From IMG/VR virus record IMGVR_UViG_3300031823_000001, positions 97,741 through 161,740 of that record: DNA of 64,000 bases; one strand, written 5' to 3'. This document shows positions 1-64,000 of the stretch, one piece after another. A program made the translations under genes and the position numbers. Numbering within the stretch: the stretch's first letter is position 1; each line of letters starts with the position of its first letter. A model generated the notes under the pieces. The model made no database searches and was not told the DNA's origin. It was given only the letters and a program-made list of their open reading frames with translations. Source of the stretch: a virus.

Positions 1-1296
1 GGCACCCAGTCCACCGCTGTCGGCAACGACTCGGCCGCCGCCGGGAACCAGGGGGCCGCCTTCGGCGACTCGTCGTCTGCCGGGGGAGCTTCGTCCCTGG
101 CGGCCGGCCAGGCCGCCTCCGCCTCCGGGTCTTCTTCCACGGCAGTCGGCCAGCAGGCGGTCGTCGCCGGCAGCTCGTCTGTCGCCGTCGGCCAGCGGTC
201 GGCCGCCTCCGGCCAGCAGGCGACCGCCCTGGGCACCGCCGCGAGCGCGGCGGCGAACAACTCCGTCGCCGTCGGCGGCAGCGCCACCGCCGGAGGGACC
301 GGCGCGGTCGCCCTTGGGCAGGGAGCCAGCGCCTCAGGGACCAACTCCGTCGCGATCGGCCAGGGGGCCAGCGCCAGCGGGAACAACCAGGTCGTGCTCG
401 GGGGCGCCTCCTCCGAGGTCGTGATCCCGGGCACCCTGTCGGCGCCGGGCGCCATCGCGTTCTACGGGATCTTCGGCAGCGGATCGGGCGGAGCCGTCAC
501 CCTGGACGGCACAACCTCCTACTCCGGGCTGACCCTCGCCGGGTCCGTGTACACGATGACCGAGGTCTTCCTGGAGGCCGCGCCGTCGTCCCTGACGGTC
601 AACTCCGGGGTGACCCTCAACACCGCCGGGCTGCCCCTCCAGGTCAACGGGCCGCTGGTCAACAACGGGACGATCTCCAACAACGGCGGCCCGGCGTCGG
701 GCTCTTCGGCGGGCGCGCTCGCCGGGAAACTGCTGTACGGGGCGTTCACCGGGGCGGCGGCAGGTACCGGGGCGGGCGCGGCAGCCGGGGCCTCGCCGGC
801 CACTGCGGCCGGCGCGGGCGGCAACGGCGGCAGCAGCCCGGCCGAGGGATCGGGCGGCAGCGGCGGGACGGTGACGTCCTCCTCGGGCACCGTCCCCTGG
901 CGCAGTCCTTACGCTGTCCTTACGGGTATAGCCGCCCTCGCCGGTCTCGCCGCCGCGCTTTGCGGCGGGGCCGGGGGAGGGTCGGGGTCCGGTGACGGGG
1001 CTAACCCGGGCGGGGCCGGAGGGGCAGGCGGCGGCGTTGTCGCCGTCTTCGCGCGATCTGTCGTCAACAACGGCGTGATCTCGGCAAACGGGGGTGCCGG
1101 GGCCACCCCGATCGCCGGGAACTGCGGCGGCGGCGGAGGAGGCGGCGGCGGGACCGTGGTCACCGTCACGGTCACTCCGGTCAGCGGCGGCGGGTCGGCC
1201 ACCGCGTCGGCGGGTACCGCCGGAGGCGGCCACGGGACGGGATCGGCAGGGACAAACGGATCTTCCGGGCAGGTTATCCAGCAGCTTGCGGCGTGA
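1..1296 (+). CDS. 5'-truncated tail-fibre/adhesin-like protein: YadA-head (Hep/Hag) repeats followed by a Gly-rich domain
   Basis: Frame 1 is open from base 1. About nine 14-residue repeats (STAVG, SVAVG, ATALG, SVAIG) precede a Gly-rich C-terminus. Confidence 0.75.
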   Translation, partial: GTQSTAVGNDSAAAGNQGAAFGDSSSAGGASSLAAGQAASASGSSSTAVGQQAVVAGSSSVAVGQRSAASGQQATALGTAASAAANNSVAVGGSATAGGTGAVALGQGASASGTNSVAIGQGASASGNNQVVLGGASSEVVIPGTLSAPGAIAFYGIFGSGSGGAVTLDGTTSYSGLTLAGSVYTMTEVFLEAAPSSLTVNSGVTLNTAGLPLQVNGPLVNNGTISNNGGPASGSSAGALAGKLLYGAFTGAAAGTGAGAAAGASPATAAGAGGNGGSSPAEGSGGSGGTVTSSSGTVPWRSPYAVLTGIAALAGLAAALCGGAGGGSGSGDGANPGGAGGAGGGVVAVFARSVVNNGVISANGGAGATPIAGNCGGGGGGGGGTVVTVTVTPVSGGGSATASAGTAGGGHGTGSAGTNGSSGQVIQQLAA

Positions 1297-1359
1297 CGCA
1301 ACTGGATTTCTTGCACGTGCGCCCTGTATTGTCTGTTCCGAGGAATCGCGCAAGCGCTG

Positions 1360-1399
1360 AAGAGCCCCCTCAGGCGACCAGAGGGGGCTCTTGCTTTTT
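1360..1399. terminator. Intrinsic terminator between convergent genes
   Basis: AAGAGCCCCCTC / GAGGGGGCTCTT 12-bp stem followed by GCTTTTT. Confidence 0.85.
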
Positions 1400-1406
1400 G
1401 CGGTGA

Positions 1407-3440
1407 CTAGCGGGACTTGCCGAGGAAATCGGCTGCCTCCTTCGGGTCGGTGGTGCGGGTCGCCGGCGGGAGCGCCTCCATGATCCGGCGGCCGTAGGCC
1501 TTGCTGTTCAGCCGGGGGTCCAGGATGGCGACTACGCCCTTGTCCTCTACGTGGCGGATCAGGCGGCCGAACGCCTGGGTGAGGACCAGGGTCATCTCCG
1601 GGACGGCCAGGTGGTCGAAGCCGGCCCGCTCGCTGTGGTAGCGCCGGACCAGCACCTCCTCGCGTGCCTTGTGCACCAGGTCGGTCGGCGGGGTGAACGG
1701 GAGCTTGTCGAGGACCACCAGCCGCAGCGCGCTGCCCTGGATGTCCACGCCCTCGAAGAACGTGCGGAGGGCGAACAGGACCGCGTGCCCGTCCTCCTTC
1801 ATGAGGCGGACCAGCTCGCCGGGCGTGGAGTCGCCCTGCTTCATGACCAGCAGCCCCTGGTCGCGGAAGTCGTCGGCGAGCACCTGGTAGGCCTCGTTCA
1901 TCGCGTTCCTTGAGGTGAATAGCAGCAGCGCCCCGCCGCCGGACGCGTTGACCAGGTACTTAGTCGCTCCCTGCGAGTAGGCCCGCCACGCGACCATCGT
2001 CTTCTGGAGCGGCTCCGGCTTGCCCTTCTCCGGGGTGAACAGCACCGCCTGGGCGGGGTAGTCGAACGGCGATCCGGCGTCGAACTCCCGGGCCTCGCCC
2101 TTGTCCAGGCCCACGGTCTCCTCCATGAAGGAGAAGCTCTTCCCTGTGGCGAGGGTGGCAGACATCAGGACGGTGGGGATGGAGTCCCACAGCACCTTGC
2201 GCAGGAACGGGCCGACATCGACGGGGGCGGAGCACAGGAGGACGCGCTCGCGGCGCTCCCCCCGGAATGTCTTGATCTCCAGCTCGGCCCAGCGCACCGT
2301 CTCGCCCTCAGGGCTGGTGGTGTAGGCCCGGATGCGGTCCAGCATGTTCGCCGAGCGGCGCAGCATCCGGGTCTTGGCCGTCTTCTGGCGGTCGTCGAAG
2401 GGGCGCTTGGAGCCGACCTCCTCCCGCGCCGCCCAGATAGCCTGGGAGAGGGCGATGAAGTAGGGGCCGAGGTCATCGATCAGCATCTTCTGCGACAGGG
2501 CCATCGGGTCGGCCTGTCCCCGGTTCTTGTCCTTGACCCAGGTGCGGTAGGCGACAGTGAGGTGGTTCCACAGGGAGTCGGCGGCCTGCTTGACCTCTAG
2601 GGCCAGGGCGTGCTCCAGGTTCTCGCGCTGCATGTACGCGCCCATGTCCTTAGCCAGGTTGACGAGGCTGCCCTGGCCGATCGTGTCCTCGATCGCGCTC
2701 CGGGTGACCTCGGGGAGGGTGTGCCCTTCGTCGATGACGACGCGACCGATCTCGCCGAGGAGCTGCACGTTGCCCTCGGAGATGTCGCGGAGGGCGAGGT
2801 CCCGCAGGAGGTAGGCGGTGTTGGTGATCACGATGTTCGCGTCGGCGGCCTTCGCCTTCGCGCGCTCGGCGATGCAGACGTCCCCGAACGGGCAGTTCTT
2901 CTTGCCCGGGCACTCGTCGCTGGAGATGGAGAACGGCCGCCATTCCTCGTCGGGCAGAAGCGGGAAGTCCTCCCGGTCGGTGACGCGCAGTTCCCGGACG
3001 GCCTCGGGGGTGCTCAGCTCCTGCACCCGCGCGATGACTTCAGCCTGGCGCGTGGTGGGGGCGGTGACCTGCTCCATCTGGAGGTGGCACGGGTAGTTGG
3101 CCCGGCCCTTGATGACGGCCCAGGTGAAGGGGACCCCCAGGTACTTCTCCAGGAACGGCAGGTCCTTGCCCGCGTACTGTGACTGGAGTGCCTTGGTGGC
3201 CGTGGCGACGATGGTGCGCTCACCTGAGAGGATGTGGGCGATCAGGGCGGCGAGGGACTTGCCGGTGCCGGTGCCCGCCTGGCAGAGCCCGTGGCCGCCG
3301 TCCGCGATGACCGTCTCGATCTCGGCGGCGAGGGCCTCCTGGTGCGCCCGGCAGGTGTACCCGGGCAGGTTCGCGGCGAGGACCTCCTGGGCCTCGGCGA
3401 ACGTCGTGGGGACCTTCACGGTCTCGGTCGTCTCCGTCAT
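1407..3440 (-). CDS. dinG: DinG/YoaA-family SF2 helicase with Fe-S cysteines
   Basis: AGTGTGKS, KGRANYPC, CPGKKNCPFGDVC, DEGH, MSATL, FFEGVD, KLPF, QAFGRLIR motifs; AGGAGG RBS before ATG at 3440. Confidence 0.9.
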   Translation of the reverse strand: MTETTETVKVPTTFAEAQEVLAANLPGYTCRAHQEALAAEIETVIADGGHGLCQAGTGTGKSLAALIAHILSGERTIVATATKALQSQYAGKDLPFLEKYLGVPFTWAVIKGRANYPCHLQMEQVTAPTTRQAEVIARVQELSTPEAVRELRVTDREDFPLLPDEEWRPFSISSDECPGKKNCPFGDVCIAERAKAKAADANIVITNTAYLLRDLALRDISEGNVQLLGEIGRVVIDEGHTLPEVTRSAIEDTIGQGSLVNLAKDMGAYMQRENLEHALALEVKQAADSLWNHLTVAYRTWVKDKNRGQADPMALSQKMLIDDLGPYFIALSQAIWAAREEVGSKRPFDDRQKTAKTRMLRRSANMLDRIRAYTTSPEGETVRWAELEIKTFRGERRERVLLCSAPVDVGPFLRKVLWDSIPTVLMSATLATGKSFSFMEETVGLDKGEAREFDAGSPFDYPAQAVLFTPEKGKPEPLQKTMVAWRAYSQGATKYLVNASGGGALLLFTSRNAMNEAYQVLADDFRDQGLLVMKQGDSTPGELVRLMKEDGHAVLFALRTFFEGVDIQGSALRLVVLDKLPFTPPTDLVHKAREEVLVRRYHSERAGFDHLAVPEMTLVLTQAFGRLIRHVEDKGVVAILDPRLNSKAYGRRIMEALPPATRTTDPKEAADFLGKSR

Positions 3441-3488
3441 GATCTTCCTCCTGGCTCTCAGGGACACCCCCGGAAGGGCTACAGCCCT

Positions 3489-3518
3489 ATCCTATTATCA
3501 AGAAGTCCTGTATTACAA
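3489..3518 (-). promoter_or_regulatory. Conserved promoter/operator motif upstream of dinG
   Basis: TTGTAA-N18-TAGGAT containing AATACAGGACTTCTTGATAA. Confidence 0.7.
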
Positions 3519-3554
3519 CCAGTATATCGGGGCACAGTCCGGTATTCTCGGAAT

Positions 3555-5141
3555 ATGCCTGCACAGGGAGAGCCGCACCCGGAGTGGCCCCCGGGCATCC
3601 TTTTCAAGCCCACCTACGACATCGACTGGCAGTACGACTTCATCGCCAAGATGTTCCTCATGGGGCGCGCCGTGGTCGCCGCCGATATGGGGCTCGGCAA
3701 GTCGGTGATGGCGCTCGGCGCCGCCGCAGTCGCGTTCGAGTACGAGCAGACAGACCTCGTGCTGGTCGTGTGCGAGAAGAACAAGCTGTCGGAGTGGGTG
3801 CGGGACCTCGGCCGGTTCACCCGGCTGTCGGCCGCTCTCTACTACGGGCCGAGGCCGAGGCGCAGGAAGCTCCTCGACGGGGAACTCCCGCAGGTCCTGG
3901 TCACCACCTACGAGACGGCCCGGACCGACAGCGCGGTCTTCCCGCCAAAAAAGAGCCGCTCCCGGACGCTCACCCCTGGCCCGCTGCTGGAGGCCATGGC
4001 GGGCAAGCGGGTCATGCTGGTCTACGACGAAGTGACCAAGATCGGCCACGGCCGGTCCTCCAACCTCTACAAGGCCCACAAGTGGCTGGAGGAGCAGCTC
4101 CGCGCGGCCTGCAAAGAGACTCGCGTCCTCGGCCTGACGGGCACCCCCATGGATACCGACCTCGACGGGGTGCTCAACGAGATGCGGGTGGTGGTGCCGC
4201 GCGCCATGCCGACGATCAAGGAGTACGAGGAGCGGGTAGTGCGCAGCCGGGACATCTACGGCCGCCCTCTGTACCGGCCCGAGGGGAAGGAGTGGTTCCG
4301 GGCGCGGTGCGAGCCCCACATCCTGCGCAAGCGCAAGAGCGACCCTGACGTCCGCGAGCAGTTCCCGCCGCTGCTGGAAGAATTCCGCCGCCTCCAGATG
4401 CACGACGACCAGTACAGGCTCTACCGGATGCTGGAGGACCTGGCCTGGGACGAGAAGGGGAGCAAGCTCGACGCCCCCGCCGGGCTCCAGCTCGCCCTGC
4501 GCCTGGTAGCCGGGGACCCGCTCGCCCTCCTGGAAGCGGCCCGCAACGGGGAGTCGGAGTTCCTGGCGATGCTCGCCGAGGAGCTGGGGGAGGACCTGGA
4601 GCGGTGCTCGTCGGCCAAGGCTGAGGAGCTGGTCTCGATGTCTGACATCGTGACGTCCGGCGGCGGAAAGCTGATGGTCTTCACCTGGTTCGCGCACACC
4701 GTGATGCCCGTGTTGCAGCGCAGGCTCGGCGACCGCCAGGTGTTCACCTACCACGGCGGCATGACGTCGGCTGAGCAGGACCGCCAGCTCGCCCTGTTCG
4801 AGGCCTGCGGGGGCGGCGCCGTCCTGCTGGCCAGCGACGCCGCGAAGCGGGGCATCAACGTCCCCTTCGTGGACGTCATCGCCGAGTACGAGCCGGCCTC
4901 CAAGCATTCCGACCGGGTGCAGCGCGCCAACCGGGGCCACCGGCTGGGGAGAGTCAACCCGCTGACCTTCGTCACCTTCGTCCTCGAATCGACGATCGAG
5001 TCCACCTCCAGCATCAGCAGCGTCCTGGGGCGCAACGCCGACCAGGACTTCCTGCTGCGCGACGACGAGGCCGATGGCTACACTACGGCCGACGACCGGC
5101 GCGAGCTGTACGCGCAGGCGCGGCCGAGGAAGGCGGGTTAA
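3555..5141 (+). CDS. SNF2-family helicase/ATPase, probably leaderless
   Basis: DMGLGKS, VTTYE, YDEV, GLTGTP, GINV, QRANRGHRLG motifs; TATTCT -10 six nt before ATG 3555. Confidence 0.85.
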   Translation: MPAQGEPHPEWPPGILFKPTYDIDWQYDFIAKMFLMGRAVVAADMGLGKSVMALGAAAVAFEYEQTDLVLVVCEKNKLSEWVRDLGRFTRLSAALYYGPRPRRRKLLDGELPQVLVTTYETARTDSAVFPPKKSRSRTLTPGPLLEAMAGKRVMLVYDEVTKIGHGRSSNLYKAHKWLEEQLRAACKETRVLGLTGTPMDTDLDGVLNEMRVVVPRAMPTIKEYEERVVRSRDIYGRPLYRPEGKEWFRARCEPHILRKRKSDPDVREQFPPLLEEFRRLQMHDDQYRLYRMLEDLAWDEKGSKLDAPAGLQLALRLVAGDPLALLEAARNGESEFLAMLAEELGEDLERCSSAKAEELVSMSDIVTSGGGKLMVFTWFAHTVMPVLQRRLGDRQVFTYHGGMTSAEQDRQLALFEACGGGAVLLASDAAKRGINVPFVDVIAEYEPASKHSDRVQRANRGHRLGRVNPLTFVTFVLESTIESTSSISSVLGRNADQDFLLRDDEADGYTTADDRRELYAQARPRKAG

Positions 5142-5142
5142 C

Positions 5143-5487
5143 GTGCGGCGGACGTCCGACATCGTGGCACAGATGGTCAAGCAGGCCATAGGCGACCTGG
5201 ACATCCTCGCGGTTGACCGCGATGCCGTCGAGTGGGAGGTCATCCCGTTCGTGAACCCCGGCGCCTCTGTCTGCTGGCTGCTCGGCATCGGCCTGCCTGT
5301 CCCGGCAGTCGGAGACACCATCATGCCGTTCGTCCGGCTGTCCGATCCGCACAGCCGGGAGGAGGTCGCCCGGACCGTCCAGGCCCTCTACCGCACCGTG
5401 GCCATGCAGGTCCTCGGCGTCTCCGGTGACGCGACGAAGGCCGCCGAGGAACTCCGCACCTCTCCCGGCGGCCTGATCGTGCCGTAA
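5143..5487 (+). CDS. Hypothetical protein
   Basis: GTG immediately after the SNF2 stop; high GC3. Confidence 0.6.
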   Translation: MRRTSDIVAQMVKQAIGDLDILAVDRDAVEWEVIPFVNPGASVCWLLGIGLPVPAVGDTIMPFVRLSDPHSREEVARTVQALYRTVAMQVLGVSGDATKAAEELRTSPGGLIVP

Positions 5488-5505
5488 CCGCGCCCCGGAA
5501 GGGGT

Positions 5506-6498
5506 GTGACCGGAACTACCTCTTTCCTCGTTGACTGCTCTTCGTACCAGGGTGTCCCCGCCTGGGCGAAGGCCGCCGCCGTGTGCGCCGGCGGGGCAGA
5601 GAAGGTCACTGAGGGCACCGGCTATACGAACCCCGACTGGAACGCGTCGAAGACCGCGCTCCAGCAACTGGCCGCGCACGGGTTCGTGCCGCTGGCCTAC
5701 CTGTTCCTCGACGCCGGGCCCGGTGCCGCGCAGGCGCAGTACTTCGCGAGCAAGGCCGGGAGCCTCACGGGCTGGGGCATCGCGATCGACCTGGAGCGCT
5801 CCTCCGGCAGCCCCACTGTCGCCCAGGCTCAGGACTGCGCCGCCGAGCTGCGCAAGCTCTACCCGGCCCACCCGATAGGCGGGTACGCGCCGCACTGGTA
5901 CACGGGCGGAGCGAACCTGTCGTTCTGCGACTGGCTGTGGGCCAGCGAGTACGTGAACGGGTCGGGCGACCCGGGCGTGCTCTACAAGTCGGTCCCGGCC
6001 ACCTGGTGGGCGCCGTACGGCGGCAAGGCACCGCTGCTTCTCCAGTTCACCTCCTCAGCGACCGTCGCCGGGATCAGCGGCCCGGTTGACTGCTCCGCGT
6101 TCGCCGGGACCGGAGCGCAGCTCGCCTCGCACGTCCTGCCGGAGCCGGCCGCCCCGCCGAAGCCGGCTGCTCCCCCCGCACCCAAGGAGGCGGCCGTGTC
6201 CGACCCGGGCGTCCTGTTCCAGCTCAACCACGACAGCCTGCCGCTCGACGTCCCAGTCGCCGGGGCGCTCCCGTCGCAGGACTTCCGGATGGTGGTCACC
6301 GGGGACACCGGGGCGGTGACGACGGCGACCGCCTGGTTCACCGACGGGTCAGCCGCCCAGCAGCTCTCCTTCGCCCTCCATAACGGCCAGTCGGCCAGCG
6401 TCGTCTTCCGCCGGCCGTGGAGCGGGGTGAGCACCGTCAGGTTCCAGCGGCAGGACACCAAGACCGCTCTCTCCGCGTCCGTCTTCATCCGCTTCTAA
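5506..6498 (+). CDS. Endolysin: GH25 muramidase plus C-terminal domain
   Basis: VDCSSYQG, KVTEG, AIDLE, LWASEY, LQFTS, VDCSAF match the GH25 pattern; Pro/Ala linker. Confidence 0.8.
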   Translation: MTGTTSFLVDCSSYQGVPAWAKAAAVCAGGAEKVTEGTGYTNPDWNASKTALQQLAAHGFVPLAYLFLDAGPGAAQAQYFASKAGSLTGWGIAIDLERSSGSPTVAQAQDCAAELRKLYPAHPIGGYAPHWYTGGANLSFCDWLWASEYVNGSGDPGVLYKSVPATWWAPYGGKAPLLLQFTSSATVAGISGPVDCSAFAGTGAQLASHVLPEPAAPPKPAAPPAPKEAAVSDPGVLFQLNHDSLPLDVPVAGALPSQDFRMVVTGDTGAVTTATAWFTDGSAAQQLSFALHNGQSASVVFRRPWSGVSTVRFQRQDTKTALSASVFIRF

Positions 6499-6528
6499 GC
6501 CCCAGAAGGATCAGGAGGGAGTCATCCC

Positions 6529-6735
6529 ATGTCAGTACAGCCTGCCGGGCCCGTCCGGGCCCTGCGCGAGTGCGACGAGTGCCACGGCATCGACGACCTG
6601 GGCCATCACCAGGTGGTGGTGCCCGGGGAGGACGGCAGCCTGGTGGTCGCCAGCCGTCACTTCGCGTGCTGTGCCGGCAGCGGGTGCCCCGACGGAAGCT
6701 GCAACGCGATCCTTACGGGAGCACCAGGTGTCTAA
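6529..6735 (+). CDS. Small Cys/His-rich protein
   Basis: AGGAGG RBS; CxxC...H...H..CC...C...C. Confidence 0.6.
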   Translation: MSVQPAGPVRALRECDECHGIDDLGHHQVVVPGEDGSLVVASRHFACCAGSGCPDGSCNAILTGAPGV

Positions 6736-7120
6736 CCTCGACCAGACCTTCAGCAACTCGCTGCTCCAGGCCAGCGTGGGAGGCAGCTTCACTGCTCCGA
6801 CCACGCCGATCACCTGCCGCCTGATGACGGCGACCGGGACGAACACCAGCAACGGCACGGAGCTGGCGACCAGCGGCGGCTACACCAGCGGCACCGGGGC
6901 GCCGCAGGTGACGTTCGCCTCGGCGTCGGCGGGCTCGATGGCCTCCAACGTCGCCGTCACCGTCACCAACATGCCGGCCACGACGATCAACGCCGTGGAG
7001 CTGTGGGACTCCGAGGGCAGCCCCAAGCGGCTGTGGTGGGGGCCGCTGACCTCGGCGAAGACCACCAACGCCGGGGACACCTTCACGATCGCGTCGGGGT
7101 CGCTCACCCTGGCCATGTAA
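6728..7120 (+). CDS. Minor tail/virion structural protein
   Basis: Thr/Ser/Gly-rich; GTELATSGGY...VELWD...LWWGPL...GDTFTIASGSL pattern typical of small phage tail-fibre-associated proteins. Confidence 0.6.
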   Translation: MSNLDQTFSNSLLQASVGGSFTAPTTPITCRLMTATGTNTSNGTELATSGGYTSGTGAPQVTFASASAGSMASNVAVTVTNMPATTINAVELWDSEGSPKRLWWGPLTSAKTTNAGDTFTIASGSLTLAM

Positions 7121-7129
7121 GGAGCCGTC

Positions 7130-7408
7130 ATGGCCGAGACCCCCACCAGCCTGTCGTACGCGGGCAACTCCACTGCCTCCGACCTGACGGCCAACGGGAG
7201 CACGGTCACGATCGGCCCGCTGAACGTCACCATGGCGGGCTTCGATCTCACCGGCACCCAGGCGGAGTGCGTCCTCGGGCGCGGCGGCGGATCGGCCGAC
7301 GAGCCGGCCGGGAACACCGCGAGCGGGTCCACCGACTACGGCTTCACCGACACGACCTACACGCTGACGGCGGCGCAGGTCCAGGCCGGGAGCCTTATGG
7401 GAGCGTGA
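7130..7408 (+). CDS. Hypothetical, probably virion protein
   Basis: AAGGAG RBS; Thr/Gly-rich. Confidence 0.6.
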   Translation: MAETPTSLSYAGNSTASDLTANGSTVTIGPLNVTMAGFDLTGTQAECVLGRGGGSADEPAGNTASGSTDYGFTDTTYTLTAAQVQAGSLMGA

Positions 7409-7412
7409 GGCG

Positions 7413-8957
7413 GTGGCCAACTACCGTCTTTTCCCTTCGACGAGCGGCCCGGCGCTTACCAGCTACACGGGCAAGTTCATGGCGGGGGTCGCCTTCCAGG
7501 TCACCGAGGGCGCTACCTGGCTGTCTGGTTTCTGGTGGTGGGTTCCCGCCGGGGGCGATACCGCCGCCCAGGAGTTCTGCCTCTGGCAGCTCACCGCCGG
7601 GCTCGCGGGCATCGTCGTGCCCGCGACCACGGTCACGTCCGGGACGCTGACCGCCGGGGCGTGGAACTACGTCGCGCTCGCTTCCCCGGTGGGGCTTACG
7701 CCGGGAATCCCCTACCTGGCTGAGACCGCGTACACCGCCGCCCACGGCTTCCCTGAGACGCACGGCCAGTTCGGCAGCGGGGACCCGTACTCCGCAGGAA
7801 TCACCAACGGCCCCCTGTCGGCCTACTCGGACGCGTCCGGGTCGAACCCGGCGCCGTCCGGCTGGGTGACCCAGGGGTCTTTCGGCACCGCCTACAGCGT
7901 CCCTACCTCCGGTATCCCCAACCTGGGGTCGGACAGCAGCAGCAACTTCTGGCTGGACGTCCAGGTCACCGACACGCTCCCCGCAGGAGGAAGCTACCGG
8001 CTGTGGCCGTCGCTGCCGCTGCCGCAGGGGATGATCCAGGACTCGGCCGCGAACTTCACCCTGGCGACCGAGTTCGTCCTCTCCGGGTCGTGCTCGCTGG
8101 ACAACATCTGGTTCTACTCCCCCTCCGGCGCGCCTAACCTGCCGACAGAATGCGGCATCCTCGGCCAGACCTCCCAGGCGCTGGTCAGCGGCACGCACGT
8201 CACCTCTCCCTCCTGGTCGGGGGCGGCCGGGTCGGGGTGGGTAGCGCACGCCTACACCGGGGTCACGCTGCCCGCCGGGGCCTACCGGGTCGCGGTGGCC
8301 AACTCCGACGGCACCGCCGGGGCATGGAACGACGCGACCGTCGATTACTTCCTCACCGGGGCCGGGTCGGCGGGACTCACCGCAGGGCCGTTGTCGGCCC
8401 CGCCGAACAGCACGGCGGGCAGCCCCGGCCAGGGGTCCTACAACTCCGGTGCAACCCTGGCGTGGCCCGGCACGTTCGACACCGGCCACGCGCCGTCTTA
8501 CTGGGTGGACGTCGAGGTCACACCTGGAGCCACCATCGACTCCGGGTCAGCCGCCCTGGCCGCGCTGCCGTCACTCGCGGCAGCCGGCACCCGGACAGTC
8601 CTCGCTTCAGCTCACGTCACCGCCGCCTCTTCGCTTTCGGCGCCCGGGACAAGAGCGGTTCCCGCTGCCGCCGCGCTGTCGGCACCGGGGGCGCTGTCGG
8701 CTCACGGCACGCTGTCGGTCCGCGCCGCCGCCTCGGCGGCTGCGCTGGCGCGGCTCTCGGCGGCAGGGGCGGTTCCGGTCACCGCTGGTGCGGCACTGGG
8801 TGCTTCCGCCGTATTGACGTGCTCTTATCTTCCCGCACGAATCGTGATCGCCGCGAATATCATGTTCCCAGATAACCAGTCTGGGATATACGGGGCCAGT
8901 GAGGCTGAGACGACCGTAATAGTCCCTGGCGTGACAGACGGGATTTACAGCTCATGA
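7413..8957 (+). CDS. Tandem DUF4082-like beta-sandwich protein with Ala-rich repeats (putative receptor-binding or minor tail protein)
   Basis: Two repeats starting YRL(F/W)PS and ending N(F)WLDV / YWVDV, followed by LSAxG repeats. Confidence 0.6.
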   Translation: MANYRLFPSTSGPALTSYTGKFMAGVAFQVTEGATWLSGFWWWVPAGGDTAAQEFCLWQLTAGLAGIVVPATTVTSGTLTAGAWNYVALASPVGLTPGIPYLAETAYTAAHGFPETHGQFGSGDPYSAGITNGPLSAYSDASGSNPAPSGWVTQGSFGTAYSVPTSGIPNLGSDSSSNFWLDVQVTDTLPAGGSYRLWPSLPLPQGMIQDSAANFTLATEFVLSGSCSLDNIWFYSPSGAPNLPTECGILGQTSQALVSGTHVTSPSWSGAAGSGWVAHAYTGVTLPAGAYRVAVANSDGTAGAWNDATVDYFLTGAGSAGLTAGPLSAPPNSTAGSPGQGSYNSGATLAWPGTFDTGHAPSYWVDVEVTPGATIDSGSAALAALPSLAAAGTRTVLASAHVTAASSLSAPGTRAVPAAAALSAPGALSAHGTLSVRAAASAAALARLSAAGAVPVTAGAALGASAVLTCSYLPARIVIAANIMFPDNQSGIYGASEAETTVIVPGVTDGIYSS

Positions 8958-9595
8958 GCATGCAGCAGCACTCGGCAGCCACCGCCCTGCTCGCCGACCC
9001 TTCCGTGCGCGCCGACCCGGGACAGTCTTTCAGCACAGTGCAGCGCGGATATCACAAGGGCGAGGTAGACGACTGGGTGCGTTCGGCCCTGTCGGAAATC
9101 GACCGTCTCGGGCGCCAGGTAACCGCATTCCTCAGTCACGAGGCGTCCAGCCCCCAGGGGCAGAAGCTCCTGTCCGAGCTGATGCAGCTCGCCGCCGACG
9201 AGGTGACGGGTCAGCGGGCGGCTGCCGTAGAGGAAATCGAGCAGATGATCGCCGGGGCGCACCAGCAGTCCGACGGGATCATCGCCGACGCCCGCAGGCA
9301 GGCCGAGCAGATCACCGGCAGCGCCACCCAGCAGTCCAGCTCGCTGATCAGCAACGCCCGCGCCGACGCCAAGAAGACCACCGACAAGGCCGAGGCTTAC
9401 GCCGCCGCCGTCCGGGAGGCCGCCGAGGCGCGCCTGACGCAGCTCGTCCGGCTCCACGACGACGGGATCGCCAGGCTCTCGCAGGTCAACGAGGTGACCG
9501 GCAAGATGCTCGCAGCGGAGAGCCAGCGGGGGTCCCTCGCCGACGAGGTGACCAGGGCTCTCGCCCCGATCACCTCTGCCGCCGAGCAGCGCTAG
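8954..9595 (+). CDS. DivIVA/Wag31-like coiled-coil protein
   Basis: FSTVQRGYHKGEVDDWV matches the DivIVA N-terminal signature; A/E/Q-rich coiled coil follows. Confidence 0.7.
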   Translation: MSMQQHSAATALLADPSVRADPGQSFSTVQRGYHKGEVDDWVRSALSEIDRLGRQVTAFLSHEASSPQGQKLLSELMQLAADEVTGQRAAAVEEIEQMIAGAHQQSDGIIADARRQAEQITGSATQQSSSLISNARADAKKTTDKAEAYAAAVREAAEARLTQLVRLHDDGIARLSQVNEVTGKMLAAESQRGSLADEVTRALAPITSAAEQR

Positions 9596-11650
9596 CTACT
9601 CGCCTTCGACGTTCGGTCCCGGGCCGGCCTTCCAGCAGCGGTACCGGGGGTGGTGCACCACCTCGTTGTCCCTGTCTTCCGCCAGCCACTTGTGCAGGGT
9701 TTCCCGCGCCGGGGCGATCCCCTCCTGGTCGAGCATGTTCCAGATCACCTGGGCGCTGGCCCCGTCCACCGGCCGGCCCGCGAGGAACTCCCGCATCCTG
9801 ATCCGCCCGGGATGCAGGTCCTTCTCCGGGTCGGTCAGCCCGCCCCCTTTGACGACCTCGTCGAAGCGGTCCGTTCCGCCGCTGTCGCCGCTGTACCCGT
9901 TCAGGGCGCTGCCGGCCGCCAGGGCCATCGCCGGGACCTTCAGGACGCCGTTCTGCTGCGCCCGCGCCCAGCGCTGCGCGTACCCGGTGCCCAGCGCCCG
10001 CGCGGTCATCGCGTCCAGCCGGGGACGCACCGGGGCGGTGTCGATTTCCGACTGGTAGACCGGGCACTCCGGCGGGCACAGCGGGTTGTCGTCGTCTTCG
10101 CCGCACACCTTGTCGATGTGGTCGTGGTGCAGGAACTTGGACGGCTGGCTGGCGCGCGGCCCCCGGCCCATCATGCCGACGCCGGGTGTCTGCGCGAGGA
10201 ACTGGAGCTGGCGCCCGGCCAGATGGGGCAGGTCGGGGACGATCCAGCTCAGCTCGCTGAGCTGGCTGGGCCGCAGCGCGAACCTGACGTCGATGTTCGC
10301 CTTCATGTCGGTGCTGCCCCCGGCCGAGGTGGTGCCCCGCTGCGACGCCCAGACGGTGGTGACCGCCTCCGACCGGCCCTTGCGGGTGATCTCGATGCCC
10401 TGCTTGATGAACCAGTTATTGGTCATGGCGTCCGCCTGGCCGGCCCGTTCGAGGTCTCCCCTGGTCCCCGAGATGTCGCTGAACAGGTCGGCCATCTCGT
10501 CGCAGACCAGGATGATCTGCGGCCGGCCGGCGGACGGCTTGATCTTGCTCCGGCCGATGCCCGAGTTCATTCGTACCTCGGTCGCGGCGATGACCGCCTC
10601 GATCATCAGCGTCGCCTCGGCCCGGTCGGTGGCGATCCAGTCGATCGGCGGCATCCCGGTGCGGCCTTCCTCCCACGCCTGGAACCAGGGCTTGATCGCC
10701 CGGCCGCCCTTCATGTCGATGGCCCAGATCACCGTGTCCACGCAGCTCGCAAGCTGGGCGATGAGCACGTTGATCAGGTTGCTCTTCCCGGACCCGGTGG
10801 AGCCGACGATCATGATGTGGACCTCGCGGACCGGCACCTTCAGGTACGAGCCGTCCTCCTGGACGCCGACCACGATCTCCTCGGTGCAGGTCCGGGACCG
10901 CACCTCCGGGGTGAGCAGGTGGGTGCCCTCCATGCCGTCCTGCTCGCGGAGCTTCATGAGCACCTCAGAGGAGGTGGCGCCGGCCTCGAACATGCAGGCC
11001 CCCTCCTGCGACTGGAGGGCTACCTCGAAGTTGCGGGCCTTAGCCCGGAAGTCATCGATGGTGACCTTGCCGGACTGGGGGAGCCGGATGCGCACCTGGC
11101 GGCCCCAGCGTTCCTCGGTGAGTCCGGTGACTTCCACCGGGACGACCTCACCCGTGATCGGGTGCACGCCGGCGGTGATGCCGAAGTCGGCGAACATCGT
11201 GGCGAACAGCTCCCGCTGGACCTGGTTCTCGTCGGGCTCCGGAGCGATCATGAGGGGCTCGGGCACGGCGGTGAGCGCGATGGGCTCCTTCTTCGGGTGC
11301 CGCCTGTGCCAGGCGGCGACGCCCAGGGGGACGAACGCGAACGCGCCCGCGAGGAAGCCGCCGATGACGTTCCCGTGCCACAGGCCGGCGGCCTGCGCCC
11401 AGGCGGTCCAGCCGCCGAGGAAGCCGCCGAAGCCGAACAGGTAAAACGGGAAGAGCTTGCGCCCGGTGACGCTCCACGTCACGAGCGCGGTACCCGTCGA
11501 GGCGATGATCTCCGACGCGGGGAGCACCCACCCGGGAGCGCTTGTCCCCGAGAGGATGGCCTCGGCCCCGAGCGCGGCAACGGTGGCCAGGCTGATCCAC
11601 TCAGCCGGGTGACCGTACTTCTGGTAACCCCCCTCAGGCTCCTCTTCCAC
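9596..11650 (-). CDS. TraB-like FtsK/SpoIIIE conjugal DNA translocase
   Basis: N-terminal TM helices, GSTGSGKS, IDMKGG, VCDEMAD, KGRSEAV...ASQR, C-terminal winged-helix-sized region. Confidence 0.8.
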   Translation of the reverse strand: MEEEPEGGYQKYGHPAEWISLATVAALGAEAILSGTSAPGWVLPASEIIASTGTALVTWSVTGRKLFPFYLFGFGGFLGGWTAWAQAAGLWHGNVIGGFLAGAFAFVPLGVAAWHRRHPKKEPIALTAVPEPLMIAPEPDENQVQRELFATMFADFGITAGVHPITGEVVPVEVTGLTEERWGRQVRIRLPQSGKVTIDDFRAKARNFEVALQSQEGACMFEAGATSSEVLMKLREQDGMEGTHLLTPEVRSRTCTEEIVVGVQEDGSYLKVPVREVHIMIVGSTGSGKSNLINVLIAQLASCVDTVIWAIDMKGGRAIKPWFQAWEEGRTGMPPIDWIATDRAEATLMIEAVIAATEVRMNSGIGRSKIKPSAGRPQIILVCDEMADLFSDISGTRGDLERAGQADAMTNNWFIKQGIEITRKGRSEAVTTVWASQRGTTSAGGSTDMKANIDVRFALRPSQLSELSWIVPDLPHLAGRQLQFLAQTPGVGMMGRGPRASQPSKFLHHDHIDKVCGEDDDNPLCPPECPVYQSEIDTAPVRPRLDAMTARALGTGYAQRWARAQQNGVLKVPAMALAAGSALNGYSGDSGGTDRFDEVVKGGGLTDPEKDLHPGRIRMREFLAGRPVDGASAQVIWNMLDQEGIAPARETLHKWLAEDRDNEVVHHPRYRCWKAGPGPNVEGE

Positions 11651-11662
11651 TGTTGCCTCTCC

Positions 11663-11704
11663 TGTGACCCGGAGTGTGACCCGGAGTGTGACTGTGACTG
11701 TGAC
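11663..11704 (+). repeat. Direct repeats TGTGACCCGGAG x2 and TGTGAC x3 upstream of traB (clt-like or operator)
   Basis: Read directly; further copies TGTGAC at 11732 and inverted GTCACA at 11771. Confidence 0.75.
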
Positions 11705-11856
11705 TTATCTACTTTCCCAGATAACGAGAACTGTGACGAGCGCCGGGATCTTCCCTGGCGGCGCGCCGGCGTCACACTGTCCCGGCGCACCAGTGCGCCA
11801 GGACCCGCCACCTGACGCGCCGCCTCACACTCTGGCGCGCACCAGATTCGGTAGAC

Positions 11857-11881
11857 ACATTACAGGTTTTCTTGATAAGTT
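11857..11881 (+). promoter_or_regulatory. Conserved promoter/operator motif
   Basis: ACATTACAGGTTTTCTTGATAAGTT followed by the GCAAGGAAC leader. Confidence 0.75.
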
Positions 11882-11918
11882 GGAAGCCGCAAGGAACGAG
11901 CAGCCAAAGGAGCACCGA

Positions 11919-13286
11919 ATGAACGCGCCAGTTACCGCACCAGAGACAGATCCCGTCGCCGCAGCCCGCAACGCGGTGCGCACCAGGTGGAGCGCGCACC
12001 AGTCGCAGCAGGCGGTGCGCCAGGCGGCGCGGGAGGAAGAGCGCGCCATCAGGGACGAGCGGCGCGGGGCGCGCCGGGAAATGCGCCGGCTGCACCGGGA
12101 AGACCGCGCCGACCGCACCGCCGCTGCCGCTGGTGCAGCCGGCGGGTGGGTGCGCCGCGCCGCGCCGGTAGTCGGTGCGGCCGTACCTGTCGCCCTCGTG
12201 AACGCCACCGCCTTCGTCGGCCAGTTCGCCTACATCAGGGACCACGTGCCGTGGGTTCTCCCCGGGCAGATCCTGGTGGCCGCCACCTTCGAGTCGGTCG
12301 CCGTCTACCTGGCCTGGCACGCGCACATGGCGATGATGAAGAACGACTCGGCGACCCGCCTCAAGCTGGGCGCCCAGCTCTTCGCCCTGATCATGGCCGC
12401 GATGAACTACAGCCACTACGCCGTCCACTGGCGTCCCACTGTCCTGGCCGTGGGCCTGGGCCTGATGTCGCTGCTGTCCCCGTCGCTGTGGGGCATCTAC
12501 TCCCGGCGCGCCGCCCGCGACAAGCTGATGGAGCGCGGCCTGATCGAGGAGCACGCGGTGCGCCTCGGCGCGAACCGCTGGACGTGGCACCCGGTGCGCT
12601 CCGTTGCCGTCATGTGGCGCGCCACCTGGGTCGGCGAGAACGACCCGAAGCGCGCCATCGGCCTGTACGAGTCGGCGCAGGTCTCGCGCCGCGCCATCCG
12701 GTCGGCGCGCCGCGCCAGCGACGGCGCGCCAGGTGCGCCGCGCCAGGGTGGCGCGCCAGAGGCGGCGCAGCCCGCGCCGGTACCCGCGCCGCGCCAGGAG
12801 GCCATCGCGGCTGGCGCGCCACTGGCGCAGGAGTCCCCGGCCGCGCCGCTGCCAGTCGGCACCGACGGCACGCCGCTCCAGTGGCCGGGCCTGGCGCAGT
12901 ACGCGCAGCAATCGGCCCCGGCCGCCCTGATCCCCGGCACCACCCTGAACGGCCACCCGGTCGCGGACGTGAAGGCTATTGCGGAACTGGCCGCGACGCC
13001 TACCCTGAGTGCATCGCACCCGATTGACCCGCAGCGCGTCGTTGATGCCGAGCTGCACCTGGCGGGACTTGCCGTCAGCGACCTGCCGTCTGAGCGCGTT
13101 GTCTCGCGGATTCTCTGCCCCGAGCACGACCACCGCCGCCACGCCAAGGCGCTGCTCCAGGCGCGCCGCGCCGCCGGCCAGGACCCGCTCCCCGCGTTTG
13201 TCCAGCGTCAGCGCCCGGCGCACGCCCCCACGGTCATCGCCACCCCTGCCGCTACCCTCCCAGGAGGCATCCAGGCTCATGGCTAG
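11919..13286 (+). CDS. Spd-like (DUF2637-type) four-TM plasmid spread protein
   Basis: AAGGAG RBS; four hydrophobic helices; RW.WHPVRS motif; Pro/Ala-rich tail; divergent from traB. Confidence 0.6.
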   Translation: MNAPVTAPETDPVAAARNAVRTRWSAHQSQQAVRQAAREEERAIRDERRGARREMRRLHREDRADRTAAAAGAAGGWVRRAAPVVGAAVPVALVNATAFVGQFAYIRDHVPWVLPGQILVAATFESVAVYLAWHAHMAMMKNDSATRLKLGAQLFALIMAAMNYSHYAVHWRPTVLAVGLGLMSLLSPSLWGIYSRRAARDKLMERGLIEEHAVRLGANRWTWHPVRSVAVMWRATWVGENDPKRAIGLYESAQVSRRAIRSARRASDGAPGAPRQGGAPEAAQPAPVPAPRQEAIAAGAPLAQESPAAPLPVGTDGTPLQWPGLAQYAQQSAPAALIPGTTLNGHPVADVKAIAELAATPTLSASHPIDPQRVVDAELHLAGLAVSDLPSERVVSRILCPEHDHRRHAKALLQARRAAGQDPLPAFVQRQRPAHAPTVIATPAATLPGGIQAHG

Positions 13287-15078
13287 CATCCTCCCGTCGT
13301 CCCCGCCGCCGTCCGGGTCCCGGCTCCACCTCGCAAGGAGAGCCGGGATCGGCGTCTGCGCAGGCGCCGTCGTGCTCGGCGGCCTGGGGCACGTCATCGG
13401 CTGGAAGTCAGCCGGCATCCTCGCGGCGTGCGCCGCTGGGGCCGCCGCGCTGTTCTTCCTCGTGCGCGGCATCCGCCAGCGCAGGTCCGGCGGCCTTCCC
13501 CCGGGCTTGCGGGGACTGCCCCCGGGCCTGCGGGGCGGCGGCCGGATTCCCGGCCTCCCGCGCGGCCTCGGCCGTGGCGGTCTGCCCCGGGGGCTCGGCC
13601 GTGGCGGCCTGCCTCGCGGATTTCCCCGTGGCGGCCTGCCTCGCGGATTTCCCCGTGGCGGCCTGAAGATGCCCCGGGGAGTTGGACGCGGCCGTCTCCC
13701 GGGCGGGATGCGGTCGTCTCTCCCCAAGGGGATGCGTGCCCCGGCGTCGCGCTCGCGCATGCCCGGCCTGGCGTCCCGTTCCGGCCGCAGTGCCGGTCCC
13801 GGCCGCAGCAAGGGCGCACTCCCGGGCGGCTCGCGCAGCAAGTTCCGGCCGCGCGCGGCTGGCGCTCCGGCGTTCCGTTCCTCGCGGGCCAGCGGGCGCC
13901 CCGGAGCCCGGGCCGGCTCGCGTGCCGGGTCGCCGGGATCTTCGCGCAGAAGCGGCGGGATCGGCTCGCGCGCTTCCGGCGGCCTGCCCCGCAGCGGGCG
14001 CACCTGGGGCGGCCGGCGTTCCGGGCTCGGGTCCGGCAGTGCCCGCACCGGAAGATCCCGCTCCCCGGGCGCCAGGCCCGGCGCTCCGGCGCGGGTGAAC
14101 GGCTGGCGCAGGGCCGTCCCACCGAGGATGCGCCCCGCGTCGTGGACCGGCGGCACGCCCGCCCCGGCGCGCGGGTGGCGCAAGCTCATTCCGCCGCGCC
14201 TGCGCCCGGCCGCACCGGGCACTATCCCGAACCCGTCCGCCGGCGCGACCAGGCGGCGCGGTACCAGGCGCAGGAACAACTTGAACAAGCCGCCCCGCGT
14301 CCGGCTGCGGCGCCGCTGGTTCCGCCGGCCGGGGCGCCGGGTGAAGGGACCGAGGCCGGTGCGTACGCACAAGCTGCGGCCGTTCACCCAGGCGTGGCTC
14401 CTTCACCATGTCGGCCGGTACGGCCGGCGCCGCAACCGGAGGCAGACGGCGCGGCAGGCCCGCAGGACAGCCAGCACACGCCGGAGATCAATTCGCGGCA
14501 GGATGCGCAGAATGCAGGCTTTCTTGATAAGGTGGAGGCTCAGAAAGAAGAACAGGACGCAGGCACCGAGCGCTCCGGTGGGTCCGGCGGTAACCATTAC
14601 GCCGCCGAGCAGGACCGCCGACCCGGATGCTCACCGCCGGCCCCGGCCGGCCCGTCCGCGCCCAGGACCCGCCGCTCCGGCCGGAGCGCCTTTCGCGGGC
14701 CAGCCGAGTTCCCCAACCGGAGGACAAATGCCCAATGTCACCTCTGCTCCGATCGAGCAGGTTATCGAGGCGATCAACTCCGCCTTCGGCAACTTCAACC
14801 CCGAGAGCGTCGTCCCCGACGTGGAGGCGTTCCTGGAGAACCTTCCCAAGGTGTTCGACGCTCTCGACGCCAACATCAAGAAGGTCGCCGGCCGTATGGA
14901 CGAGGACCTGCCGGTCCACAAGGACGTAGGCGAGGCGCTGCGCGAGCTTATCCCCCCGCTCGGCGGCCTGTCCGAGCGGGCCGAGGAGGCCTACACGACC
15001 TTCAAGAACCGTCACGCGCAGGAGCTGGACCAGCACTACAACCCGCGCCCGCACGAGGAGGCCTGGAACCGGCGGTAG
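13279..15078 (+). CDS. Membrane-anchored Arg/Gly-rich protein with C-terminal helical (TraA-like) domain; possible internal start at 14728
   Basis: AGGAGG RBS; two TM helices; GGLPRG repeats; internal GGAGG-ATG at 14728. Confidence 0.6.
   Translation: MASILPSSPPPSGSRLHLARRAGIGVCAGAVVLGGLGHVIGWKSAGILAACAAGAAALFFLVRGIRQRRSGGLPPGLRGLPPGLRGGGRIPGLPRGLGRGGLPRGLGRGGLPRGFPRGGLPRGFPRGGLKMPRGVGRGRLPGGMRSSLPKGMRAPASRSRMPGLASRSGRSAGPGRSKGALPGGSRSKFRPRAAGAPAFRSSRASGRPGARAGSRAGSPGSSRRSGGIGSRASGGLPRSGRTWGGRRSGLGSGSARTGRSRSPGARPGAPARVNGWRRAVPPRMRPASWTGGTPAPARGWRKLIPPRLRPAAPGTIPNPSAGATRRRGTRRRNNLNKPPRVRLRRRWFRRPGRRVKGPRPVRTHKLRPFTQAWLLHHVGRYGRRRNRRQTARQARRTASTRRRSIRGRMRRMQAFLIRWRLRKKNRTQAPSAPVGPAVTITPPSRTADPDAHRRPRPARPRPGPAAPAGAPFAGQPSSPTGGQMPNVTSAPIEQVIEAINSAFGNFNPESVVPDVEAFLENLPKVFDALDANIKKVAGRMDEDLPVHKDVGEALRELIPPLGGLSERAEEAYTTFKNRHAQELDQHYNPRPHEEAWNRR
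13543..13665 (+). repeat. 27-bp tandem repeats encoding GGLPRG(L/F)(G/P)R
   Basis: About four copies; two near-identical (CCGTGGCGGCCTGCCTCGCGGATTTCC). Confidence 0.8.
14511..14533 (+). promoter_or_regulatory. Intragenic copy of the conserved motif
   Basis: AATGCAGGCTTTCTTGATAAGGT. Confidence 0.6.
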
Positions 15079-15095
15079 CGGGCGATCCCCTCAGC

Positions 15096-15139
15096 AGAGG
15101 GCGGGACGGTCTCCTCCCCAGGCCGTCCCGCCCTCTTTT
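15096..15139 (+). terminator. Intrinsic terminator
   Basis: AGAGGGCGGGACGG / CCGTCCCGCCCTCT followed by TTT. Confidence 0.85.
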
Positions 15140-15145
15140 ACGTCC

Positions 15146-15175
15146 TTGTGCAGATACAGCTTTTCTTGATAATCT
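15146..15175 (+). promoter_or_regulatory. Conserved promoter motif, leaderless transcript
   Basis: TTGTGC-N18-TAATCT with spacer AGATACAGCTTTTCTTGA; ATG six nt downstream. Confidence 0.8.
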
Positions 15176-15181
15176 GCTCCC

Positions 15182-15487
15182 ATGACGAACAGCGCTGCCC
15201 CCACCCTGGTCATCACCGGGACGGCCGTCCAGTGGGACGGACGCCCGGTCGCCCGGCTTCTCTGGTCGGGCCGCTGCCTGAAGGTGGAGAACCTCCGGGG
15301 CCGTGGCCTCGGGCGCCTCATTCCGGCCGGATACACCGAGGGCCGCCCCGACGACGGAAGCGGCCTGTACGACGCGTGGACGGCCAAGCACCCTCACGTG
15401 CACACCCCCAGCGACACGGTCATCGCCAGGGACAAGAGACTGGCCGAGGGCATCGCCCTCATCATCAAGGAGAGCACCAGTGGCTGA
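15182..15487 (+). CDS. Hypothetical protein
   Basis: ORF directly after the promoter motif. Confidence 0.65.
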   Translation: MTNSAAPTLVITGTAVQWDGRPVARLLWSGRCLKVENLRGRGLGRLIPAGYTEGRPDDGSGLYDAWTAKHPHVHTPSDTVIARDKRLAEGIALIIKESTSG

Positions 15488-15833
15488 CAGAGACATCAGG
15501 AACCTGCCGGTCTGGGGCCAGGTCCTGGTCCGCAGGCTTGAGGGCGAGCGCGACCGCGCCCGCCGCGACCTGGAAGATTACAAGGCCCGGGAGACCGCAA
15601 CGCTGGAAGACAGCACTGTGGTCGCCGATCCCTACGGCGAGTGCCCCCGCCCCCTGGGGAAGGACCCGTCAGTCCACTTCAACGGCAGGGACATCTCGTT
15701 CTGCATTGAATTCGACAGCGCCGAGGGCATCCTGACCGTCACGGCGACCGGCTCCGGCCCGGCTGCCGGGAGCGGCCTCGCGGTCTACCCCTGGACCTCC
15801 AACGGCATCCGGCTGAAGGGCGGCCGTCCGTGA
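15480..15833 (+). CDS. Hypothetical protein
   Basis: AAGGAG RBS and GTG; overlaps both neighbours. Confidence 0.65.
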   Translation: MADRDIRNLPVWGQVLVRRLEGERDRARRDLEDYKARETATLEDSTVVADPYGECPRPLGKDPSVHFNGRDISFCIEFDSAEGILTVTATGSGPAAGSGLAVYPWTSNGIRLKGGRP

Positions 15834-16144
15834 GCGACCGTGACCTCTTCGACCACATCTGGCATTCTGACCGGACGGGCGGCTGGGTGACAGAGCTGCG
15901 CACCAGCGGGAGGTGGGCCGTCGTGCCCGTCTCCGCCCTGGTCGGCAAGACGGTGAACATCGGCGACAAGGACGGCGGCGTCTACGAGGGCGTCACCCTG
16001 ACGGCGTTCGACGAGCAGACGGGATACCTGACGCTCGAAGGGGGCATCAGCGGGTCGTGCTTCCGGCCGGAGGAGGCGAAGCCTTTGCAGCGCCCCGAGC
16101 GCCTGCTGGCGCACGATGTCGCCCGGGGCTTCGTCCATCCTTGA
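15830..16144 (+). CDS. Hypothetical protein
   Basis: GTGA overlap; high GC3. Confidence 0.6.
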   Translation: MSDRDLFDHIWHSDRTGGWVTELRTSGRWAVVPVSALVGKTVNIGDKDGGVYEGVTLTAFDEQTGYLTLEGGISGSCFRPEEAKPLQRPERLLAHDVARGFVHP

Positions 16145-16150
16145 AGCCTG

Positions 16151-16180
16151 TTGCACCAATACAAGTTTTCTTGATAAAGT
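16151..16180 (+). promoter_or_regulatory. Conserved promoter motif
   Basis: TTGCAC-N18-TAAAGT with spacer CAATACAAGTTTTCTTGA. Confidence 0.8.
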
Positions 16181-16216
16181 CGGTCTAGGACACCACCCAC
16201 AGGAGGGAAACACGCG

Positions 16217-16957
16217 ATGACCGAGACGGACGAGCGGGCGGCGGGCACTGCCAAGGAGCTTGAGCAGGTAGCCCCCGGCTCGCTGGCGTACGCGACGGCG
16301 ACAGACCCGACCAAGAAGTGGGACCTCGCGAAGCTGGCCGGGATGCTCGGCGGCGACGCGGAGCCCCCGAAGGTCACCCCGCAGCCCAAGCCGGCCGAGC
16401 CGGTGAAGATCACCCCGGAACTGAGGGCGGCCCTGCGCCGGCTCCCCGAGGTGTTCGGCGGCGTGGCCCCGACTGAGCCCCGCAAGCTGGAGGCCGCCGA
16501 AGTCAAGCGGCTCACCGACGAGCGCGACGTGCTCAGCCAGGTGATCACCGCCCTGGGCAACCGGGACAAGGACATCGACGAGGCCATGCGCACCCACATG
16601 GACTACCTGGCCCCCGAGGGCGCCCCGGTGATCGCCGACGGCGTGGCCAAGGGCCACCGGCTCCTCGCTAAGGACGGCGAGCCCTTCGAGGTTCCCGTCG
16701 AGGGCTACGAGGACGCCTGGCAGCAGCGCAAGGTGCACGGCCGGGCCGACATGAGCATCGGCGTCCTCGCCGACCTCCTGGTGGCGGAAAAGATCACCAA
16801 GGAGGAGTTCATGTCCCTCACCGCGCAGGTGCGGGTCCTGGACGAGGACAGGATCAAGCGGGCGGTCCGAAGGAACCCGGCCCGGGTCCTGTCCATCCTC
16901 AAGGCGATCACCCTCCGCAAGGGCGACACCGCCCAACTGGTGCCGCCGAAGAAGTAG
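16217..16957 (+). CDS. Hypothetical phage protein
   Basis: AGGAGG RBS; strong codon bias. Confidence 0.75.
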   Translation: MTETDERAAGTAKELEQVAPGSLAYATATDPTKKWDLAKLAGMLGGDAEPPKVTPQPKPAEPVKITPELRAALRRLPEVFGGVAPTEPRKLEAAEVKRLTDERDVLSQVITALGNRDKDIDEAMRTHMDYLAPEGAPVIADGVAKGHRLLAKDGEPFEVPVEGYEDAWQQRKVHGRADMSIGVLADLLVAEKITKEEFMSLTAQVRVLDEDRIKRAVRRNPARVLSILKAITLRKGDTAQLVPPKK

Positions 16958-16966
16958 GCACTCCGG

Positions 16967-17000
16967 GGACGCCCGGCCCCTGACCGGGGGCCGGGCGTCC
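16967..17000 (+). terminator. GC hairpin, probable terminator
   Basis: GGACGCCCGGCCCC / GGGGCCGGGCGTCC. Confidence 0.65.
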
Positions 17001-17018
17001 TCCCGTACCAAGAGAGAG

Positions 17019-17447
17019 ATGATGACAATCGAAACGAACGTCGTCCCCGCTGAGGCCGTTCCGCCGTTCATGGTCACCGAAGAGATGATCAACGAGCGCG
17101 ACTGGAGCCGGGGGCAGGCGCCTTTCTACCGGGTGGCGGAGGTGGCGAAGTTCTTCTTCGGCATGTCCGAGTCGTGGCTGCGGCTGAAACTGCGGCCGGA
17201 CGAAGACCACCCCGACACCTGGTTCGTCCTGCGCGGGGAGCGGATCGACATCCGTCGCAACAACCCGGACAAGGACGACTCCTCGCGCGTCTTCACTCTC
17301 GCGGACATCGAGCCCATGGCATGGTCCCTGCGCCGCTTCGGTGCGATCAGCAGGCTGCGCCTCGCCCAGATCCTGCGGGTAGTAGAAGCGGAGGCGTTCC
17401 TGTACGGGCTGTTCACGCCCCCGGCGCCTGAGGAAGAGCCCGAGTGA
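17019..17447 (+). CDS. MerR/excisionase-like HTH DNA-binding protein
   Basis: YRVAEVAKFFFGMSESWLR...RVFTLADIE. Confidence 0.6.
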   Translation: MMTIETNVVPAEAVPPFMVTEEMINERDWSRGQAPFYRVAEVAKFFFGMSESWLRLKLRPDEDHPDTWFVLRGERIDIRRNNPDKDDSSRVFTLADIEPMAWSLRRFGAISRLRLAQILRVVEAEAFLYGLFTPPAPEEEPE

Positions 17448-18322
17448 CGGCGCCTCCTCCGCTGATGGCGGTGGACGGCACCGGGCTGCTGGTCCGGTGC
17501 TCCCGGGCCGCCGCCCGCACCGGGATGCACGCCCCCGACGGCACGCCCACGGGAGCGCTGACGCTGTTCGTCGGCTCCCTGGCGTCCATGGTGCGGGAGG
17601 TCCGGCCGTTGTACTTCCTGGTCGCCTGGGACGGGGCGAACGGGAGGGCCTGGCGGCGCGCGATCTGCCCGGAGTACAAGGCCAACAGGCTTCCGTTCCC
17701 GGACAAGCGCCCGGTGGAGAGCGAGCAGGTACGCGAGTTCTGCACTGCCGCAGGGATCGCCCAGTGGTGCATGGACGACTTCGAGGCGGACGACCTGCTT
17801 GCCGCCGCCGCCCGGCTGTCCGGCCGGGACCTCCCGGGCTGCGACGTGGTGCTGTGCTCCGACGACCGCGACGTGCTCCAGCTCATCGAGCCGGGCCGGG
17901 TGCGCGTGCGCACCTTCGGCAGCGGCGGCATGACAGCCGACACCCTGAGCGTCATCGAAGAGTGGGGCGTCTACCCGGAGCACCTGCCGTCCCTGCGCGC
18001 CCTCGCGGGCGACCCGAGCGACGGAATCCCCGGGCTGCCCGGGGTGGGCCCGGTGAGGGCCGCACTGATGCTCCAGCAGGCCGGGTTCTCCTGGCCGCTG
18101 CCGGAGGCGGTTCTTCCCGACCCGGCGCAGCACGCGCAGGCACAGGCATGGCACGACATCATGACCCTGCACGGCGCCCCGGAGACCCCCGAAGGCCACG
18201 ATGCTACCGGAATCCTTGATATCCGCCAGACAGCCTGGACGCGCGGTAACATCCTCCCCGTACTTGAAAAGTACGGGATGCGTGTTTTGGCGGAAAGGTG
18301 GTCGAAAAGCGCTCTCTGGTAA
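17444..18322 (+). CDS. 5'-3' exonuclease / flap endonuclease (PIN fold with H3TH)
   Basis: VDG, WD, YKANR, EADD, SDDRD, LAGDPSDGIPGLPGVGP. Confidence 0.9.
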   Translation: MTAPPPLMAVDGTGLLVRCSRAAARTGMHAPDGTPTGALTLFVGSLASMVREVRPLYFLVAWDGANGRAWRRAICPEYKANRLPFPDKRPVESEQVREFCTAAGIAQWCMDDFEADDLLAAAARLSGRDLPGCDVVLCSDDRDVLQLIEPGRVRVRTFGSGGMTADTLSVIEEWGVYPEHLPSLRALAGDPSDGIPGLPGVGPVRAALMLQQAGFSWPLPEAVLPDPAQHAQAQAWHDIMTLHGAPETPEGHDATGILDIRQTAWTRGNILPVLEKYGMRVLAERWSKSALW

Positions 18323-18334
18323 TTAAAGTTCAGC

Positions 18335-18364
18335 TTGACCGGCGCATTATCCCGGTCATAGCCT
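18335..18364 (+). promoter_or_regulatory. Promoter with overlapping inverted repeat upstream of the primase operon
   Basis: TTGACC-N18-TAGCCT; TGACCGG-N9-CCGGTCA. Confidence 0.6.
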
Positions 18365-18450
18365 CTCCCTACACGGCGTGAATTCCCCGAGCGGGGGCCA
18401 GACGCCGCTTCAGCCTTTTGCGGTTCCTCAACCTGAAAGGTCAGTGAGTC

Positions 18451-18762
18451 ATGTCGCCGACTCTCGACTTTGCACTGCCGTCCCCTCAGACGGTCACCCG
18501 GGACTCTTTCCCGGGATTCGTCCAGGACGAGATCCTCCGGACCTCCGGACCCCAGCCTCCCTGCCCGGCCGCCCGGGACATCCTCTTCGCCTTCTGGGAC
18601 CGATTCGGCCCGAGCAAGACGATGGACGTGTGCTCCCTCGTGTTCGGCCCGCAGCACCGTGGTATCTGGCGCAGCGCGCCGGTTACCCCGCTGCGCTTCG
18701 CCGAGCGCCAGGACGAGTTCTTCGCGCTCCCGCTCCTGGAGGGCGGTGACTGCCTTGAGTGA
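18451..18762 (+). CDS. Hypothetical protein
   Basis: ORF coupled to the primase start. Confidence 0.55.
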   Translation: MSPTLDFALPSPQTVTRDSFPGFVQDEILRTSGPQPPCPAARDILFAFWDRFGPSKTMDVCSLVFGPQHRGIWRSAPVTPLRFAERQDEFFALPLLEGGDCLE

Positions 18763-21157
18763 GGAGATCGCCGGCGGCGACCTCGGCACCGGCTACCTGA
18801 CCCCCCCGGAGGAAGACCGCCGCGCCGAGCTGTGCAGCGCAGCGCTTCACTACGCCCGCGACCTGCGCTTCGCTGTCATCCCCGTCCGGTGGATGGAGAA
18901 CGGCGCGTGCTCCTGCCCGCGCGGGATCGAGTGCCCGTCCCCGGGCAAGCACCCGGTGCACGAGCACTGGCCCGACACCGCCACCGCCGACCCGCTGGAG
19001 GTGGCGCACTGGTGGCGGCCGGTGCCGCCGGACGCCAACCCGTCCGAGTGGTGGCCGAAGGCGAACATCGGCATCGTGACCGGCCGCAAGTCCGGCATCT
19101 GGGTGCTCGACGTGGACTCCTACAACGGCGGGGACCACCGGCTCGCCGGGTACGAGAACCGCCACGGCGACCTCCCCGAGACACGCCTGCACCGCACCGG
19201 CTCCAACGGCGTGCACTACTTCTTCGCCCACCCCGGGTTCGACGTCCGCAACAACGCCAGCACGATGCTCGGCCAGGGCCTTGACCTGCGCGGCGAGCGC
19301 GGCTTCGTCGTCGCTCCCCCCTCGGTGTCCGCCAAGGGCATCTACGAGCTGAACCCCGCGCACGACATCGCCCCGGCAGCCGCCCCGGCGTGGCTGCTCG
19401 ACCTGCTGCGCGAGTACGACAAGCAGCAGAACGGCGAGGCGCTCGCGGGCAGGATGCCCGAGATCGCCGGGTCCGGCACCCGCCGGTACGCGGAGGCGGC
19501 GCTGCGCGCGGAGGCCGAGCGGATGCGCAAGGCCGGCCCGGGCTACCGCAACGACACTCTCAACCAGTGCGCGTTCAGCCTCGGCACTCTCGGCGGGGCC
19601 GGGCTCCTGGAGGAGGCCACGGCATTCGCCGCGCTGCGCGAGGCCGCCTGCGACTCCGGGCTGGGCGAAGGCGAGATCCGGGCTACCTTCATGTCCGGCT
19701 GGAAGGCCGGCCTGGAGAACCCCCGGCAGGTGCAGTGGCAGGCCATGCAGGGCGAGTGGCCGACCCGCGCCCGCACCGAGTTCGGCCTGGCCGACAGGTT
19801 CGCCGACCACTGGGGAGAGCTGGTGCGCTGGTGCCCGGAGCGCGCCACCTGGATGACTTACCACCAGGGCGTCTGGATGACCGACGCCCCGCAGGCGGGC
19901 GAGTGGTACGCCCAGATGATGATCCGCTCGCTGGAGGACACCGAGGGACTGTCCTACGAGGAGGAACCGGGAACCGCTCCCGACGGGGAGACCGAGACGC
20001 CGTCCCCGCGCGCCATGTTCAGCGAGTGGGTCGCCAAGCAGCAGACGAGGAAGGCGGTCAGCGCCGCCGCCCGGCTGGCGACCGGCCTTCCCCTGATGCG
20101 CATGGCCCAGTCCACCTTCGACGTGGACCCGATGAAGCTGAACGTCAGGAACGGCGTGGTTGACCTGGCGACCGGGGAGTGCACCGAGCACTCTCCGGAC
20201 TACCGGATGACTCTCCAGGCGAATGCGTACTACCGCCGGGGCGAGGCCGCGCCGCAGTGGGACGAGTTCCTGCGGCGGGTGCAGCCTGACCCGGAGATGC
20301 GCGCTTACCTCCAGCGGGTAGCCGGCTACTGCGCGACCGGCCGTACCGACGAGCAGGCCATGTTCCTGTGGCACGGCTCGGGGGCGAACGGCAAGTCCGT
20401 CGCCCAGGCGGTTCTCGCCCACGTGCTGGGCGGCTACGCGCAGACGATGCCGGTGTCCACCCTGATGGCCAGCTCCATGGACGACCGCATCCCCAACGAC
20501 GTTGCCCGGATGGCGGGCAAGCGGTTCCTGGTGGCCAGCGAGACCAAGGCAGGCAGGGCCCTCGACGAGCCGCGCCTGAAGCAGCTCACCGGAGGGGACA
20601 CGATCGCGGCCCGGTACATGCGGGCCGAGTACTTCGAGTTCAAGCCGGTCGGCAAGATCCAGCTCACCACCAACCACCTGCCGAAGATGAGCGACGACGC
20701 GGCCACCTGGCGGCGCATCCACCTGATCCTGTGGGGCGTCGTCATCCCTGAGCACGAGCGGGACGGCTTCCTCCAGGAGCGGCTGATCGCGGAGGAGTCC
20801 GCCGGCATCCTCAACTGGATCATCGAGGGGGCCCTGGCCTGGCAGGCAGACGGCCTGAACCCGCCGGAGGGCGTGCTGGCGGCCAAGGAGGCCTACCGCG
20901 TCGAGGAGGACGTGGTGCAGCAGTTCATCGAGGCGATGATCGACGTGGTGGACCCGGTGGCCCGGCACGTGGGCCGCAGCACGGCGGAGATCCACTCGGC
21001 CTTCGAGAACTGGGCGGCCAGCGAGCACCTCGGGGCGGACGGCAAGCTCGGACAGAGGGCGCTGACCTCGCGGCTGCGGAAGCGCGGCTTCGAGTACGTG
21101 CGAAGGGGCGGCTGGGCCGGGTTCCCGGGGCTCCAGGTGAGGTCGCTCCTGGGCTGA
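18755..21157 (+). CDS. Bifunctional Prim-Pol primase fused to a P4/D5-type SF3 helicase
   Basis: CSC...C.SPGKHP, NIGIVTG, LDVD, GVHYFF, DLRG..GFVVAPPS; GSGANGKS, ASE, LTGGD, TTNHLP; TTG start inferred. Confidence 0.9.
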   Translation: MSEEIAGGDLGTGYLTPPEEDRRAELCSAALHYARDLRFAVIPVRWMENGACSCPRGIECPSPGKHPVHEHWPDTATADPLEVAHWWRPVPPDANPSEWWPKANIGIVTGRKSGIWVLDVDSYNGGDHRLAGYENRHGDLPETRLHRTGSNGVHYFFAHPGFDVRNNASTMLGQGLDLRGERGFVVAPPSVSAKGIYELNPAHDIAPAAAPAWLLDLLREYDKQQNGEALAGRMPEIAGSGTRRYAEAALRAEAERMRKAGPGYRNDTLNQCAFSLGTLGGAGLLEEATAFAALREAACDSGLGEGEIRATFMSGWKAGLENPRQVQWQAMQGEWPTRARTEFGLADRFADHWGELVRWCPERATWMTYHQGVWMTDAPQAGEWYAQMMIRSLEDTEGLSYEEEPGTAPDGETETPSPRAMFSEWVAKQQTRKAVSAAARLATGLPLMRMAQSTFDVDPMKLNVRNGVVDLATGECTEHSPDYRMTLQANAYYRRGEAAPQWDEFLRRVQPDPEMRAYLQRVAGYCATGRTDEQAMFLWHGSGANGKSVAQAVLAHVLGGYAQTMPVSTLMASSMDDRIPNDVARMAGKRFLVASETKAGRALDEPRLKQLTGGDTIAARYMRAEYFEFKPVGKIQLTTNHLPKMSDDAATWRRIHLILWGVVIPEHERDGFLQERLIAEESAGILNWIIEGALAWQADGLNPPEGVLAAKEAYRVEEDVVQQFIEAMIDVVDPVARHVGRSTAEIHSAFENWAASEHLGADGKLGQRALTSRLRKRGFEYVRRGGWAGFPGLQVRSLLG

Positions 21158-21360
21158 CGTGCAATCTTGCCGGGGTCCTGTGCAATCCGGTGTGCACATT
21201 TTGTGCAGAACATGTTTTCGGTAAAACTGAATAACAGGCGAAGTGTGCACATGTGCAATCTTTACCCCGCTGATCCTCCAGAAAAAAATCCGGAGGATCG
21301 TACGGGCATGTAATTGCACATACCGGATTTACGGCTGCATAAGTCACTTTAATACTGCGC
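21158..21360. other. Putative replication origin with TGTGCA(ATC) iterons
   Basis: AT-richer intergenic region; at least seven GTGCA copies in both orientations; GATCCTCC/GGAGGATC hairpin. Confidence 0.6.
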
Positions 21361-21389
21361 AGTACCATATCCGCAAAGGAGGAAACACC

Positions 21390-21572
21390 ATGGCAATCCG
21401 CAAGACAGGGGCCGTCACCGGCCAGGTCACCGAGGTGGAGCAGGAGCCGCAGGAGCAGATCTCCGCCACGGCCGCCCGCTGGCCGCAGGACTACGAAGCC
21501 GCCCCCGTCACCTGGGACGACATCCAGGAGGAAGCCCTGGCGGCCGAGAACAAGGCGGCCGACCAGGAGTGA
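21390..21572 (+). CDS. Small acidic protein
   Basis: AAGGAGG RBS. Confidence 0.65.
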   Translation: MAIRKTGAVTGQVTEVEQEPQEQISATAARWPQDYEAAPVTWDDIQEEALAAENKAADQE

Positions 21573-22498
21573 ACGGCCCGTTCGCCTTCCGTGGCCCTGA
21601 CGGGGAGATCGACCTGGAGGAGGCCCTCGGGCCGCACCTCCGGCACTACGTCGCGGTCATGGTGTCGGGCGCGAACGGGTCGAGAGCGCAGGTCCTGGCC
21701 ATCGGCCGCACCGAGACGCCGCACGGGACCCTGCTCCGCCAGGGGTTCGGCCGCCCTGTCCGGGCGTCCTCGTGCGGCGAGGTTGTCCGGCAGCCGCAGT
21801 GGTCGTGGGACGTCTGCGCTTACTACCTGCTCCTCGGAGTCCGCTGGACGGCGGCCAAGCGGGAAATCCGCCTCGCCTACAAGGCACTGTGGAAGCGGTC
21901 GGGCGGCGTGCAGGACGAGCGGCTCACCTACGCGGTCTCCCAGCTCACCGACGACCGGGTGCGCCGCGCCTACGACCTGGTGCCGCTCGGGGGCGTCTTC
22001 CTGCGCGACCGGGACACCGCCGAGCGGCTCAAGAAGGCTGCGGTCGCCGAGGCGGTCCGCCGGATGACCGAGGAGGGCGAGGAGTTCACCGCCGACGAGG
22101 TGCTGGAGGAGATGGGGCTCCGCAACGAGCCGGCGCCCCCGCAGAGCGCGAAGCCGCCGGAAGAGGCGCCGCCGGGGCGCCAGGAGCCACCGGAGAGCCG
22201 CTGGGGACTGGCGTGGGGTCATTACCTGCTGTCCGGCCCCCAGGGCCCCCCGCAGGCTGACGCGGCTCTCCTGGAGGCCTGGCAGGGCCTGGTCGCCGCC
22301 GCGCTGCGCGAGCGCGGGATCAGCACCGGCTTCGCCGTCGGAGTCGGCTTCGGCGACACCCCTAAAGTGTTGCGCGATATCAATGAACCCTGTATCTTCG
22401 TGATGACAGAAAAAGGGGCTAGCCCGGATAAGGCGAGAGACGCCGTGGAAATGGGCATATCCCTTGGCTACGTCGGAAACAACGCAGGAGGGAATTAA
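21569..22498 (+). CDS. Protein with a degenerate DnaJ J-domain
   Basis: YYLLLGV..TA..REIRLAYKAL...LTD...RRAYD; no HPD motif. Confidence 0.6.
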   Translation: MNGPFAFRGPDGEIDLEEALGPHLRHYVAVMVSGANGSRAQVLAIGRTETPHGTLLRQGFGRPVRASSCGEVVRQPQWSWDVCAYYLLLGVRWTAAKREIRLAYKALWKRSGGVQDERLTYAVSQLTDDRVRRAYDLVPLGGVFLRDRDTAERLKKAAVAEAVRRMTEEGEEFTADEVLEEMGLRNEPAPPQSAKPPEEAPPGRQEPPESRWGLAWGHYLLSGPQGPPQADAALLEAWQGLVAAALRERGISTGFAVGVGFGDTPKVLRDINEPCIFVMTEKGASPDKARDAVEMGISLGYVGNNAGGN

Positions 22499-22500
22499 CA

Positions 22501-23469
22501 GTGCCGAATTATTCAAAGGGCACCAAGAAGGCGGAGGAAGTCGCCGAGGAGAACCGTTCCTCGGGCTTCTACCGGGTCAAGACGATGATCATGAAGGCCG
22601 GCGAAGGGCCGTGGTATCTCCGGCTCCTCACCGACCTGGACGAGATGACGTCGGCCGACACCCACATGTTCTGCGATACCAAGCCCAAGCCTCCGGAGTT
22701 CAAGGGCGACAACTGGCCGAAGGCCATGCCGGCGGTCTGCCGGAACGACCGGATGTTCCGCGTCCTCGACGCGGACGGGCGGCCCACCGACCAGTTCGAA
22801 GAGGACGAGGAGGGCGGCGGCACCTACGGCGACTGCTACATCCACGACCGTGACCGGGGCAAGGTCCGCGAGGGCAAGTTCAAGCGGGACAAGTCCGTTC
22901 CCGACTGGCAGACCTACAGTCTGGCCGTCGTCCGCGAGCCCATCCTCGACCCGGTGAGCAAGCGCCCGATCGGCTACCGGGACGCCGAAGACGAGTTCAA
23001 GATGCCCGACGGGTCGATCAAGAAGATCCCCCGGCTGGTCATCGTCTCCCAGAAGCACCGCAACTTCTGGAGCGGCGTCGAGGCCGCGCTGTTCGAGGGC
23101 GGCCCTCTCGGCGCCCGCGACATCAGGATCACCCGCAAGGAGAACGACTACAGCTTCGGCGTGTCGTCCCCCGATCCGAAGCTGTACCCGGGGTCGGACG
23201 CGTGGAAGCGCTACACCGAGGCCATCGAGCTGGTCGGGTTCGACCTGGACGAGCACATCCTCGAACTGGCTAGCAAGGACTGGTACGACCGCTGGTTCGT
23301 CGAGGGCGCGGTCCCGAAGGACGGCTACGCCCGGTCCGAGGACACCACCGAGGAAGCCTCCGACGCCGTCGCCGGGACAGAGGCAGCCGAGAAGATCGAC
23401 CCGGAGAGGGTGGACGTCTTCGCCGAGCAGCTCAGGTCGGCCCGCTCGACGGCCGCCGCCTCAGCCTGA
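22501..23469 (+). CDS. gp32-like single-stranded DNA-binding protein
   Basis: AGGAGG RBS; position before dnaE; H/C/C ligands; acidic C-terminus. Confidence 0.55.
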   Translation: MPNYSKGTKKAEEVAEENRSSGFYRVKTMIMKAGEGPWYLRLLTDLDEMTSADTHMFCDTKPKPPEFKGDNWPKAMPAVCRNDRMFRVLDADGRPTDQFEEDEEGGGTYGDCYIHDRDRGKVREGKFKRDKSVPDWQTYSLAVVREPILDPVSKRPIGYRDAEDEFKMPDGSIKKIPRLVIVSQKHRNFWSGVEAALFEGGPLGARDIRITRKENDYSFGVSSPDPKLYPGSDAWKRYTEAIELVGFDLDEHILELASKDWYDRWFVEGAVPKDGYARSEDTTEEASDAVAGTEAAEKIDPERVDVFAEQLRSARSTAAASA

Positions 23470-23477
23470 CCGTCCCC

Positions 23478-23522
23478 GGAACCCCGGCCCGCGACCTCGC
23501 ACCTGTCGCGGGCCGGGGTTTC
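23478..23522 (+). terminator. Hairpin terminator or attenuator before dnaE
   Basis: AACCCCGGCCCGCGAC / GTCGCGGGCCGGGGTT followed by T. Confidence 0.65.
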
Positions 23523-23538
23523 TGGTCCTGGAGGAACG

Positions 23539-26500
23539 ATGGCCTTCGCTGACCTGCACGTCCACTCCGAGTACTCCGTCCTCGACGGCCTGAGCACCAC
23601 CGCCGAGATCGCCCGCCGGGTCGCCGAGAACGGCGGCACCGCCGCAGCCCTGACCGACCACGGGGGCTGCTTCGGTCATGTCCAGTGGCAGCGCGACGCC
23701 GATGCCGCCGGGATCAAGCCAGTCTTCGGGATCGAGACTTACTTCCGCCCCGACCGGCTGGCGCGTCCCGCCGAGGGCGACAAGGAGGCGCAGAAGCGCC
23801 TTGTCAACGGCGACCACCTGATTCTCCTCGCCCAGGGAGACAAGGGGCTGCACGACCTGTGGGCGGCTTCCACCGAGGCGTACGTCTCCGGCTTCTACGG
23901 CCGCCCCCGGATGGACTGGGCCCTGCTGGAGGAGTTCGGCTCCGACCTGATCTGCACGACCTCCTGCCTCAGCGGCATCATCGCCGACGACATAAAGCAC
24001 GGCCGGGTGAACCAGGTGATCACCGCGCTCGACCGGCTCAAGTCGATCTTCGGGGACCGGCTGTTCCTGGAGATCCAGGGCAACGAGCTGGCTGAGCAGA
24101 GGTACATGAACAAGGCGCTCGCCGAGGTCAGCGAGATCATGGGCATCCCCGTGATCGCCACGAGCGACGCCCATTACCCGGGCGCAGCGGAGAAGGACCT
24201 GCACCGGACCTGGATGGCCTGCCAGTCGGGCAAGCGCAACGACGACTACTGGCACTTCTCCGGGATGCTGGCGGAGGACCAGCTCCGGGGGTTCCTCGGC
24301 TACCTGGACCCGAAGGTAGTCGATAAGGCCGTCTGGAACACCAGCGAGATCGCCGCCCGCTGCACTGCCCGCATCGGCGGCCACGCCGAGCCGCCGGTAT
24401 TCACCCCCGGCGGCACCCCTGAAGACGACGCCCGCGCGCTGCGCGCGATGTGCGAGGCCAACCGGGGGCTGGTGGACCACCTGGGCCGCGAGTACCGCGA
24501 CCGCGAAGACCGCGAGTTCGAGGTGGTCACCGGGAAGGGCCTGGCCGGCTGTTACCTGATCGTCGAGGACCTTATCCGGTTCGCCCGCAGCCAGGGGCGC
24601 CTCGTCGGACCGGGGCGCGGGTCGGCTGCCGGGTCGCTCATGAGCTACCTGCTGGGCATCACGAGCGTTGACCCGATCAAGACCGGGCTGCTGTTCGAGC
24701 GGTTCCTCACGAAGGGCCGGGAGGCCCTCCCGGACTTCGACCTGGACTTCGCCTCCAGCGCCCGCGCCCCGATCCAGGACTACGCCGTGAGCAAGTACGG
24801 CGCCGACCACGTCGTCCGCGTCGGAACCATCATGCGGTACGGCGCCAAGGGCATCCTCAACAAGCTGCTGTCGATTGAGGCAGATCGTTACCGCACCCTG
24901 AATACCGGCCCTTACGGGGACGCGGGCGGTCAGCGCCAGGCACTTGCCGACCAGTGCAAGGCCGATGCATCCGTCATCGGGAAGATCGTCGACCAGGCGG
25001 AGGCGGGCACCGCAGGCCTGGGACTCCCCTGGGAAGAGATCATGCAGGACCCGGAGATCGCTGAGTACCGGGAGAAGTACCCGCAGGTCTTCGCGACCGC
25101 CGAGCGGCTCCAGGGCCGCGTCTACGCCCAGGGCCAGCACCCGGCCGGGCTGATCATCTCCCCGGGCCGCGTGCTGACCGGGGCGATGCCGATGCGGCAT
25201 GCCAAGCCGGGCGACAAGCTGCTGGTCTCCCAGTGGGACTACCGTGCGGCCGAGGACCTCAATCTGCTGAAGCTCGACATCCTGACTCTGCGCACACTGG
25301 ATACGGCGGAGACGGCCGTCAGGCTGGTGGAGGAGCGCACCGGCATCCGGCTCGACCCGCGCTCCTGGGACATCGAGCATCTCGACCCCCAGGTCTACGA
25401 CGCCGTGGACACGGGGCAGACGCTGGGCGTCTTCCAGCTTGAGACGCGGCTGTGCTCCGACTACGCCCGCCGCATGAGGCCGCGCACCCTCGCCCACCTC
25501 GCCGACCTGACCACCTTCATCCGCCCGGGGCCGCGCAACTCCGGCGCGACGGAGAAGTACCTGGCCCGGTTCCTGGGGACCGAGGAGGTGGAGTACGCGC
25601 ACCCGCTGCTGAAGGAGCTGCTGAGCAGCACCTACGGGGTGATGCTGTACCAGGAGCAGGTGATGCTGGCCTGCATGATCCTGGCCGGGTACTCCGAGCT
25701 GGAAGCCGACGGGGTGCGCAAGATCCTCGGCAAGAAGCTGGTGTCCAAGATCGAGGCGGCCGGGCAGGAGTTCATCCGCCGGGCGGTAGAGCGCGGCCAC
25801 GACGAGGAGCAGATGACTGCCCTGTGGGCGGACATGGCGGAGTTCGGCCGTTATGCCTTCAACAAGGCACACGGCTACTCCTACGGGGTGCTCAGCTACT
25901 GGACTGCGTGGCTGAAGGAGCACTACCCGGCGGAGTTCCTCACCGCCGTCATGTCCACGGTGGACATGGACCGGCTGCCGGAGTTCGCCATGGAGGCGCG
26001 CCGGATCGGCCTGACGGTGCTGCCGCCGGACGTCTCCTGCTGCCAGGGCGGGTTCACCTGCCAGGGGATCACCGTCCGCTACGGGCTGCTGGCTATCCCC
26101 ACGGTGGGGGAGGCGGCGGTGAGGACGATCGTCCGCGCCCAGCCGTACAGCTCCTACGCCGACTTCCTGGCCCGCTCGGGGGCGAACGCGGGGGTGACTT
26201 ACGCCCTGGCGAAGGCGGGCGCGCTGGACAGCCTGGTGCCCAGCCGCAAGGGCCTGGTGCGGGTAATCGAGTCCGACCGGGACGGGACCTCGGTGCGGTG
26301 CGTGCACAAGACCGACGAGGCGGCGGGCCCCGGCGGCCTGCCGTGCGGATTCGGCTGGGAGGCCGACCAGCGGGAGCAGGAGGAGCAGCACGCGCGGCTG
26401 ATGGCCCCGCGCCTCGCCGACGGCAGGAAGGCGCTGAAGCTCGCCGTCAAGCCGCCTCCGGCCCGGTGCACCAGAGCGTGCCGCCGCTACACCCCGCCGT

Positions 26501-26955
26501 CGCTGCCGGGCATGGCGGCGTGGGGCGAGTACCCGCCGGACGCCCTGTTCCGGGCTGACATGGAGGTCTACGGCACCTGGATGACGGAGGCGGTTTTCGC
26601 GCAGCTCGACACCCTGTCTGAGGGCCTGCGCGAGCAGGCGCGGGAGATGGGCCGGCTGCTGGTGACCGCCGCGCCGGGGACCTACCCGGCGGCGGCCGTG
26701 TTCGCCGGCGCCCGCAGCGCCGTCACCAGGACCGGGAGCACGATGTGGTGGGTGCGGCTGCTCACCGAGGCGAGCGTGCTCGACCTGGCGTGCTTCTCCC
26801 CGCGCCGGGAGGAGGACCTGGACGTGCCGGGGATGGTCCGGCGGCTGCGGCAGGGGACCCTGGTGCAGGCCGAGGTGAAGAAGCGCTCGTACATGAGCAG
26901 GTCCGGTCCCCGGATGGGATGGAACCTGACGGCTGTCTACCCGCTGGGAGGATAA
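23539..26955 (+). CDS. dnaE: DNA polymerase III alpha subunit
   Basis: PHP motifs HVHSEYS, TDHG, SDAHY; GPGRGSAAGS, PDFDLDF, KLDIL, GVFQLE, RPGP, FNKAH. Confidence 0.95.
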   Translation: MAFADLHVHSEYSVLDGLSTTAEIARRVAENGGTAAALTDHGGCFGHVQWQRDADAAGIKPVFGIETYFRPDRLARPAEGDKEAQKRLVNGDHLILLAQGDKGLHDLWAASTEAYVSGFYGRPRMDWALLEEFGSDLICTTSCLSGIIADDIKHGRVNQVITALDRLKSIFGDRLFLEIQGNELAEQRYMNKALAEVSEIMGIPVIATSDAHYPGAAEKDLHRTWMACQSGKRNDDYWHFSGMLAEDQLRGFLGYLDPKVVDKAVWNTSEIAARCTARIGGHAEPPVFTPGGTPEDDARALRAMCEANRGLVDHLGREYRDREDREFEVVTGKGLAGCYLIVEDLIRFARSQGRLVGPGRGSAAGSLMSYLLGITSVDPIKTGLLFERFLTKGREALPDFDLDFASSARAPIQDYAVSKYGADHVVRVGTIMRYGAKGILNKLLSIEADRYRTLNTGPYGDAGGQRQALADQCKADASVIGKIVDQAEAGTAGLGLPWEEIMQDPEIAEYREKYPQVFATAERLQGRVYAQGQHPAGLIISPGRVLTGAMPMRHAKPGDKLLVSQWDYRAAEDLNLLKLDILTLRTLDTAETAVRLVEERTGIRLDPRSWDIEHLDPQVYDAVDTGQTLGVFQLETRLCSDYARRMRPRTLAHLADLTTFIRPGPRNSGATEKYLARFLGTEEVEYAHPLLKELLSSTYGVMLYQEQVMLACMILAGYSELEADGVRKILGKKLVSKIEAAGQEFIRRAVERGHDEEQMTALWADMAEFGRYAFNKAHGYSYGVLSYWTAWLKEHYPAEFLTAVMSTVDMDRLPEFAMEARRIGLTVLPPDVSCCQGGFTCQGITVRYGLLAIPTVGEAAVRTIVRAQPYSSYADFLARSGANAGVTYALAKAGALDSLVPSRKGLVRVIESDRDGTSVRCVHKTDEAAGPGGLPCGFGWEADQREQEEQHARLMAPRLADGRKALKLAVKPPPARCTRACRRYTPPSLPGMAAWGEYPPDALFRADMEVYGTWMTEAVFAQLDTLSEGLREQAREMGRLLVTAAPGTYPAAAVFAGARSAVTRTGSTMWWVRLLTEASVLDLACFSPRREEDLDVPGMVRRLRQGTLVQAEVKKRSYMSRSGPRMGWNLTAVYPLGG

Positions 26956-26994
26956 AAGCGATACAATCTTTCCAGATAAAAAGAAAGGACGAGA

Positions 26995-28098
26995 ATGCCT
27001 CCTAAGCCGCCGCCGGTAGGAACGTCGAAAGCTAAGTCCCTCAGAGGCTTCGCCCTGGAAATGCAGTCCCGTTACGGGCAGAAGCGGATTGCCAACGGGC
27101 CGCCGCCGGTCATCGTCCCTACCGGGTCCCTGAACCTGGACCGGGCACTGCGAGTCGGCGGCTGGCAGCTCGGCCGCGTGTACGAGATCGTCGGCCCCAA
27201 GGACTCGGGCAAGTCCAGCCTGGTGATCGCCTCCATGGTCAGCTTCCTGGAGGCATTCCCCGACAAGGGAGCCGGCTACGTCAACATCGAGAACACCTTC
27301 GACCCGGACCGGGCGACTGAGATGGGACTGGACTGCTCGGACGAGGCCATCGCGAGCGGCCGGTGGGCGCCCCTGCTCCCGGCTAATACCGAGGAGGCCA
27401 GCGACATGGCGCGGGACTACTGCGCCAGCGGTTTCTACTCGGTGCTCGTAGTTGACTCGGTCGGCGGAATGGAGTCCCAGCGCGTCCTGGACAAGAGCGC
27501 CGCCGAGGACACGATGGGCAAGAACGCCCAGGTCATCACCAAGATGACCAAGCACCTGTCCACTCTGGCGCGGCTTAACCAGTGCACCGTCCTGCTGGTC
27601 AACCAGCAGCGGGCCAATTTCTCCTCCTACGGCGGACCGCAGTCGGCCGGCCCGATGGCGATGCAGTACTCCACCACCGCGAAAGTCGAGATGTCGATGC
27701 GGGCGTCCGCCGACAACGGCGACATCCGGAAGCTGAAGCTGCCGGGCGACGACGAGCCCGTGGCGGTCAGCCAGCGGCACGTGGCCAGGATCACCAGGGC
27801 GAAGAACACCCTGGCGGGCGGCCGGACAGCGCAGCTATTCATCAACAAGGTCGGCACGGAGCAGTACGGGCCGCCGGGGATCGACTACTCCGACGAGTAC
27901 CTCACGATCGGCTCGGCTCAGGGAGTCGTTAAGGCCTCCGGGGCCTGGTACACGTTCCCGGACGGCGGCCGGGCCAACGGCCGTGACAAGGGCGCGGCTT
28001 ACCTGCGGGAGCACCCGGAGGTCATGAAGCAAGTCCGGGAGGCCATCGACTTCGATGCCCCGGTAGAAGAGCTAGAAGGAGCGACGGATGCCAGCTAA
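26995..28098 (+). CDS. recA: RecA/UvsX-like recombinase
   Basis: PTGSLNLDRAL..GG, GPKDSGKS, VVDSV, LVNQ.R, GAWY. Confidence 0.9.
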   Translation: MPPKPPPVGTSKAKSLRGFALEMQSRYGQKRIANGPPPVIVPTGSLNLDRALRVGGWQLGRVYEIVGPKDSGKSSLVIASMVSFLEAFPDKGAGYVNIENTFDPDRATEMGLDCSDEAIASGRWAPLLPANTEEASDMARDYCASGFYSVLVVDSVGGMESQRVLDKSAAEDTMGKNAQVITKMTKHLSTLARLNQCTVLLVNQQRANFSSYGGPQSAGPMAMQYSTTAKVEMSMRASADNGDIRKLKLPGDDEPVAVSQRHVARITRAKNTLAGGRTAQLFINKVGTEQYGPPGIDYSDEYLTIGSAQGVVKASGAWYTFPDGGRANGRDKGAAYLREHPEVMKQVREAIDFDAPVEELEGATDAS

Positions 28099-28942
28099 CC
28101 CGAGTACCGCCGAGATGGGGCGGCGTCACGTGGAGCGCGCAGCCGAGGCCCTCGGGTGCGTTCCCTCGTCCGGCAGCGGCAACAGGTGGCAGAACCCCGC
28201 CGACGGGCGTTCCCCGCACGACAAGCCCTACCCGCTTGCCCTGGAGGGCAAGTCCACCCGGGGCAAGTCGATCTCCGTCACCCTGGAAATGATCGCCAAG
28301 CTCCGCGAGCAGTCCCTGGGGGAGAACCCGGTGCTGCCGATGTGCTGGTACGGCACCGACGACCTGACTGAGGTCCTGGAGGACTGGGCGGCGGTCCCGC
28401 TCGACTTCCTGGCCGAGGTCCTCGTTTCAGCCAGGAAGTTCGTGGAGCTGGAGACGGAGCTGGGCGACGTCACCCCGGAGCACATCAAGGCCCTTGTCCT
28501 GCGCGCCGGGCTGGTAGACGGCCTGCGCAAGAACCTCGCCGAGGCGCACGAGGCGCTGACGGCAGCGGGGGAGGCTATCGCCTTGCGGAACCTGGACGTG
28601 CGGGACGCCGAGGCCGAGGTGGCCCGCCTGCGCGACCGGGAGGCCTACCCCAAGGAGCTGGCGCAGTGGGTGCCGAAGCTCCCGTGGACGGTCATCCGGA
28701 TCTTCCCCGAAGACCAGCGGGGCAAGAGCGCCGACAACCCGGCCGGCGCCGCAGTCCATTACGAGCCCGACGGGACCCAGCGGCTCTCCAAGGTCAGGCA
28801 GGTGCGCGTGCAGCGCTCGGCAGTCAACCGGCCGCAGGTCTTCGCGGACAACGTGCGGATCAGGAACGCCGACGTGTTCGGCTCGGACGGCAGGCTCCTG
28901 GCCCGCTCCTGCGAAGACGACGAGTCGATCGAGGAGGGGTGA
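28088..28942 (+). CDS. PD-(D/E)XK Holliday-junction-resolvase-like nuclease with coiled-coil extension
   Basis: GSGNRW..PADG...LEGKST. Confidence 0.55.
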   Translation: MPANPSTAEMGRRHVERAAEALGCVPSSGSGNRWQNPADGRSPHDKPYPLALEGKSTRGKSISVTLEMIAKLREQSLGENPVLPMCWYGTDDLTEVLEDWAAVPLDFLAEVLVSARKFVELETELGDVTPEHIKALVLRAGLVDGLRKNLAEAHEALTAAGEAIALRNLDVRDAEAEVARLRDREAYPKELAQWVPKLPWTVIRIFPEDQRGKSADNPAGAAVHYEPDGTQRLSKVRQVRVQRSAVNRPQVFADNVRIRNADVFGSDGRLLARSCEDDESIEEG

Positions 28943-29712
28943 TGCCGCACCTGACCCGCCTGGCGGAGTTCTCCGCCCGGGGCACCCTGGTGAAGCCGCT
29001 GCTGCACCAGTTCGTCATGGACCCGAAGGCCGACGTGCCGCTCAACCTGCTGGTGCAGCGGCCGATGCCGCGCCAGCCGGACGGCCGCTTCCACGCCAGC
29101 CAGCATCCCCTGATGGACGAGTTCGAGCTGTACCTGTGGATGACCGGCCAGCTCCCGGACAACGACACGTTCGACGAGTCCAGCTTCAATGTCCGGATGG
29201 CCGTCATGTTCGGCTCGCTCGCGCACGCCGTGATCGAGGCGTTCCTGGCCTGGACGGGGAAGGCGGTCCCGCTTCCGCAGGGGACCTGCGCGAGCTGCGG
29301 GCGGCCGTACCGGGCGCTGCACGCCCGCCCGGACCCGGTCAAGTACTGCACCGAGTTCGGGTTCGCGCACCCGCAGACGCGCTCCTCGGCTCACCTGGAC
29401 GCCGTTCTCGACTTCGGCGACGGCCTGACCGGCTTCGACTTCAAGACCATCTGGCCGCTGGGCCTGAAGGGCGTCCGGGACATGGACACGGCCCAGTTCA
29501 GGGAGAAGTGGCCGAAGTACTGGGCGCAGGGCCAGGAGTGCATGCGGCTGAGCGGCCTGCGCCGGTACATCTTCCTGTTCATGACCATGGGCTCGCCGTG
29601 GGAGACCCGGGAGTTCCACCTGGACTTCGACCACGAGTTCGCGGTGGAGACCGAGGCGAAGTACCTGCGGGTCATCTCCCACATTGAGCGAGGGGTGCCG
29701 ATCGTCGCATGA
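28942..29712 (+). CDS. Cas4/RecB-like PD-(D/E)XK exonuclease
   Basis: FHAS, G..AH, E...HLDAVL...DFKT...Q.Q.CM. Confidence 0.7.
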   Translation: MPHLTRLAEFSARGTLVKPLLHQFVMDPKADVPLNLLVQRPMPRQPDGRFHASQHPLMDEFELYLWMTGQLPDNDTFDESSFNVRMAVMFGSLAHAVIEAFLAWTGKAVPLPQGTCASCGRPYRALHARPDPVKYCTEFGFAHPQTRSSAHLDAVLDFGDGLTGFDFKTIWPLGLKGVRDMDTAQFREKWPKYWAQGQECMRLSGLRRYIFLFMTMGSPWETREFHLDFDHEFAVETEAKYLRVISHIERGVPIVA

Positions 29713-30350
29713 GCATCAGGACGTCATGCACGGGCGCCTCTGTCATCGAGCAGTCCCGGGTGCGGATCCGGCAGTCGAAGCCTGCTCCTGCTCGCCCTCC
29801 CTGGCACCCCCCGGCGCTGACCGACTTCCTGCCGGACCAGGCGGTCGTCGCCTTTGACGCCTCACTGGTGAACACCGGGTGGGCGGTGCTGATGCGCAAC
29901 GGCGGCGGCTTTGACGTCCTGGGTCACGGGACGATCAGGCCGAAGACGGCCGCCGTCGGCTACATGGCTACCTGGGAGCGCGCCAGGCTGCTGGAGCAGG
30001 CCCTGTGGGATGAGGGCCTCGTGGTGCGCTTCATCCGCGCGGACAACATCCTGATGGCAGTGGAGGCTCCCTCGGTCGGCGGCGGCTACCGCACCGAGTC
30101 CAGCCTGGTCGCCGGGCTGACCGTATGGCGCCAGGCTCCCCGCAAGTGCCAGGTGGTCTCAGCGACGCACGTCAGTGCGGTGCTTCTCGGCGCCCCGGAG
30201 ATCAAGAGCACCGAGCGCAAGTCGGCGATCAAAGAGGCGGTCTGCCGCTACGTGCCGGAGGCGGCCGGGCGCGACTTCAATGAGCACGAGCGAGACGCAC
30301 TGTCAGTGGGCCTTACTAGGCTTTTCGACTTGAAGGAGGCAGCGGAATGA
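29709..30350 (+). CDS. RuvC-like resolvase
   Basis: AFDASLVNTGWA, AVEAP, K..IK, HERDALSVG. Confidence 0.75.
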   Translation: MSIRTSCTGASVIEQSRVRIRQSKPAPARPPWHPPALTDFLPDQAVVAFDASLVNTGWAVLMRNGGGFDVLGHGTIRPKTAAVGYMATWERARLLEQALWDEGLVVRFIRADNILMAVEAPSVGGGYRTESSLVAGLTVWRQAPRKCQVVSATHVSAVLLGAPEIKSTERKSAIKEAVCRYVPEAAGRDFNEHERDALSVGLTRLFDLKEAAE

Positions 30351-31048
30351 GCGATGCACAGGCCCAGATCGAGCGCGTGATGGAAGCGTCGGAGGTCCCG
30401 GCCGGGGACGCCCCGGCCGAGAAGACCATGGAGTCCGACCTGCACCCGGACCGGACGCACGAGATGACCCGGGCAGGCTTTGCCCGGATGCGCAGCTCCT
30501 GGGCGGGCGACGACGCGCGCCAGGTGAGCGAACTGGAGGCGCTGTCCGACAAGATCATCCGCAACAGGTTCTCGGTCGCCTTCGGCATCATAGAGCGCAT
30601 CCACGCGCACGTCAGGAGGCAGGCGTTCGACGGGAGGACCGGCGAGTACCTGATTTACGAGGACGGCACCCCGCAGTGGGAGAAGGACGAGTTCGGGGTC
30701 CCCGTCGAGGACTGGGCGTCGCTCTCCGACCGGGACCGGAACAACGTCCTGGGCACCATCATGAGCCACATGTTCGAGTGGGAGCTGGCCAAGGCCAACA
30801 TGTGGGCGCAGGCGATGTACGCCAAGGGCGAGTGGGAGGAGATCTTCGCCCGGGGCTTCACGTCGCTGCCGGGCCATGTCGTCTCGGGCAAGCCGACGAT
30901 CGAGGACCGCACCCAGTGGGCGCAGAAGAACGCGGCGCAGGAGCGGTACTTCGCGCTGTGGCAGTCCTCGCTGTCGAGGAAGGCCGACGGGGTCGTGAGG
31001 GTCATGACGGGCTTCCAGCGGATGCTGGAGAACACCCGGGCCGGGTAG
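30347..31048 (+). CDS. Hypothetical phage protein
   Basis: AAGGAGG RBS; strong codon bias. Confidence 0.75.
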   Translation: MSDAQAQIERVMEASEVPAGDAPAEKTMESDLHPDRTHEMTRAGFARMRSSWAGDDARQVSELEALSDKIIRNRFSVAFGIIERIHAHVRRQAFDGRTGEYLIYEDGTPQWEKDEFGVPVEDWASLSDRDRNNVLGTIMSHMFEWELAKANMWAQAMYAKGEWEEIFARGFTSLPGHVVSGKPTIEDRTQWAQKNAAQERYFALWQSSLSRKADGVVRVMTGFQRMLENTRAG

Positions 31049-31083
31049 CCGCCGTAAATACCTGAAAGGGCAGGGGGAGCGTC

Positions 31084-31602
31084 TTGTGGCGCTCCCCCTT
31101 CCGTGCTTTATCATCGCGCTGTGAACCCTGTATTTATTCTTTTCTCAGTGGCGTTTGCCCAGGCAGGGGGTGCGAGATAGACCCTAAGCTGCTCGTCCGG
31201 CTGCTGCGTAACTTGCAGTTCTTCTACTCTTTGTACCTTTCCGAGGGAATAGACACCGTAACTGGTCCCGACGGCGATCTCTATTCAATCTTCGATGTTA
31301 TTGGCATATTCGAGAAGAGAAAGACCCTCTTGAGCCCGCAGCGTGCGAAAGCGGTCGAACTGGTATTTTACCGGGACATGACCGAGCGGGAGGCCGCCCT
31401 CGCCATGGGGCTAGCCCCCGGGGCACCGGTCTCCTCCTACGCCAGCCAGGGCGCGAAGCTGCTGGCCGCCGCGTGGCCGGGGGACCCGTGGCTGGGAGAG
31501 GCGGCGGCGTTATGCCCTACGACCGGAAGAACATGCGGCTGCGCCACGGTACCTGCCGGGAACTGGAAGACCAGGCCGACGCCCTGCTGTGGGAGTCGCT
31601 GA
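31084..31602 (+). CDS. Sigma-70 region-4-like HTH protein (start uncertain)
   Basis: LSPQRAKAVELVFYRDMTEREAALAMG. Confidence 0.55.
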   Translation: MWRSPFRALSSRCEPCIYSFLSGVCPGRGCEIDPKLLVRLLRNLQFFYSLYLSEGIDTVTGPDGDLYSIFDVIGIFEKRKTLLSPQRAKAVELVFYRDMTEREAALAMGLAPGAPVSSYASQGAKLLAAAWPGDPWLGEAAALCPTTGRTCGCATVPAGNWKTRPTPCCGSR

Positions 31603-31853
31603 AGGGTGTCACCAGCCGGGAGGCCAAAAGCGACGTCCTGACTCCGTGGAAGCAGCAGGACAGGCTCGACCACGAGGTCTACACAGGTACCGGCACTGCC
31701 GACCCGGCCGTCCGCAAAGGGCAGTTCAGCCGGGTGTGGAACAGCAAGTACCCGCACCTGAACTCCCGCGACGGCCACTACCCGGTGCGCCGCGCGCAGG
31801 ACGGGCTGGACACCTTCGTAACCGGCGACGACAGCCATGACGAAGGAGAGTAG
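31512..31853 (+). CDS. Hypothetical protein
   Basis: ATG at 31512; high GC3. Confidence 0.55.
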   Translation: MPYDRKNMRLRHGTCRELEDQADALLWESLKGVTSREAKSDVLTPWKQQDRLDHEVYTGTGTADPAVRKGQFSRVWNSKYPHLNSRDGHYPVRRAQDGLDTFVTGDDSHDEGE

Positions 31854-32463
31854 GCCCGGTCTCAAGGTCGTCGTCACCGACGAGCAGACGTGGGAGAAGC
31901 CGTACGAGTGGAGCTGCGGGGCGTGCCGTTCCCCGTACGGCGACCAGATTGACCAGGCGCTGGCCGAGGGGTGGAGCTACAAGGCGGTCCGCAAGTTCTT
32001 CGCCGGCCGCAAGCCCGCCTGCCCCAACGAGGTGATCCTCCGCCACCACGTCGATTCCGCCCACCTGATCCCCCCGCACTTGAAGGCCCGTCTGGCGTTC
32101 GAGGAGGCGGCGGCCGGGCGCGGAGACGACACCGGAACCTCCTCGGCGCGGGGCGAGGACGCCCTGGCGGCGATCATCCGCCAGGGCACCGCCCAGCTTC
32201 TGGGCGGCATGACGGACGTCCGCGCCTCCGACGTGGTGGCGGCGGTGCGGCTCCAGGAGCAGATCGCCGCGCGCCGCGACGGCGAAGGGGTGGAGGCCTC
32301 CGTCTGGCAGTCAGCGCTGATGGAGTTCTTCGAGATCGTCCGGGGTCACCTGACGCCGGCCCAGTGGAAGCAGTTCGTGGGAGAGGTGTACTCCTCCGAG
32401 CCGCTGCGCCGGGTGCTCACCAGCGACGACCGCGCACTGCCCGGAGGAGCAGATGGCCACTGA
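31837..32463 (+). CDS. Zn-binding/HTH protein, candidate terminase small subunit
   Basis: CGAC...IDQALAEGWSY...H...H; lies upstream of terL. Confidence 0.45.
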   Translation: MTKESRPGLKVVVTDEQTWEKPYEWSCGACRSPYGDQIDQALAEGWSYKAVRKFFAGRKPACPNEVILRHHVDSAHLIPPHLKARLAFEEAAAGRGDDTGTSSARGEDALAAIIRQGTAQLLGGMTDVRASDVVAAVRLQEQIAARRDGEGVEASVWQSALMEFFEIVRGHLTPAQWKQFVGEVYSSEPLRRVLTSDDRALPGGADGH

Positions 32464-32854
32464 CGTCTTGGATTTGTACGACCACGAGGTAGAGGAGATC
32501 CTCCAGCTCCAGTTGAAGCTGAACGACAAGGCGCGGTACGGCCGCCACAACTACACCGACTTCGAGCGGGAGATCCGCGAGCGGTTCGCCGGGATCGGCT
32601 TTACCGTCGAGGTGAGCTGGTACGGCTTCTCCGTGGGCGGCCAGCCGCAGGACGGCGCGATGCCCGAGGTCACCGTCACCGGCCGCACTGACGCGAAGCA
32701 CGTCTTCGACAAGGACCGCCAGGTGCACGAGGTCACCAACAACGTCCTCGGCATCCCCGGGGAAGAGGGCGTCATCAAGGCCGACCCGGACACCGTGAAG
32801 AACTTCCTGGACGGGAACGGAGGGCACGGCCATGGGCACGGACACTCCCACTAA
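32453..32854 (+). CDS. Hypothetical phage protein with His-rich tail
   Basis: GGAGG RBS. Confidence 0.7.
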   Translation: MATDVLDLYDHEVEEILQLQLKLNDKARYGRHNYTDFEREIRERFAGIGFTVEVSWYGFSVGGQPQDGAMPEVTVTGRTDAKHVFDKDRQVHEVTNNVLGIPGEEGVIKADPDTVKNFLDGNGGHGHGHGHSH

Positions 32855-33296
32855 GTCCCTGCTGGTGCAGGAGGCCCCCTACCCCGACACCCTCCAGGAC
32901 CTGGTGGACAGCCTGGTCTACCGGCCGGGCTGGAAGTTCCGCCTGGCGCGCCTCGACCGGGGCCAGGGGAGCATCGGGCTGACCCTGGTCATCACGACGC
33001 TGGGCTATGACGCCTATCACGTGGACCGGGGCGAGACGTACCAGGTGAACCACTACATGCTGGTGCCCCCGGCCGCCTACAACCAGCCGTCGTGGCGGAT
33101 GTGGCTGTTCGAGCAGATCCTCCTCGTGGAAAAGCACGAGGCGATGGAGTTCTTCGCCTTCCTGTCCGAGAAGAAGATCACGCGCCCGTACGCGCCGAAC
33201 CACGGTTTCGGATGGGACCCGTACCTGGTGACTGAAGTCTCCTGGGACAGGGACCGCCGTACTAACTTCCGGAACGAGCTTTCCCCGGAGGCCTGA
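32832..33296 (+). CDS. Hypothetical phage protein
   Basis: High-GC3 ORF; TGATG coupling at 33294-33298. Confidence 0.65.
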   Translation: MGTDTPTKSLLVQEAPYPDTLQDLVDSLVYRPGWKFRLARLDRGQGSIGLTLVITTLGYDAYHVDRGETYQVNHYMLVPPAAYNQPSWRMWLFEQILLVEKHEAMEFFAFLSEKKITRPYAPNHGFGWDPYLVTEVSWDRDRRTNFRNELSPEA

Positions 33297-34102
33297 TGGC
33301 TGTCGGCCGGTGGGACGCCCCGGACACCACGGCCGCCGGGCCGCTCGACGTCTATGCTCTAAGGAGGTTGCCCAGGCGCCGCGCTAACGGTCCTGGGCTG
33401 GAAGACCTGTGTGGAGGTCCCCCCATGGCTTCAGTGTACGTCTTTTCTGGTACCCCGAGCTGCACGGTGTGCGGCGTTCCGGTGCGAAGCGACAACAAGG
33501 TCGGTATCTGCGACCGGACTCCGGCATGTCGCCGTGTCCGTGCCCAGCTCGCTTATACCCCTGCTAAATGGGAGTTCTCCTGTTCTGTCTGCGACAGGGG
33601 TATCAGGGCCGACAATCACTCAGGCGTCTGCCAGAGGTCACCTGAGTGCCGGAGAGAACATGACCGTCGCCGCCATATCGCGAACCGGGCGAAGCGGCTT
33701 GCGGTCCAAAAGCAGTACCGGGACCGTCCCGGACGCGCATGCCGTTACTGGGCGTCCGGGTGCACTGAGCATGCCGTAATCGGAGGTCACGCCTGCCGGG
33801 AGCATGCCCGTCAAGAGGGCCGAGCCTTGCATGCAGCACACCGGACCAACCTCGTTAACCGGCTTGCGGAAGCACAGCACTGGATTTGCACGTGGGAGAT
33901 CTGCTGGCAGCCGATTCTTCCGGACCACCAGGTCGAGATCGATCACATCATCCCGATCTCCTCGGGCATCGTCATCCAGGATGAATGGAATCTCCAGGTC
34001 CTTCACCAGGGGTGCAACCGAGCGAAGGGGAGCAAGATCACTGGCCAGAGCGTGAGATTGGCATGGAAACACGGAATAGAGCTGATCTCAGTTGGCGATT
34101 AG
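33296..34102 (+). CDS. HNH homing endonuclease with Cys-rich repeats, in frame with a terminase N-terminal remnant (own RBS and ATG at 33425)
   Basis: C...C...IDHIIP...WNLQVLHQGCNRAKG; repeated CxxC...N..G.C.R.P.C; lower GC. Confidence 0.85.
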   Translation: MAVGRWDAPDTTAAGPLDVYALRRLPRRRANGPGLEDLCGGPPMASVYVFSGTPSCTVCGVPVRSDNKVGICDRTPACRRVRAQLAYTPAKWEFSCSVCDRGIRADNHSGVCQRSPECRREHDRRRHIANRAKRLAVQKQYRDRPGRACRYWASGCTEHAVIGGHACREHARQEGRALHAAHRTNLVNRLAEAQHWICTWEICWQPILPDHQVEIDHIIPISSGIVIQDEWNLQVLHQGCNRAKGSKITGQSVRLAWKHGIELISVGD

Positions 34103-36215
34103 CCGGTGGCAGGCTCCCGAGACGCAGACTGCTGGACCGCTCGATGTCATGGAGTGGTTCAACGGGCCGCCTGTGCCCGACCCGGTTACGTTCATCACCG
34201 GAGAAGACTGGCTCGATAAGCCGCAGGCTTATCCTCGCCAGATCACGCTCATCAAGATCATCTTCTTGCGGGACGATCTCTTCACTGACTATGACAGGGC
34301 GGTCATCAGTGAGTGGCAGCGCAGATTCCAGGAGACTAATCCTGAGGCTGGCGACGGAAAGTTCAGCGCTCAGACTAAGGGTCTACAGCCTGACCTGTAC
34401 GAGAGAATGGCGTACCTCAAGAGACGCGGATACAAATGGTTCCCGGAACTCATTCTTGCTATCGGAAGGCGTGGGTCAAAGGGGTACCTGTCAGCCTTGT
34501 GCATGGCGTACGTTCTGTGGAACTACCTGTCTCTTGGTGATCCTCAATCTCATTACGGAATTGACGTCAACAAGCCACTCGCGTGCGCCGTCTTCGCGGG
34601 AAAGAAACAGCAGGCGATCGAGAACCTGTGGGGTGACCTGTACGGCGTACTGACTAGCGCGCCCTGTTTCACGCCTTACATCTCCGAGGCCCAGGTAGAG
34701 AGCCTGACCATCTACGCGCCATATGATTTCGTGCGGATGCGGAAGATGGCACAGCGAGGGATCATCTCGTCCAAGGACATGGCTACGTTTCGCATCGTTC
34801 CCCGGGAGTCCACCCCGCTAGCGCCCCGTGGCCCGGCCGGCTGCATCCTCGCGTTCGACGAAGCAGCTCACGTGAAGAATGCCGGGGTGACGAGAGAGTT
34901 CGGAGTTGTCTACGGCGCGGCCAAGCCGAGCCTTGATCAGTTCGGGACCGATGGCTTCACCGTGCTCCCGTCGTCCACCTGGGAGATGATCGGGAAGTTC
35001 TACGAGCTGTGGGAGCTGTCTCTTCAGCGTGAGCCTGCCCCGGAGCCGGGCGAGACGATGCCCGCCTACCCCACCAAGTTCATGGTCCAGATCGAGTCTT
35101 GGGCGATCTACGAGGACTGGGAGAAGGCCCATCTCCTGCCGCTGTTCCCGCCGGGATTCACGGGAGACCTGAACGAGTACGACCCGGAGAACTTGCCTCT
35201 CCTCAAGCCCCTCAAGGGCGCGATCCAGGCTTACGACGAGGAAATGGCCCGCGAGGAGAAGGCCAACCCCGATACGTTCCGGGTCGAACGGCGCTCAGAT
35301 TGGGCGACAGCCCTCGACGCCTACCTCAACACGCAGAAGATCGAGGAGATGTTCAGTCCCTGGGCGGAGCGCGACTCCCGGTTCGGCCGACCGGAGTTGT
35401 TCATGACCTCTAAGGGTCCCTTGTCGATCGACTACACGGCGCATGGCGACCCGTCAATGGTGAACTGCCGGTTCGGCTTCGCCGTCGCCCACCAGGAGCC
35501 GGGCCCGGACGGGATGAACCACGCCGTCTTCGACCTGATCCACTACTGGGACCCGGCCGATTTCGAAGATCATATCATCGACTACGACGTGCCGATCGAG
35601 TGGATCTTCGATAACGTCGTGCTGAAATTCCAGCCAGACGAACTGACCTTCGACCAATTCAACAGTGTTGCCTCGGTGCAGGCGCTCCAGAAGAAAGTGC
35701 GTGGGGCGCACCTCCAGAAGAACGTCATGGTCTACGAGCGGACCGCGACAGCCGCGTTGAACTGGAGCACGTGGGAGACGTTCAAGGCTGCCTTGAACAT
35801 GGGCCTCGTCCACGCCCCTCCCCACGGGGAGGCCAAGGACGAGCTGCGCTTCTTGCAGAAGCCAGAAGGACAGCAAAAGGTCGTGCACCCTGAGTCAGGC
35901 CCCGTCAGGACGAAGGACATCGCCGACTGCCTGGCTATCTCAACCGCCCGGCTGCTCGGCGAGCAGATGAAGGCCTATCTCGCCAAGGACCTGCGCAACC
36001 AGCGCCCGCACATGAGCCAGCCGGGCGGCCGGGACGCGCTTGACCGTTTTGCCCCCGACTCGGTAAATCCTCTCGCCGCCGAGCTTGGATCGGCCCAGGG
36101 GCGGGGAGGACTGTCGAGGGGGTTCCGGCCGGGCATGGCGCCGAGGATGGGGCGCCTCCAGCAGCAGGCCAGGTACGGGAACACCCCGGGGGCGATGCGC
36201 CGAGGGCGCTCGTGA
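34092..36215 (+). CDS. terL: Terminase large subunit
   Basis: Walker A GRRGSKG, Walker B LAFDEAAH, nuclease motifs HGDPS, FDQFNS, KDIAD. Confidence 0.85.
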   Translation: MAISRWQAPETQTAGPLDVMEWFNGPPVPDPVTFITGEDWLDKPQAYPRQITLIKIIFLRDDLFTDYDRAVISEWQRRFQETNPEAGDGKFSAQTKGLQPDLYERMAYLKRRGYKWFPELILAIGRRGSKGYLSALCMAYVLWNYLSLGDPQSHYGIDVNKPLACAVFAGKKQQAIENLWGDLYGVLTSAPCFTPYISEAQVESLTIYAPYDFVRMRKMAQRGIISSKDMATFRIVPRESTPLAPRGPAGCILAFDEAAHVKNAGVTREFGVVYGAAKPSLDQFGTDGFTVLPSSTWEMIGKFYELWELSLQREPAPEPGETMPAYPTKFMVQIESWAIYEDWEKAHLLPLFPPGFTGDLNEYDPENLPLLKPLKGAIQAYDEEMAREEKANPDTFRVERRSDWATALDAYLNTQKIEEMFSPWAERDSRFGRPELFMTSKGPLSIDYTAHGDPSMVNCRFGFAVAHQEPGPDGMNHAVFDLIHYWDPADFEDHIIDYDVPIEWIFDNVVLKFQPDELTFDQFNSVASVQALQKKVRGAHLQKNVMVYERTATAALNWSTWETFKAALNMGLVHAPPHGEAKDELRFLQKPEGQQKVVHPESGPVRTKDIADCLAISTARLLGEQMKAYLAKDLRNQRPHMSQPGGRDALDRFAPDSVNPLAAELGSAQGRGGLSRGFRPGMAPRMGRLQQQARYGNTPGAMRRGRS

Positions 36216-36296
36216 CACAAGATCACCGGCACCTTACCCTTGGGTAAGGAACATGTGCCGGAAGTGAAACGCTGTAAAGGCGGGAAGGAGATGTCC

Positions 36297-36596
36297 ATGA
36301 GCAGGAGCGGAGCCGGAACTGTCCGGACGGGCGTGCACGTGAGTGCGGCGCCCTCGGGCTGCGGCGCCTGCGGGCACCCCTACACCCTGCACAGCAACGG
36401 CAGGACCGGCTGCAAGGCGGCCGGCTGCAACGCGGGCCCCGCCGAGCCGTGCGGCGAGTGCCACGGCACCACCTTCAGCCTTGTCGCGGGCGTCGAGTGC
36501 ACCGTCTGCTCCGGCCGGGGCTCTGTCCCGGCGCCGTGCCCGGGGTTCACCTCCCGCGACCGGGTGCACGAGGCGGTCGAGCTGCTAGCCTCGTAA
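36297..36596 (+). CDS. Small Cys-rich Zn-finger protein
   Basis: AAGGAG RBS; CGACGH...H...C...C and CxxCxG repeats. Confidence 0.65.
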   Translation: MSRSGAGTVRTGVHVSAAPSGCGACGHPYTLHSNGRTGCKAAGCNAGPAEPCGECHGTTFSLVAGVECTVCSGRGSVPAPCPGFTSRDRVHEAVELLAS

Positions 36597-36679
36597 TCCT
36601 CGTCTGGTAGCAAGATCACGAGCAGCCTCCCGTGGAAGACATGGGAGGCTGTCGCTTTCTGTCCGTCCTCCCTTACCCG

Positions 36680-36702
36680 AATACGGGCTTTCTTGATAAG
36701 GT
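36680..36702 (+). promoter_or_regulatory. Conserved promoter motif driving polyprotein 1, probably leaderless
   Basis: AATACGGGCTTTCTTGATAAGGT, seven nt before ATG 36710. Confidence 0.7.
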
Positions 36703-36709
36703 GGACGGC

Positions 36710-39700
36710 ATGGCGTCGATTCAGGGCGACGGTCACGGCACTGACTGGGACCGTGTCTTCCGGGAGAAGGACCCCCGCCTCACCGAGGTGCACCGGGGCC
36801 TGCGCATCTGGCCGGACTACGACGCCTACCAGCACGCCCACGACAAGTCCGTCCCGGTCGCCGAGCGCGCCCACGCGCTGCTCGGCCACATCGGCGACCT
36901 CATGAGGCGCGAGCATCGTGGCATCGGCATGAGCTGGAGCGACAGCCCGACCCTAGCCCGGCAGGCCGCCGGGGAGGGCGGCTGGAGCCATCACGGGCTG
37001 ACCGGGCGCCCGGACCCTGAGAGCCCGGACTACGATGACCGGCCCTTCCACATGCCGGTGGTGCTGAACGCGGCGTGGCCTGAGAAGGAGCACATCGAGA
37101 CGCGCCCGCACGTCCTTGACCGCCACGGCGTGTTCCCCTATGACGACGCGGAGATGTCGCAGGGCGAGGTCCCCGTCCGGAATGGTGCCCCGGTGCGGGT
37201 CACCGGGATCTCCTGGGCGAAGGACGGTACCGAGCGCGACACCTGGAACCACCACGTCTTCGACCACCCGGTGCACTACAACGGCACGGAATTCGAGCCC
37301 CACGGTCCTGGCCACGAGCACACCGCCGCGCTACTGGAGCACTTCGAGGCAGCGGAGGGTGACGGCCGCCGCTACTACCACGCCAGCGACGAGGACTTCG
37401 AGCCCGGCGACACCGTGTCCGGCGGCCACCGGCTCGACGACCTGTACCTGGCCGACACCATCCCGGGCGCGCACAAGTACTACACCTCGGGCAACGTCTA
37501 CGAGATCGAGCCCCATGACGATCCGCAGCCGTCGATGAAGGGCGAGTACACGGTGCCGTCGGGCACCGTAAAGCGCAGGGTGCCGTCAGAGGAGGTCAGC
37601 AAGGCCGTCCGGGACGCCTACAACGCACCCGACCAGAAGGCCGCGCGGGACCGCACCAACCGCCGCCAGCGCGAGCACTCCTGGCGCGTCAAGAACGACC
37701 GCTGGTACCACGGCTACGGCGGCCAGGACAAGCCCGGCTGGGACGAGTACCAGTCCCACTGGTTCCCTGAGGGCATCGAGAACGCGACGGACGAGCAGTC
37801 GGAGGCGTCCCGGCACGGCAGTCCCCTGCCGCCGGAGATCCACCGCTGGATTCACGGGACGGAGGCCGCCGTGCAGCCGATCGACCTCTACCACCACACC
37901 ACTCCGGAGAATGCCGCCGCGATCATGCGCGAGCGGAAGATGAAGTCGGCCGAGCGAGGGCCGGACGGCCGTCTCTCAGCGTTCTTCACCACCGACCCGT
38001 CTCCCTTGGAGAGCCAGGCGGGCAGGCGGGGGAGCGCCACGGTTCACGTCCGGGTGCCCGAGCACCTGACCTGGGTGGAAGACGAGTTCCCGTCGGGCGA
38101 GCAATGGCACGGGATTCCGCTGGCAGAGCTGCGGCCTGAGCACTTCGTGGACTCCGAGATCAGCCGGGAGGCATCCGTGCAGCATCATGGCATCAGCGGG
38201 GAGAGTGCCCCGGAGAGCGCGGACATCTTCGCCGAGCCGACCGGGATCAGCCCGGTGGGCTCCCACCACGCGGACCTGATGCGCCACCCGGAGAGGTCCG
38301 TCCGGGTGAACGGGCGCGGGGAGAGCGAATGGGTGCACCCGCACCTGACCGCCCCGGACCACGGCCCGTACTACGTCGCCCGCGACCCCGGGGATCCGGA
38401 CGGCAACGAGGGCACCCTGCATGTCCTGGACCGCAACGGCCACGCGACTCACCGGCCCTACAAGGGCGGTAGCTGGCAGCACGCCAATGCCTACCGGGAC
38501 TGGCACCGGCTGACCTACCGCCAGGACCCGGAGGGGGAGGGGACTGAGCGCGACGTCCCCTCGATCATGGAGGACCACCAGCGGCACCTGTCCGCGAACC
38601 CGCCGCAGTTCCCGCATTCCCGCACCGACCCCCGCGACACCGAGATCCTGAGGCGGCCGGACGCCCGGGTGGCGCGGCCGGAAGGGTACAGCCCGAGTGA
38701 CGAGTACCACGGCTCCTACGAGGTGGTGCGGCACCCGGACACCGGCCGGTTCCACGTCGTGGACAACCAGGGCCGTCACGCCGGCGCCGGCTATGACGGC
38801 GCGCCCACGCAGATCGGCGCGGAGCGGTCCCGCGACTATATCGAGAAGCGCCAGATGGGCAAGGAGCGCGCCCGGGGCATCGCCGACAAGCTCATGGGCG
38901 GCGGCATGGAGGCTCTCGACCCGGGCGGCACGGCGGAGTCCCGCGAGTCCGAGGCGAATATGGCTGCGGCCTCGGACATGATGGGCCGTTACGAGGGCGG
39001 CCGGGGCAAGGTCAAGTTCGACTCCGACGAGGAGGGCGGGCGTCCCTACTACGAGCGGGAGCACCACCTGCCGAACGGGCAGGCCTCCGGCTGGTACGCG
39101 AAGCACTACGGCGGCCCTTCCGCCGACGTCTACCACCGGGCGACTGGCGACCTCTCCTACGCCCTGCTGCGGTTCCCGGTGCACCCGGAGGACGAGGGCA
39201 GCATGACCCCGCGCCTGCACCCGGCCTTCCGCGACGAGCACCTGGCGGAGTCGCTGAAGAACTGGCACGACAACGAGGAGAGCCAGGAGCGGCAGTCCCT
39301 GGAGGCGGCCGACCCGAGGATCAGCCGCTGGAAGCAGCAGCGCCTCGGCTCGCAGCACGAGGTGGTCGCCCACTTCGAGGAGACGGCCGCCGCGCAGGAC
39401 CCGGACGAACGCCCCTTCGGCTACTACACCCTGCGCCACCGCACCGAGGACCTCGGCGAGCGCAAGCCCCGCCATTTCATCGAGGCCCACACCCCCGAAG
39501 GCAGCGTCGTCGGGCGGATGAACTGGTTCGGGACGACCGGCTGGGTGCACCACATCGACGTGGCAGGCGAGGAGGACGACGTCGGCAACGGGTTGTCCTC
39601 GATCGGCGACGGCCGCGACCACCAGGGACGCGGCCTGGCTACCGCCATGTGGGACTGGTCGCAGGAGATGCGGCCCAAGGCGAAGCACTCCAAGGACCAG

Positions 39701-42700
39701 TCCAATCAGGGCAAGGCGTGGGCGCGCGGGCTGAAGGACCGCGAGCGCCGCGACCCGCCGGAGGAGCCGCCGTCCTTTCAGGTGACCGCAGCAGCGGAGT
39801 ACGGCCCGAAGCCCGAGTTCCGGGCTGCGCCGGAGCACCTGTCTGATGACGAGAAGATGGAGCACTGGGAGGGGGAGCGCCGGAAGAAGCACGCCTGGGA
39901 GTCGCACATCCGCCGGGGCCTCGCCCTGGGCCACCTCGACTACGGCTGCGCCCGCGAGCTGGGCTACTGGGGCAACGGGGACGAGCACCCGGACGAGACG
40001 TGGAACCACGAGGGCGAGATCGTCTCCCGGCGCGGGTGGCAGCCGCTCCCGCAGCGCCTGTACCACGTCACTACCAACCTCCCGGCGGTCCGCGAGCACG
40101 GGCTGAAGTCCCGCCGCGAGCTGGGGCAGCACACCACCGGGGGACTGGGCCTCGGCGGCGGCCCGGACGACACCGTCTCCCTGACCTCGCATCACGGCAC
40201 CGCCCGGAACATCCTGCGGTCGATGCATGAGTACCACGACGTCCTCAACGGCAGGAAGACCCCGCAGGAGATGATCGACGAGGCCCGCACCGGGTCCTCG
40301 GCGGAGCGTCCCTTCCTGCACGACTGGATCGGCCTGTCCGGGCACCCGGTCCCGGAGGAAGACGAGCTGCCCCGGCCGATGCGGGCGGTAATGGAGGGCC
40401 ATGAGGTCTACACCAACCCGACGCTGCGCACCCGCGAGGACATGCACGAGCAGGAGGGTCCCGGCTGGGAGCCGGAGGACGAGGGGCGTGACTTCGCCGG
40501 GCACCACGTCCACAACGGGCCGTGGCGCCGCACCCCGACGCCCGAGCGCCGCCGCCAGCAGCTATCGGAGTTCTACAAGAACTTCTCCTGGGCCAGGTCG
40601 TGGGCGAAGGGGCCGGACAACCCGCTGTTCTCGGCCAACGACGCCGAGGGCTTCGCGCACCTCGACCCCCGGCACTTCGCGATCGTCCACGCGACCCCGC
40701 ATCCCGGCGCCCAGGGGTTCCCGCAGTCGTCGCTGCAAGAGTGGCGCACCGCGAGCGGTGACGCAGTGCACGTGCACCGGGCCGAGCAGCTTGAAGGCGG
40801 CCACCTGAAGGAGGCATCAGTGAGCCTTGCGTCGCGCTTCCAGCCAGGGCTTCGCAACCCGCACACAGGCGGGGACGAGTGGTTTCACGGCACCCAGTCC
40901 GACCCCGGGGACTTCGTGCACGGGTTCTCCCACGACGACACCCATGACCACGAAGACGAGGAGCTGCGCGAGCACCTGTCGCACTGGAACACCAAGCTCG
41001 GCTCTCACTTCGCGGCCGACCACGGGGTGGCGGAGCACTTCGCCCGTCAGGGGGCTTCGACGGACGACGACGAGGACGACTGGGGCGGTGACGACGGCCG
41101 CAGCCGCTACCAGGAGAAGGACCCGCAGTCGGTGATCCACGCCCGGCTGCACCTGCGCAACCCGAAGGTCTACGACTCTGAGTTCGACATGGACCACGAG
41201 GCGTACGAGCACGAGTACGGGCAGCGGAAGAACTACATCTCGAAGCACTTCGAGGACAGCTACGAGGACGAGGACCCGTCTCACGAGGATTACGACCCGG
41301 ATACCCCGGGCGAAGGCGAGGAGTGGCCGCTGGCCGCCCGGTACCGGCACGACGACAAGCAGCCGATCCCCCGTGAGCAGATGCAGCGCCGGACCCTGTT
41401 CTCCAACCCGGACATGCCGGAGATGCCGGAGCGTACCCGCTGGCTGGCTTCCCACCCGGACAAGGCGGGGATTGCCCGGCGCTTCAAGGAGCGGCTCCAG
41501 GCCCAGGGCCACGACGGCATCCTGTACGGCAATGAGTTCGAGACCAGCCACGCCACCGGGGACGGGGGTCACCACGACCTGTCGGCCATCATCTTCCACC
41601 CGCACCAGGCGGAGATCACCCAGCACCACCAGACCGGGGCTCCCTGCCTGTCGCGCGAGGAGGGCGAGAGCCAGCGGGGCCGGATGCCGCAGCCCGGCCA
41701 GGAGGAGCTGCCCGGTGTCGAGGAGCACGCCGACCACTTCCCGAACGGGTTCCTGCGCGGCGCCGCCCTCCTCGCTCACTTCGGGGAGCCGAGGACGGCT
41801 ATGCCGCTGCACATGCAGCAGAAGCTCTTCCACATGCAGCCCGACCCGACATTGCACGAGCCTGAGTCCGGCCGCCATAACCCGTCCGACCCGGAGGCGC
41901 ACCTGCGCTGGCGGCACGAGCACGACGAGGGCTACGAGCCGGACACCTGCGAGCAGTGCGGCGAGGACCAGCGGCGCTGGCGCGAGCACGCCGAGAAGCA
42001 CGACGACTGGCAGCGCGGGCAGGACTGGTACACCGACTGGAGCGAAGAGCACCCGGGCGATGCCATCCACCGGGGTATCGGCGTCGCCCTTCCTCCGGAG
42101 GTGCACGCCGTGGTGCACGACGAGTCGCGGCCCCTTGCCGAGCGCGCCCGCGCCCTGGCGCATCACGTGGTGAGCAGGGGCGGCCTGGGAAACTTCTGGT
42201 CGTCCGACCCGGACGTGTCGAAGACCTACGCCGAGTCGTCCGCGAAGCGGTACAGCAGCCAGGGCGAGAAGACCCCGGTCATGCTGCATGCGCACACCCC
42301 GGGCACAGAGCACATCGAGACCGACCCGGAGACGCTCCAGCACTGGGGCGTTTACTCCTACCACCTGGCCGGGAACCGGGAGGTGCCGCTTCAGCACCAG
42401 GCCCCGGTGCACCTGAAGGGCATCTCCTGGGCGCCTCCGGGGCACGAGGCGCAGGGACCTCACCCCTCCGATCCCAAGTGGCACAACCCGGGACCGCACC
42501 GCTTCGACCAGGACCGGGCCTGGACGCACCACGAGTTCGGTGGCGACGGGATAAGCGCGAATGCCTCCCTGGCGGCGGTTGTAGCCCACTTCGATGAGGG
42601 ACCGCAGGTTCCGTCGTTCACCTGGAAGTACCAGACCTACGGGCCGGAAGGCGGCTACACCGACAAGGAGCAGGAAGTCGCCGGGCCGTTCTACCACGGC

Positions 42701-44164
42701 AGTCGCTCGAAGGGACTGCGCCCCGGCAGCAGCGTGAAGAAGGGCATGTCGGCCAACCCGTGGGGCGACGAGGGCAACGAGGCGGCAGAGCCGGACCCCT
42801 GGGATGAGTTCAGCCGGCCCTCTCGCTACATGCGGGCTCCCGAGGAGCACGAGGCATTCGGCCATCTCAGAGATGACCACAGGATCAACCCGGAGCTTCT
42901 GATGCGGCTGCCCGATGAGACTCTCCGTAGAACTCACTACGAGATACACAGCGGCGAGCTGTACGGGGCGCCAGGCAGCGGTCATTACCATGATGAGCGG
43001 CCCGGTGAAGACAACTGGGACGGCGCCCTCCGGGGGCTTCATCCTGAGGCATCCCTCCCGGCCGTCGTCGCCCACTTCGAGGATGGCGACCAGTACGTCG
43101 CCCCGCCGCAGCCTGGCGACGAGACGTGGAGCCACCTCCAGGAGGCGCACGGAGCGCGCCCTTCGGCGGGCAGCGACAAGGCGCCGGGCGCCGACTTCAC
43201 GAGTGCCCTGCACCGCAGGTTCCACGACGGCAAGAAGGCGTTCCCGGGGTCGGTCCCCCACCATCACGGGGCTCAGGCCGAGGCCCCGGCTGCCGGGCAG
43301 TCTGCCAGGGACTCCATCTCCCGGATGTTCACCCCGATCCCGCCTGAGGAGCTGGAGGCGCAGCGGCGTGCAAGCGAGCCGAAGCCCGAGCGGCTCGACG
43401 ACCGGGAGTACTCGATCCGTGACGTGAGCAGGCACTACGACTGGGAGGGGTTCGACCCCCACGAGATCGAGCACCTGGTGCACCGTCCCGAGCACGCGAC
43501 TTTCACCAGGGAGGACGTGCCGGTCCACACCCTCCGGCACGCGGACGAGCACGGGAACCTGGTGGCGCCGCCTTCCTACCACGACATCGCCAGCCAGGAC
43601 GACGACGAGCGGGAGCGCCTGGAGGGACTGGAGCGCGGCTACGAAAACGGCGAGCCGGTGCCGCCGATCGTGACGGTCCGCGACGGCGAGCACCACATCA
43701 TCGCCGACGGCTCGCACCGGGCGGCCGTCCACGTCAGGCGCGGCAGCACCCACATCCCGGCGTTCGTCACCCAGCGGACCATCTACCCGGGAGCGCACGA
43801 GGCGTCGCGCCGCGAGGACGAGATCGTCCTGGCGCCCGTCTGCGACACCGTCCCGGCGATCGACGCCTCCCCGCTGGCGCAGGTGATCGCCGCCGCCGGT
43901 CTCCTGGGGTCGTGGGCGCCGCAGACGCGGGAGGACGCGCTGGACGGGATCAGCGCGTTCACGGCTGAGGTGCTCCCCGCTCTCCGCCAGGGGCTGCTAC
44001 GGCTGGCGGCGGTCATCGAGGAGATGCCGGTGCACCCGGACGTCGCCGAGCTGCTCTACGGCATAGCGCGGGCGTCCCGGGTCGCGGCGCAGGACGGCGC
44101 GGAGATGCTGCGGAGGCTGCCCCCGGAAGCACCATGGCAGGAGAGTGGTCCCCCAAATCGCTGA
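36710..44164 (+). CDS. Polyprotein 1 (about 2484 aa): multiple ADP-ribosyltransferase-fold modules, GNAT, ParB-like and TraA-like domains
   Basis: Motifs HRG..W(S/T)..EVP x2, YYHAS..VYEIEP, LYHHT, LYHVT..GL.SR, WFHGT..LRNP..GHDGI, QGRGLAT, DGSHR. Confidence 0.85.
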   Translation: MASIQGDGHGTDWDRVFREKDPRLTEVHRGLRIWPDYDAYQHAHDKSVPVAERAHALLGHIGDLMRREHRGIGMSWSDSPTLARQAAGEGGWSHHGLTGRPDPESPDYDDRPFHMPVVLNAAWPEKEHIETRPHVLDRHGVFPYDDAEMSQGEVPVRNGAPVRVTGISWAKDGTERDTWNHHVFDHPVHYNGTEFEPHGPGHEHTAALLEHFEAAEGDGRRYYHASDEDFEPGDTVSGGHRLDDLYLADTIPGAHKYYTSGNVYEIEPHDDPQPSMKGEYTVPSGTVKRRVPSEEVSKAVRDAYNAPDQKAARDRTNRRQREHSWRVKNDRWYHGYGGQDKPGWDEYQSHWFPEGIENATDEQSEASRHGSPLPPEIHRWIHGTEAAVQPIDLYHHTTPENAAAIMRERKMKSAERGPDGRLSAFFTTDPSPLESQAGRRGSATVHVRVPEHLTWVEDEFPSGEQWHGIPLAELRPEHFVDSEISREASVQHHGISGESAPESADIFAEPTGISPVGSHHADLMRHPERSVRVNGRGESEWVHPHLTAPDHGPYYVARDPGDPDGNEGTLHVLDRNGHATHRPYKGGSWQHANAYRDWHRLTYRQDPEGEGTERDVPSIMEDHQRHLSANPPQFPHSRTDPRDTEILRRPDARVARPEGYSPSDEYHGSYEVVRHPDTGRFHVVDNQGRHAGAGYDGAPTQIGAERSRDYIEKRQMGKERARGIADKLMGGGMEALDPGGTAESRESEANMAAASDMMGRYEGGRGKVKFDSDEEGGRPYYEREHHLPNGQASGWYAKHYGGPSADVYHRATGDLSYALLRFPVHPEDEGSMTPRLHPAFRDEHLAESLKNWHDNEESQERQSLEAADPRISRWKQQRLGSQHEVVAHFEETAAAQDPDERPFGYYTLRHRTEDLGERKPRHFIEAHTPEGSVVGRMNWFGTTGWVHHIDVAGEEDDVGNGLSSIGDGRDHQGRGLATAMWDWSQEMRPKAKHSKDQSNQGKAWARGLKDRERRDPPEEPPSFQVTAAAEYGPKPEFRAAPEHLSDDEKMEHWEGERRKKHAWESHIRRGLALGHLDYGCARELGYWGNGDEHPDETWNHEGEIVSRRGWQPLPQRLYHVTTNLPAVREHGLKSRRELGQHTTGGLGLGGGPDDTVSLTSHHGTARNILRSMHEYHDVLNGRKTPQEMIDEARTGSSAERPFLHDWIGLSGHPVPEEDELPRPMRAVMEGHEVYTNPTLRTREDMHEQEGPGWEPEDEGRDFAGHHVHNGPWRRTPTPERRRQQLSEFYKNFSWARSWAKGPDNPLFSANDAEGFAHLDPRHFAIVHATPHPGAQGFPQSSLQEWRTASGDAVHVHRAEQLEGGHLKEASVSLASRFQPGLRNPHTGGDEWFHGTQSDPGDFVHGFSHDDTHDHEDEELREHLSHWNTKLGSHFAADHGVAEHFARQGASTDDDEDDWGGDDGRSRYQEKDPQSVIHARLHLRNPKVYDSEFDMDHEAYEHEYGQRKNYISKHFEDSYEDEDPSHEDYDPDTPGEGEEWPLAARYRHDDKQPIPREQMQRRTLFSNPDMPEMPERTRWLASHPDKAGIARRFKERLQAQGHDGILYGNEFETSHATGDGGHHDLSAIIFHPHQAEITQHHQTGAPCLSREEGESQRGRMPQPGQEELPGVEEHADHFPNGFLRGAALLAHFGEPRTAMPLHMQQKLFHMQPDPTLHEPESGRHNPSDPEAHLRWRHEHDEGYEPDTCEQCGEDQRRWREHAEKHDDWQRGQDWYTDWSEEHPGDAIHRGIGVALPPEVHAVVHDESRPLAERARALAHHVVSRGGLGNFWSSDPDVSKTYAESSAKRYSSQGEKTPVMLHAHTPGTEHIETDPETLQHWGVYSYHLAGNREVPLQHQAPVHLKGISWAPPGHEAQGPHPSDPKWHNPGPHRFDQDRAWTHHEFGGDGISANASLAAVVAHFDEGPQVPSFTWKYQTYGPEGGYTDKEQEVAGPFYHGSRSKGLRPGSSVKKGMSANPWGDEGNEAAEPDPWDEFSRPSRYMRAPEEHEAFGHLRDDHRINPELLMRLPDETLRRTHYEIHSGELYGAPGSGHYHDERPGEDNWDGALRGLHPEASLPAVVAHFEDGDQYVAPPQPGDETWSHLQEAHGARPSAGSDKAPGADFTSALHRRFHDGKKAFPGSVPHHHGAQAEAPAAGQSARDSISRMFTPIPPEELEAQRRASEPKPERLDDREYSIRDVSRHYDWEGFDPHEIEHLVHRPEHATFTREDVPVHTLRHADEHGNLVAPPSYHDIASQDDDERERLEGLERGYENGEPVPPIVTVRDGEHHIIADGSHRAAVHVRRGSTHIPAFVTQRTIYPGAHEASRREDEIVLAPVCDTVPAIDASPLAQVIAAAGLLGSWAPQTREDALDGISAFTAEVLPALRQGLLRLAAVIEEMPVHPDVAELLYGIARASRVAAQDGAEMLRRLPPEAPWQESGPPNR

Positions 44165-47100
44165 CGCCGCCCCGCCCGATCAGGGCGGAGGCGGCCGACG
44201 ACCGCATCTGGTACCACGGAACGCCAGATGAGCGGACCTGGGAGCACGGTGCGCCCTACGGCATCCACGTGGGTACCGAGGAGGCAGCCAGGCAGGCTCT
44301 GCACGCCCGGATCGGCAAGCCTGCCGAGGGCGAGTGGGACGGCACCCGGGAGTACGGCAAGACGCTCCTGAACAGGGACTACAGCATCTATAGCCTGGAC
44401 GGCACCAAGACAACCCAGCGCAATCCGCCGTCGTACCCGACTAAGGGGCCTGGCTACAGTGACGGGACCACCGGCCCTATGGATGCCCGGCCGAGCATCT
44501 TCCCGGTCCGGATCAAGGGGCCGATGACTAATCACCCCGACGCCCCGGTGACCGACGATTACGCGAACGGCCGGATGCGCGGGCAGATCACCCGGGGTAA
44601 TGCGCGGCGCGGTTACTACTACACGAACCACGGTGAGGACGAGGGATCTATCTCAGCGGCCGTCCCGTCGGCCGCCCACCTGGAACGGATTCATCCGCCG
44701 AAGACTGCGGCTCACGGCGGTGAGCGGTCCTACGTTCTCTACCACGGCGCTCACCATGACGACGTGCGTAGCATCCTGGCCTCCGGCCTGCGGGGGGACC
44801 CTGACCAGCCGACGGTGACGACGAGCCGCGAGGGCGCCGAGCTGTACGGCCGTAAGCGCGACTGGACGGCGCCGAAGGTGCTGGAGATTCACGTGCCCCG
44901 CTCCCAGGTGCACCGCTACCTGGGCGAACCGCAGGAGGGCCTGCCGGTGGAAGGCACGGTGCACGCGCTGCGGGAGACGCTGCCGCCCGCGTTCATCCGC
45001 GCGGTGCACGAGGCGAGCCTGAGACGGGGAGCTGCCTGGAGTCCCCAAGTTGGGATCTTCGGCCCGACCACCGGCCTGGACCCGCTGCTGTTCGATGAGG
45101 GCGGCATGCTGCGCGGCCAGGTCCGCCACGAGATCATGACGCGGCTCGACCAGTGCCTCCGGGTGAACTCCGGGCTGGCCGGGAGCGACTGGCAGGAGTG
45201 GCTGCACGTCTGGCTGACGGGCGGGTCGGCCTCGGAGTGGGCCGGGTCACGGCCGAATGAGAAGGCGCAGGACCTGGACGTCATCGTGGCGATCGACCTG
45301 CCCGAGGCCCAGGGATACGGCGCCTTCGATGGGATGAACGGCGGGGAGGCCGCCTCCGCGCTGAACGCCGCCCTCTGGAAGCACTTCAACACCGACGGGT
45401 GGCAGCCCGGGTTCGGCGGACGCTGGAATCTCACCGCGTTCTGCAACCAGCGGGCGAAGGACGGCATCGGGGCGATCAAGCCGTACGCCGCCTACGACGT
45501 CACGGGCATGCGGTGGGCGGTCTCCCCTCCCCACCTGCCGGAGCACACCGTCGCCGACTTCGACCCGGCGGTGATCGCCCACGCCCGCGCGGTGGCGGCC
45601 GAGGCCCGCGCCATCCTGCGGATGCCCGAGCCGCTGCGCACCCGGGAGGCCCGCGACCTGTGGGAGCACGTCCACCAGCACCGCTGCACGGCGTTCTCGA
45701 AGGAGGGCACCGGCTGGGAAGATCCCGGCAACGTGGACGAGAAGATGCTGGCATACGCCCCGCACGACTTGCTGGGGAAGATTAAGGAGCTGGCGCTGAA
45801 CAGTCAGCAGAAGACGGCTGCCTGGTCGCCCGAGTGGCCGGAGGACGAGCGGTCATGGCGCGGGGAGCGTCGTCTGCTGCCCCTTACGGACCTGATCGCC
45901 AACGATAAAAACATGCGCGAGGTGCTGTCCTCGGGACGCCGTTCTGAGACCGTCGGTGCCATCCACGTCTGGCCGCGCGATGACATGCCCGGCTTTGAGA
46001 TCGGTGATGGCCACCACCGGGTCGCCGATGCCATCCGCAGGGGTGAGACCCATATCGACTCAGAGGTCGAGCCGTGGCCCGACGAAGAGCAGTACGATCC
46101 CCCGTTTTACGACTTCAGCCAGCACATGCGCCGGGAGTCAGCCCTGGCGAAGACGGCCGCCGCGCAGAACCCGCCGTGCCGGTACTGCGGGGAGCCCCTC
46201 GACGAGGAGGACGTCCGCGACGGCCACAGCGCGCACGAGGAGTGCTCCGACATGCGCTGGTGCGAGCCGCACCAGGAGTACCACGATGACCCCCAGGAGG
46301 CCGAGGGCCACAACGGCACGTACACCGACTGGGGCTGCTACCTGCCGTTCGAGGGCGGCATCCACCGGGGCCTTACCGTCCGGCTGCCGGAAGAGGCTCA
46401 CCGCCTGGTGCACGACGAGACGCGTCCGGCCGCCGAGCGAGCCCGCGTGCTGAAGAGCCACCTCGACGATGGCGGCCACTACGGCGTCCACTGGACCGAT
46501 CACCTGCCTGTCGCCCAGGCGTGGGGCTCGGACAACGGGGCCGTCTTCGGCGTCCCCGACCCGGACGACTCCTCGCGCACCCACGTGGTGCTGCACGCCG
46601 CGAGCCCGGGTGTGGAGCACATCGAGGATGACCCGGAGAAGCTGTCCGGCCGCAACCTGTGGGGCTTCGGCCATGAGAACTCCGAGCGCGAGGTCCCGCT
46701 GAAGGAGGGCGCGCCCGTCCACGTCACCGGCATCTCGTGGAAGCGCGGCGGCGAGAGCGAGTGGAACCGGCACGACTTCGGGGAGACCGCGCCCAAGACC
46801 GCCTCGTGGGACCACAGCGGATCGGACCACAGCGGCGTCTACCTGCGGTTCGGCGACTGGCCGCACGACGAGCGGTCCTTCAGCCCGGCCGGCGGCTACC
46901 ACGAGGAAGGCGTCAGCGCCTACGACCTGGACCGGCACGGCGACCCGTCGATCGACCACGGCCTCAACCGGGGCCATCAGCACGACGACGAGTGCGACGT
47001 GGACGAGAACGGCACCTGCCAGTTCCAGGACCCGTGGGGGGAGCCGGACAACGACCCGCAGGAGGAGATGCGAGGCCGCGTCGCCCGTGCCGAGCGCTCC

Positions 47101-50100
47101 CGCTACTACGGCAGCGACAAGCCCTCCGAGGTAGGTCACCTCGTCCGGGGAGAGATGACCGGCGTCGGCTACGACGGCGAGCCGTTGCTGAAGAACGTGA
47201 GGCGGGTCGGCGACTGGATCGACCACCGGCACCTGTTCCTCGACCAGGCGAAGCCGCACCGCCTTGCCCGCGACCCCTCTGACGAGGACTACGAGGAGCC
47301 AGAGGAGAAGCCGCCGTACGGCTACCGCAACCGCACTGCTGCCCTGGAGGCCGGAACCCAGCTGTATCACGGAAGCCTGCACCAGTACGCGCCGGGCACA
47401 GTACTCACTCCCGAAGGGAAGGACGCCGAGGGCTCCCGCTGGTCGGGTGACTACGTCTACGCCGCCACGAGCCCGGAGGCGGCCCGGTACTTCGGCTCCA
47501 TGCACGACACCACCCCCATGAGCGACGCGGACGTGCACGTGCACCGGGTCGAGCCCGTTGGTGACGTAGAGCCGGACGAGTTCCCCGAGGGCGCCGAGGA
47601 CGAGAGGTTCGCTCGCGGGAACTACCGGGCGAAGGCGCTGCGCGTACTCGACAGCCGCCGCGTGCCGGGACACTGGGCGAAGACGGGCGCCTACGAGGGC
47701 GAGCGGATGCTCCGCAACACCCACGAGCTTGGCTGGAGCAACGAAGAGTGGGCTGCCGCGCGCCGCGAGCCGTGGCACGCGGCGGCTAAGCTCGCCCAGC
47801 GGCAAGTGCGCCTGGACCACCCGAAGACGACCATGGATTTCCCGCGCGGCGAGGAGGGCGACCGGATGGTCGGCCATATCCTCCGCCATACCGGGTACCA
47901 GGGGGACGTCAGCGGGGCGTTCGTCTCCCGGCATCCTGATCCCGCGAGGAGGACCTCCAATCCCGCGTGGCTGGACGGGTACCCCGGGGTAACCCTGCAC
48001 CCGGAACGATGGGACTACGGCACTGTCGCGCATGAGGCCGCCCACCACGCAGTGATGGAGGCCCACGGTGTCGGCCCGAACCAGTACGAGTCCGACGAGG
48101 CCAGTCACGGCCCCGAGTGGGCCGGGCACTACGCGCAGGGGCTGAACAGGATCTCGAAGAGCGCCGGGGACGACTTCCTGGCCCACCACCAGTTCTACCG
48201 GGACCTGATCGGCGAGGGCCTCCAGTGGAAGCGCCCGTCGGACATGGACGCGGCCGACGAGCGGTGGCGGAACTCGGGGGAGTCTTACCCGCGCGGTCCC
48301 CGACCGCAGCAGAGTCACTACGGCACGGGCATCGAGCGCGAGGCGGCAGCGGCAGAAGGACCTGCCGGGATCCGCATGGTCGAGCCTGAGGAGTACCGGA
48401 AGTACGTCTTCCCTGACTACCCGGCGAAGACCCTCCCGGCTCTCGCCAGGCACCTGAGGAAGAACAGCCCGGGGTACTACGACAAGCTCCGCGCTGACGT
48501 GCAGGCTAACGGGGTCCGCACGCCGCTCCTGGTGCGCTTCCCCGGCGTTCCCGGGCACCCGGTGAAGAAGCCGCAGGTGATGGATGGCCATCACCGGGGA
48601 GCTGTCGCCAGCGAGCTGGGCCTCCCGGTGCCAGTTGGCGACTATGACAACGAAGAGCACTATCGGTCGGCTATGCAGGCGGGGCAGGCGTGGTTCCGCG
48701 AGAACCACGACCTGAAGGCCGGCATCGTGCGCGAGGCGGCAGCCGACCCGGCTTACCTGCACGGAGGGCCGAACCGGGTGGAGCCCGGCGGTCTCATCCA
48801 CCAGGACGCCATGCCGGAGAGCTACGGTCGGCTAAGCCATAACTTCTTCACTACCAGCCGGGACGTGGCCGAGGAAGCCGCTGACATGCGCAACGGCCTC
48901 GGCCACGGCTGGGTGCATACCGTTGAGCCGACCGGGCCGTTCGAGGTTGACCCGGGCGAGCCGGATTCCTGGAAGTCGGAGGCTCCCCTGCGGGTGCTGT
49001 CGGTAGAGCCGGGCCGGCTGAATGGCAAGGTCCCGCACCCGCCGATCGTGCGCGAGGCGGCGGCTGAGCACGGCCCCGTCTACACCTACGTGCCGGGCTC
49101 CTCCCCGGGGTCGCACGCGATCGTCGCGCACCCGGCCGGGGCCGAGCAGACGAAGGAGAACCGCATCGGCAGGCTGAGCTGGACCGAGGAACCCGAGGGA
49201 CCGCGCGTCGTAAACGTCCACGTGGACGAGGGGTGCCGGCGGCACGGCATCGCGACCGAGATGCTGCGGCGCGCCGAGGAGATCACCCCCGGGATCAGGC
49301 ACTACAACCCTAGTCCCGACGCCGTGAAGTGGATCGAGGGGATGGGCAAGGAGGCGGCAGCCGGAGACTACCGCCAGCCGCACCAGGGGCCGGACGCTGA
49401 GGACGGGGAGGCACTGCACGAGCTGGGGACGAAGGGTTTTTTCCCGCCTGACGTGCACGAGCGTCCGCAGGATTACGGGGCCGACACCCAGACGGCGGGC
49501 AAGATCCGTAAGGCACGCGGCAACCCGGACGAGCGGATCACCATGTACCGGGCGATGCCGAGCCCGCATCACAAGATCAACACAGGCGACTGGGTGACCT
49601 TGTCCGAGGACTATGCCCGTGAGCACGCCGAAGAGTCTCACCCGGACGATAACTACGCCGTCCTCGGTAAGGTCACCCGCGCCAGGCACCTGCGCAATGA
49701 TGGCAACGACCTGAACGAGTGGACCTACCACGGGCCGACCCAGCACTTCCCGAAACTTGTTGACCGGGGCGGCAAGAACGGCGGCTGGAAGAACTCAGCC
49801 GAGCTGAGCAAGGCCCAGTGGAAGGACGTGCCCCCGGAGGATGAGATGCCGTCCCGCGAGGCGGCCAGCTCTGACGGCGTCCCCCAGCGGCCGAAGCGGA
49901 CCCCCGGCAGCGCCATGGTGTACCTGGACGTCCCGCACGGCACCGTCGAGCCGTACGAGGGGATGGAGACCGGCCACCACGTCGCCCTGGCGTACCTGCC
50001 CCGCAAGATCGGCGACGAGGACTTCGCCCGGGTGGTGGACCGCGCCCGGGAGGCGGCGGCCAGGCACGCGCCGATGAAGGCCACCATCTCGGGCGGCGGG

Positions 50101-52551
50101 GTCTTCCCGCCCGGCACCCCGCCCGACCGGCGGAGGGCGGCGGTCGTCCCGGTGCACGCCCCCGGCATCCACGAGCTGCACCGCGAGTTCTCCGAGTTCG
50201 ACCGGGCGCACTACGAGGCGTACACCCCGCACGTCACCCGGGCGCAGCTCGGCGGCCACCAGGCCGACCCGCCGGCGCACCCGGAGGTGAGCTTCCCCGT
50301 CACCCACGTGCACGTGCGGCGGGGCGACGAGGTGCACTCCTTCCCGCTGACCGGGACGAGCCGCACAGAAGCCGCCCTTCTCGACCCGAAGTGGCGCGAG
50401 GTCCAGGTCATGAACGGCTGGACCTGGGACCCTACCCCGCGTCCCGTCGGGAAGGGATACGACACCCGGCCGGTCTCGGTGCGCGCTGACGACGCGGTGC
50501 GCGATTACCTGACGCACCGCAGCCAGCACGACAGCGAGACGGACGAGGAGTTCGCCGAGCGCAAGGCAGACATCGGGCGCTACGGCCCCTGGCACAAGCC
50601 GAAGGACAGGGACGTCCGGGTCCTGGAAAAGTACCGGGACCGGGCACTGAAGGGCGGCCCGATCCGGCGGGAGGGCGGCAGGAACGGGAGCATCCCGCAG
50701 GGAACTGAGTTCAGGCACGAGGTACTCGAACCGCCGGACGACTTTCACCAGATCACTGCCGAGCACCCGGAGCACGGCAGGATCGGCCGCATCACCTGGG
50801 AAGGGGCGTCAAGCGGCATCTTCCCGTCTGAGGTGCACGTGGCAGAGGTGCATCCCGACTTCCGCCGCCGGGGGATCGCCACCGAGTTGTTCCGCCGCGC
50901 CTCGGAGATCACCCCTGGCTTGCATCATGCGCCGGAGGAGGCGCAGGGTGACGACGCAAGGGCCTGGATCGCCCGTGAGGCGGCTGCCCGGACGGTTTGC
51001 CCGTACTGCGGCACCTACGAGGACGCCCACCCGCAGTTCGAGGGCCTCTACCACGCGACAAGCCCCGCGCACCGGAACAGCATCAGGGACTCGGGGCTGC
51101 GCACCGAGTTCGACCAGGGCGAGGACATGACCGAGCCCGGGATCTACATGAGCCCGCACTCTAACGATGACGCCCACCAGGACGTCTGGCACGTTGATAT
51201 CAGAGGACTGCGCCTCCACCCGGACGACCCGGGGAACATGGAAGAGTTCAAGGACGTCGGCGGGTCCTACTTCTCGAAGGAGGACATCCCCCCGGAGAGG
51301 CTGCACCTGCACCGGCCGGGCACGGGGAACAAGTGGATCGGCTATCCCCCGAAGACAGCGGCGGCCGGCCCGCAGTTCTTCCATGGGACCGACTCGAAGC
51401 TGAGCGAAGGCGACCTGATCGTTCCCGGTCGCCCGAAGGTGAACGCAGGCAGCGACCCCAGGCACGTCTACTTCACCGAGAAGTACGAGCACGCCGAGGG
51501 CGCGGCGAGGGGAGCCACTGACCGCCGTGCCACCAGCTACGACCGCGAGAACGGCAGGTGGGTGCATGACGCCCCGGGGGCGCACTACGTGTACGAGGTG
51601 GAGCCGACCGGGGAGTGGGGACAGGACGAGCAGCTCCCGTGGACGCCCTACAGCCACCAGTCCGCTCACCCGCTCCGGGTTGTGCGTGACGTCACCAGGC
51701 GTGACGGGGACATGCACCGCGAGGCGGTCAGCGGCTACGACGGGCTGACCGGGCGCTCCGCGATGATCTACCTCGATCTCCCGCCGGGCACCGTGCGGCT
51801 GGTGCCCGGCGGGGTCGATGATCACCACGTCACCCTGGTGTACCTGGGCAAGAACGTCAGCGACGAGGCGTTCGGGGAGGCCTGCCGCCGCACCAGGGCA
51901 GCCGCCGCGAAGCTCGCGCCGATGGACGGGGTGCTGCGCGGCATCGACATCTTCCCGCCGTCTAAGTCCAGCGACGGCAAGGTGGTCGCGTTCGTGCCCG
52001 CCTACATCGGCAGCGTCGGGCTGCTGCGCCGCGAGCTGGATGACCTGTCGGCCTCCGAGCACACCGACTGGCGCCCGCACGTCACCCTCGCGTACCTCGA
52101 AGAGGGCGACTCGCTGCCCGCACCGCACCCGGCGGTGCCGCTGCGCTTTGACCGCATCCACGTGAAGCGCGGGGACGACGTACGGAGCTTCCCGCTGGGC
52201 GGGATGCAGCGCCAGGCAGCGGCTGAGCTGCCTGCTTACTATCACGGCACCAGGTACGAGCTAACCCCGGGGCAGGTGCTGACTGGCGGCGCGAAGCCCG
52301 CGAACAACCCGGGTGTCGGCAGGTACGAGCACGTCTACATGACGCGGTCGCCGATGGGGGCTCATGCGGCGGGGAGCCTCGCCTACGATGAGCTGGGATA
52401 CCAGCGCGGGCAGCCTAACGTCTACGCCGTGGAGCCCCTCGACCCGGTAGAGCGCGACCCGTTTACGAACGGAGCTGTGCGCAGTAAGCGCGCCCGGGTG
52501 ATACGTAAGGTCAACCCGTTCACTGAGCCATACGATGGTGACGATGACTGA
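44134..52551 (+). CDS. Polyprotein 2 (about 2805 aa): about 10 ART-fold modules (four Arr-like), nucleotidyltransferase, two ParB-like, zincin, two GNAT, two 2H phosphoesterases
   Basis: (F/Y)HG..VEP Arr pattern, GGS..DLD, DGHHR x2, HEAAH..HGPEW, RRxGIAT x2, HVT/HVT pairs. Confidence 0.85.
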   Translation: MAGEWSPKSLTPPRPIRAEAADDRIWYHGTPDERTWEHGAPYGIHVGTEEAARQALHARIGKPAEGEWDGTREYGKTLLNRDYSIYSLDGTKTTQRNPPSYPTKGPGYSDGTTGPMDARPSIFPVRIKGPMTNHPDAPVTDDYANGRMRGQITRGNARRGYYYTNHGEDEGSISAAVPSAAHLERIHPPKTAAHGGERSYVLYHGAHHDDVRSILASGLRGDPDQPTVTTSREGAELYGRKRDWTAPKVLEIHVPRSQVHRYLGEPQEGLPVEGTVHALRETLPPAFIRAVHEASLRRGAAWSPQVGIFGPTTGLDPLLFDEGGMLRGQVRHEIMTRLDQCLRVNSGLAGSDWQEWLHVWLTGGSASEWAGSRPNEKAQDLDVIVAIDLPEAQGYGAFDGMNGGEAASALNAALWKHFNTDGWQPGFGGRWNLTAFCNQRAKDGIGAIKPYAAYDVTGMRWAVSPPHLPEHTVADFDPAVIAHARAVAAEARAILRMPEPLRTREARDLWEHVHQHRCTAFSKEGTGWEDPGNVDEKMLAYAPHDLLGKIKELALNSQQKTAAWSPEWPEDERSWRGERRLLPLTDLIANDKNMREVLSSGRRSETVGAIHVWPRDDMPGFEIGDGHHRVADAIRRGETHIDSEVEPWPDEEQYDPPFYDFSQHMRRESALAKTAAAQNPPCRYCGEPLDEEDVRDGHSAHEECSDMRWCEPHQEYHDDPQEAEGHNGTYTDWGCYLPFEGGIHRGLTVRLPEEAHRLVHDETRPAAERARVLKSHLDDGGHYGVHWTDHLPVAQAWGSDNGAVFGVPDPDDSSRTHVVLHAASPGVEHIEDDPEKLSGRNLWGFGHENSEREVPLKEGAPVHVTGISWKRGGESEWNRHDFGETAPKTASWDHSGSDHSGVYLRFGDWPHDERSFSPAGGYHEEGVSAYDLDRHGDPSIDHGLNRGHQHDDECDVDENGTCQFQDPWGEPDNDPQEEMRGRVARAERSRYYGSDKPSEVGHLVRGEMTGVGYDGEPLLKNVRRVGDWIDHRHLFLDQAKPHRLARDPSDEDYEEPEEKPPYGYRNRTAALEAGTQLYHGSLHQYAPGTVLTPEGKDAEGSRWSGDYVYAATSPEAARYFGSMHDTTPMSDADVHVHRVEPVGDVEPDEFPEGAEDERFARGNYRAKALRVLDSRRVPGHWAKTGAYEGERMLRNTHELGWSNEEWAAARREPWHAAAKLAQRQVRLDHPKTTMDFPRGEEGDRMVGHILRHTGYQGDVSGAFVSRHPDPARRTSNPAWLDGYPGVTLHPERWDYGTVAHEAAHHAVMEAHGVGPNQYESDEASHGPEWAGHYAQGLNRISKSAGDDFLAHHQFYRDLIGEGLQWKRPSDMDAADERWRNSGESYPRGPRPQQSHYGTGIEREAAAAEGPAGIRMVEPEEYRKYVFPDYPAKTLPALARHLRKNSPGYYDKLRADVQANGVRTPLLVRFPGVPGHPVKKPQVMDGHHRGAVASELGLPVPVGDYDNEEHYRSAMQAGQAWFRENHDLKAGIVREAAADPAYLHGGPNRVEPGGLIHQDAMPESYGRLSHNFFTTSRDVAEEAADMRNGLGHGWVHTVEPTGPFEVDPGEPDSWKSEAPLRVLSVEPGRLNGKVPHPPIVREAAAEHGPVYTYVPGSSPGSHAIVAHPAGAEQTKENRIGRLSWTEEPEGPRVVNVHVDEGCRRHGIATEMLRRAEEITPGIRHYNPSPDAVKWIEGMGKEAAAGDYRQPHQGPDAEDGEALHELGTKGFFPPDVHERPQDYGADTQTAGKIRKARGNPDERITMYRAMPSPHHKINTGDWVTLSEDYAREHAEESHPDDNYAVLGKVTRARHLRNDGNDLNEWTYHGPTQHFPKLVDRGGKNGGWKNSAELSKAQWKDVPPEDEMPSREAASSDGVPQRPKRTPGSAMVYLDVPHGTVEPYEGMETGHHVALAYLPRKIGDEDFARVVDRAREAAARHAPMKATISGGGVFPPGTPPDRRRAAVVPVHAPGIHELHREFSEFDRAHYEAYTPHVTRAQLGGHQADPPAHPEVSFPVTHVHVRRGDEVHSFPLTGTSRTEAALLDPKWREVQVMNGWTWDPTPRPVGKGYDTRPVSVRADDAVRDYLTHRSQHDSETDEEFAERKADIGRYGPWHKPKDRDVRVLEKYRDRALKGGPIRREGGRNGSIPQGTEFRHEVLEPPDDFHQITAEHPEHGRIGRITWEGASSGIFPSEVHVAEVHPDFRRRGIATELFRRASEITPGLHHAPEEAQGDDARAWIAREAAARTVCPYCGTYEDAHPQFEGLYHATSPAHRNSIRDSGLRTEFDQGEDMTEPGIYMSPHSNDDAHQDVWHVDIRGLRLHPDDPGNMEEFKDVGGSYFSKEDIPPERLHLHRPGTGNKWIGYPPKTAAAGPQFFHGTDSKLSEGDLIVPGRPKVNAGSDPRHVYFTEKYEHAEGAARGATDRRATSYDRENGRWVHDAPGAHYVYEVEPTGEWGQDEQLPWTPYSHQSAHPLRVVRDVTRRDGDMHREAVSGYDGLTGRSAMIYLDLPPGTVRLVPGGVDDHHVTLVYLGKNVSDEAFGEACRRTRAAAAKLAPMDGVLRGIDIFPPSKSSDGKVVAFVPAYIGSVGLLRRELDDLSASEHTDWRPHVTLAYLEEGDSLPAPHPAVPLRFDRIHVKRGDDVRSFPLGGMQRQAAAELPAYYHGTRYELTPGQVLTGGAKPANNPGVGRYEHVYMTRSPMGAHAAGSLAYDELGYQRGQPNVYAVEPLDPVERDPFTNGAVRSKRARVIRKVNPFTEPYDGDDD
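44152..44195 (+). promoter_or_regulatory. Candidate -1 ribosomal frameshift signal
   Basis: C CCA AAT in the polyprotein-1 frame, 7-nt spacer, 12-bp GC stem at 44166-44195. Confidence 0.5.
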
Positions 52552-52831
52552 AGACACGCAGGCGGCAGAGAACAGCCTGCCCGAGGTGAAGTTCGCGGAG
52601 CACCCGCAGCGCAAGTGCCGCGAGCCGGTGACCGAGGATGGTCTGATCGACCACTGGTGCGACCTGCCCGCCCCGTCGCAGAAGGGGCACCCGGGGCCGT
52701 GCTGCCCGAGCACCCTGCGCTCCGCGATCCGCCGTCGCCAGCTCTGGGAGAAGGCGAATCCGGGGTGGGAACAGATGCAGCGTACTGACGACCCGTTCGC
52801 CGATTTCACCAAGATCCCGGGAGTGACCTGA
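52544..52831 (+). CDS. Hypothetical Cys/His protein
   Basis: Coupled ORF. Confidence 0.6.
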   Translation: MTEDTQAAENSLPEVKFAEHPQRKCREPVTEDGLIDHWCDLPAPSQKGHPGPCCPSTLRSAIRRRQLWEKANPGWEQMQRTDDPFADFTKIPGVT

Positions 52832-53175
52832 TGGTTTCCCAGTACCCGCCGCAGAAGCCCGAGGTCATGAAGATGCGGCTGGCCCCGCGCGCCGCTCAGC
52901 CGCAGCGCGTAGCGCCGCCGGAGGTGATCACTTCCGACATCCCCTCGTCCGCGCTCCTCCCGGCCGCCCCTCCCCCGTGGACCATCACGGTCCCTGCCGC
53001 CGACGGCACCCCGCTGCTGACGATGCGCGAGGAGAACGGGTTCCTGGTCGTCGAGGGCGACGAGTCCCGCTGGGACGAGGGCGCCAAGAAGTTCCTGTAC
53101 GGCATGATGCAGTGGGCCGGCCAGGCGGGCATTACCTGGAAGGACGAGGTGCGCAAGGCGGGAGAGGCCAGGTGA
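52831..53175 (+). CDS. Hypothetical protein
   Basis: TGATG coupling. Confidence 0.65.
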   Translation: MVSQYPPQKPEVMKMRLAPRAAQPQRVAPPEVITSDIPSSALLPAAPPPWTITVPAADGTPLLTMREENGFLVVEGDESRWDEGAKKFLYGMMQWAGQAGITWKDEVRKAGEAR

Positions 53176-53444
53176 CGGCGTACGTCATGGCCGGAGGTAC
53201 CCGCATCCCTGTCACCGGGTTCGCCCTGCGCGGCGGGAAGATGATCCTGACGTGCGAGACCGCCGGACCAGTCCCGGAATCGGCCGGGGATGTCGCGGTG
53301 ACGGTCTTCGGCGAGGACGGGATCGGCTTCGGGCAGGGTTACTGTCGTGTCTCCTGGCAGGAAGTCCGCCCAGGCGAAATGCTTGCCCTGGTCGTCGCGA
53401 TGGGGCTTGAGCGCTGCTACGGCGACGCGGAGACGGCGGTCTAG
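53172..53444 (+). CDS. Hypothetical protein
   Basis: GTGA coupling with GGAGAGG RBS. Confidence 0.55.
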   Translation: MTAYVMAGGTRIPVTGFALRGGKMILTCETAGPVPESAGDVAVTVFGEDGIGFGQGYCRVSWQEVRPGEMLALVVAMGLERCYGDAETAV

Positions 53445-53726
53445 GTGCCCTCCTACCACGACCTGCACGTCACCACCGCCGAGATCCCGCGCACGTCGGT
53501 CTTCAGTCTGCCTTACGACCTCTGGGTGATATGTTCCCGCATCTCCGGGTGGGAGCTGTGGCGGACCGCCTCCCGGCCGGCCGGCTGGAAGCTCCTGGCG
53601 GGCGAGTACGCCTCCCTTGACAAGTGGCTGGTGCTGGACGTGGACGGCAGTGTCATCGTGGACAGCCGGAAGCAGCCGGACGGGAAGACAGACAGCGTGC
53701 CCGCTGCCCCTAACGGGGTTGTCTAG
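53445..53726 (+). CDS. Hypothetical protein
   Basis: Abuts the previous stop. Confidence 0.5.
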   Translation: MPSYHDLHVTTAEIPRTSVFSLPYDLWVICSRISGWELWRTASRPAGWKLLAGEYASLDKWLVLDVDGSVIVDSRKQPDGKTDSVPAAPNGVV

Positions 53727-53743
53727 CAAGAAAAGCTGTATTA
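53723..53743 (-). promoter_or_regulatory. Inverted copy of the conserved motif
   Basis: Reverse complement reads TAATACAGCTTTTCTTGCTAG. Confidence 0.65.
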
Positions 53744-53882
53744 TCCTGGCTTTACGTCAGGCGCTTCCGCAAGAAAGCGCTTGTTCCTTGCAACGCGGGC
53801 CCGGACCGATGGGCCTGCGCGCAGACCGGGCGACCCGCACTGGCTCTGGGTCGCCCGGTCTGCCGTTTCCGGAGGAGGACTG

Positions 53883-54470
53883 GTGGAGCAGACGGACCGC
53901 GAGACGGCGATGACTGCCTTGTACGAGGACTACGCCAGGGCGCCGGTCCTCGCGAGACTGGCCGGAGGGCGGACGCTGGTGCGCGGCCACGGGATGCTCA
54001 GCGCCCCTGTCGCGGTCGTCGGCGAGGCACCGGGCGAGCAGGAGGACCGCCGGGGCAGGCCGTTCGTCGGGCCGGCCGGGCTCTTGCTGAAGGACTTGCT
54101 CGGCAAGGCCGGGATTCCGTGGGAGTACTGCTACGTGACCAACGTGCTGCCGTGGCGCCCCCCGGCCAACCGCACCCCGTACCCGTTTGAGGTTCAGGCG
54201 TCCGAGGCGCGCCTGGCAGCCGAGGTCGCCCTGGTTGACCCGGTGGTGGTCGTCGCGGCCGGGGAGGTCGCCTGGCGCGGCCTTACCCGGGGCAGCCTGG
54301 GGAGGTTCGCCGGCGCGCGGTTCCAGTGGCACGAGCTGGACGGCCGCCGCCTCCTCGCGGTCCCGCACCCGAGCTTCATCCTGCACCTGAAGGAAGCTGA
54401 GGTCCCTGAGTGGAAGAACGCCACGGTCGAGGCGCTGCGGCTGGCGCTGCCGCAGAAGGCCAGCGCGTAG
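53883..54470 (+). CDS. Family-4-like uracil-DNA glycosylase
   Basis: VGEAPG..ED..GRPFVGPAG, YVTNV..RPP.NR.P, HPS; GGAGGAGG RBS. Confidence 0.9.
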   Translation: MEQTDRETAMTALYEDYARAPVLARLAGGRTLVRGHGMLSAPVAVVGEAPGEQEDRRGRPFVGPAGLLLKDLLGKAGIPWEYCYVTNVLPWRPPANRTPYPFEVQASEARLAAEVALVDPVVVVAAGEVAWRGLTRGSLGRFAGARFQWHELDGRRLLAVPHPSFILHLKEAEVPEWKNATVEALRLALPQKASA

Positions 54471-54814
54471 CCGGGTCGGCAGAAGAGGAAGAGACTCCCG
54501 TCTATGACGGGCCCGACCCCCGGAGGTGGCCGGGCCGGGAGGACATCTGGCCCCTGGCGGAGGACCTGCGCCAGGCCGACTCGATGCTGGAGCTGCTCGA
54601 CGGGAAGGTGGCCCGGGACGGGATGCCGCCCGCGTTCGACGAGGCGCGCTCCCTGCTGCGGGCCACCGCAGCAGGGTGTGCCGGGAAGCTGGCCGTCGCC
54701 CTGCTGTCCGCTTTCGGGGTCCCGGTCCCGGAGGAGCCCGAACTGCCCACGGAAGCCGTGGGAGGCTTCAGTGGCGACAGCGACGGCCCGGGAGACCGGG
54801 ATCACCTGCGATGA
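54410..54814 (+). CDS. Hypothetical protein (start uncertain)
   Basis: High-GC3 frame filling the gap after UDG. Confidence 0.4.
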   Translation: MEERHGRGAAAGAAAEGQRVAGSAEEEETPVYDGPDPRRWPGREDIWPLAEDLRQADSMLELLDGKVARDGMPPAFDEARSLLRATAAGCAGKLAVALLSAFGVPVPEEPELPTEAVGGFSGDSDGPGDRDHLR

Positions 54815-55301
54815 GTGCCAGGGCGAGTTCGTGCTCGGCACTGAGTACTTCTACTGGTACGGCCGCAAGCTGCACCAGTCGTGCGCCAGCGAGGCGGCGG
54901 CCGAGCGGCGGGAAGACGACTGCACCGCCGTAGAGGCGGCCCGGCTGATCCTGGCCGCAGGAACGCGGGTCGTCCTTTCCCGCGCTCAGCTCCGCGCCCT
55001 GGTGACCGCAGCCGTGGAGCAGGGGCTGGAGCCTGTCCGCAAGCCTGACTCGGGCAGGCAGCAGTGGTACGGGCGGATGCCCGGCTGGTCGGCCGCCCGG
55101 GTGAAGCAGGGCCTGGCCGCGTCGGAGGCGGCGGGCATGTGGCTGGATTTCCTCGACGCGGGGCGGATGCCGCCGCTGCGGGGCTGCGACTTGTCCCGGC
55201 TGATGGACGTCATCGACGGGCAGGGATCACAGCCAGGTAACAGTGACCCGCTGACCTCTATCGTTACCGTGCCGTTACCTGTCTCTGCGTTCTTCCCGTG
55301 A
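54771..55301 (+). CDS. Hypothetical Zn-finger protein
   Basis: GGAGG RBS and GTG; CDEC...HQSC. Confidence 0.55.
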   Translation: MATATARETGITCDECQGEFVLGTEYFYWYGRKLHQSCASEAAAERREDDCTAVEAARLILAAGTRVVLSRAQLRALVTAAVEQGLEPVRKPDSGRQQWYGRMPGWSAARVKQGLAASEAAGMWLDFLDAGRMPPLRGCDLSRLMDVIDGQGSQPGNSDPLTSIVTVPLPVSAFFP

Positions 55302-55339
55302 CCCGGCCGCAGAAGGTACAGGAACCCACGGGAGGGCTG

Positions 55340-56857
55340 ATGACGAACCGCAGTGACCTGACGCGGATGATCCGCCAGGCGTCCACGGGCCGGGAGACCG
55401 CGCAGGCTGTCGCCGCCCTCGACGAGTTCGACCGCCGCCAGGCGGCGCTCGCCGAGCAGGACAGGGCGACCGACCTGGGCGCGCGGATCGCCGCCCAGCG
55501 CCTCATGCCGTTCACCGCGCACGAGCACCACACGGCGGCCACCGACTGGATCGCCGAGTACGAGCCGGCCGGCGACTACCGCACCGCGATGATCGCCGAG
55601 GCGAGCACCTGGTACCGGAACCTGCCCCGGGAGGTTCGCGCCGACCGCGAGGAGCTGACCGCCCAGGCGTCCGGCCGGGCCCGCACCCTCGCCTCCGCCT
55701 ACGCCTCCCGGGCGGCGGCCGAGAGCGAGTTCCTGTCGGCGGTCGGCTACCTGCACACCCGGGAGGGGGCCTCGGGGCTGCCGCAGATCGACCAGACGAT
55801 CGACCCGAACAACCAGCCGCAGCAGACTCCGTACCCCGCGCAGGTGTTCCCCACCTTCGCGCCTGACCAGGACCCGTACAACGCCCAGGTCGAGGGGCCC
55901 AACCACGACTCGGAGATCTCCAGCCAGGTGGCCCCGCTGATCCAGCAGGTGCAGCAGCAGGACGCCGGCGGCTCGGGGTACGGCGCGGGCCCGGAGCGGC
56001 CCGACGCGCATACCACCAGCTTCGACACGGCCGACTCCTACGCGGAGGTCCCGCTCGGTCCTCCGGGCATGATCCCGACCGCCCCGGCGGCGACCGACTC
56101 CCAGGGCTACAGCGCCCCCAACCCGGTCGCCGGGGTGCCGCAGGACGCGGGCGCCGAGCGCAGGACCGCCGCCGTGATCGACGGGTACTCGCTGCCCGAC
56201 CCGTTCGGCTACCGCTGGGCGATGACCCGCGAGGTAATGCACCCGTTCCACGAGCGCTGCGGATCGGCCCACTGGCCGGACGAGGACTGCTTCGACCGCT
56301 CGCACACCGCCTCGGTCGCCGTCGGGTACCTGATGGACATCGAGGGCGTCCGCCGCCAGGCGCAGTGCGAGGCCGTCGGGGTCAGGGAGGGGCTGCGCGC
56401 GGTCACCTCGTCGCACTCGGCGGCGGAGCTGGGCACGGCCCACAACCGCTTCACGTCCGCCTGGGGGCAGAGCGACCGCAGCGCCGACGACAGCGCGGTG
56501 CTGCACGGTTTCATGGCCGTGGTCCGGCCGGTGCTGTCGGAACTGTCCTGCACCGCGTGCAAGGGCGGCGACTGCGGCAACTGCCACGACCGGGACTGCG
56601 CGTGCGCTAAGCACCCGAAGGGGACCGGCAGCCGGATGGGCGCGAGGGGCCTGGCGGCCGGCGGCGTCACCGAGTCCGAGCGCGAGCACGCCGTCCACCA
56701 CCTGCCGGGCACCGACAAGTTCCCGGTTGACTCGGCCGCCGACGTGGAGAACGCCAAGCACGACATCGGCCGCACGAACGAGCCGCACGGCAAGGTAGTC
56801 AACTACATCGACGACATGGCCAAGGAGTACGGCGTCGCCCCGGTAGGAGGCAAGTGA
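55340..56857 (+). CDS. Putative head/scaffold-associated protein A
   Basis: GGAGG RBS; low complexity; RQAS/RTAA/HTAS motifs; C-terminal DKFPVDSAADVENA (DUF6582-like). Confidence 0.6.
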   Translation: MTNRSDLTRMIRQASTGRETAQAVAALDEFDRRQAALAEQDRATDLGARIAAQRLMPFTAHEHHTAATDWIAEYEPAGDYRTAMIAEASTWYRNLPREVRADREELTAQASGRARTLASAYASRAAAESEFLSAVGYLHTREGASGLPQIDQTIDPNNQPQQTPYPAQVFPTFAPDQDPYNAQVEGPNHDSEISSQVAPLIQQVQQQDAGGSGYGAGPERPDAHTTSFDTADSYAEVPLGPPGMIPTAPAATDSQGYSAPNPVAGVPQDAGAERRTAAVIDGYSLPDPFGYRWAMTREVMHPFHERCGSAHWPDEDCFDRSHTASVAVGYLMDIEGVRRQAQCEAVGVREGLRAVTSSHSAAELGTAHNRFTSAWGQSDRSADDSAVLHGFMAVVRPVLSELSCTACKGGDCGNCHDRDCACAKHPKGTGSRMGARGLAAGGVTESEREHAVHHLPGTDKFPVDSAADVENAKHDIGRTNEPHGKVVNYIDDMAKEYGVAPVGGK

Positions 56858-58578
56858 TGGCCCGGCCGGACTACTCCCCGGGTGCCCGCACGGGGCTCAT
56901 GTGGGCTACCGCGTCTGACCCGGACGGGGACGGGGACAATGACTCGACGCCGCAGGGCGACACCGACCACGACTGGTGGAGCACCGACGGGCGGCCGATG
57001 CGCTCGCAGGCCGCGTCGGGGCTGCCGCAGGTCCAGCAGCACACCGACCCGAACAACCAGCCCGACCCCGAGGGCGACCAGCTCCCGGTGGGGGTGGCGT
57101 TCCCGCTGGGCGACAACTCGCCCAGCTCCACGTTCCGCCAGGAGTGGTCCACCGGGCCGGACGGTCCGCAGCCGCGCACGGCGAAGGCCGACCTCGCGGC
57201 GGGGGACGCCGAGGCGCTCGGCAAGGCGGCGGCCACCCGGGGGGAGCGCCCGCAGCACAAGGACAAGTTCGGGCACAGTGCCGTCCAGCACGGCCGCTAC
57301 CTGTCCGCGTGGAACGAGACGGCCGGGCTGATGCACGGCGCGGTCGGCCGCGCGGCGATGAGCCGCGACGAGTACGCGCGGCACACCGGGCGCGCCGACC
57401 TGCACTCGCAGTACCTTGCCGCCTACGCCCAGGGACGGCGGATGAACTCCGACTCCTCGGCGCTGTACCGGGCTGACGCCGAAGGGCAGGCGACCGCTTC
57501 GCTGCGCCGCCAGGCGGACACCTGGAGCCAGCCGCGCCAGTCCACCGACGACATCAGCCCGCCGTTCAACTCGGCTGCCACCTCTCCGGACCCGTGGTCG
57601 CAGAACGAGGACGGCGGAGACTTCCAGGCCGGCCTGAGTGCCGGGCAGTCGGACCGGGCCGCAGGGGAGCGTCCGCTGTTCGCCGACAACAGCTCGGGGG
57701 TCTCGCCGTACGTCAAGGGCTACGCCCAGGGCTACGGCGGCTCCCAGGGCCCCGCAGGGCCGCAGGACGTGCCCCGCTCGATGGGCGGCGACTCCGGGCA
57801 GGCACAGAACGCTCAGGAGGCCCAGCGGGCCTTCCAGGTGGCCAGGGCGTCCCGCACCGCGTCGCTGCGGCGCGTATCGGCCGCGTTCGCCCCCGACTCG
57901 CTGATGGACGACCCTGAGTTCCGCAAGGCATACAAGTACTCCTTCATCTGGGAGCCGGGCGTGCCGCTGGTGAAGAAGGGATCGGCCCGGTTCGAGGCTG
58001 GCCTGTACGCGGGGATCACCGACCAGCCGGCCAAGCAGCAGGCGTGGCTCGCAGAGCATGCCCGGTTCGCCTCGTGCTTCCCCGAGCTGGGACGCCGCGT
58101 CGAGCTGCACGAGGCGTTCACCCGCAAGACCGGGGCCGCGCGCGGCGTTTACGTTCGCCAGGCGGGTACCTCCACCGACCTGGTCACCGACGGACCGGGC
58201 ACCTCACCGGACCCGATGGGCTCCACACCGCTGAACGGCCCGGGGGCGCCCCCGCCGATGGGCGGCCTGTCCGACCCGGCCCAGCAGGGGGGAGCGCCGC
58301 CGTACCAGGGTGCCCCGCCGCTGCCCGGCGGCCCGGTGGTCCCCGACGACGTCATGGGCCAGCCGCAGCAGCAGCCGCAGCCGAACGGGCCGACGGTGCA
58401 GACGTACTCGGGGATGCACCCGGAGAACGCGCAGCTTGCCCCCACGGCGCCCAACAGCGCCGACCAGAGCGGCTACACGAACCGATCGGCGTACAGCGGT
58501 GATCCGCGCGGCAACGACCGCCTGGCGGCCTTCAGGCGCACTGTCCAGGCCAATCTGGCGACGATGGGAGCACGGTGA
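56857..58578 (+). CDS. Putative head/scaffold-associated protein B
   Basis: AGGAGG RBS; shares ASGLPQ....DPNNQP with protein A; TASLRR motifs. Confidence 0.6.
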   Translation: MARPDYSPGARTGLMWATASDPDGDGDNDSTPQGDTDHDWWSTDGRPMRSQAASGLPQVQQHTDPNNQPDPEGDQLPVGVAFPLGDNSPSSTFRQEWSTGPDGPQPRTAKADLAAGDAEALGKAAATRGERPQHKDKFGHSAVQHGRYLSAWNETAGLMHGAVGRAAMSRDEYARHTGRADLHSQYLAAYAQGRRMNSDSSALYRADAEGQATASLRRQADTWSQPRQSTDDISPPFNSAATSPDPWSQNEDGGDFQAGLSAGQSDRAAGERPLFADNSSGVSPYVKGYAQGYGGSQGPAGPQDVPRSMGGDSGQAQNAQEAQRAFQVARASRTASLRRVSAAFAPDSLMDDPEFRKAYKYSFIWEPGVPLVKKGSARFEAGLYAGITDQPAKQQAWLAEHARFASCFPELGRRVELHEAFTRKTGAARGVYVRQAGTSTDLVTDGPGTSPDPMGSTPLNGPGAPPPMGGLSDPAQQGGAPPYQGAPPLPGGPVVPDDVMGQPQQQPQPNGPTVQTYSGMHPENAQLAPTAPNSADQSGYTNRSAYSGDPRGNDRLAAFRRTVQANLATMGAR

Positions 58579-59579
58579 TGGACGACCTTTGGACGATCGC
58601 CAGCGAGGACCACGAGGGCCTCGCCCGCCAGGCGGCACTGGCGCGGGCGGACGCCGAGCTGGAGGGCGTGATGCCGTTCCTGCTCGCTTCCCGCACCCCG
58701 GGCGAGTTCGAGCACCGGGCGTCGCTCGCCGAGGACTCGTTCGTGGCCATCGCGGCGCGCGGTGACCTGGACCTGGGCGACCTGATCGCAGTCGCCCGGC
58801 GCCGCTACGAGCTGTACCGCGAGGCCCTCGCGGAGGACGTAGACCCGGTGATCTCGCTGGAGCCGCTGCTGAACGGCGGCGGCTTCGGCAGCGGGCCGGA
58901 GCGGGCCGACAGCCACACCGAGGGGCCCGACTACTCGGGCGGCTACTCCGAGGTCCCGCCGGGCGCACCGGGCGGCCCCGACCCGCAGGTGACCCAGGTG
59001 CGGCCGGAGACGCCGGGCCAGGTGACCCAGGCGACAGGCTCGCTGCGCAGGCGGGCGGACGCCGACCCGGGCTCGATGATGATGAGCCCGTACATGCCGC
59101 CGGACCTCGGCACCGGGGACGGGTCGGTGGACATGAGCACGCCCAGCGGCGGCACTGACGGGCTGACGCCGAGCATCCCCGCCGGGACGCAGGGCGGCGG
59201 AGGCACCGCCCCCGTCGGCCAGCCGACGAGCAAGCCCGGTGTGTCTTCGACGGCCAGCGCCGACCCGGTGCACTCGCGGGTGCTGCGGGCGACGGCGGTG
59301 ATCGCGCAGGCGAACCCGGGGCTGCCCCGCGCCGAGTGCGAACGGCTGGGCCGCACGGTGGTGGCCCGCTACCTGCGGGAGGCGGACCTGACCGACTCGG
59401 TGATGGGCAACGGCCCGGTGAACGGCGGGGGCGGGGGGTCCGGCGGTTCGGGCTCGGGGGGCGGCACCGGGCTGGCCGGGCACGTGCTGGAGGGCCAGGG
59501 TATCCGGAGCCTGATCAGCGGCGGCGCGGGTGAGGCTGCCGAAGGCCTGGCGGAAGCGGCCCCGCTGCTGGCCCTGTAG
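58578..59579 (+). CDS. Putative head/scaffold-associated protein C
   Basis: Coupled start; shares G.GPER.D.HT and Y.EVP.G.PG with protein A. Confidence 0.6.
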   Translation: MDDLWTIASEDHEGLARQAALARADAELEGVMPFLLASRTPGEFEHRASLAEDSFVAIAARGDLDLGDLIAVARRRYELYREALAEDVDPVISLEPLLNGGGFGSGPERADSHTEGPDYSGGYSEVPPGAPGGPDPQVTQVRPETPGQVTQATGSLRRRADADPGSMMMSPYMPPDLGTGDGSVDMSTPSGGTDGLTPSIPAGTQGGGGTAPVGQPTSKPGVSSTASADPVHSRVLRATAVIAQANPGLPRAECERLGRTVVARYLREADLTDSVMGNGPVNGGGGGSGGSGSGGGTGLAGHVLEGQGIRSLISGGAGEAAEGLAEAAPLLAL

Positions 59580-59586
59580 AAACGCT

Positions 59587-59618
59587 GAGGCCGCCGGGAG
59601 CGGGGTTCCGGCGGCCTC
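59587..59618. terminator. Hairpin between convergent genes
   Basis: GAGGCCGCCGG / CCGGCGGCCTC. Confidence 0.7.
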
Positions 59619-59681
59619 GTGCTGCGGAGGCGTTTGCTTTCGGGGGAGCATTTTGTGCCTCTGCGGGTCACTATAGCGTCG

Positions 59682-60233
59682 TTACGCGGTCTTCTTCCTG
59701 GCGTTCATCGACTTGAGCAGCTCGGCCATCTGGAAGTCGGCGATCCTGGTGCCGTTGATCGTGCGGAAGGAGAGGGCGGTGTAGCCGTCCCTCGCGAGCT
59801 GGCGGATCATCGACCGGCCGCCCTTCAGGGCGTGCGCCCTGGTGGTCAGGCCGAGGTCCCAGGGGTAGGCCCATCCCGGCTGCATCATTCCGTCGTCCGG
59901 CTGGCCCGGCTTGTAGAGCGCGTTGATGATCACCCGGTGAGTGCCGAAGTAGGCGCGGACCACCGGGGCGGTCGCCTCGACGAGGGGGACGACCGCCATG
60001 ACGTAGTGCTCGTCGGAATTCAGCAGGCCGGGGCGCACCTGGTGCGCGACCGCCCTGGTGCGCCTGGTCACCGAGTCGTGCGAGGTCCCGACGGCGACGA
60101 CCTTACGGGGGAAGTCGTTCTCCGCGTCCGGGTACATCAGGACCCCGGCTACGGTGTAGTCCCCGGCAGTCTTGTACTCGATCGCCTCGCCGAATGCCTC
60201 GGCGATCATCGTCTTGCTGGTGCGTCCGGCCAT
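59682..60233 (-). CDS. Hypothetical protein
   Basis: GAGGAGG RBS downstream of the conserved promoter. Confidence 0.7.
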   Translation of the reverse strand: MAGRTSKTMIAEAFGEAIEYKTAGDYTVAGVLMYPDAENDFPRKVVAVGTSHDSVTRRTRAVAHQVRPGLLNSDEHYVMAVVPLVEATAPVVRAYFGTHRVIINALYKPGQPDDGMMQPGWAYPWDLGLTTRAHALKGGRSMIRQLARDGYTALSFRTINGTRIADFQMAELLKSMNARKKTA

Positions 60234-60268
60234 CAGGTCCTCCTCGTCGCTTCGTTCCTTGCACGAGG

Positions 60269-60298
60269 AGCTTATCAAGAAAAGCTGTATTGTCACAA
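60269..60298 (-). promoter_or_regulatory. Conserved promoter motif
   Basis: TTGTGA-CAATACAGCTTTTCTTGA-TAAGCT. Confidence 0.85.
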
Positions 60299-60313
60299 GG
60301 GGATTACCAGGCG

Positions 60314-60347
60314 CAGAGGCCCGGGTCACCGTTGACCCGGGCCTCTG
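60314..60347 (-). terminator. Hairpin terminator
   Basis: CAGAGGCCCGGGTCA / TGACCCGGGCCTCTG. Confidence 0.75.
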
Positions 60348-60361
60348 GCGGTGCGGCGGTG

Positions 60362-61333
60362 CTACGGGGTTACGACGTTGATCCAGCCCGTCTGCGCGTG
60401 GGGGAGCGGCTGGCGGTTCGCGCCGGCCGGGATCAGCTCGATGTCGTAGGTGTGCCCCGGCTTGAGGCCCTCCCAGAAGCCGACAGTGCCCCCGGTGAAG
60501 CCCAGGTGCGGCGAGCCGGCCGGGCTGAAGCCGTAGCCGAACGTGCGGGTCAGGACGTAGTGCACGCCGGGGCCGTCCTTCCAGCCCAGCTCGACCCGGG
60601 TGGGCAGCAGCGAGCCCGGCACCACGTGGCCGTCGTACAGGTGCGGCAGGATGCAGGTCTTGCCGGTGATGTTGCCGTCGGCCGGGAGGTTCCCGTCCCC
60701 GTTGGTCCCGGAGTCGGTCCAGGTCTCGCAGTCAGTGGAGTACGTCCAGTCCCAGCCGTTGCCGCCGCTGGTGTAGGCGCCTGTCACGCTGGCCTGGGCG
60801 CTGGCCGCGAACGCCTGCCTGAACCAGTCGGTGGTGGTGTCGGCGCTGGCAGCCGGAGAGGCGAAATTGTCGTTCTGGGTCTTCTCGGCGTACCCGGCGC
60901 TGGGGATGTCGGCGGCCGGGGCGTAGAGCACGTACGTCGCGGTGCCCTCCATCGTGCCCTTCGCGGACCTGAGGATCTTCACGCCTGCGACAGCCTGGTT
61001 GGGGGCGTCACTGCCGACAACCGCGTTGAACTGGCCGCTGTCGCTCACCTCAGCCGTGTAGCAGGTGTCCTCGCTCGCGTCGAAGTTACTCAGCTCCGCA
61101 GCGGTGCAGACCGAGGCGGCGGCGGCGTCCATCGTCAGCGTGCGGTTGAAGTCGTCGTATGCCCACGCGTTGCCGCCGTTGCCCGAGTCAGGGTGGTTGA
61201 GCACCCGGGTGACGGCCTTGACCAGCGGGGCACTGGCCGCCTGGCCCGAGGTCGTGGCGAACGCCGCGCCTGCGCCAGTGGCGACGAACGCCGCTGCGGC
61301 TATGCCGATAAGCCCGTTTCGGTTCAGCTTCAT
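60362..61333 (-). CDS. Secreted protein with signal peptide and FN3-like C-terminus
   Basis: MKLNRNGLIGIAAAAFVATGAGAAFA; GLKPGHTYDI. Confidence 0.7.
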   Translation of the reverse strand: MKLNRNGLIGIAAAAFVATGAGAAFATTSGQAASAPLVKAVTRVLNHPDSGNGGNAWAYDDFNRTLTMDAAAASVCTAAELSNFDASEDTCYTAEVSDSGQFNAVVGSDAPNQAVAGVKILRSAKGTMEGTATYVLYAPAADIPSAGYAEKTQNDNFASPAASADTTTDWFRQAFAASAQASVTGAYTSGGNGWDWTYSTDCETWTDSGTNGDGNLPADGNITGKTCILPHLYDGHVVPGSLLPTRVELGWKDGPGVHYVLTRTFGYGFSPAGSPHLGFTGGTVGFWEGLKPGHTYDIELIPAGANRQPLPHAQTGWINVVTP

Positions 61334-61433
61334 GCAGTTCCTTCCTTAACCTGAAATGTCAAGGAAGACCATAGCCCACTCAGGGTCACTCTCGCCCGCG
61401 TAAAGCCCGTTCCGTTATATCTGTGCCCTGTTG

Positions 61434-62021
61434 TCACAAAGATACCGACGCGCGGACGAACCGCATGATGCTCCAGCGGTAACGCCGTTCGAAGGCGAGG
61501 ATACGGGCTGCCTCGGCGGCATTGCCGTGGCCCTCGAACGGGCGGTAGGTGAAGCGCCCGCTCCTGAATGCCCAGTAATTCGACTTCACCCGGTTGTGGG
61601 CGCCGCACAGGGTGCAGAAATTCCAGAACGACGTCCGGCCGCCGAGCGACCAGGGGCGCACGTGGTCGAGGTTGAGGTCAGCGCTGCTGTGGCACCAGGG
61701 CAGGCAGCACATGTGCCTGTCGGCCGCGTAGACGATCCTCCGCAGCCGCTTGCTGACCCCCGGCCGGTACGGCTGGCCCCGGCGCCACCAGGTCCGCCAC
61801 GAGCACGGCACGAGGGCTCCAGGCGCCTCGATCGCCAGGAGGACGACCAGCGGGTAGAAGAGGCTGACCAGCAGCCCGGTGACGACCAGGCCGGCGAAGC
61901 CCAGCACGCCGCCCGGGGTGTTGTCCGCCAGCCAGCCGAAGAACGCGAACACCCCCGGCAGCGCCCAGCGGCCGAGGGTGCGCGCGGGAGCGCGGTGCCT
62001 GGCGGCACTGCTCGTCGTCAT
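61434..62021 (-). CDS. Membrane-anchored HNH nuclease
   Basis: Two TM helices then C..C...LDHVRPWSLGG.T...N..TLCGAHNRVKS. Confidence 0.8.
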   Translation of the reverse strand: MTTSSAARHRAPARTLGRWALPGVFAFFGWLADNTPGGVLGFAGLVVTGLLVSLFYPLVVLLAIEAPGALVPCSWRTWWRRGQPYRPGVSKRLRRIVYAADRHMCCLPWCHSSADLNLDHVRPWSLGGRTSFWNFCTLCGAHNRVKSNYWAFRSGRFTYRPFEGHGNAAEAARILAFERRYRWSIMRFVRASVSL

Positions 62022-62033
62022 GGTGCGCTCCTG

Positions 62034-62198
62034 CTAGATGTGGGTGATGAAGACGCCGATGCGGTTGGCGACGACCGGGATGTAGCCGAGGAGGCCGTGG
62101 ACCCGGTCAGCCCAGCCGACCGGGTCGTCCCAGATGCCGACGACCAGCACGATGACGATGATCCACACGAACGGGTGCCACTGCGGGATCCACCTCAT
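62034..62198 (-). CDS. Small membrane protein (54 aa, not in the ORF track)
   Basis: MRWIPQWHPFVWIIVIVLVVGIW...; GGAGG RBS. Confidence 0.6.
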   Translation of the reverse strand: MRWIPQWHPFVWIIVIVLVVGIWDDPVGWADRVHGLLGYIPVVANRIGVFITHI

Positions 62199-62477
62199 TT
62201 AAATTCTTCCTCCCTCGACGGCGCCCCTGGCGAGGCCCATAAGAGTGTTGACGCTGTCGGCCAGGCTGCTTACGTCGGCCTGGAGTCCGGCGATCGTCCG
62301 GTCCTTGACTGCCTTGTCGCGCTCTAGGACGATGACGTCGTGCTCCAGGGACTGCACGCGCCGTTCGAGCATGTCCAGGTCGTGCTCTTCGGCCGCGCCG
62401 ATGTCGCGCGGCGTGTGGCTGTGCCGGTCGTCGGCTACGCCCTGGACCTCGCTGGCGTAATGGCTGTGGTCGCTCAT
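62199..62477 (-). CDS. Small coiled-coil protein
   Basis: GAGAGG RBS; heptad pattern. Confidence 0.6.
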   Translation of the reverse strand: MSDHSHYASEVQGVADDRHSHTPRDIGAAEEHDLDMLERRVQSLEHDVIVLERDKAVKDRTIAGLQADVSSLADSVNTLMGLARGAVEGGRI

Positions 62478-62489
62478 GATCCCTCTCAT

Positions 62490-62510
62490 GATACAGGTTT
62501 TCTTGATATA
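62490..62510 (+). promoter_or_regulatory. Conserved motif, inverted relative to the downstream minus-strand gene
   Basis: GATACAGGTTTTCTTGATATA. Confidence 0.7.
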
Positions 62511-62525
62511 CGGACTTGAATAACC

Positions 62526-62558
62526 GGGCCCGGCTCCAGGGGAAGAGGAGCCGGGCCC
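62526..62558 (-). terminator. Hairpin terminator
   Basis: GGGCCCGGCTCC / GGAGCCGGGCCC. Confidence 0.65.
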
Positions 62559-62564
62559 CGTGCG

Positions 62565-63506
62565 TCAGGCCGCGTGAGCGGCGTAGACGCTGAACTGGGT
62601 GAACGCCCACCCGACGGGGTTCTCTGGGTCACGGACGGCTTCAGCCCAGCCGGCGATGACGTCCTGCCACCGCTCGCTGCGGCCCAGCTCCAGCAGCAGC
62701 TCGATGTCGGCGGCGATCTCCTCGCGCACCGAGTCGTTCAGGCGGTCGCCGGCCCACTTGTCGCTTACTGCCTTGATGCCGGCCCAGCGGCGCTCCTGGG
62801 GTGTCTCCTTGCGGGGCTGCGCTGCCCTGGCCGCACGCTCCTGGAGCCGCGCCTCCTTCGCCTGGGCCGCCTGCTCGCGGGCCACGCGCCTAGCTTCGCG
62901 CTCTGCCTCCCGCTGCGCCCGGGTGATATCCCTGCGGGACTGGCACCACTCGACCGGGGCGTTCGGGAAGCACACGGAGCAGAGCGTCTCGCCGAGGCCC
63001 TCGAACCGGCCCTCGATACCGTGGATGGCCTCGTCGGCGGTCAGGCCGGAGTACTCGGTTGCCCAGCCCATGTCGGTGTCCCACCGGACTGTCTTGCATC
63101 CCCGGAGACTCGCGTGGATGTGGCCGTCAGCGTTCAGGCACGGGTAGTAGCGCAGCCATGCGCCCAGCGCGAGGTACTGGTTTTCAAGCTCCTCGGCCTG
63201 GAGGTTCAGCGCGGTGATGACGTCGCGGGCACTGGCGATCCGGGCGAGCAGCTCCGAGGGCCGCACCCGGTAGCTCAGGCTCTTCTCGTCGCTGCCGTTC
63301 GCCATCGCGGCCAGCGCTTCCTCGGCCTCGCTGTGGCTCATCTTCCAGTGCGAGCTGCCCAGGCCGCGCTTCTTGTCGCCGGCCATCCGGTGCACGGTGT
63401 CAATGAGCCGCTCCAGGCCGCGCGCTTCCATCGTCGCCCGCTGGATGACCGCGAACTCCTGCGCGTCAAACTGGGCCATCTCGTACTGGGTCAGGTCTGT
63501 CGTCAT
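62565..63506 (-). CDS. Hypothetical actinophage-type protein with H..C / CxxC Zn motif
   Basis: GHIHAS..C.T...LCSVCFPNAPVEW; GAGGAG RBS. Confidence 0.7.
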   Translation of the reverse strand: MTTDLTQYEMAQFDAQEFAVIQRATMEARGLERLIDTVHRMAGDKKRGLGSSHWKMSHSEAEEALAAMANGSDEKSLSYRVRPSELLARIASARDVITALNLQAEELENQYLALGAWLRYYPCLNADGHIHASLRGCKTVRWDTDMGWATEYSGLTADEAIHGIEGRFEGLGETLCSVCFPNAPVEWCQSRRDITRAQREAEREARRVAREQAAQAKEARLQERAARAAQPRKETPQERRWAGIKAVSDKWAGDRLNDSVREEIAADIELLLELGRSERWQDVIAGWAEAVRDPENPVGWAFTQFSVYAAHAA

Positions 63507-63541
63507 CAGGCTCTCCTCGCTGTGCGGTTCCTTGCAAGAGG

Positions 63542-63571
63542 AGCTTATCAAGAAAAGCTGTATTGCAACAA
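63542..63571 (-). promoter_or_regulatory. Conserved promoter motif
   Basis: TTGTTG-CAATACAGCTTTTCTTGA-TAAGCT. Confidence 0.85.
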
Positions 63572-63635
63572 GGGGAAATGCGAAGGGCCGCCCGGGATCG
63601 CCCGCGCAGCCCTTGCCCTGGAGGAGGACCAGGCT

Positions 63636-64000
63636 TTAAGTCCCCGGTGCGATGTAGGGGATGGTGTGCCCAGCGCCTACCCAGTAGTGCCCGAGCAGGC
63701 CGAGCAGCGTCACCAGGACGACTACCACGGTCATCGTCATGACGACTCCGGCATGGCTCTTGCGGATGTTGATGCTGACGTTCTTCCGCCACATGTCGCT
63801 GAACCGCTCGCGGATCACAGGCGGCATGATGGGGAGGCGCACCCACGCGGGGAGGATGTGGAGCCCGGCGTTGTTCAGCCGGACGGCCTCGTCGGTGCTG
63901 ATCTGCGCGGCCTCGACCTTGCCCTGCCAGTAGTCCACCGTCCGGTCGAGCTGGTACCCCTGGAGTGTCGCCCCGACGGGGGCCCAGTAGCGGTGCAGGA
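63636..64000 (-). CDS. 5'-truncated protein with C-terminal TM helix
   Basis: Open frame at the window edge; hydrophobic C-terminus. Confidence 0.5.
   Translation of the reverse strand, partial: LHRYWAPVGATLQGYQLDRTVDYWQGKVEAAQISTDEAVRLNNAGLHILPAWVRLPIMPPVIRERFSDMWRKNVSINIRKSHAGVVMTMTVVVVLVTLLGLLGHYWVGAGHTIPYIAPGT

Follow-up and report, generated by a model that had tools for sequence, protein, structure and literature searches.

Giant linker-punctuated polyproteins of an actinobacterial myophage, possibly processed by its own prohead protease

Two adjacent genes of a roughly 160-kb actinobacterial myophage, which is related to mycobacteriophage cluster C, encode giant polyproteins (PP1 and PP2) built of small modules whose joints recurrently carry a short motif, [KRH]-[T/E/Q]-A-[A/S]. 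The count of about 30 modules (about 11 in PP1 and about 19 in PP2) agrees with an earlier sequence-only reading of this DNA. Comparison with related polyproteins supports the view that the motif is genuine and that selection maintains it as a protein sequence. We somewhat favour the explanation that the two chains are polyvalent cargo polyproteins whose linkers are cut by the phage's own prohead protease; the cleavage, its scissile bond, the packaging, the ejection and the targets are only what we infer.

Both genes are uninterrupted open reading frames in the window (the whole stretch of 64,000 nucleotides that was analysed; Table 1), which belongs to a contig of 161.7 kb that has genes for portal, capsid, protease, tail and terminase. 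The start of PP1 on record is ATG 36710, with a AAGGTGGA Shine-Dalgarno; the frame is open from GTG 36632, which corresponds to 2510 aa up to the stop at 44164. The start of PP2 overlaps the stop of PP1 by 31 nt in another frame, and GC3 is 0.91 in PP1 and 0.89 in PP2. The position after a large terminase gene and a small zinc-finger gene, claimed in the sequence-only reading, was confirmed: the product of the former has a weak match to the terminase large subunit and no Pfam match (the GC of the gene is lower, 0.60 in the GC profile), and the latter contains CxxCxGxG repeats and matches neither Pfam nor PHROG. PP1 and PP2 are about 53 kb away from the portal-to-capsid block and adjoin replication genes and a UDG gene, so that their late expression is an assumption. 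The order PP1-PP2-UDG is retained in a 161-kb relative. No paralogues of the modules were found elsewhere in the phage's own genome.

Table 1. Genes, modules and linkers of the polyprotein locus (window positions unless stated otherwise)
Feature	Position	Strand	Linker that follows	Basis or remark
Putative large terminase, 707 aa	34092..36215	+		directly 5' of the Zn-finger gene/PP1 block; phrog_2, E 3.8e-9
Small Cys-rich protein, 118 aa, DnaJ-type CxxCxGxG Zn-finger repeats	36240..36596	+		translation
PP1 gene (polyprotein 1)	36710..44164	+		2484 aa from ATG 36710; 52 long homologues
PP1 N1, R-S-E ART-fold (HRG ... E.EVP)	36710..37318	+	HTAA-LLEHFE-AAEG (37319-37360, +; HSP ends)	paralogue of folded PP2 module
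PP1 N2	37361..37855	+	GTEAA (37856-37870)	boundary from HSP starts; no Pfam match
PP1 N3, small 'YHHT' module	37871..38164	+	REAS (38165-38176)	possibly ART-like
PP1 N4, ~390 aa	38177..39352	+	HE-VVAHFE-ETAAA (39353-39394)	BLAST to protease-scaffold proteins
PP1 N5	39395..39778	+	VTAAA (39779-39793)	GNAT-like by eye; no Pfam match
PP1 N6	39794..40807	+	KEAS (40808-40819)	HSP boundaries; no Pfam match
PP1 N7, acidic insert	40820..41758	+	GAA-LLAHFG-EPRTA (41759-41800)	
PP1 N8, CxxC ribbon + R-S-E ART-fold	41801..42568	+	AA-VVAHFD-EG (42569-42601)	
PP1 N9	42602..43054	+	PA-VVAHFE-DG (43055-43087)	
PP1 N10, ParB/Srx-like 'DGSHR' motif	43088..43795	+	HEAS (43796-43807)	
PP1 N11, helical, non-enzyme-like tail	43808..44161	+		
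PP2 gene (polyprotein 2)	44134..52551	+		2805 aa
PP2 M1 ('WYHGT')	44134..44700	+	KTAA (44701-44712)	
PP2 M2, small 'YHGA' module	44713..45006	+	HEAS (45007-45018)	
PP2 M3, pol-beta-type nucleotidyltransferase (GGS...DLD)	45019..45810	+	KTAA (45811-45822)	
PP2 M4, ParB/Srx-like ('GDGHHR')	45823..46149	+	KTAAA (46150-46164)	sequence motif
PP2 M5, CxxC ribbon + R-S-E ART-fold	46165..46794	+	KTAS (46795-46806)	
PP2 M6	46807..47331	+	RTAA (47332-47343)	DUF6098, E 0.0011, below cut-off
PP2 M7, Arr-like ART	47344..47679	+	KTGA, variant (47680-47691)	
PP2 M8, zincin-type metallopeptidase	47692..48336	+	REAAAA (48337-48354)	HEAAHH at 48031
PP2 M9, ParB/Srx-like ('MDGHHRG')	48355..48729	+	REAAA (48730-48744)	sequence
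PP2 M10, Arr-type ART	48745..49050	+	REAAA (49051-49065)	Arr-ms 31.5 bits
PP2 M11, GNAT	49066..49347	+	KEAAA (49348-49362)	
PP2 M12, phrog_2579 ('ParB C-terminal domain')	49363..49854	+	REAAS (49855-49869)	E 2.1e-35
PP2 M13, 2H phosphoesterase (LigT-like)	49870..50364	+	RTEAA (50365-50379)	53 HSPs
PP2 M14	50380..50673	+		M14/M15 boundary without motif
PP2 M15, GNAT	50674..50973	+	REAAA (50974-50988)	
PP2 M16, CxxC + 'YHATS'	50989..51351	+	KTAAA (51352-51366)	
PP2 M17, Arr-type ART	51367..51717	+	REAV (51718-51729)	Arr-ms 42.6 bits; phrog_17296
PP2 M18, 2H phosphoesterase	51730..52209	+	RQAAA (52210-52224)	PF13563 + PF02834
PP2 M19, Arr-type ART, C-terminal	52225..52548	+		
Protease-scaffold protein P0052, 1369 aa	genome 39201-43310, outside window			protease is the N-terminal domain

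The positions that the sequence-only reading had assigned to motif copies were all reproduced exactly. PP2 contains 16 copies of [KRH][ETQ]A[AS] against about 1.0 expected (5000 composition shuffles, shuffle maximum 6), and the density per 1000 aa is 5.7 in PP2 and 2.4 in PP1, compared with 1.17 across the genome's 128 other ORFs. The module boundaries of PP2 were defined independently of the motif, by BLAST HSP end-points; 14 of the 16 copies sit on clusters of such end-points of alignments with homologues (p < 5e-5), and the two interior copies belong to the HEAAHH active site of the zincin and to a helix in a 2H domain. The 18 boundaries of PP2 comprise 14 with the strict motif, three with a near variant (KTGA, RTEAA, REAV) and one with none. 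In PP1, four of the six copies are at boundaries, so that only four of its ten boundaries have the strict motif; the others have the variants GTEAA, VTAAA, ETAAA and PRTA and/or a second linker element, [LV][LV][AE]HF[EDG] (VVAHFE), which is found five times in PP1 and in 126 copies in the family. The sequence-only reading, which did not mention this second element, placed the motif at nearly every boundary; this holds for PP2, but for only about half of the boundaries in PP1.

Among 95 related polyproteins the motif is enriched 10.3-fold at junction residues (p 1e-120), and the control motifs [KR][DNS]A[AS] and [ED][ET]A[AS] are without such enrichment. The strict motif occurs at 42% of the 731 family junctions vs 11% of random windows, and 35% of these junctions have no recognised element. 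In about 20 relatives x-[KRH]-[ETA]-A-[ASV] is kept within the 6-10 residues that follow the conserved end of the 2H domain, regardless of the module that comes next. The motif codons vary freely at synonymous positions (Thr is ACT, ACG, ACC or ACA, and Ala is encoded by all four codons), which indicates that the protein sequence is conserved rather than the DNA. The Ala and Thr codons of the linkers are A/T-ending in 34% of cases vs 13% elsewhere (odds ratio 3.4, p 4e-4).

The contents of the chains are of the polyvalent type, as had been proposed: Arr-type ADP-ribosyltransferases (ARTs), GNAT, 2H phosphoesterase, nucleotidyltransferase and ParB/Srx-like modules are supported, together with probable R-S-E ART-fold and zincin modules. 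Disparate activities are thus combined in one chain, with Arr-ms in four modules, GNAT in two, 2H in two, and phrog_2579; PP1 and PP2 together have at least seven modules assigned to the ADP-ribosyltransferase fold. For the Arr type (PF12120), M10 and M17 pass the Pfam gathering cut-off of 25 bits, M19 is the best stretch (2702-2777) of a whole-protein score of 106.5 bits, and M7 is below the cut-off with 22.5 bits. The GNAT scores also refer to the whole of PP2 (Acetyltransf_1, 27.1 bits, best stretch M11; Acetyltransf_7, 28.6 bits, best stretch M15). PF13563 matches two stretches of PP2, M13 and M18, and linkers follow the 2H domain of the M18 type in 40 homologues. Counterparts of some modules are stand-alone genes: that of M12 in cluster E mycobacteriophages, where the tblastn matches begin at aa 1745, just past the linker, and that of the nucleotidyltransferase M3 in Streptomyces phages. 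M3 has an atlas score of 0.95 against viral nucleotidyltransferase clusters, and its G68, S72, D85 and D87 are invariant.

The R-S-E module (M5 type) is the commonest in the polyprotein family, with 122 copies; its E119 is invariant and H10 and R11 are near-invariant. No sequence-level match to it was found in Pfam or PDB. Its AF2 model (pLDDT 89.5) gave VIA Z values of 5.8-4.5 to TreX, pertussis S1, LT-A, PltA and Scabin, and about 40 of the best 50 rows were of the ART fold, the top Z being only 5.8. N8 of PP1 is 38% identical to PP2 residues 702-896 and joins them in the family alignment. In the zincin, H111, E112, H115 and H136 are invariant in 23 copies; its matches to SprT-like (E 0.028) and to a snake-venom metalloproteinase in a PDB profile search (E 0.44) are below the cut-off and weak, respectively. 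Other assignments are weaker: PARP for M2 (E 0.06; 39 HSP end-points on its boundary), Tox-ART-HYD1 as the sole Pfam match of N3 (E 0.16), and ParBc for N10, where the precomputed Pfam matches are in homologues and N10 itself has no direct one. M4 has no significant Pfam match, and the atlas search with N4 gave no usable match. Sequence-profile searches of PDB with the protease domain and the R-S-E, nucleotidyltransferase and zincin modules gave nothing significant; for the models of the R-S-E module and the protease domain Foldseek alone gave weak E-values, and the matches came from a second look with VIA.

Mosaicism is strong in the polyprotein family: the best local alignments extend over only 5-41% of each protein, the modules come in many orders, and the polyproteins of relatives are up to 4364 aa long. 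N11 of PP1 is at the C-terminus, or at most seven residues from it, in 16 of 16 homologues, and it is a candidate anchor for the prohead core. A megablast query of 10 kb had no match in the phage collection, nor did tblastn with PP1 find any in phages, and a scan of viral contigs with peptide patterns of PP2 revealed no relatives.

The prohead protease that the sequence-only reading expected elsewhere in the genome was found. The N-terminal domain of P0052 (residues 33-224; phrog_18299, E 1.6e-20) is, according to its AF2 model (pLDDT 82), a prohead protease that shares the fold of T4 gp21 and herpesvirus assemblin, and it is joined to a scaffold in the same chain; the VIA comparison gave Z 10.9 with T4 gp21 (5jbl; rmsd 2.7 over 127 residues) and Z 8-10 with herpesvirus proteases. 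The linker motif recurs at three boundary sites of P0052 and in its family. Of 111 homologues, 35 have it directly past the protease domain (background 7.4%); it is found just before the scaffold coiled coil, as KTAA or RTAA in 13 of 19 and as KTGA in the other six; and 66 of 97 homologues (background 10%) have it at a fixed C-terminal site, whose usual distance from the C-terminus is 34 residues. A motif at the protease's own boundaries is the classical signature of prohead-protease autoprocessing. We presume from these sequence patterns that the sites are processing sites; the conserved C-terminal one could serve capsid binding instead of cleavage.

The protease-scaffold protein also carries extra inserted modules (DUF7178 and Zn ribbons; enzymes in relatives), some of them shared with the polyproteins. 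PP1 residues 517-905 (N4) are found in at least 16 protease-scaffold proteins of relatives, including P0140, P0124 and P0134 (BLAST, 41-51% identity, E to 1e-106), N5 in P0135, the zincin in P0118, P0167 and P0135, and the phrog_2579 module in several relatives; inside P0134, P0161 and P0099, Arr, NUDIX and GNAT modules are flanked by REAA and LLEHF. In the distant homologues P0050 and P0051, 2H, NUDIX and ART modules are fused to a portal domain. Through these fusions in relatives and the adjacency to terL, PP1 and PP2 themselves are linked to the virion indirectly.

Our proposed scheme is as follows. PP1 and PP2 would each be made as a single chain of enzyme modules that fold independently and are freely shuffled, and would be co-assembled into the prohead core, where their joints would be the recognition site of the phage's own gp21/assemblin-fold protease. 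During head maturation the chains would be cut at the joints, most likely between the invariant Ala and the next Ala/Ser by analogy with assemblin, leaving about 30 separate small proteins in the head; these would be ejected with the DNA and modify host targets early in infection. The claim that the linkers are prohead-protease sites is thus strengthened by an encoded protease, by the same motif at its own boundaries and by the exchange of modules, with the cutting itself presumed from sequence patterns. Release at injection, as first suggested, is not what the prohead-protease analogy predicts: if that protease acts, cutting would fall in head maturation.

Several observations are counted against the prohead-protease reading: the modest share of strict motifs at PP1 boundaries and at family junctions; the lack of the strict VVAHFE form in the protease-scaffold family; the sequences of the cultured relative, Gordonia phage Pupper; the gap to the portal-to-capsid block; the lack of a recognised capsid-targeting leader in PP1 and PP2; the possible role of the C-terminal site in capsid binding; and the zincin embedded in PP2, which could be the processing enzyme. 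The protease domain of Pupper is 43% identical, and its protease protein, gp93 and capsid protein are without such a motif pattern, so that published data on cluster C-like phages are not transferable. A complex prediction for the protease domain and a 40-residue linker segment of PP2 scored 0.02 and counts neither way; the counts were too small to judge covariation between the second linker residue and the protease's own sites (10 polyprotein/protease pairs).

It is tempting to extend the prohead-protease reading to a 'junction code', in which any enzyme module bounded by the motif, often along with VVAHFE, can be placed in cargo polyproteins or in the protease-scaffold protein and is freed by the assemblin-type head protease, about 30 rapidly exchangeable enzymes being delivered per virion, and VVAHFE stays on the freed modules as a further signal, e.g., for head retention or ejection order. 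We regard this extension as tentative and rather doubtful.

That the chains stay uncut we consider unlikely. The motif and VVAHFE would then be structural joints (helix caps or folding insulators), and the giant proteins would act whole, in the manner of polyvalent proteins of the N4 vRNAP type. A pure spacer needs no fixed four residues (basic, T/E, Ala-Ala/Ser), however, and the control motifs are not enriched; REAAA does resemble helix-forming EAAAK-type spacers, but KTAA has no special helix propensity. The A/T-ending linker codons would fit translational pausing at domain borders, one third of the family junctions are without a recognised element, and some polyvalent proteins are packaged unprocessed (PMC5512222); even so, structural joints would not account for the motif's presence at the three boundaries within the protease-scaffold protein.

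Cutting of the same linkers by the zincin of PP2, in cis or in trans and before packaging, in the head or after injection, appears improbable to us. The zincin occurs in 33-35 of some 50 PP2-like proteins and also inside protease-scaffold proteins, its HExxH and downstream His are invariant in 23 copies, and MPTase-driven processing was proposed for polyvalent proteins such as P1 DdrB (PMC5512222). Nevertheless, many relatives keep the motif at the boundary sites of a protease-scaffold protein that lacks the zincin, PP2-like proteins without the zincin still bear the motif, and the zincin might just as well be an effector directed at host proteins.

Finally, recombination-boundary DNA for in-frame shuffling of modules between phages, the encoded peptide being incidental, would suit the mosaicism and varied module order of the family, but is hardly credible, since the synonymous codons of the linkers differ freely within PP1 and PP2 (longest common DNA run about 11 nt) and most third positions vary among the five copies of VVAHFE, which disfavours a recombination site at the DNA level.

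To our knowledge, sequence analysis is the only source of what is known about polyvalent phage proteins, and the activation of their domains has so far been a guess. The clade considered here makes the question concrete: the joint is a defined stretch of four residues, a specific protease can be named whose predicted self-cleavage sites share that sequence, and natural variants number in the hundreds. Should the joints be cut, a single infection would bring in about 30 separate enzymes that modify the host, at least seven of them with the ADP-ribosyltransferase fold, which would make the clade rich in candidates for anti-defence and takeover functions. The joint motif could help to find virion cargo in uncultured phages or be a design principle for multi-enzyme delivery. 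Our literature search found no description of this clade's polyproteins.

The closest known systems are the polyvalent proteins of phages and conjugative elements, surveyed with 2-15 domains (Iyer, Burroughs, Anand, de Souza, Aravind 2017, PMC5512222) and inferred to be virion-delivered (PMC5512222; PMC9503650). As in these, disparate conflict domains (ART, GNAT, ParB-like, metallopeptidase, nucleotide-modifying) are joined in one polypeptide that is phage-encoded beside a packaging gene and highly mosaic, and delivery with the DNA is presumed. In contrast to the surveyed proteins, PP1 and PP2 have about 11 and 19 modules in adjacent genes and exchange modules, as a family, with the protease-scaffold protein; their joints bear a conserved motif common to the protease's own boundaries, and the word 'linker' is absent from PMC5512222.

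In T4-like and phiKZ-like phages the prohead protease recognises short motifs, at which it cleaves both itself and ejection proteins inside the head (PMC10052503). As with T4 gp21, phiKZ gp175 and SPN3US gp245, a protease of the same fold would here cut itself and head cargo, and ADP-ribosyltransferases are part of the cargo in T4 (Alt) and of PP1/PP2. The substrates of gp21, gp175 and gp245 lose N-terminal propeptides at (L/I)xE or AxE (PMC10052503); in contrast, our motif has Thr as frequently as Glu and hence is not Glu-specific, and it occurs at about 28 joints of two chains without a leader having been found, so that the presumed cleavage would be polyprotein-like.

The protease-scaffold protein resembles herpesvirus pUL26 (PMC4498786) in combining an N-terminal assemblin-fold protease and a C-terminal scaffold in one chain, and in the layout of release and maturational sites, with one conserved small-residue site (x-A-A/S) past the protease and another some tens of residues before the C-terminus. 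Assemblin cuts at Ala-Ser, with a substrate peptide containing Asn-Ala-Ser-Ser (PMC13486704). The phage protein differs in its 1369 aa with inserted modules and in the residues upstream of the site, basic and then T/E; its scissile bond is a presumed one. The likeness to RNA-virus polyproteins is in logic only: one product, a recurring joint site and a virus protease that frees itself. The two are not homologous, the virus here being a tailed dsDNA phage whose products would serve as virion cargo instead of replication proteins. If the junction code were true, a dsDNA phage would be using an RNA-virus-like polyprotein strategy for its virion cargo.

The window positions 36632-52551 are filled by two uninterrupted reading frames, the giant polyprotein genes PP1 and PP2, both with a GC3 of about 0.9; the recorded ATG start of PP1 has the ribosome-binding site AAGGTGGA. 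They encode about 11 (N1-N11) and about 19 (M1-M19) modules, respectively, in agreement with the figure of about 30 in the sequence-only reading. That reading also placed terL and a small Zn-finger gene upstream, and this is borne out: the upstream neighbours are an HNH gene, a 707-aa putative terL and a small CxxCxGxG Zn-finger protein. The terminase identity is weak, as the large-terminase match (phrog_2, E 3.8e-9) is gapped, with residues 121-653 set against profile positions 281-616. The GC content of the terL region is markedly lower (0.60 vs 0.69). The contig is single (161,740 bp, 68.8% GC; the window is its final 64 kb) and has, besides a replication block, genes for the portal, the major capsid and cement proteins and the tail.

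Features discussed in the text (window positions, unless marked as genome or as another locus)
Feature	Position	Remarks
1345-aa protein	genome 33070-37107 (L002:13070-17107)	outside the window, between portal and protease
Prohead protease, N-terminal domain of P0052 (1369 aa)	genome 39201-43310	outside the window, between portal block and cement/capsid genes
Replication block	18470-28098	prim-pol/D5 helicase, Pol III alpha with PHP domain, RecA; upstream of the polyproteins
HNH endonuclease gene and putative terL	33296-36215	the two abut
PP1	from 36632 (GTG)	2510 aa; recorded start ATG 36710 gives 2484 aa
PP1 C-terminal helical module	43808-44161	final ~118 residues
PP2	44134-52551	2805 aa; 31-nt overlap with the PP1 end, different frame
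Uracil-DNA glycosylase (UDG)	53781-54470	downstream of the polyproteins, along with small ORFs
519-aa ORF	55298-56857	downstream of the polyproteins
Genes between the PP1-like and PP2-like genes of a 161-kb relative	L006:9165-9788	Endonuclease VII gene (same strand), two opposite-strand ORFs (83 and 42 aa)

The motif [KRH][ETQ]A[AS] occurs 16 times in PP2, against a mean of 1.0 and a maximum of 6 in 5000 composition shuffles, and all motif coordinates of the sequence-only reading are correct. Independently of the motif, module boundaries were placed where BLAST alignments against 50, later 95, mosaic homologues start or stop. On the clusters of such end-points lie 14 of the 16 PP2 matches (p < 5e-5); the other two fall in the zincin active site (HEAAHH) and in a helix within a 2H domain. 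The claim that the motif marks nearly every boundary holds for PP2, where 14 of 18 joints are strict, three carry near variants (KTGA, RTEAA, REAV) and one has none; it holds for only about half of PP1, in which four of the six matches are at joints and the remaining joints have variants and/or a second peptide, [LV][LV][AE]HF[EDG] (the VVAHFE element). This element is found at five PP1 joints and nowhere else in this genome. Of the Ala and Thr codons in the linker motifs 34% have A or T in the third position, compared with 13% in the remainder of the two genes (odds ratio 3.4, p 4e-4); slowed translation where modules meet, or selection against runs of G and C only, may explain this.

Many metagenomic contigs, including a dozen of 149-167 kb, encode proteins of 1.6-4.4 thousand residues that are similar to PP1 or PP2; our literature search found no paper on this clade. 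In about ten cases PP1-like and PP2-like matches lie on equally long contigs, which suggests that PP1 and PP2 are a conserved gene pair, and the order PP1-like, PP2-like, UDG is retained in a 161-kb MAG contig, the one relative whose gene context was read. The PP1-like gene there is 4264 aa long, and it is separated by other genes (table) from the PP2-like one, while the two overlap in the window. The family proteins are mosaics, the best local alignments spanning only 5-41% of each.

The predicted excess of the motif at boundaries, over both module interiors and other genes, was found. Among 95 polyproteins (236,110 residues) 211 of 743 matches fall in the 3.7% of residues at junctions, a 10.3-fold enrichment (p 1e-120), and PP2 has 5.7 motif copies per 1000 aa, compared with 1.17 for the genome's 128 other ORFs. 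No enrichment is seen for the control patterns [KR][DNS]A[AS] (1.5-fold) and [ED][ET]A[AS] (1.7-fold). The strict motif is present in 42% of 731 junction segments vs 11% of random windows; with relaxed forms and the VVAHF element the values are 65% and 18%. The element itself (126 copies) is 10-fold enriched at junctions, and its flanks are typically Ala-rich or contain TAA/EAA (examples are HTAA-LLEHFE-AAEG and REAAAAPAAE-VVAHFE-DPA). The 2H domain closes with a conserved FPLGG, and the 6-10 residues behind it read MQREAAA, MAREAAA, IQREASA, LSKAAAW, TPKTASW or similar; this linker is retained regardless of the next module, and the protein ends there if the 2H domain is the last one. The 519-aa ORF has the motif five times (9.6 per 1000 aa) and may be another protease substrate.

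Sequence-level support exists for four Arr-type ARTs (one under the Pfam cut-off), two GNATs, two 2H phosphoesterases and one phrog_2579 module. M3 is a pol-beta-type nucleotidyltransferase, M8 is assigned as a zincin by its invariant HExxH, and three modules look ParB/Srx-like, purely by visual inspection of a DG[HS]HR motif. The most frequent family module, a CxxC ribbon joined to an ART-fold part (122 copies, of which PP2 has one and PP1 two; pLDDT 89.5), has almost exclusively ART-fold proteins as its nearest structures (TreX, pertussis S1, LT-A, PltA, Scabin); since Z is only 5.8-4.5, this is a fold assignment and not family membership. A function can be assigned to only about half of the modules and to almost none in PP1. 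Some modules are stand-alone genes in cultured phages, and their matches begin or end at the linkers: for M12 these are genes of cluster E mycobacteriophages (match from PP2 residue 1745), and for M3 genes of Streptomyces phages (residues 311-559). The helical, non-enzyme-like module that closes PP1 is at the C-terminus, or at most 7 residues from it, in 16 of 16 homologues, although every other module changes its place; it may serve as an anchor or for targeting.

The prohead protease, expected elsewhere in the genome, is the N-terminal domain of a protease-scaffold protein (P0052). It matches phrog_18299 (E 1.6e-20), and its predicted fold (pLDDT 82) superimposes on T4 gp21 (Z 10.9 and rmsd 2.7 for 127 residues) as well as on herpesvirus proteases (Z 8-10). 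The predicted nucleophile is a near-invariant serine, Ser141 of RTSMG. With the corresponding domains of actinobacterial phages of ~150-160 kb, namely mycobacteriophage cluster C (Myrna, Cali) and Gordonia phage Pupper, the protease domain shares 43-47% identity; beyond this domain, P0052 comprises DUF7178, Zn ribbons, an acidic tract and a scaffold-like coiled-coil C-terminal part. The neighbouring 1345-aa protein has a GDSL lipase domain, long disordered acidic tracts and four motif copies (HTAA, KTAA twice, RTAA; the KTAA at residue 1133 within a disordered tract), and is probably another head-internal protein.

P0052 has 345 homologues, of which 120 were surveyed; in these the motif recurs at three places. 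The first follows immediately on the conserved sequence that closes the protease domain (...RGMAKAA[AS][KR]TA[AS]; 35/111 vs 7.4% background), beyond which the sequence is fully divergent; in P0052 a cut there would come after residue ~232. The second, right before the scaffold coiled coil, is KTAA or RTAA in 13 of 19 and, in the other six, KTGA, the variant also seen at the M7/M8 joint of PP2; one homologue has KEAA in this place. The third is fixed, mostly 34 residues before the C-terminus (PVQR[TAQ]AAR.[VA]PSLASVG; 66/97 vs 10%). Assemblins cut between Ala and Ser. Their substrates contain Ala-Ser (PMC13486704). As Thr is as common as Glu at position 2 and Ala and Ala/Ser are fixed at positions 3 and 4, we infer from the sequences a basic P3, T/E at P2, Ala at P1 and Ala/Ser at P1'.

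Modules are also common to the polyproteins and the protease-scaffold proteins, which indicates traffic between them. N4 of PP1 (residues 517-905) lies within at least 16 protease-scaffold proteins, at 41-51% identity and with E values as low as 1e-106; others contain the PP2 zincin, the phrog_2579 module or N5, and those of some relatives (P0134, P0121, P0161, P0099) have inserted Arr, NUDIX and GNAT modules, with REAA-RHPG-LLEHF-AAAG preceding the Arr module in P0134. In more distant homologues 2H, NUDIX and ART modules are fused to a portal domain, and the motif is absent from these, as expected if it belongs to one protease lineage. Among the metagenomic homologues, P0051 is a 3104-aa portal-polyvalent fusion that includes, at residues 865-1153, an intein splicing domain and has an exoenzyme-type ART at its C-terminus, and P0048 has a LAGLIDADG domain.

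We lean towards a view of PP1 and PP2 as cargo polyproteins of the polyvalent kind: the chains would be loaded into the prohead, the prohead protease would cut the joints during head maturation, and the modules would be ejected as separate enzymes, acting on presumed targets. Several points count against it: the genes are distant from the head block, a targeting leader was sought in PP1 and PP2 and none was found, the motif covers the junctions incompletely, the VVAHFE element is not accounted for, and the processing enzyme could really be the zincin of PP2. Joints that stay uncut and are structural are rather unlikely; the incomplete coverage speaks for them, the recurrence of the motif in the protease-scaffold protein against. 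That the zincin within PP2 does the processing is less probable still, although autoprocessing by MPTase domains has been suggested for polyvalent proteins (PMC5512222). The joints are most improbably DNA recombination boundaries, because synonymous codons differ freely between the PP1 and PP2 linkers, which points to selection on the peptide and not on a DNA site.

The proposed cargo polyproteins are in kind already known, both as polyvalent proteins and as protease-cut head cargo (PMC10052503). Known polyvalent proteins have 2-15 domains, and their linkers were not discussed (PMC5512222); what is new here is the scale of ~30 modules over two genes, a defined joint motif with a second conserved linker peptide, and the module traffic between cargo chains and the protease-scaffold protein. 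Unlike the site inferred here, those cut in T4 and phiKZ are Glu-specific. Herpesvirus pUL26 is cut by its own protease at two sites: the release site, where the protease liberates itself, and the maturational site close to the C-terminus, where scaffold and capsid protein are separated (PMC4498786); the motif sites of the phage protease-scaffold protein have the same layout, and the identity of the joint motif with these release-like and maturation-like sites of an assemblin-type protease is likewise new.

Follow-up and report, generated by a model that had tools for sequence, protein, structure and literature searches.

The window analyzed here, a stretch of 64,000 nucleotides, is part of an uncultured high-GC 162-kb phage (161.7-kb record with direct terminal repeats), a large actinobacterial-type phage in which two giant genes follow one another in overlapping reading frames. 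This arrangement raises the question of whether the two genes, ORF1 and ORF2, are translated solely as separate proteins or whether some of the ribosomes that reach the end of ORF1 change frame and continue into ORF2. Judging from the sequence, we consider it probable that the junction is a programmed −1 ribosomal frameshift site at the end of ORF1, the upstream member of this pair of giant polyvalent-protein genes. The recoding mechanism itself is known; the site is very probably a new example of it, in which a frameshift fuses two giant multi-enzyme phage proteins, and we found no published report of frameshifting in polyvalent effector proteins.

Domain composition and genomic context of the giant proteins

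ORF1 (36632..44164, plus strand), which provides the 0 frame of the signal, lies closely downstream of terL (phrog_2; 34092-36215). Depending on the start codon, its product comprises 2,510 aa (GTG 36632) or 2,484 aa (ATG 36710, the start used by its database copy P0100), and its homologues P0100-P0108 span 2,300-4,100 aa. ORF2 (44134..52551, plus strand) encodes 2,805 aa in the −1 frame. Pfam detects Arr-ms in three stretches of ORF2, 2′,5′ RNA ligase/LigT in two and GNAT in two; ParB-like DGxHR motifs and Arr-like xYHG modules can be read in the translation of ORF1, further xYHG modules and ParB-like motifs in that of ORF2, and homologues bear NUDIX, ParB_N, and other domains. By this domain content, ORF1 and ORF2 are polyvalent proteins with Arr-like ART, 2H phosphoesterase, GNAT, and ParB-like modules: Polyvalent proteins of phages and conjugative elements carry many unrelated effector domains (ART, GNAT, 2H phosphoesterase, ParB-like, peptidase) per polypeptide and are encoded beside packaging genes (Iyer et al. 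2017, PMC5512222). Both features recur here, several unrelated effector or enzymatic domains being joined in one polypeptide and the neighboring terL placing the pair in a phage late/packaging context. In contrast to the proteins described in that work, which does not mention frameshifting (0 occurrences), ORF1 and ORF2 are far larger and form what appears to be a frameshift-linked pair. The gene order in L056 and L057 is like that in the window, a gene for 706-723 aa being followed by a small gene and then by giant 1 and giant 2. We infer that the giant proteins might be packaged in the virion and delivered together with the DNA.

The last module of ORF1 (43871..44116, plus strand) is a three-helix domain that emerged from an AlphaFold model and a profile search: The mean pLDDT is 87.7, and the helices span residues 28-41, 47-77, and 83-109 of the translated segment 43790-44161 of the window. 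In the profile search this domain was the extreme C-terminus of giant proteins, always adjoining the junction. It has no match in Pfam, PHROGs, or PDB (Foldseek), and tblastn against phages returned none. The ORF1 tail that follows it (44117-44161) is predicted to be unstructured. On the other side of the junction stands the motif R-A-E-A-A-D (44182..44199, plus strand), which directly precedes the first ORF2 domain (WYHGTPDE...) and resembles the [KR][ET]AAA inter-domain linkers that recur throughout ORF1 and ORF2. Thus, ORF2 opens with a linker of inter-domain type, whereas the N-terminus of ORF1 has none; in G002, the same first ORF2 domain is internal and has HTAAAG ahead of it. On the basis of these recurring linkers, proteolytic processing of the ORF1 and ORF2 products is suspected. 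When used as a DNA pattern, YHGTPDER retrieved mostly SNF2-type helicases from metagenome contigs; from viral contigs it retrieved four loci, which added no junction like that between ORF1 and ORF2.

Anatomy of the junction

The 3′ end of ORF1 reads ...GGT CCC CCA AAT CGC TGA. It contains the slippery heptamer C_CCA_AAT (44152..44158, plus strand) in the ORF1 register, followed by a single 0-frame codon, CGC, and the stop codon TGA (together 44159..44164, plus strand; stop 44162-44164). ORF2, read from ATG 44134, is in the −1 frame and overlaps ORF1 by 31 nt. Behind a 7-nt spacer (CGCTGAC, 44159-44165), 12 GC-rich pairs with one bulged A are predicted by folding to form a hairpin (44166..44195, plus strand), consisting of the 5′ arm GCCGCCCCGCCC (44166-44177), the loop GATCA (44178-44182), and the 3′ arm GGGCGG-A-GGCGGC (44183-44195). 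The 71-nt stretch 44145-44215 folds with −35.9 kcal/mol (z = −3.4), as well as which none of 200 shuffled sequences folded, and the hairpin exceeds 99.3-99.9% of the equal-length segments within both ORFs, up to 4 kb on either side, in stability. Heptamers of the type XXXAAAN/XXXTTTN occur in frame only twice among the 2,510 codons of ORF1, and the codons concerned are rarely used in this phage, which has A in the third position in 3.1% of cases: CCA accounts for 6 of 428 Pro codons (1.4%), AAT for 16 of 120 Asn codons (13%), and AAA, which takes the place of AAT in several relatives, for 2 of 144 Lys codons (1.4%). Past the shift site, the −1 frame is open and coding over 2,797 codons, with a GC3 of 0.89, Pfam domains, and homologues.

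The −1-frame ATG (44134..44136, plus strand), the probable start of ORF2, arises from the ORF1 codons CCA and TGG (Pro-Trp). The sole SD-like element ahead of it is a weak GGAAG at a distance of 4 nt (44125..44129, plus strand; within the ORF1 codons CCG GAA GCA), whereas other genes of the phage carry GGAGG or AAGGAG at 5-8 nt. A further SD-like element, AGGAG (44139..44143, plus strand), is located 8 nt before the heptamer. The original prediction had described the −1 relation of the two frames, the heptamer in the correct frame one codon before the stop, the 7-nt spacer with the bulged 12-bp GC stem and its 5-nt loop, the unusual codons CCA and AAT, and the weak ribosome binding site of ATG 44134, and all of this is borne out by the sequence.

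A stable hairpin directly after the ORF1 stop, with the sole A/U-rich patch of a 70% GC mRNA immediately ahead of it, might also be taken for an element of mRNA processing or stability, such as a target of RNase III or RNase E or a stem that protects the 3′ end of the ORF1 transcript; the layout of the frames would in that case be coincidental. We regard this as highly improbable: Cleavage at the heptamer would part ORF2 from its conserved start, the junction RNA matches no Rfam family, a U tract is absent and no terminator was called on the plus strand at the junction, and the register of the heptamer, the fixed stop position, and the fused homologues described below are left unexplained. An intrinsic terminator at the hairpin was rejected for want of a U tract. 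Transcriptional slippage was judged unlikely because it would require longer runs than the 3-4 A and 3-5 C present.

Conservation of the signal and fused homologues

The junction was compared across ten DNA loci from independent assemblies (the window, L018, L019, L020, L021, L022, L023, L056, L057, and L058), whose ORF1 C-terminal domains are 21-49% identical. All ten keep the heptamer in the ORF1 register, as CCCAAAT in six and CCCAAAA in four, and have a stop codon exactly one codon past it. The identity of the stop (TGA or TAG) and the codon in between (CGC, CGG, CGA, GCG, GCC, or GAC) vary, and neither the 24 nt ahead of the heptamer nor the hairpin sequences are conserved. In the loci with AAA, PNR at the end of ORF1 becomes PKA or PKD and the Ser codon of the ORF2 frame is AGC instead of TCG, with the X_XXY_YYZ pattern and the stop position being kept. 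At the protein level, a profile search of 1.84 billion representative proteins, run in filter-only mode, showed that P-[N/K]-x-stop ends 34 of the 37 representative upstream proteins bearing the tail motif, the final position being free to hold R, H, Q, L, A, G, or D. The comparison indicates that diverged relatives preserve the signal to a degree that coding alone would not require: Rare codons are retained while flanks, stop, and hairpin vary.

This recurrence bears on the idea that a single gene of ~5,280 codons was disrupted in its C5A3 run, either through an indel introduced during sequencing or assembly or through a recent mutation. The two frames would indeed become one if the C run were longer by a single base, homopolymers are prone to indels, and two homologues are in frame. 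However, the same split, the same frames, and the same stop position are shared by ten assemblies made independently from different samples and by 34 of 37 representative proteins, which led us to reject sequencing error and points to selection; the chance of a broken gene is accordingly negligible.

A hairpin is found near the stop in all ten loci, its sequence differing from locus to locus. In six of the seven loci tested, the hairpins exceed the local background in stability at p < 0.06 (combined Fisher p ~4e-6); that of L021 is not exceptional, and the best hairpin of L057 begins ~13 nt downstream. RNAalifold yielded no consensus structure from a heptamer-anchored alignment. As the hairpins are not positionally homologous, we rely on their stability in each locus and on one pairwise compensatory change: When the window is compared with L022, C-G has given way to U-A at one pair, which alters the amino acid on both arms. 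Conservation in related genomes, named as a check in the original prediction, therefore holds for heptamer, stop, and hairpin in ten of ten loci. The prediction fared less well with regard to the SD-like AGGAG, which is present in the window: In the relatives, AGGAG, GGAG, or GAGG moves with the conserved W-E-E codons to which it belongs, its distance from the heptamer ranging over 0-14 nt in nine loci, and L057 has nothing SD-like upstream of the heptamer. Because of this variable distance and its absence from L057, the element was rejected as a conserved dnaX-type stimulator.

In two homologues, P0110 and P0244, a single frame runs from the helical domain through PPK and a linker into an ORF2-type module. 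P0110 reads ...EEPPPK-ASRPL...LYHGAHHDD and is 55% identical to the head of L056 ORF2 after the join; P0244 reads ...ESGGPPK-VLSRAAAAW... and is 56% identical to residues 297-563 of the window ORF2 after the join. Both were analyzed as protein sequences, neither being located among viral contigs, and an assembly indel may have occurred there. Fused forms were sought at 4,394-5,000 aa only and none was found, which over this size range is weak evidence. The junction itself had no blastn match among PLSDB plasmids or GenBank phages. Together with the ten loci and the 34 of 37 protein tails, the two fused homologues support the −1 frameshift that the original prediction had proposed.

The start of ORF2 is conserved as well. 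The −1-frame codon is ATG in seven loci and GTG in three, never CTG or TTG, it sits 9-42 nt upstream of the heptamer, and the Glu of the GGAAG site is encoded by GAA in all ten loci even though GAA makes up 8.4% of the Glu codons in the phage; the closest ORF2 homologues start with M..PKS[LVI]. At the nucleotide level, the ATG/GTG appears to be under selection. Since it is conserved, ORF2 probably has its own start, and its production would need no frameshift. Could the two genes, then, be ordinary translationally coupled genes, with ORF2 made solely from ATG 44134? Initiation would take place de novo on the weak GGAAG or after TGA 44162 with a 31-nt move back, the hairpin would only block the forward travel of terminating ribosomes or stabilize the mRNA, and CCCAAA would be a by-product of overlapping conserved peptides; such dual protein-level selection (P-K in ORF2, P-[N/K] in ORF1) could in principle force the motif and is a point against frameshifting. 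Coupling agrees with the ATG/GTG and GAA codons kept against codon bias and with all gene callers, which give two genes with an overlap of 4-55 nt. It also agrees with more distant relatives that have plain overlapping or separated starts for a like gene pair: Their equivalent downstream giant lacks the heptamer and either has a conventional start that overlaps the upstream gene (ATGCCTGA, N-terminus MPDL[MV]AHF) or follows that gene at a distance of 15 nt. Nevertheless, we consider it unlikely that coupling is all there is, since it does not account for the stop one codon past CCCAAA in 10/10 loci and 34/37 tails while the distance between ATG and heptamer varies. Moreover, it offers no reason why selection at the protein level should maintain a C-terminal P-[N/K]-x whose last residue is free, and leaves unexplained both the rare CCA, AAT, and AAA codons and the homologues fused in frame, in which PPK is retained at the join. 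The spacing between heptamer and hairpin, mostly 5-8 nt among the loci, is furthermore like that of the tail-chaperone frameshift site of the phage itself. Independent initiation of ORF2 would probably coexist with frameshifting and does not refute it.

Proposed mechanism and comparison with known systems

The features expected of a −1 frameshift signal are thus found together at the junction: a heptamer in register, a 3′ structure, an open −1 frame, conservation, and fused homologues. In the mechanism that we propose, a ribosome at C_CCA_AAU would hold tRNA-Pro in the P site and tRNA-Asn (in relatives with C_CCA_AAA, tRNA-Lys) in the A site, while the GC hairpin 7 nt downstream would stand at the mRNA entrance and resist unwinding. 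In a fraction of the ribosomes, both tRNAs would move back by one base and re-pair to CCC_AAA, and the ORF2 frame would be entered at the Ser codon UCG (TCG 44158-44160). The resulting fusion, ...WQESGPPN-SLTPPRPIRAEAAD..., would have the trans-frame peptide ...LPPEAPWQESGPPNSLTPPR, with ...LPPEAPWQESGPPN-SLTPPR as the predicted junction peptide. Its length of ~5,280 aa, as originally predicted, holds if ORF1 starts at ATG 36710 (2,483 + 2,797 residues). The remaining ribosomes would read one further codon and stop at UGA, releasing ORF1 alone, and the conserved −1-frame ATG/GTG with its weak SD would probably give free ORF2 by independent initiation or by re-initiation after termination. Consequently, three products would result: ORF1, ORF2, and the ORF1-ORF2 fusion. 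A +1 shift out of the ORF2 frame was set aside, as it would lead only to the ORF1 stop. We infer slippage, its efficiency, and its purpose, which may be to fix the proportion of ORF1 that is equipped with the effector set of ORF2, for instance so that the two are packaged or delivered together; if the precursor is processed, it is reasonable to suppose that the putative site sets the ratio of its short to its long form. With regard to efficiency, V_VVA_AAR is among the most efficient heptamers in E. coli, and C_CCA_AAU belongs to the weaker class with a mixed purine/pyrimidine A-site codon (Sharma et al. 2014, PMC4066793).

The original prediction had likened the layout to dnaX and IS3-family signals, a comparison that stands for the heptamer and the stem-loop. 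The orfA-orfB junction of the IS3 family (IS911, IS3) likewise carries an X_XXA_AAN heptamer shortly before the upstream frame ends, with the 0-frame stop close by and a stem-loop farther downstream of the heptamer; in IS911, an AUU start for OrfB lies closely upstream of the heptamer, and three products, OrfA, OrfB, and OrfAB, are made. Whereas the IS3-family site serves a transposase and uses A_AAA_AAG with a three-way junction or pseudoknot, the phage site joins giant polyvalent proteins and would use C_CCA_AAU or C_CCA_AAA with a simple hairpin of variable sequence, a stop fixed one codon past the heptamer, and an SD-like element at no fixed distance. E. coli dnaX (tau/gamma) shares the heptamer, the simple hairpin 6-7 nt downstream, and an SD-like element upstream (in the window, AGGAG at 8 nt). 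However, the dnaX-type fixed SD distance (~10-14 nt upstream of the heptamer) is not found at the phage junction, where the SD-like element has no conserved position among relatives, and the dnaX shift truncates its protein, whereas a shift from ORF1 to ORF2 would extend it by ~2,800 residues. Conceptually, the arrangement is similar to retroviral Gag/Gag-Pol and coronavirus pp1a/pp1ab, where −1 shifting at the close of a multi-domain precursor turns a fixed fraction of the product into a much longer multi-enzyme precursor; yet these are RNA viruses using eukaryotic ribosomes and often pseudoknots, and their processing is demonstrated, whereas that of the phage proteins is only suspected.

If the site is real, gene callers split a product of 5,000-6,000 residues in a whole group of soil phages, and recoding governs, in these phages, the stoichiometry of a multi-enzyme counter-defence set. 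The module of heptamer, one codon, stop, hairpin, and upstream start codon is compact enough for direct reporter testing, and the site would add data on C_CCA_AAU/C_CCA_AAA slippage in high-GC Actinobacteria, whose frameshift rules are little studied. A wider reading, which we hold only tentatively and think somewhat less likely to be right than wrong, is that a clade of large uncultured actinobacterial phages has fixed a recoding module that draws three products from two giant effector genes and determines in what number the second effector set is physically attached to the first when the two are packaged and injected. Perhaps, and with the same reservation, this module consists of the helical end-domain, a start codon, C_CCA_AAW, one codon, a stop, and a hairpin. 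If so, the trans-frame fusions of 4,500-6,300 aa would be among the longest phage polypeptides, and the system would be a DNA-phage counterpart of Gag/Gag-Pol.

Among tailed phages, the single widely conserved frameshift is that of the tail assembly chaperone (G/GT), beyond which few conserved frameshifts are known. The chaperone of this phage (phrog_2792, E 6.5e-10; genome positions 77161-77700) has such a site at genome position 77625, comprising G_GGA_AAA, a 6-nt spacer, a 9-bp GC hairpin, and a 148-aa −1 extension, and it shares its architecture with the ORF1/ORF2 site. The two differ in their setting: The chaperone site precedes the tape measure gene and provides an extension of ~150 aa, whereas the ORF1/ORF2 site is located downstream of terL, would add 2,797 aa, and lies in a gene pair of which neither member is a tail assembly chaperone before a tape measure gene. 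In a genome-wide scan, these two, the chaperone site and the ORF1/ORF2 junction, were the only strong sites of this type.

Architecture of the junction

The virus record comprises 161,740 bp with direct terminal repeats and ~70% GC, the window being bases 97741–161740. The giant genes ORF1 and ORF2 lie just 3′ of terL (34092–36215), and their products are polyvalent proteins as defined by Iyer et al. 2017 (PMC5512222), a paper that makes no mention of frameshifting: Both contain additional xYHG modules as well as ParB-like DGxHR motifs, with linkers of the [KR][ET]AAA type recurring between them, and ORF2 holds stretches of Arr-type ADP-ribosyltransferase (three), 2H phosphoesterase (two) and GNAT (two). 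In the ORF adjoining terL upstream (33296–34099), phrog_9645 and other families identify an HNH endonuclease domain.

Reading of the sequence bears out the anatomy proposed in the original prediction. On the plus strand, ORF1 ends with ...GGT CCC CCA AAT CGC TGA (stop 44162–44164), and ORF2 starts at ATG 44134 in a frame one base back, giving an overlap of 31 nt. The slippery heptamer C_CCA_AAT (44152–44158) stands in the register of ORF1 and is separated by the 7-nt spacer CGCTGAC from a hairpin, whose 5′ arm GCCGCCCCGCCC (44166–77) is joined through the loop GATCA to the 3′ arm GGGCGG-A-GGCGGC (44183–95). The 71 nt at 44145–44215 have a folding energy of −35.9 kcal/mol (z = −3.4), and the hairpin is more stable than 99.3–99.9% of equal-length windows within ±4 kb and inside ORF1 and ORF2. 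Only two A/T-type heptamers occur in frame in ORF1 (2,510 codons); CCA and AAT are indeed unusual codons, with 1.4% and 13% of their families in ORF1 and ORF2, where AAA likewise reaches 1.4% and A occupies 3.1% of third positions.

A genome-wide scan for in-frame XXXYYYZ at most 120 nt from a stop and followed by a coding −1 extension returned three A/T-type heptamers: the junction site, a weak CCCTTTC whose extension has 58 aa and, at genome position 77625, G_GGA_AAA. The latter belongs to the tail assembly chaperone (phrog_2792, E 6.5e-10; phage record G000:C1:77161–78068, L065:1161–2068, outside the window), is in frame, and is separated by a spacer of 6 nt from a perfect GC hairpin of 9 bp (GCCCAGGGG / CCCCTGGGC); the −1 extension measures 148 aa. 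By its sequence, it is the phage's canonical G/GT frameshift, and heptamer, spacer, hairpin and extension make the two sites of this phage alike in architecture. The mechanism proposed for the junction is canonical, and the novelty lies in gene context and product size; a literature search found no published report of such a junction. Among heptamers in E. coli, the V_VVA_AAR class ranks with the most efficient, AAU being weaker (PMC4066793).

Conservation of the proposed signal and fused homologues

The nearest homologues of the first ORF2 domain are P0003 (84% identity), followed by P0004, P0006, P0007, P0009, P0011 and P0018. In all seven this domain is N-terminal in the called giant gene, mostly with the N-terminus M..PKS[LVI], and wherever context was retrieved the gene is preceded by another giant ORF (~930 to >3,500 aa), with an overlap of 31–37 nt where the caller took the upstream start. 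The DNA of six related loci (L018–L023) repeats the layout of the window: The heptamer in the upstream register, CCCAAAT in five and CCCAAAA in L021, precedes CGC, CGG, CGA or GCG, then TGA or TAG and a GC hairpin. The more divergent L056, L057 and L058 have C_CCA_AAA, then GCG, GCC or GAC and TAG or TGA, with hairpins unrelated in sequence. Conservation in related genomes, named as a check in the original prediction, thus extends to heptamer, single codon, stop and hairpin in all ten loci. In their alignment, anchored on the heptamer, the core signal shows no invariant bases apart from CCCAAA and the T of the stop codon; the bases just 3′ of the stop are mostly conserved, the 24 nt 5′ of the heptamer essentially not.

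At the protein level, homologues of the last ORF1 domain (43871–44116) end in ...W-x(n)-P-[N/K]-x-stop. A profile of this end-domain searched against 1.84 billion representative proteins gave 137 matches, and in every giant protein carrying the tail motif it forms the extreme C-terminus. Of 37 such giants, 34 terminate in PNR, PNH, PNQ, PNL, PKA, PKG or PKD. Proline, Asn/Lys and the position of the stop are thus fixed while the last residue varies freely, as expected of a nucleotide signal. Selection on the protein tail itself would account poorly for this pattern, a free last residue before a fixed stop being hard to explain in that way.

Downstream stability exceeds local background (p < 0.06) in six of seven loci tested, the exception being L021 (Fisher's combined p ~4e-6). 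Hairpin arms vary in sequence among loci, being CCCGGCAGGC / GCCTGCCGGG in L023, GATGCCGTC / GACGGCATC in L019 and CGCCGCTG / CAGCGGC in L058. A C-G pair of the window is U-A in L022, with an amino-acid change on each arm (Pro to Ser, Ala to Thr), which indicates structure preserved at the protein's cost. Sequence-based alignment of the junction loci yielded no consensus fold, so the hairpin evidence is one of per-locus stability rather than formal covariation.

In two of the representative proteins, as known from their protein sequences, the junction lies within a single frame. In P0110, the helical end-domain (residues 1288–1361) is followed by ...GGEEPPPK-ASRPLSEVSAATGHLTLYHGAHHDD, with 55% identity after the join to the ORF2 head of L056; in P0244 (residues 927–1011) by ...AESGGPPK-VLSRAAAAWAPSKGIFGPTTG, with 56% identity to window ORF2 residues 297–563. 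PPK at the join is the outcome expected of a −1 shift on C_CCA_AAW. Moreover, ORF1 opens directly with a domain, whereas in ORF2 a linker-like R-A-E-A-A-D precedes the first domain, whose counterpart in the related genome G002 is internal and preceded by HTAAAG; this fits ORF2 as a continuation of ORF1, at least part-time. Also in G002, a match to the ORF2 2H-phosphoesterase module (C1:117684–118190, L011) crosses one TAG near the end of a 2,076-aa giant ORF.

Ten-locus conservation, the 34 of 37 tails and the fused homologues together support the candidate frameshift, and we consider it likely that a selected −1 shift generates the ORF1–ORF2 fusion, probably with free ORF2 alongside.

The probable start codon of ORF2 and distant relatives

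An unlikely alternative is plain coupling of the two genes without functional slippage, for which the start codon itself speaks. ATG 44134 draws its A from the third position of an ORF1 codon and its TG from the Trp codon TGG; the third-position base is A in seven of ten loci, G in three and never C or T, against background third positions of 3.1% A and 48.6% C. Two codons 5′, beyond one Ala/Gly codon, Glu is encoded by GAA in all ten loci (8.4% usage), yielding GGAAG or GAAGG 3–4 nt before the start. The predicted weak ribosome binding site is confirmed insofar as GGAAG is weaker than the GGAGG/AAGGAG of other phage genes, yet by its conservation it is clearly selected: In the [PT]-E-[AG]-x-W motif (44122–44133 and nine related loci), GAG, 92% of Glu codons, would give a perfect GGAGG, and retention of GAA suggests that weakness is selected as such. 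ORF2 probably has an independent start. Coupling is also compatible with more distant, heptamer-less relatives, whose giant genes meet via ATGCCTGA overlaps or a 15-nt gap and show that a free downstream protein is viable in the wider group.

However, the start lies at a variable 9–42 nt from the heptamer, whereas heptamer-stop-hairpin spacing is rigid, which makes them two separate elements. In IS911, OrfAB arises by shifting and OrfB by initiation at an AUU of its own, just 5′ of the heptamer; initiation and shifting therefore need not be mutually exclusive. A review (PMC5009743) notes a further function for one of the IS911 stimulators. An RNA-processing element or an error takes the small probability left beside frameshifting and coupling.

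The SD-like AGGAG of the original prediction is present; as a conserved stimulator we rejected it, since it is part of W-E-E codons and its distance to the heptamer varies. A possible upstream hairpin (44113–44145; also L018–L021, L023 and L056) would hold GGAAG and ATG in its loop, pairing CUGCC/GGCAG in the window, CUCCC/GGGAG in L018, CCUCCC/GGGAGG in L021 and L056, and GCUGCC/GGCAGC in L019, L020 and L023; it might serve start-codon presentation or frameshift modulation. In L058 (12685–12780), the caller's downstream start TTG 12775 removes the conserved WYHGT...GDLIEPG of the first ART module; the true N-terminus must lie upstream, via GTG 12676 or the frameshift.

The end-domain is confidently predicted as a three-helix bundle and the signal-bearing tail as unstructured; searches of Pfam, PHROG and PDB found no relative of the former. 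Free-standing copies of ~95–115 aa (e.g., P0165–P0169) end in ...E-x-x-W-[DN]..., and some of these copies lie on plasmids of actinomycetes (AY027524.1, Frankia; NZ_CP063197.1, Thermobifida; NZ_CP107965.1, Kitasatospora). A second junction type, the 8-nt overlap ATGCCTGA without slippery heptamer, occurs between giant genes of related phages (L025, L041, L045 and L051); its downstream proteins (P0012, P0013, P0015, P0021) begin with MPDL[MV]AHF, the AHF of which resembles (V/L)(V/L)AHF linkers within ORF1.
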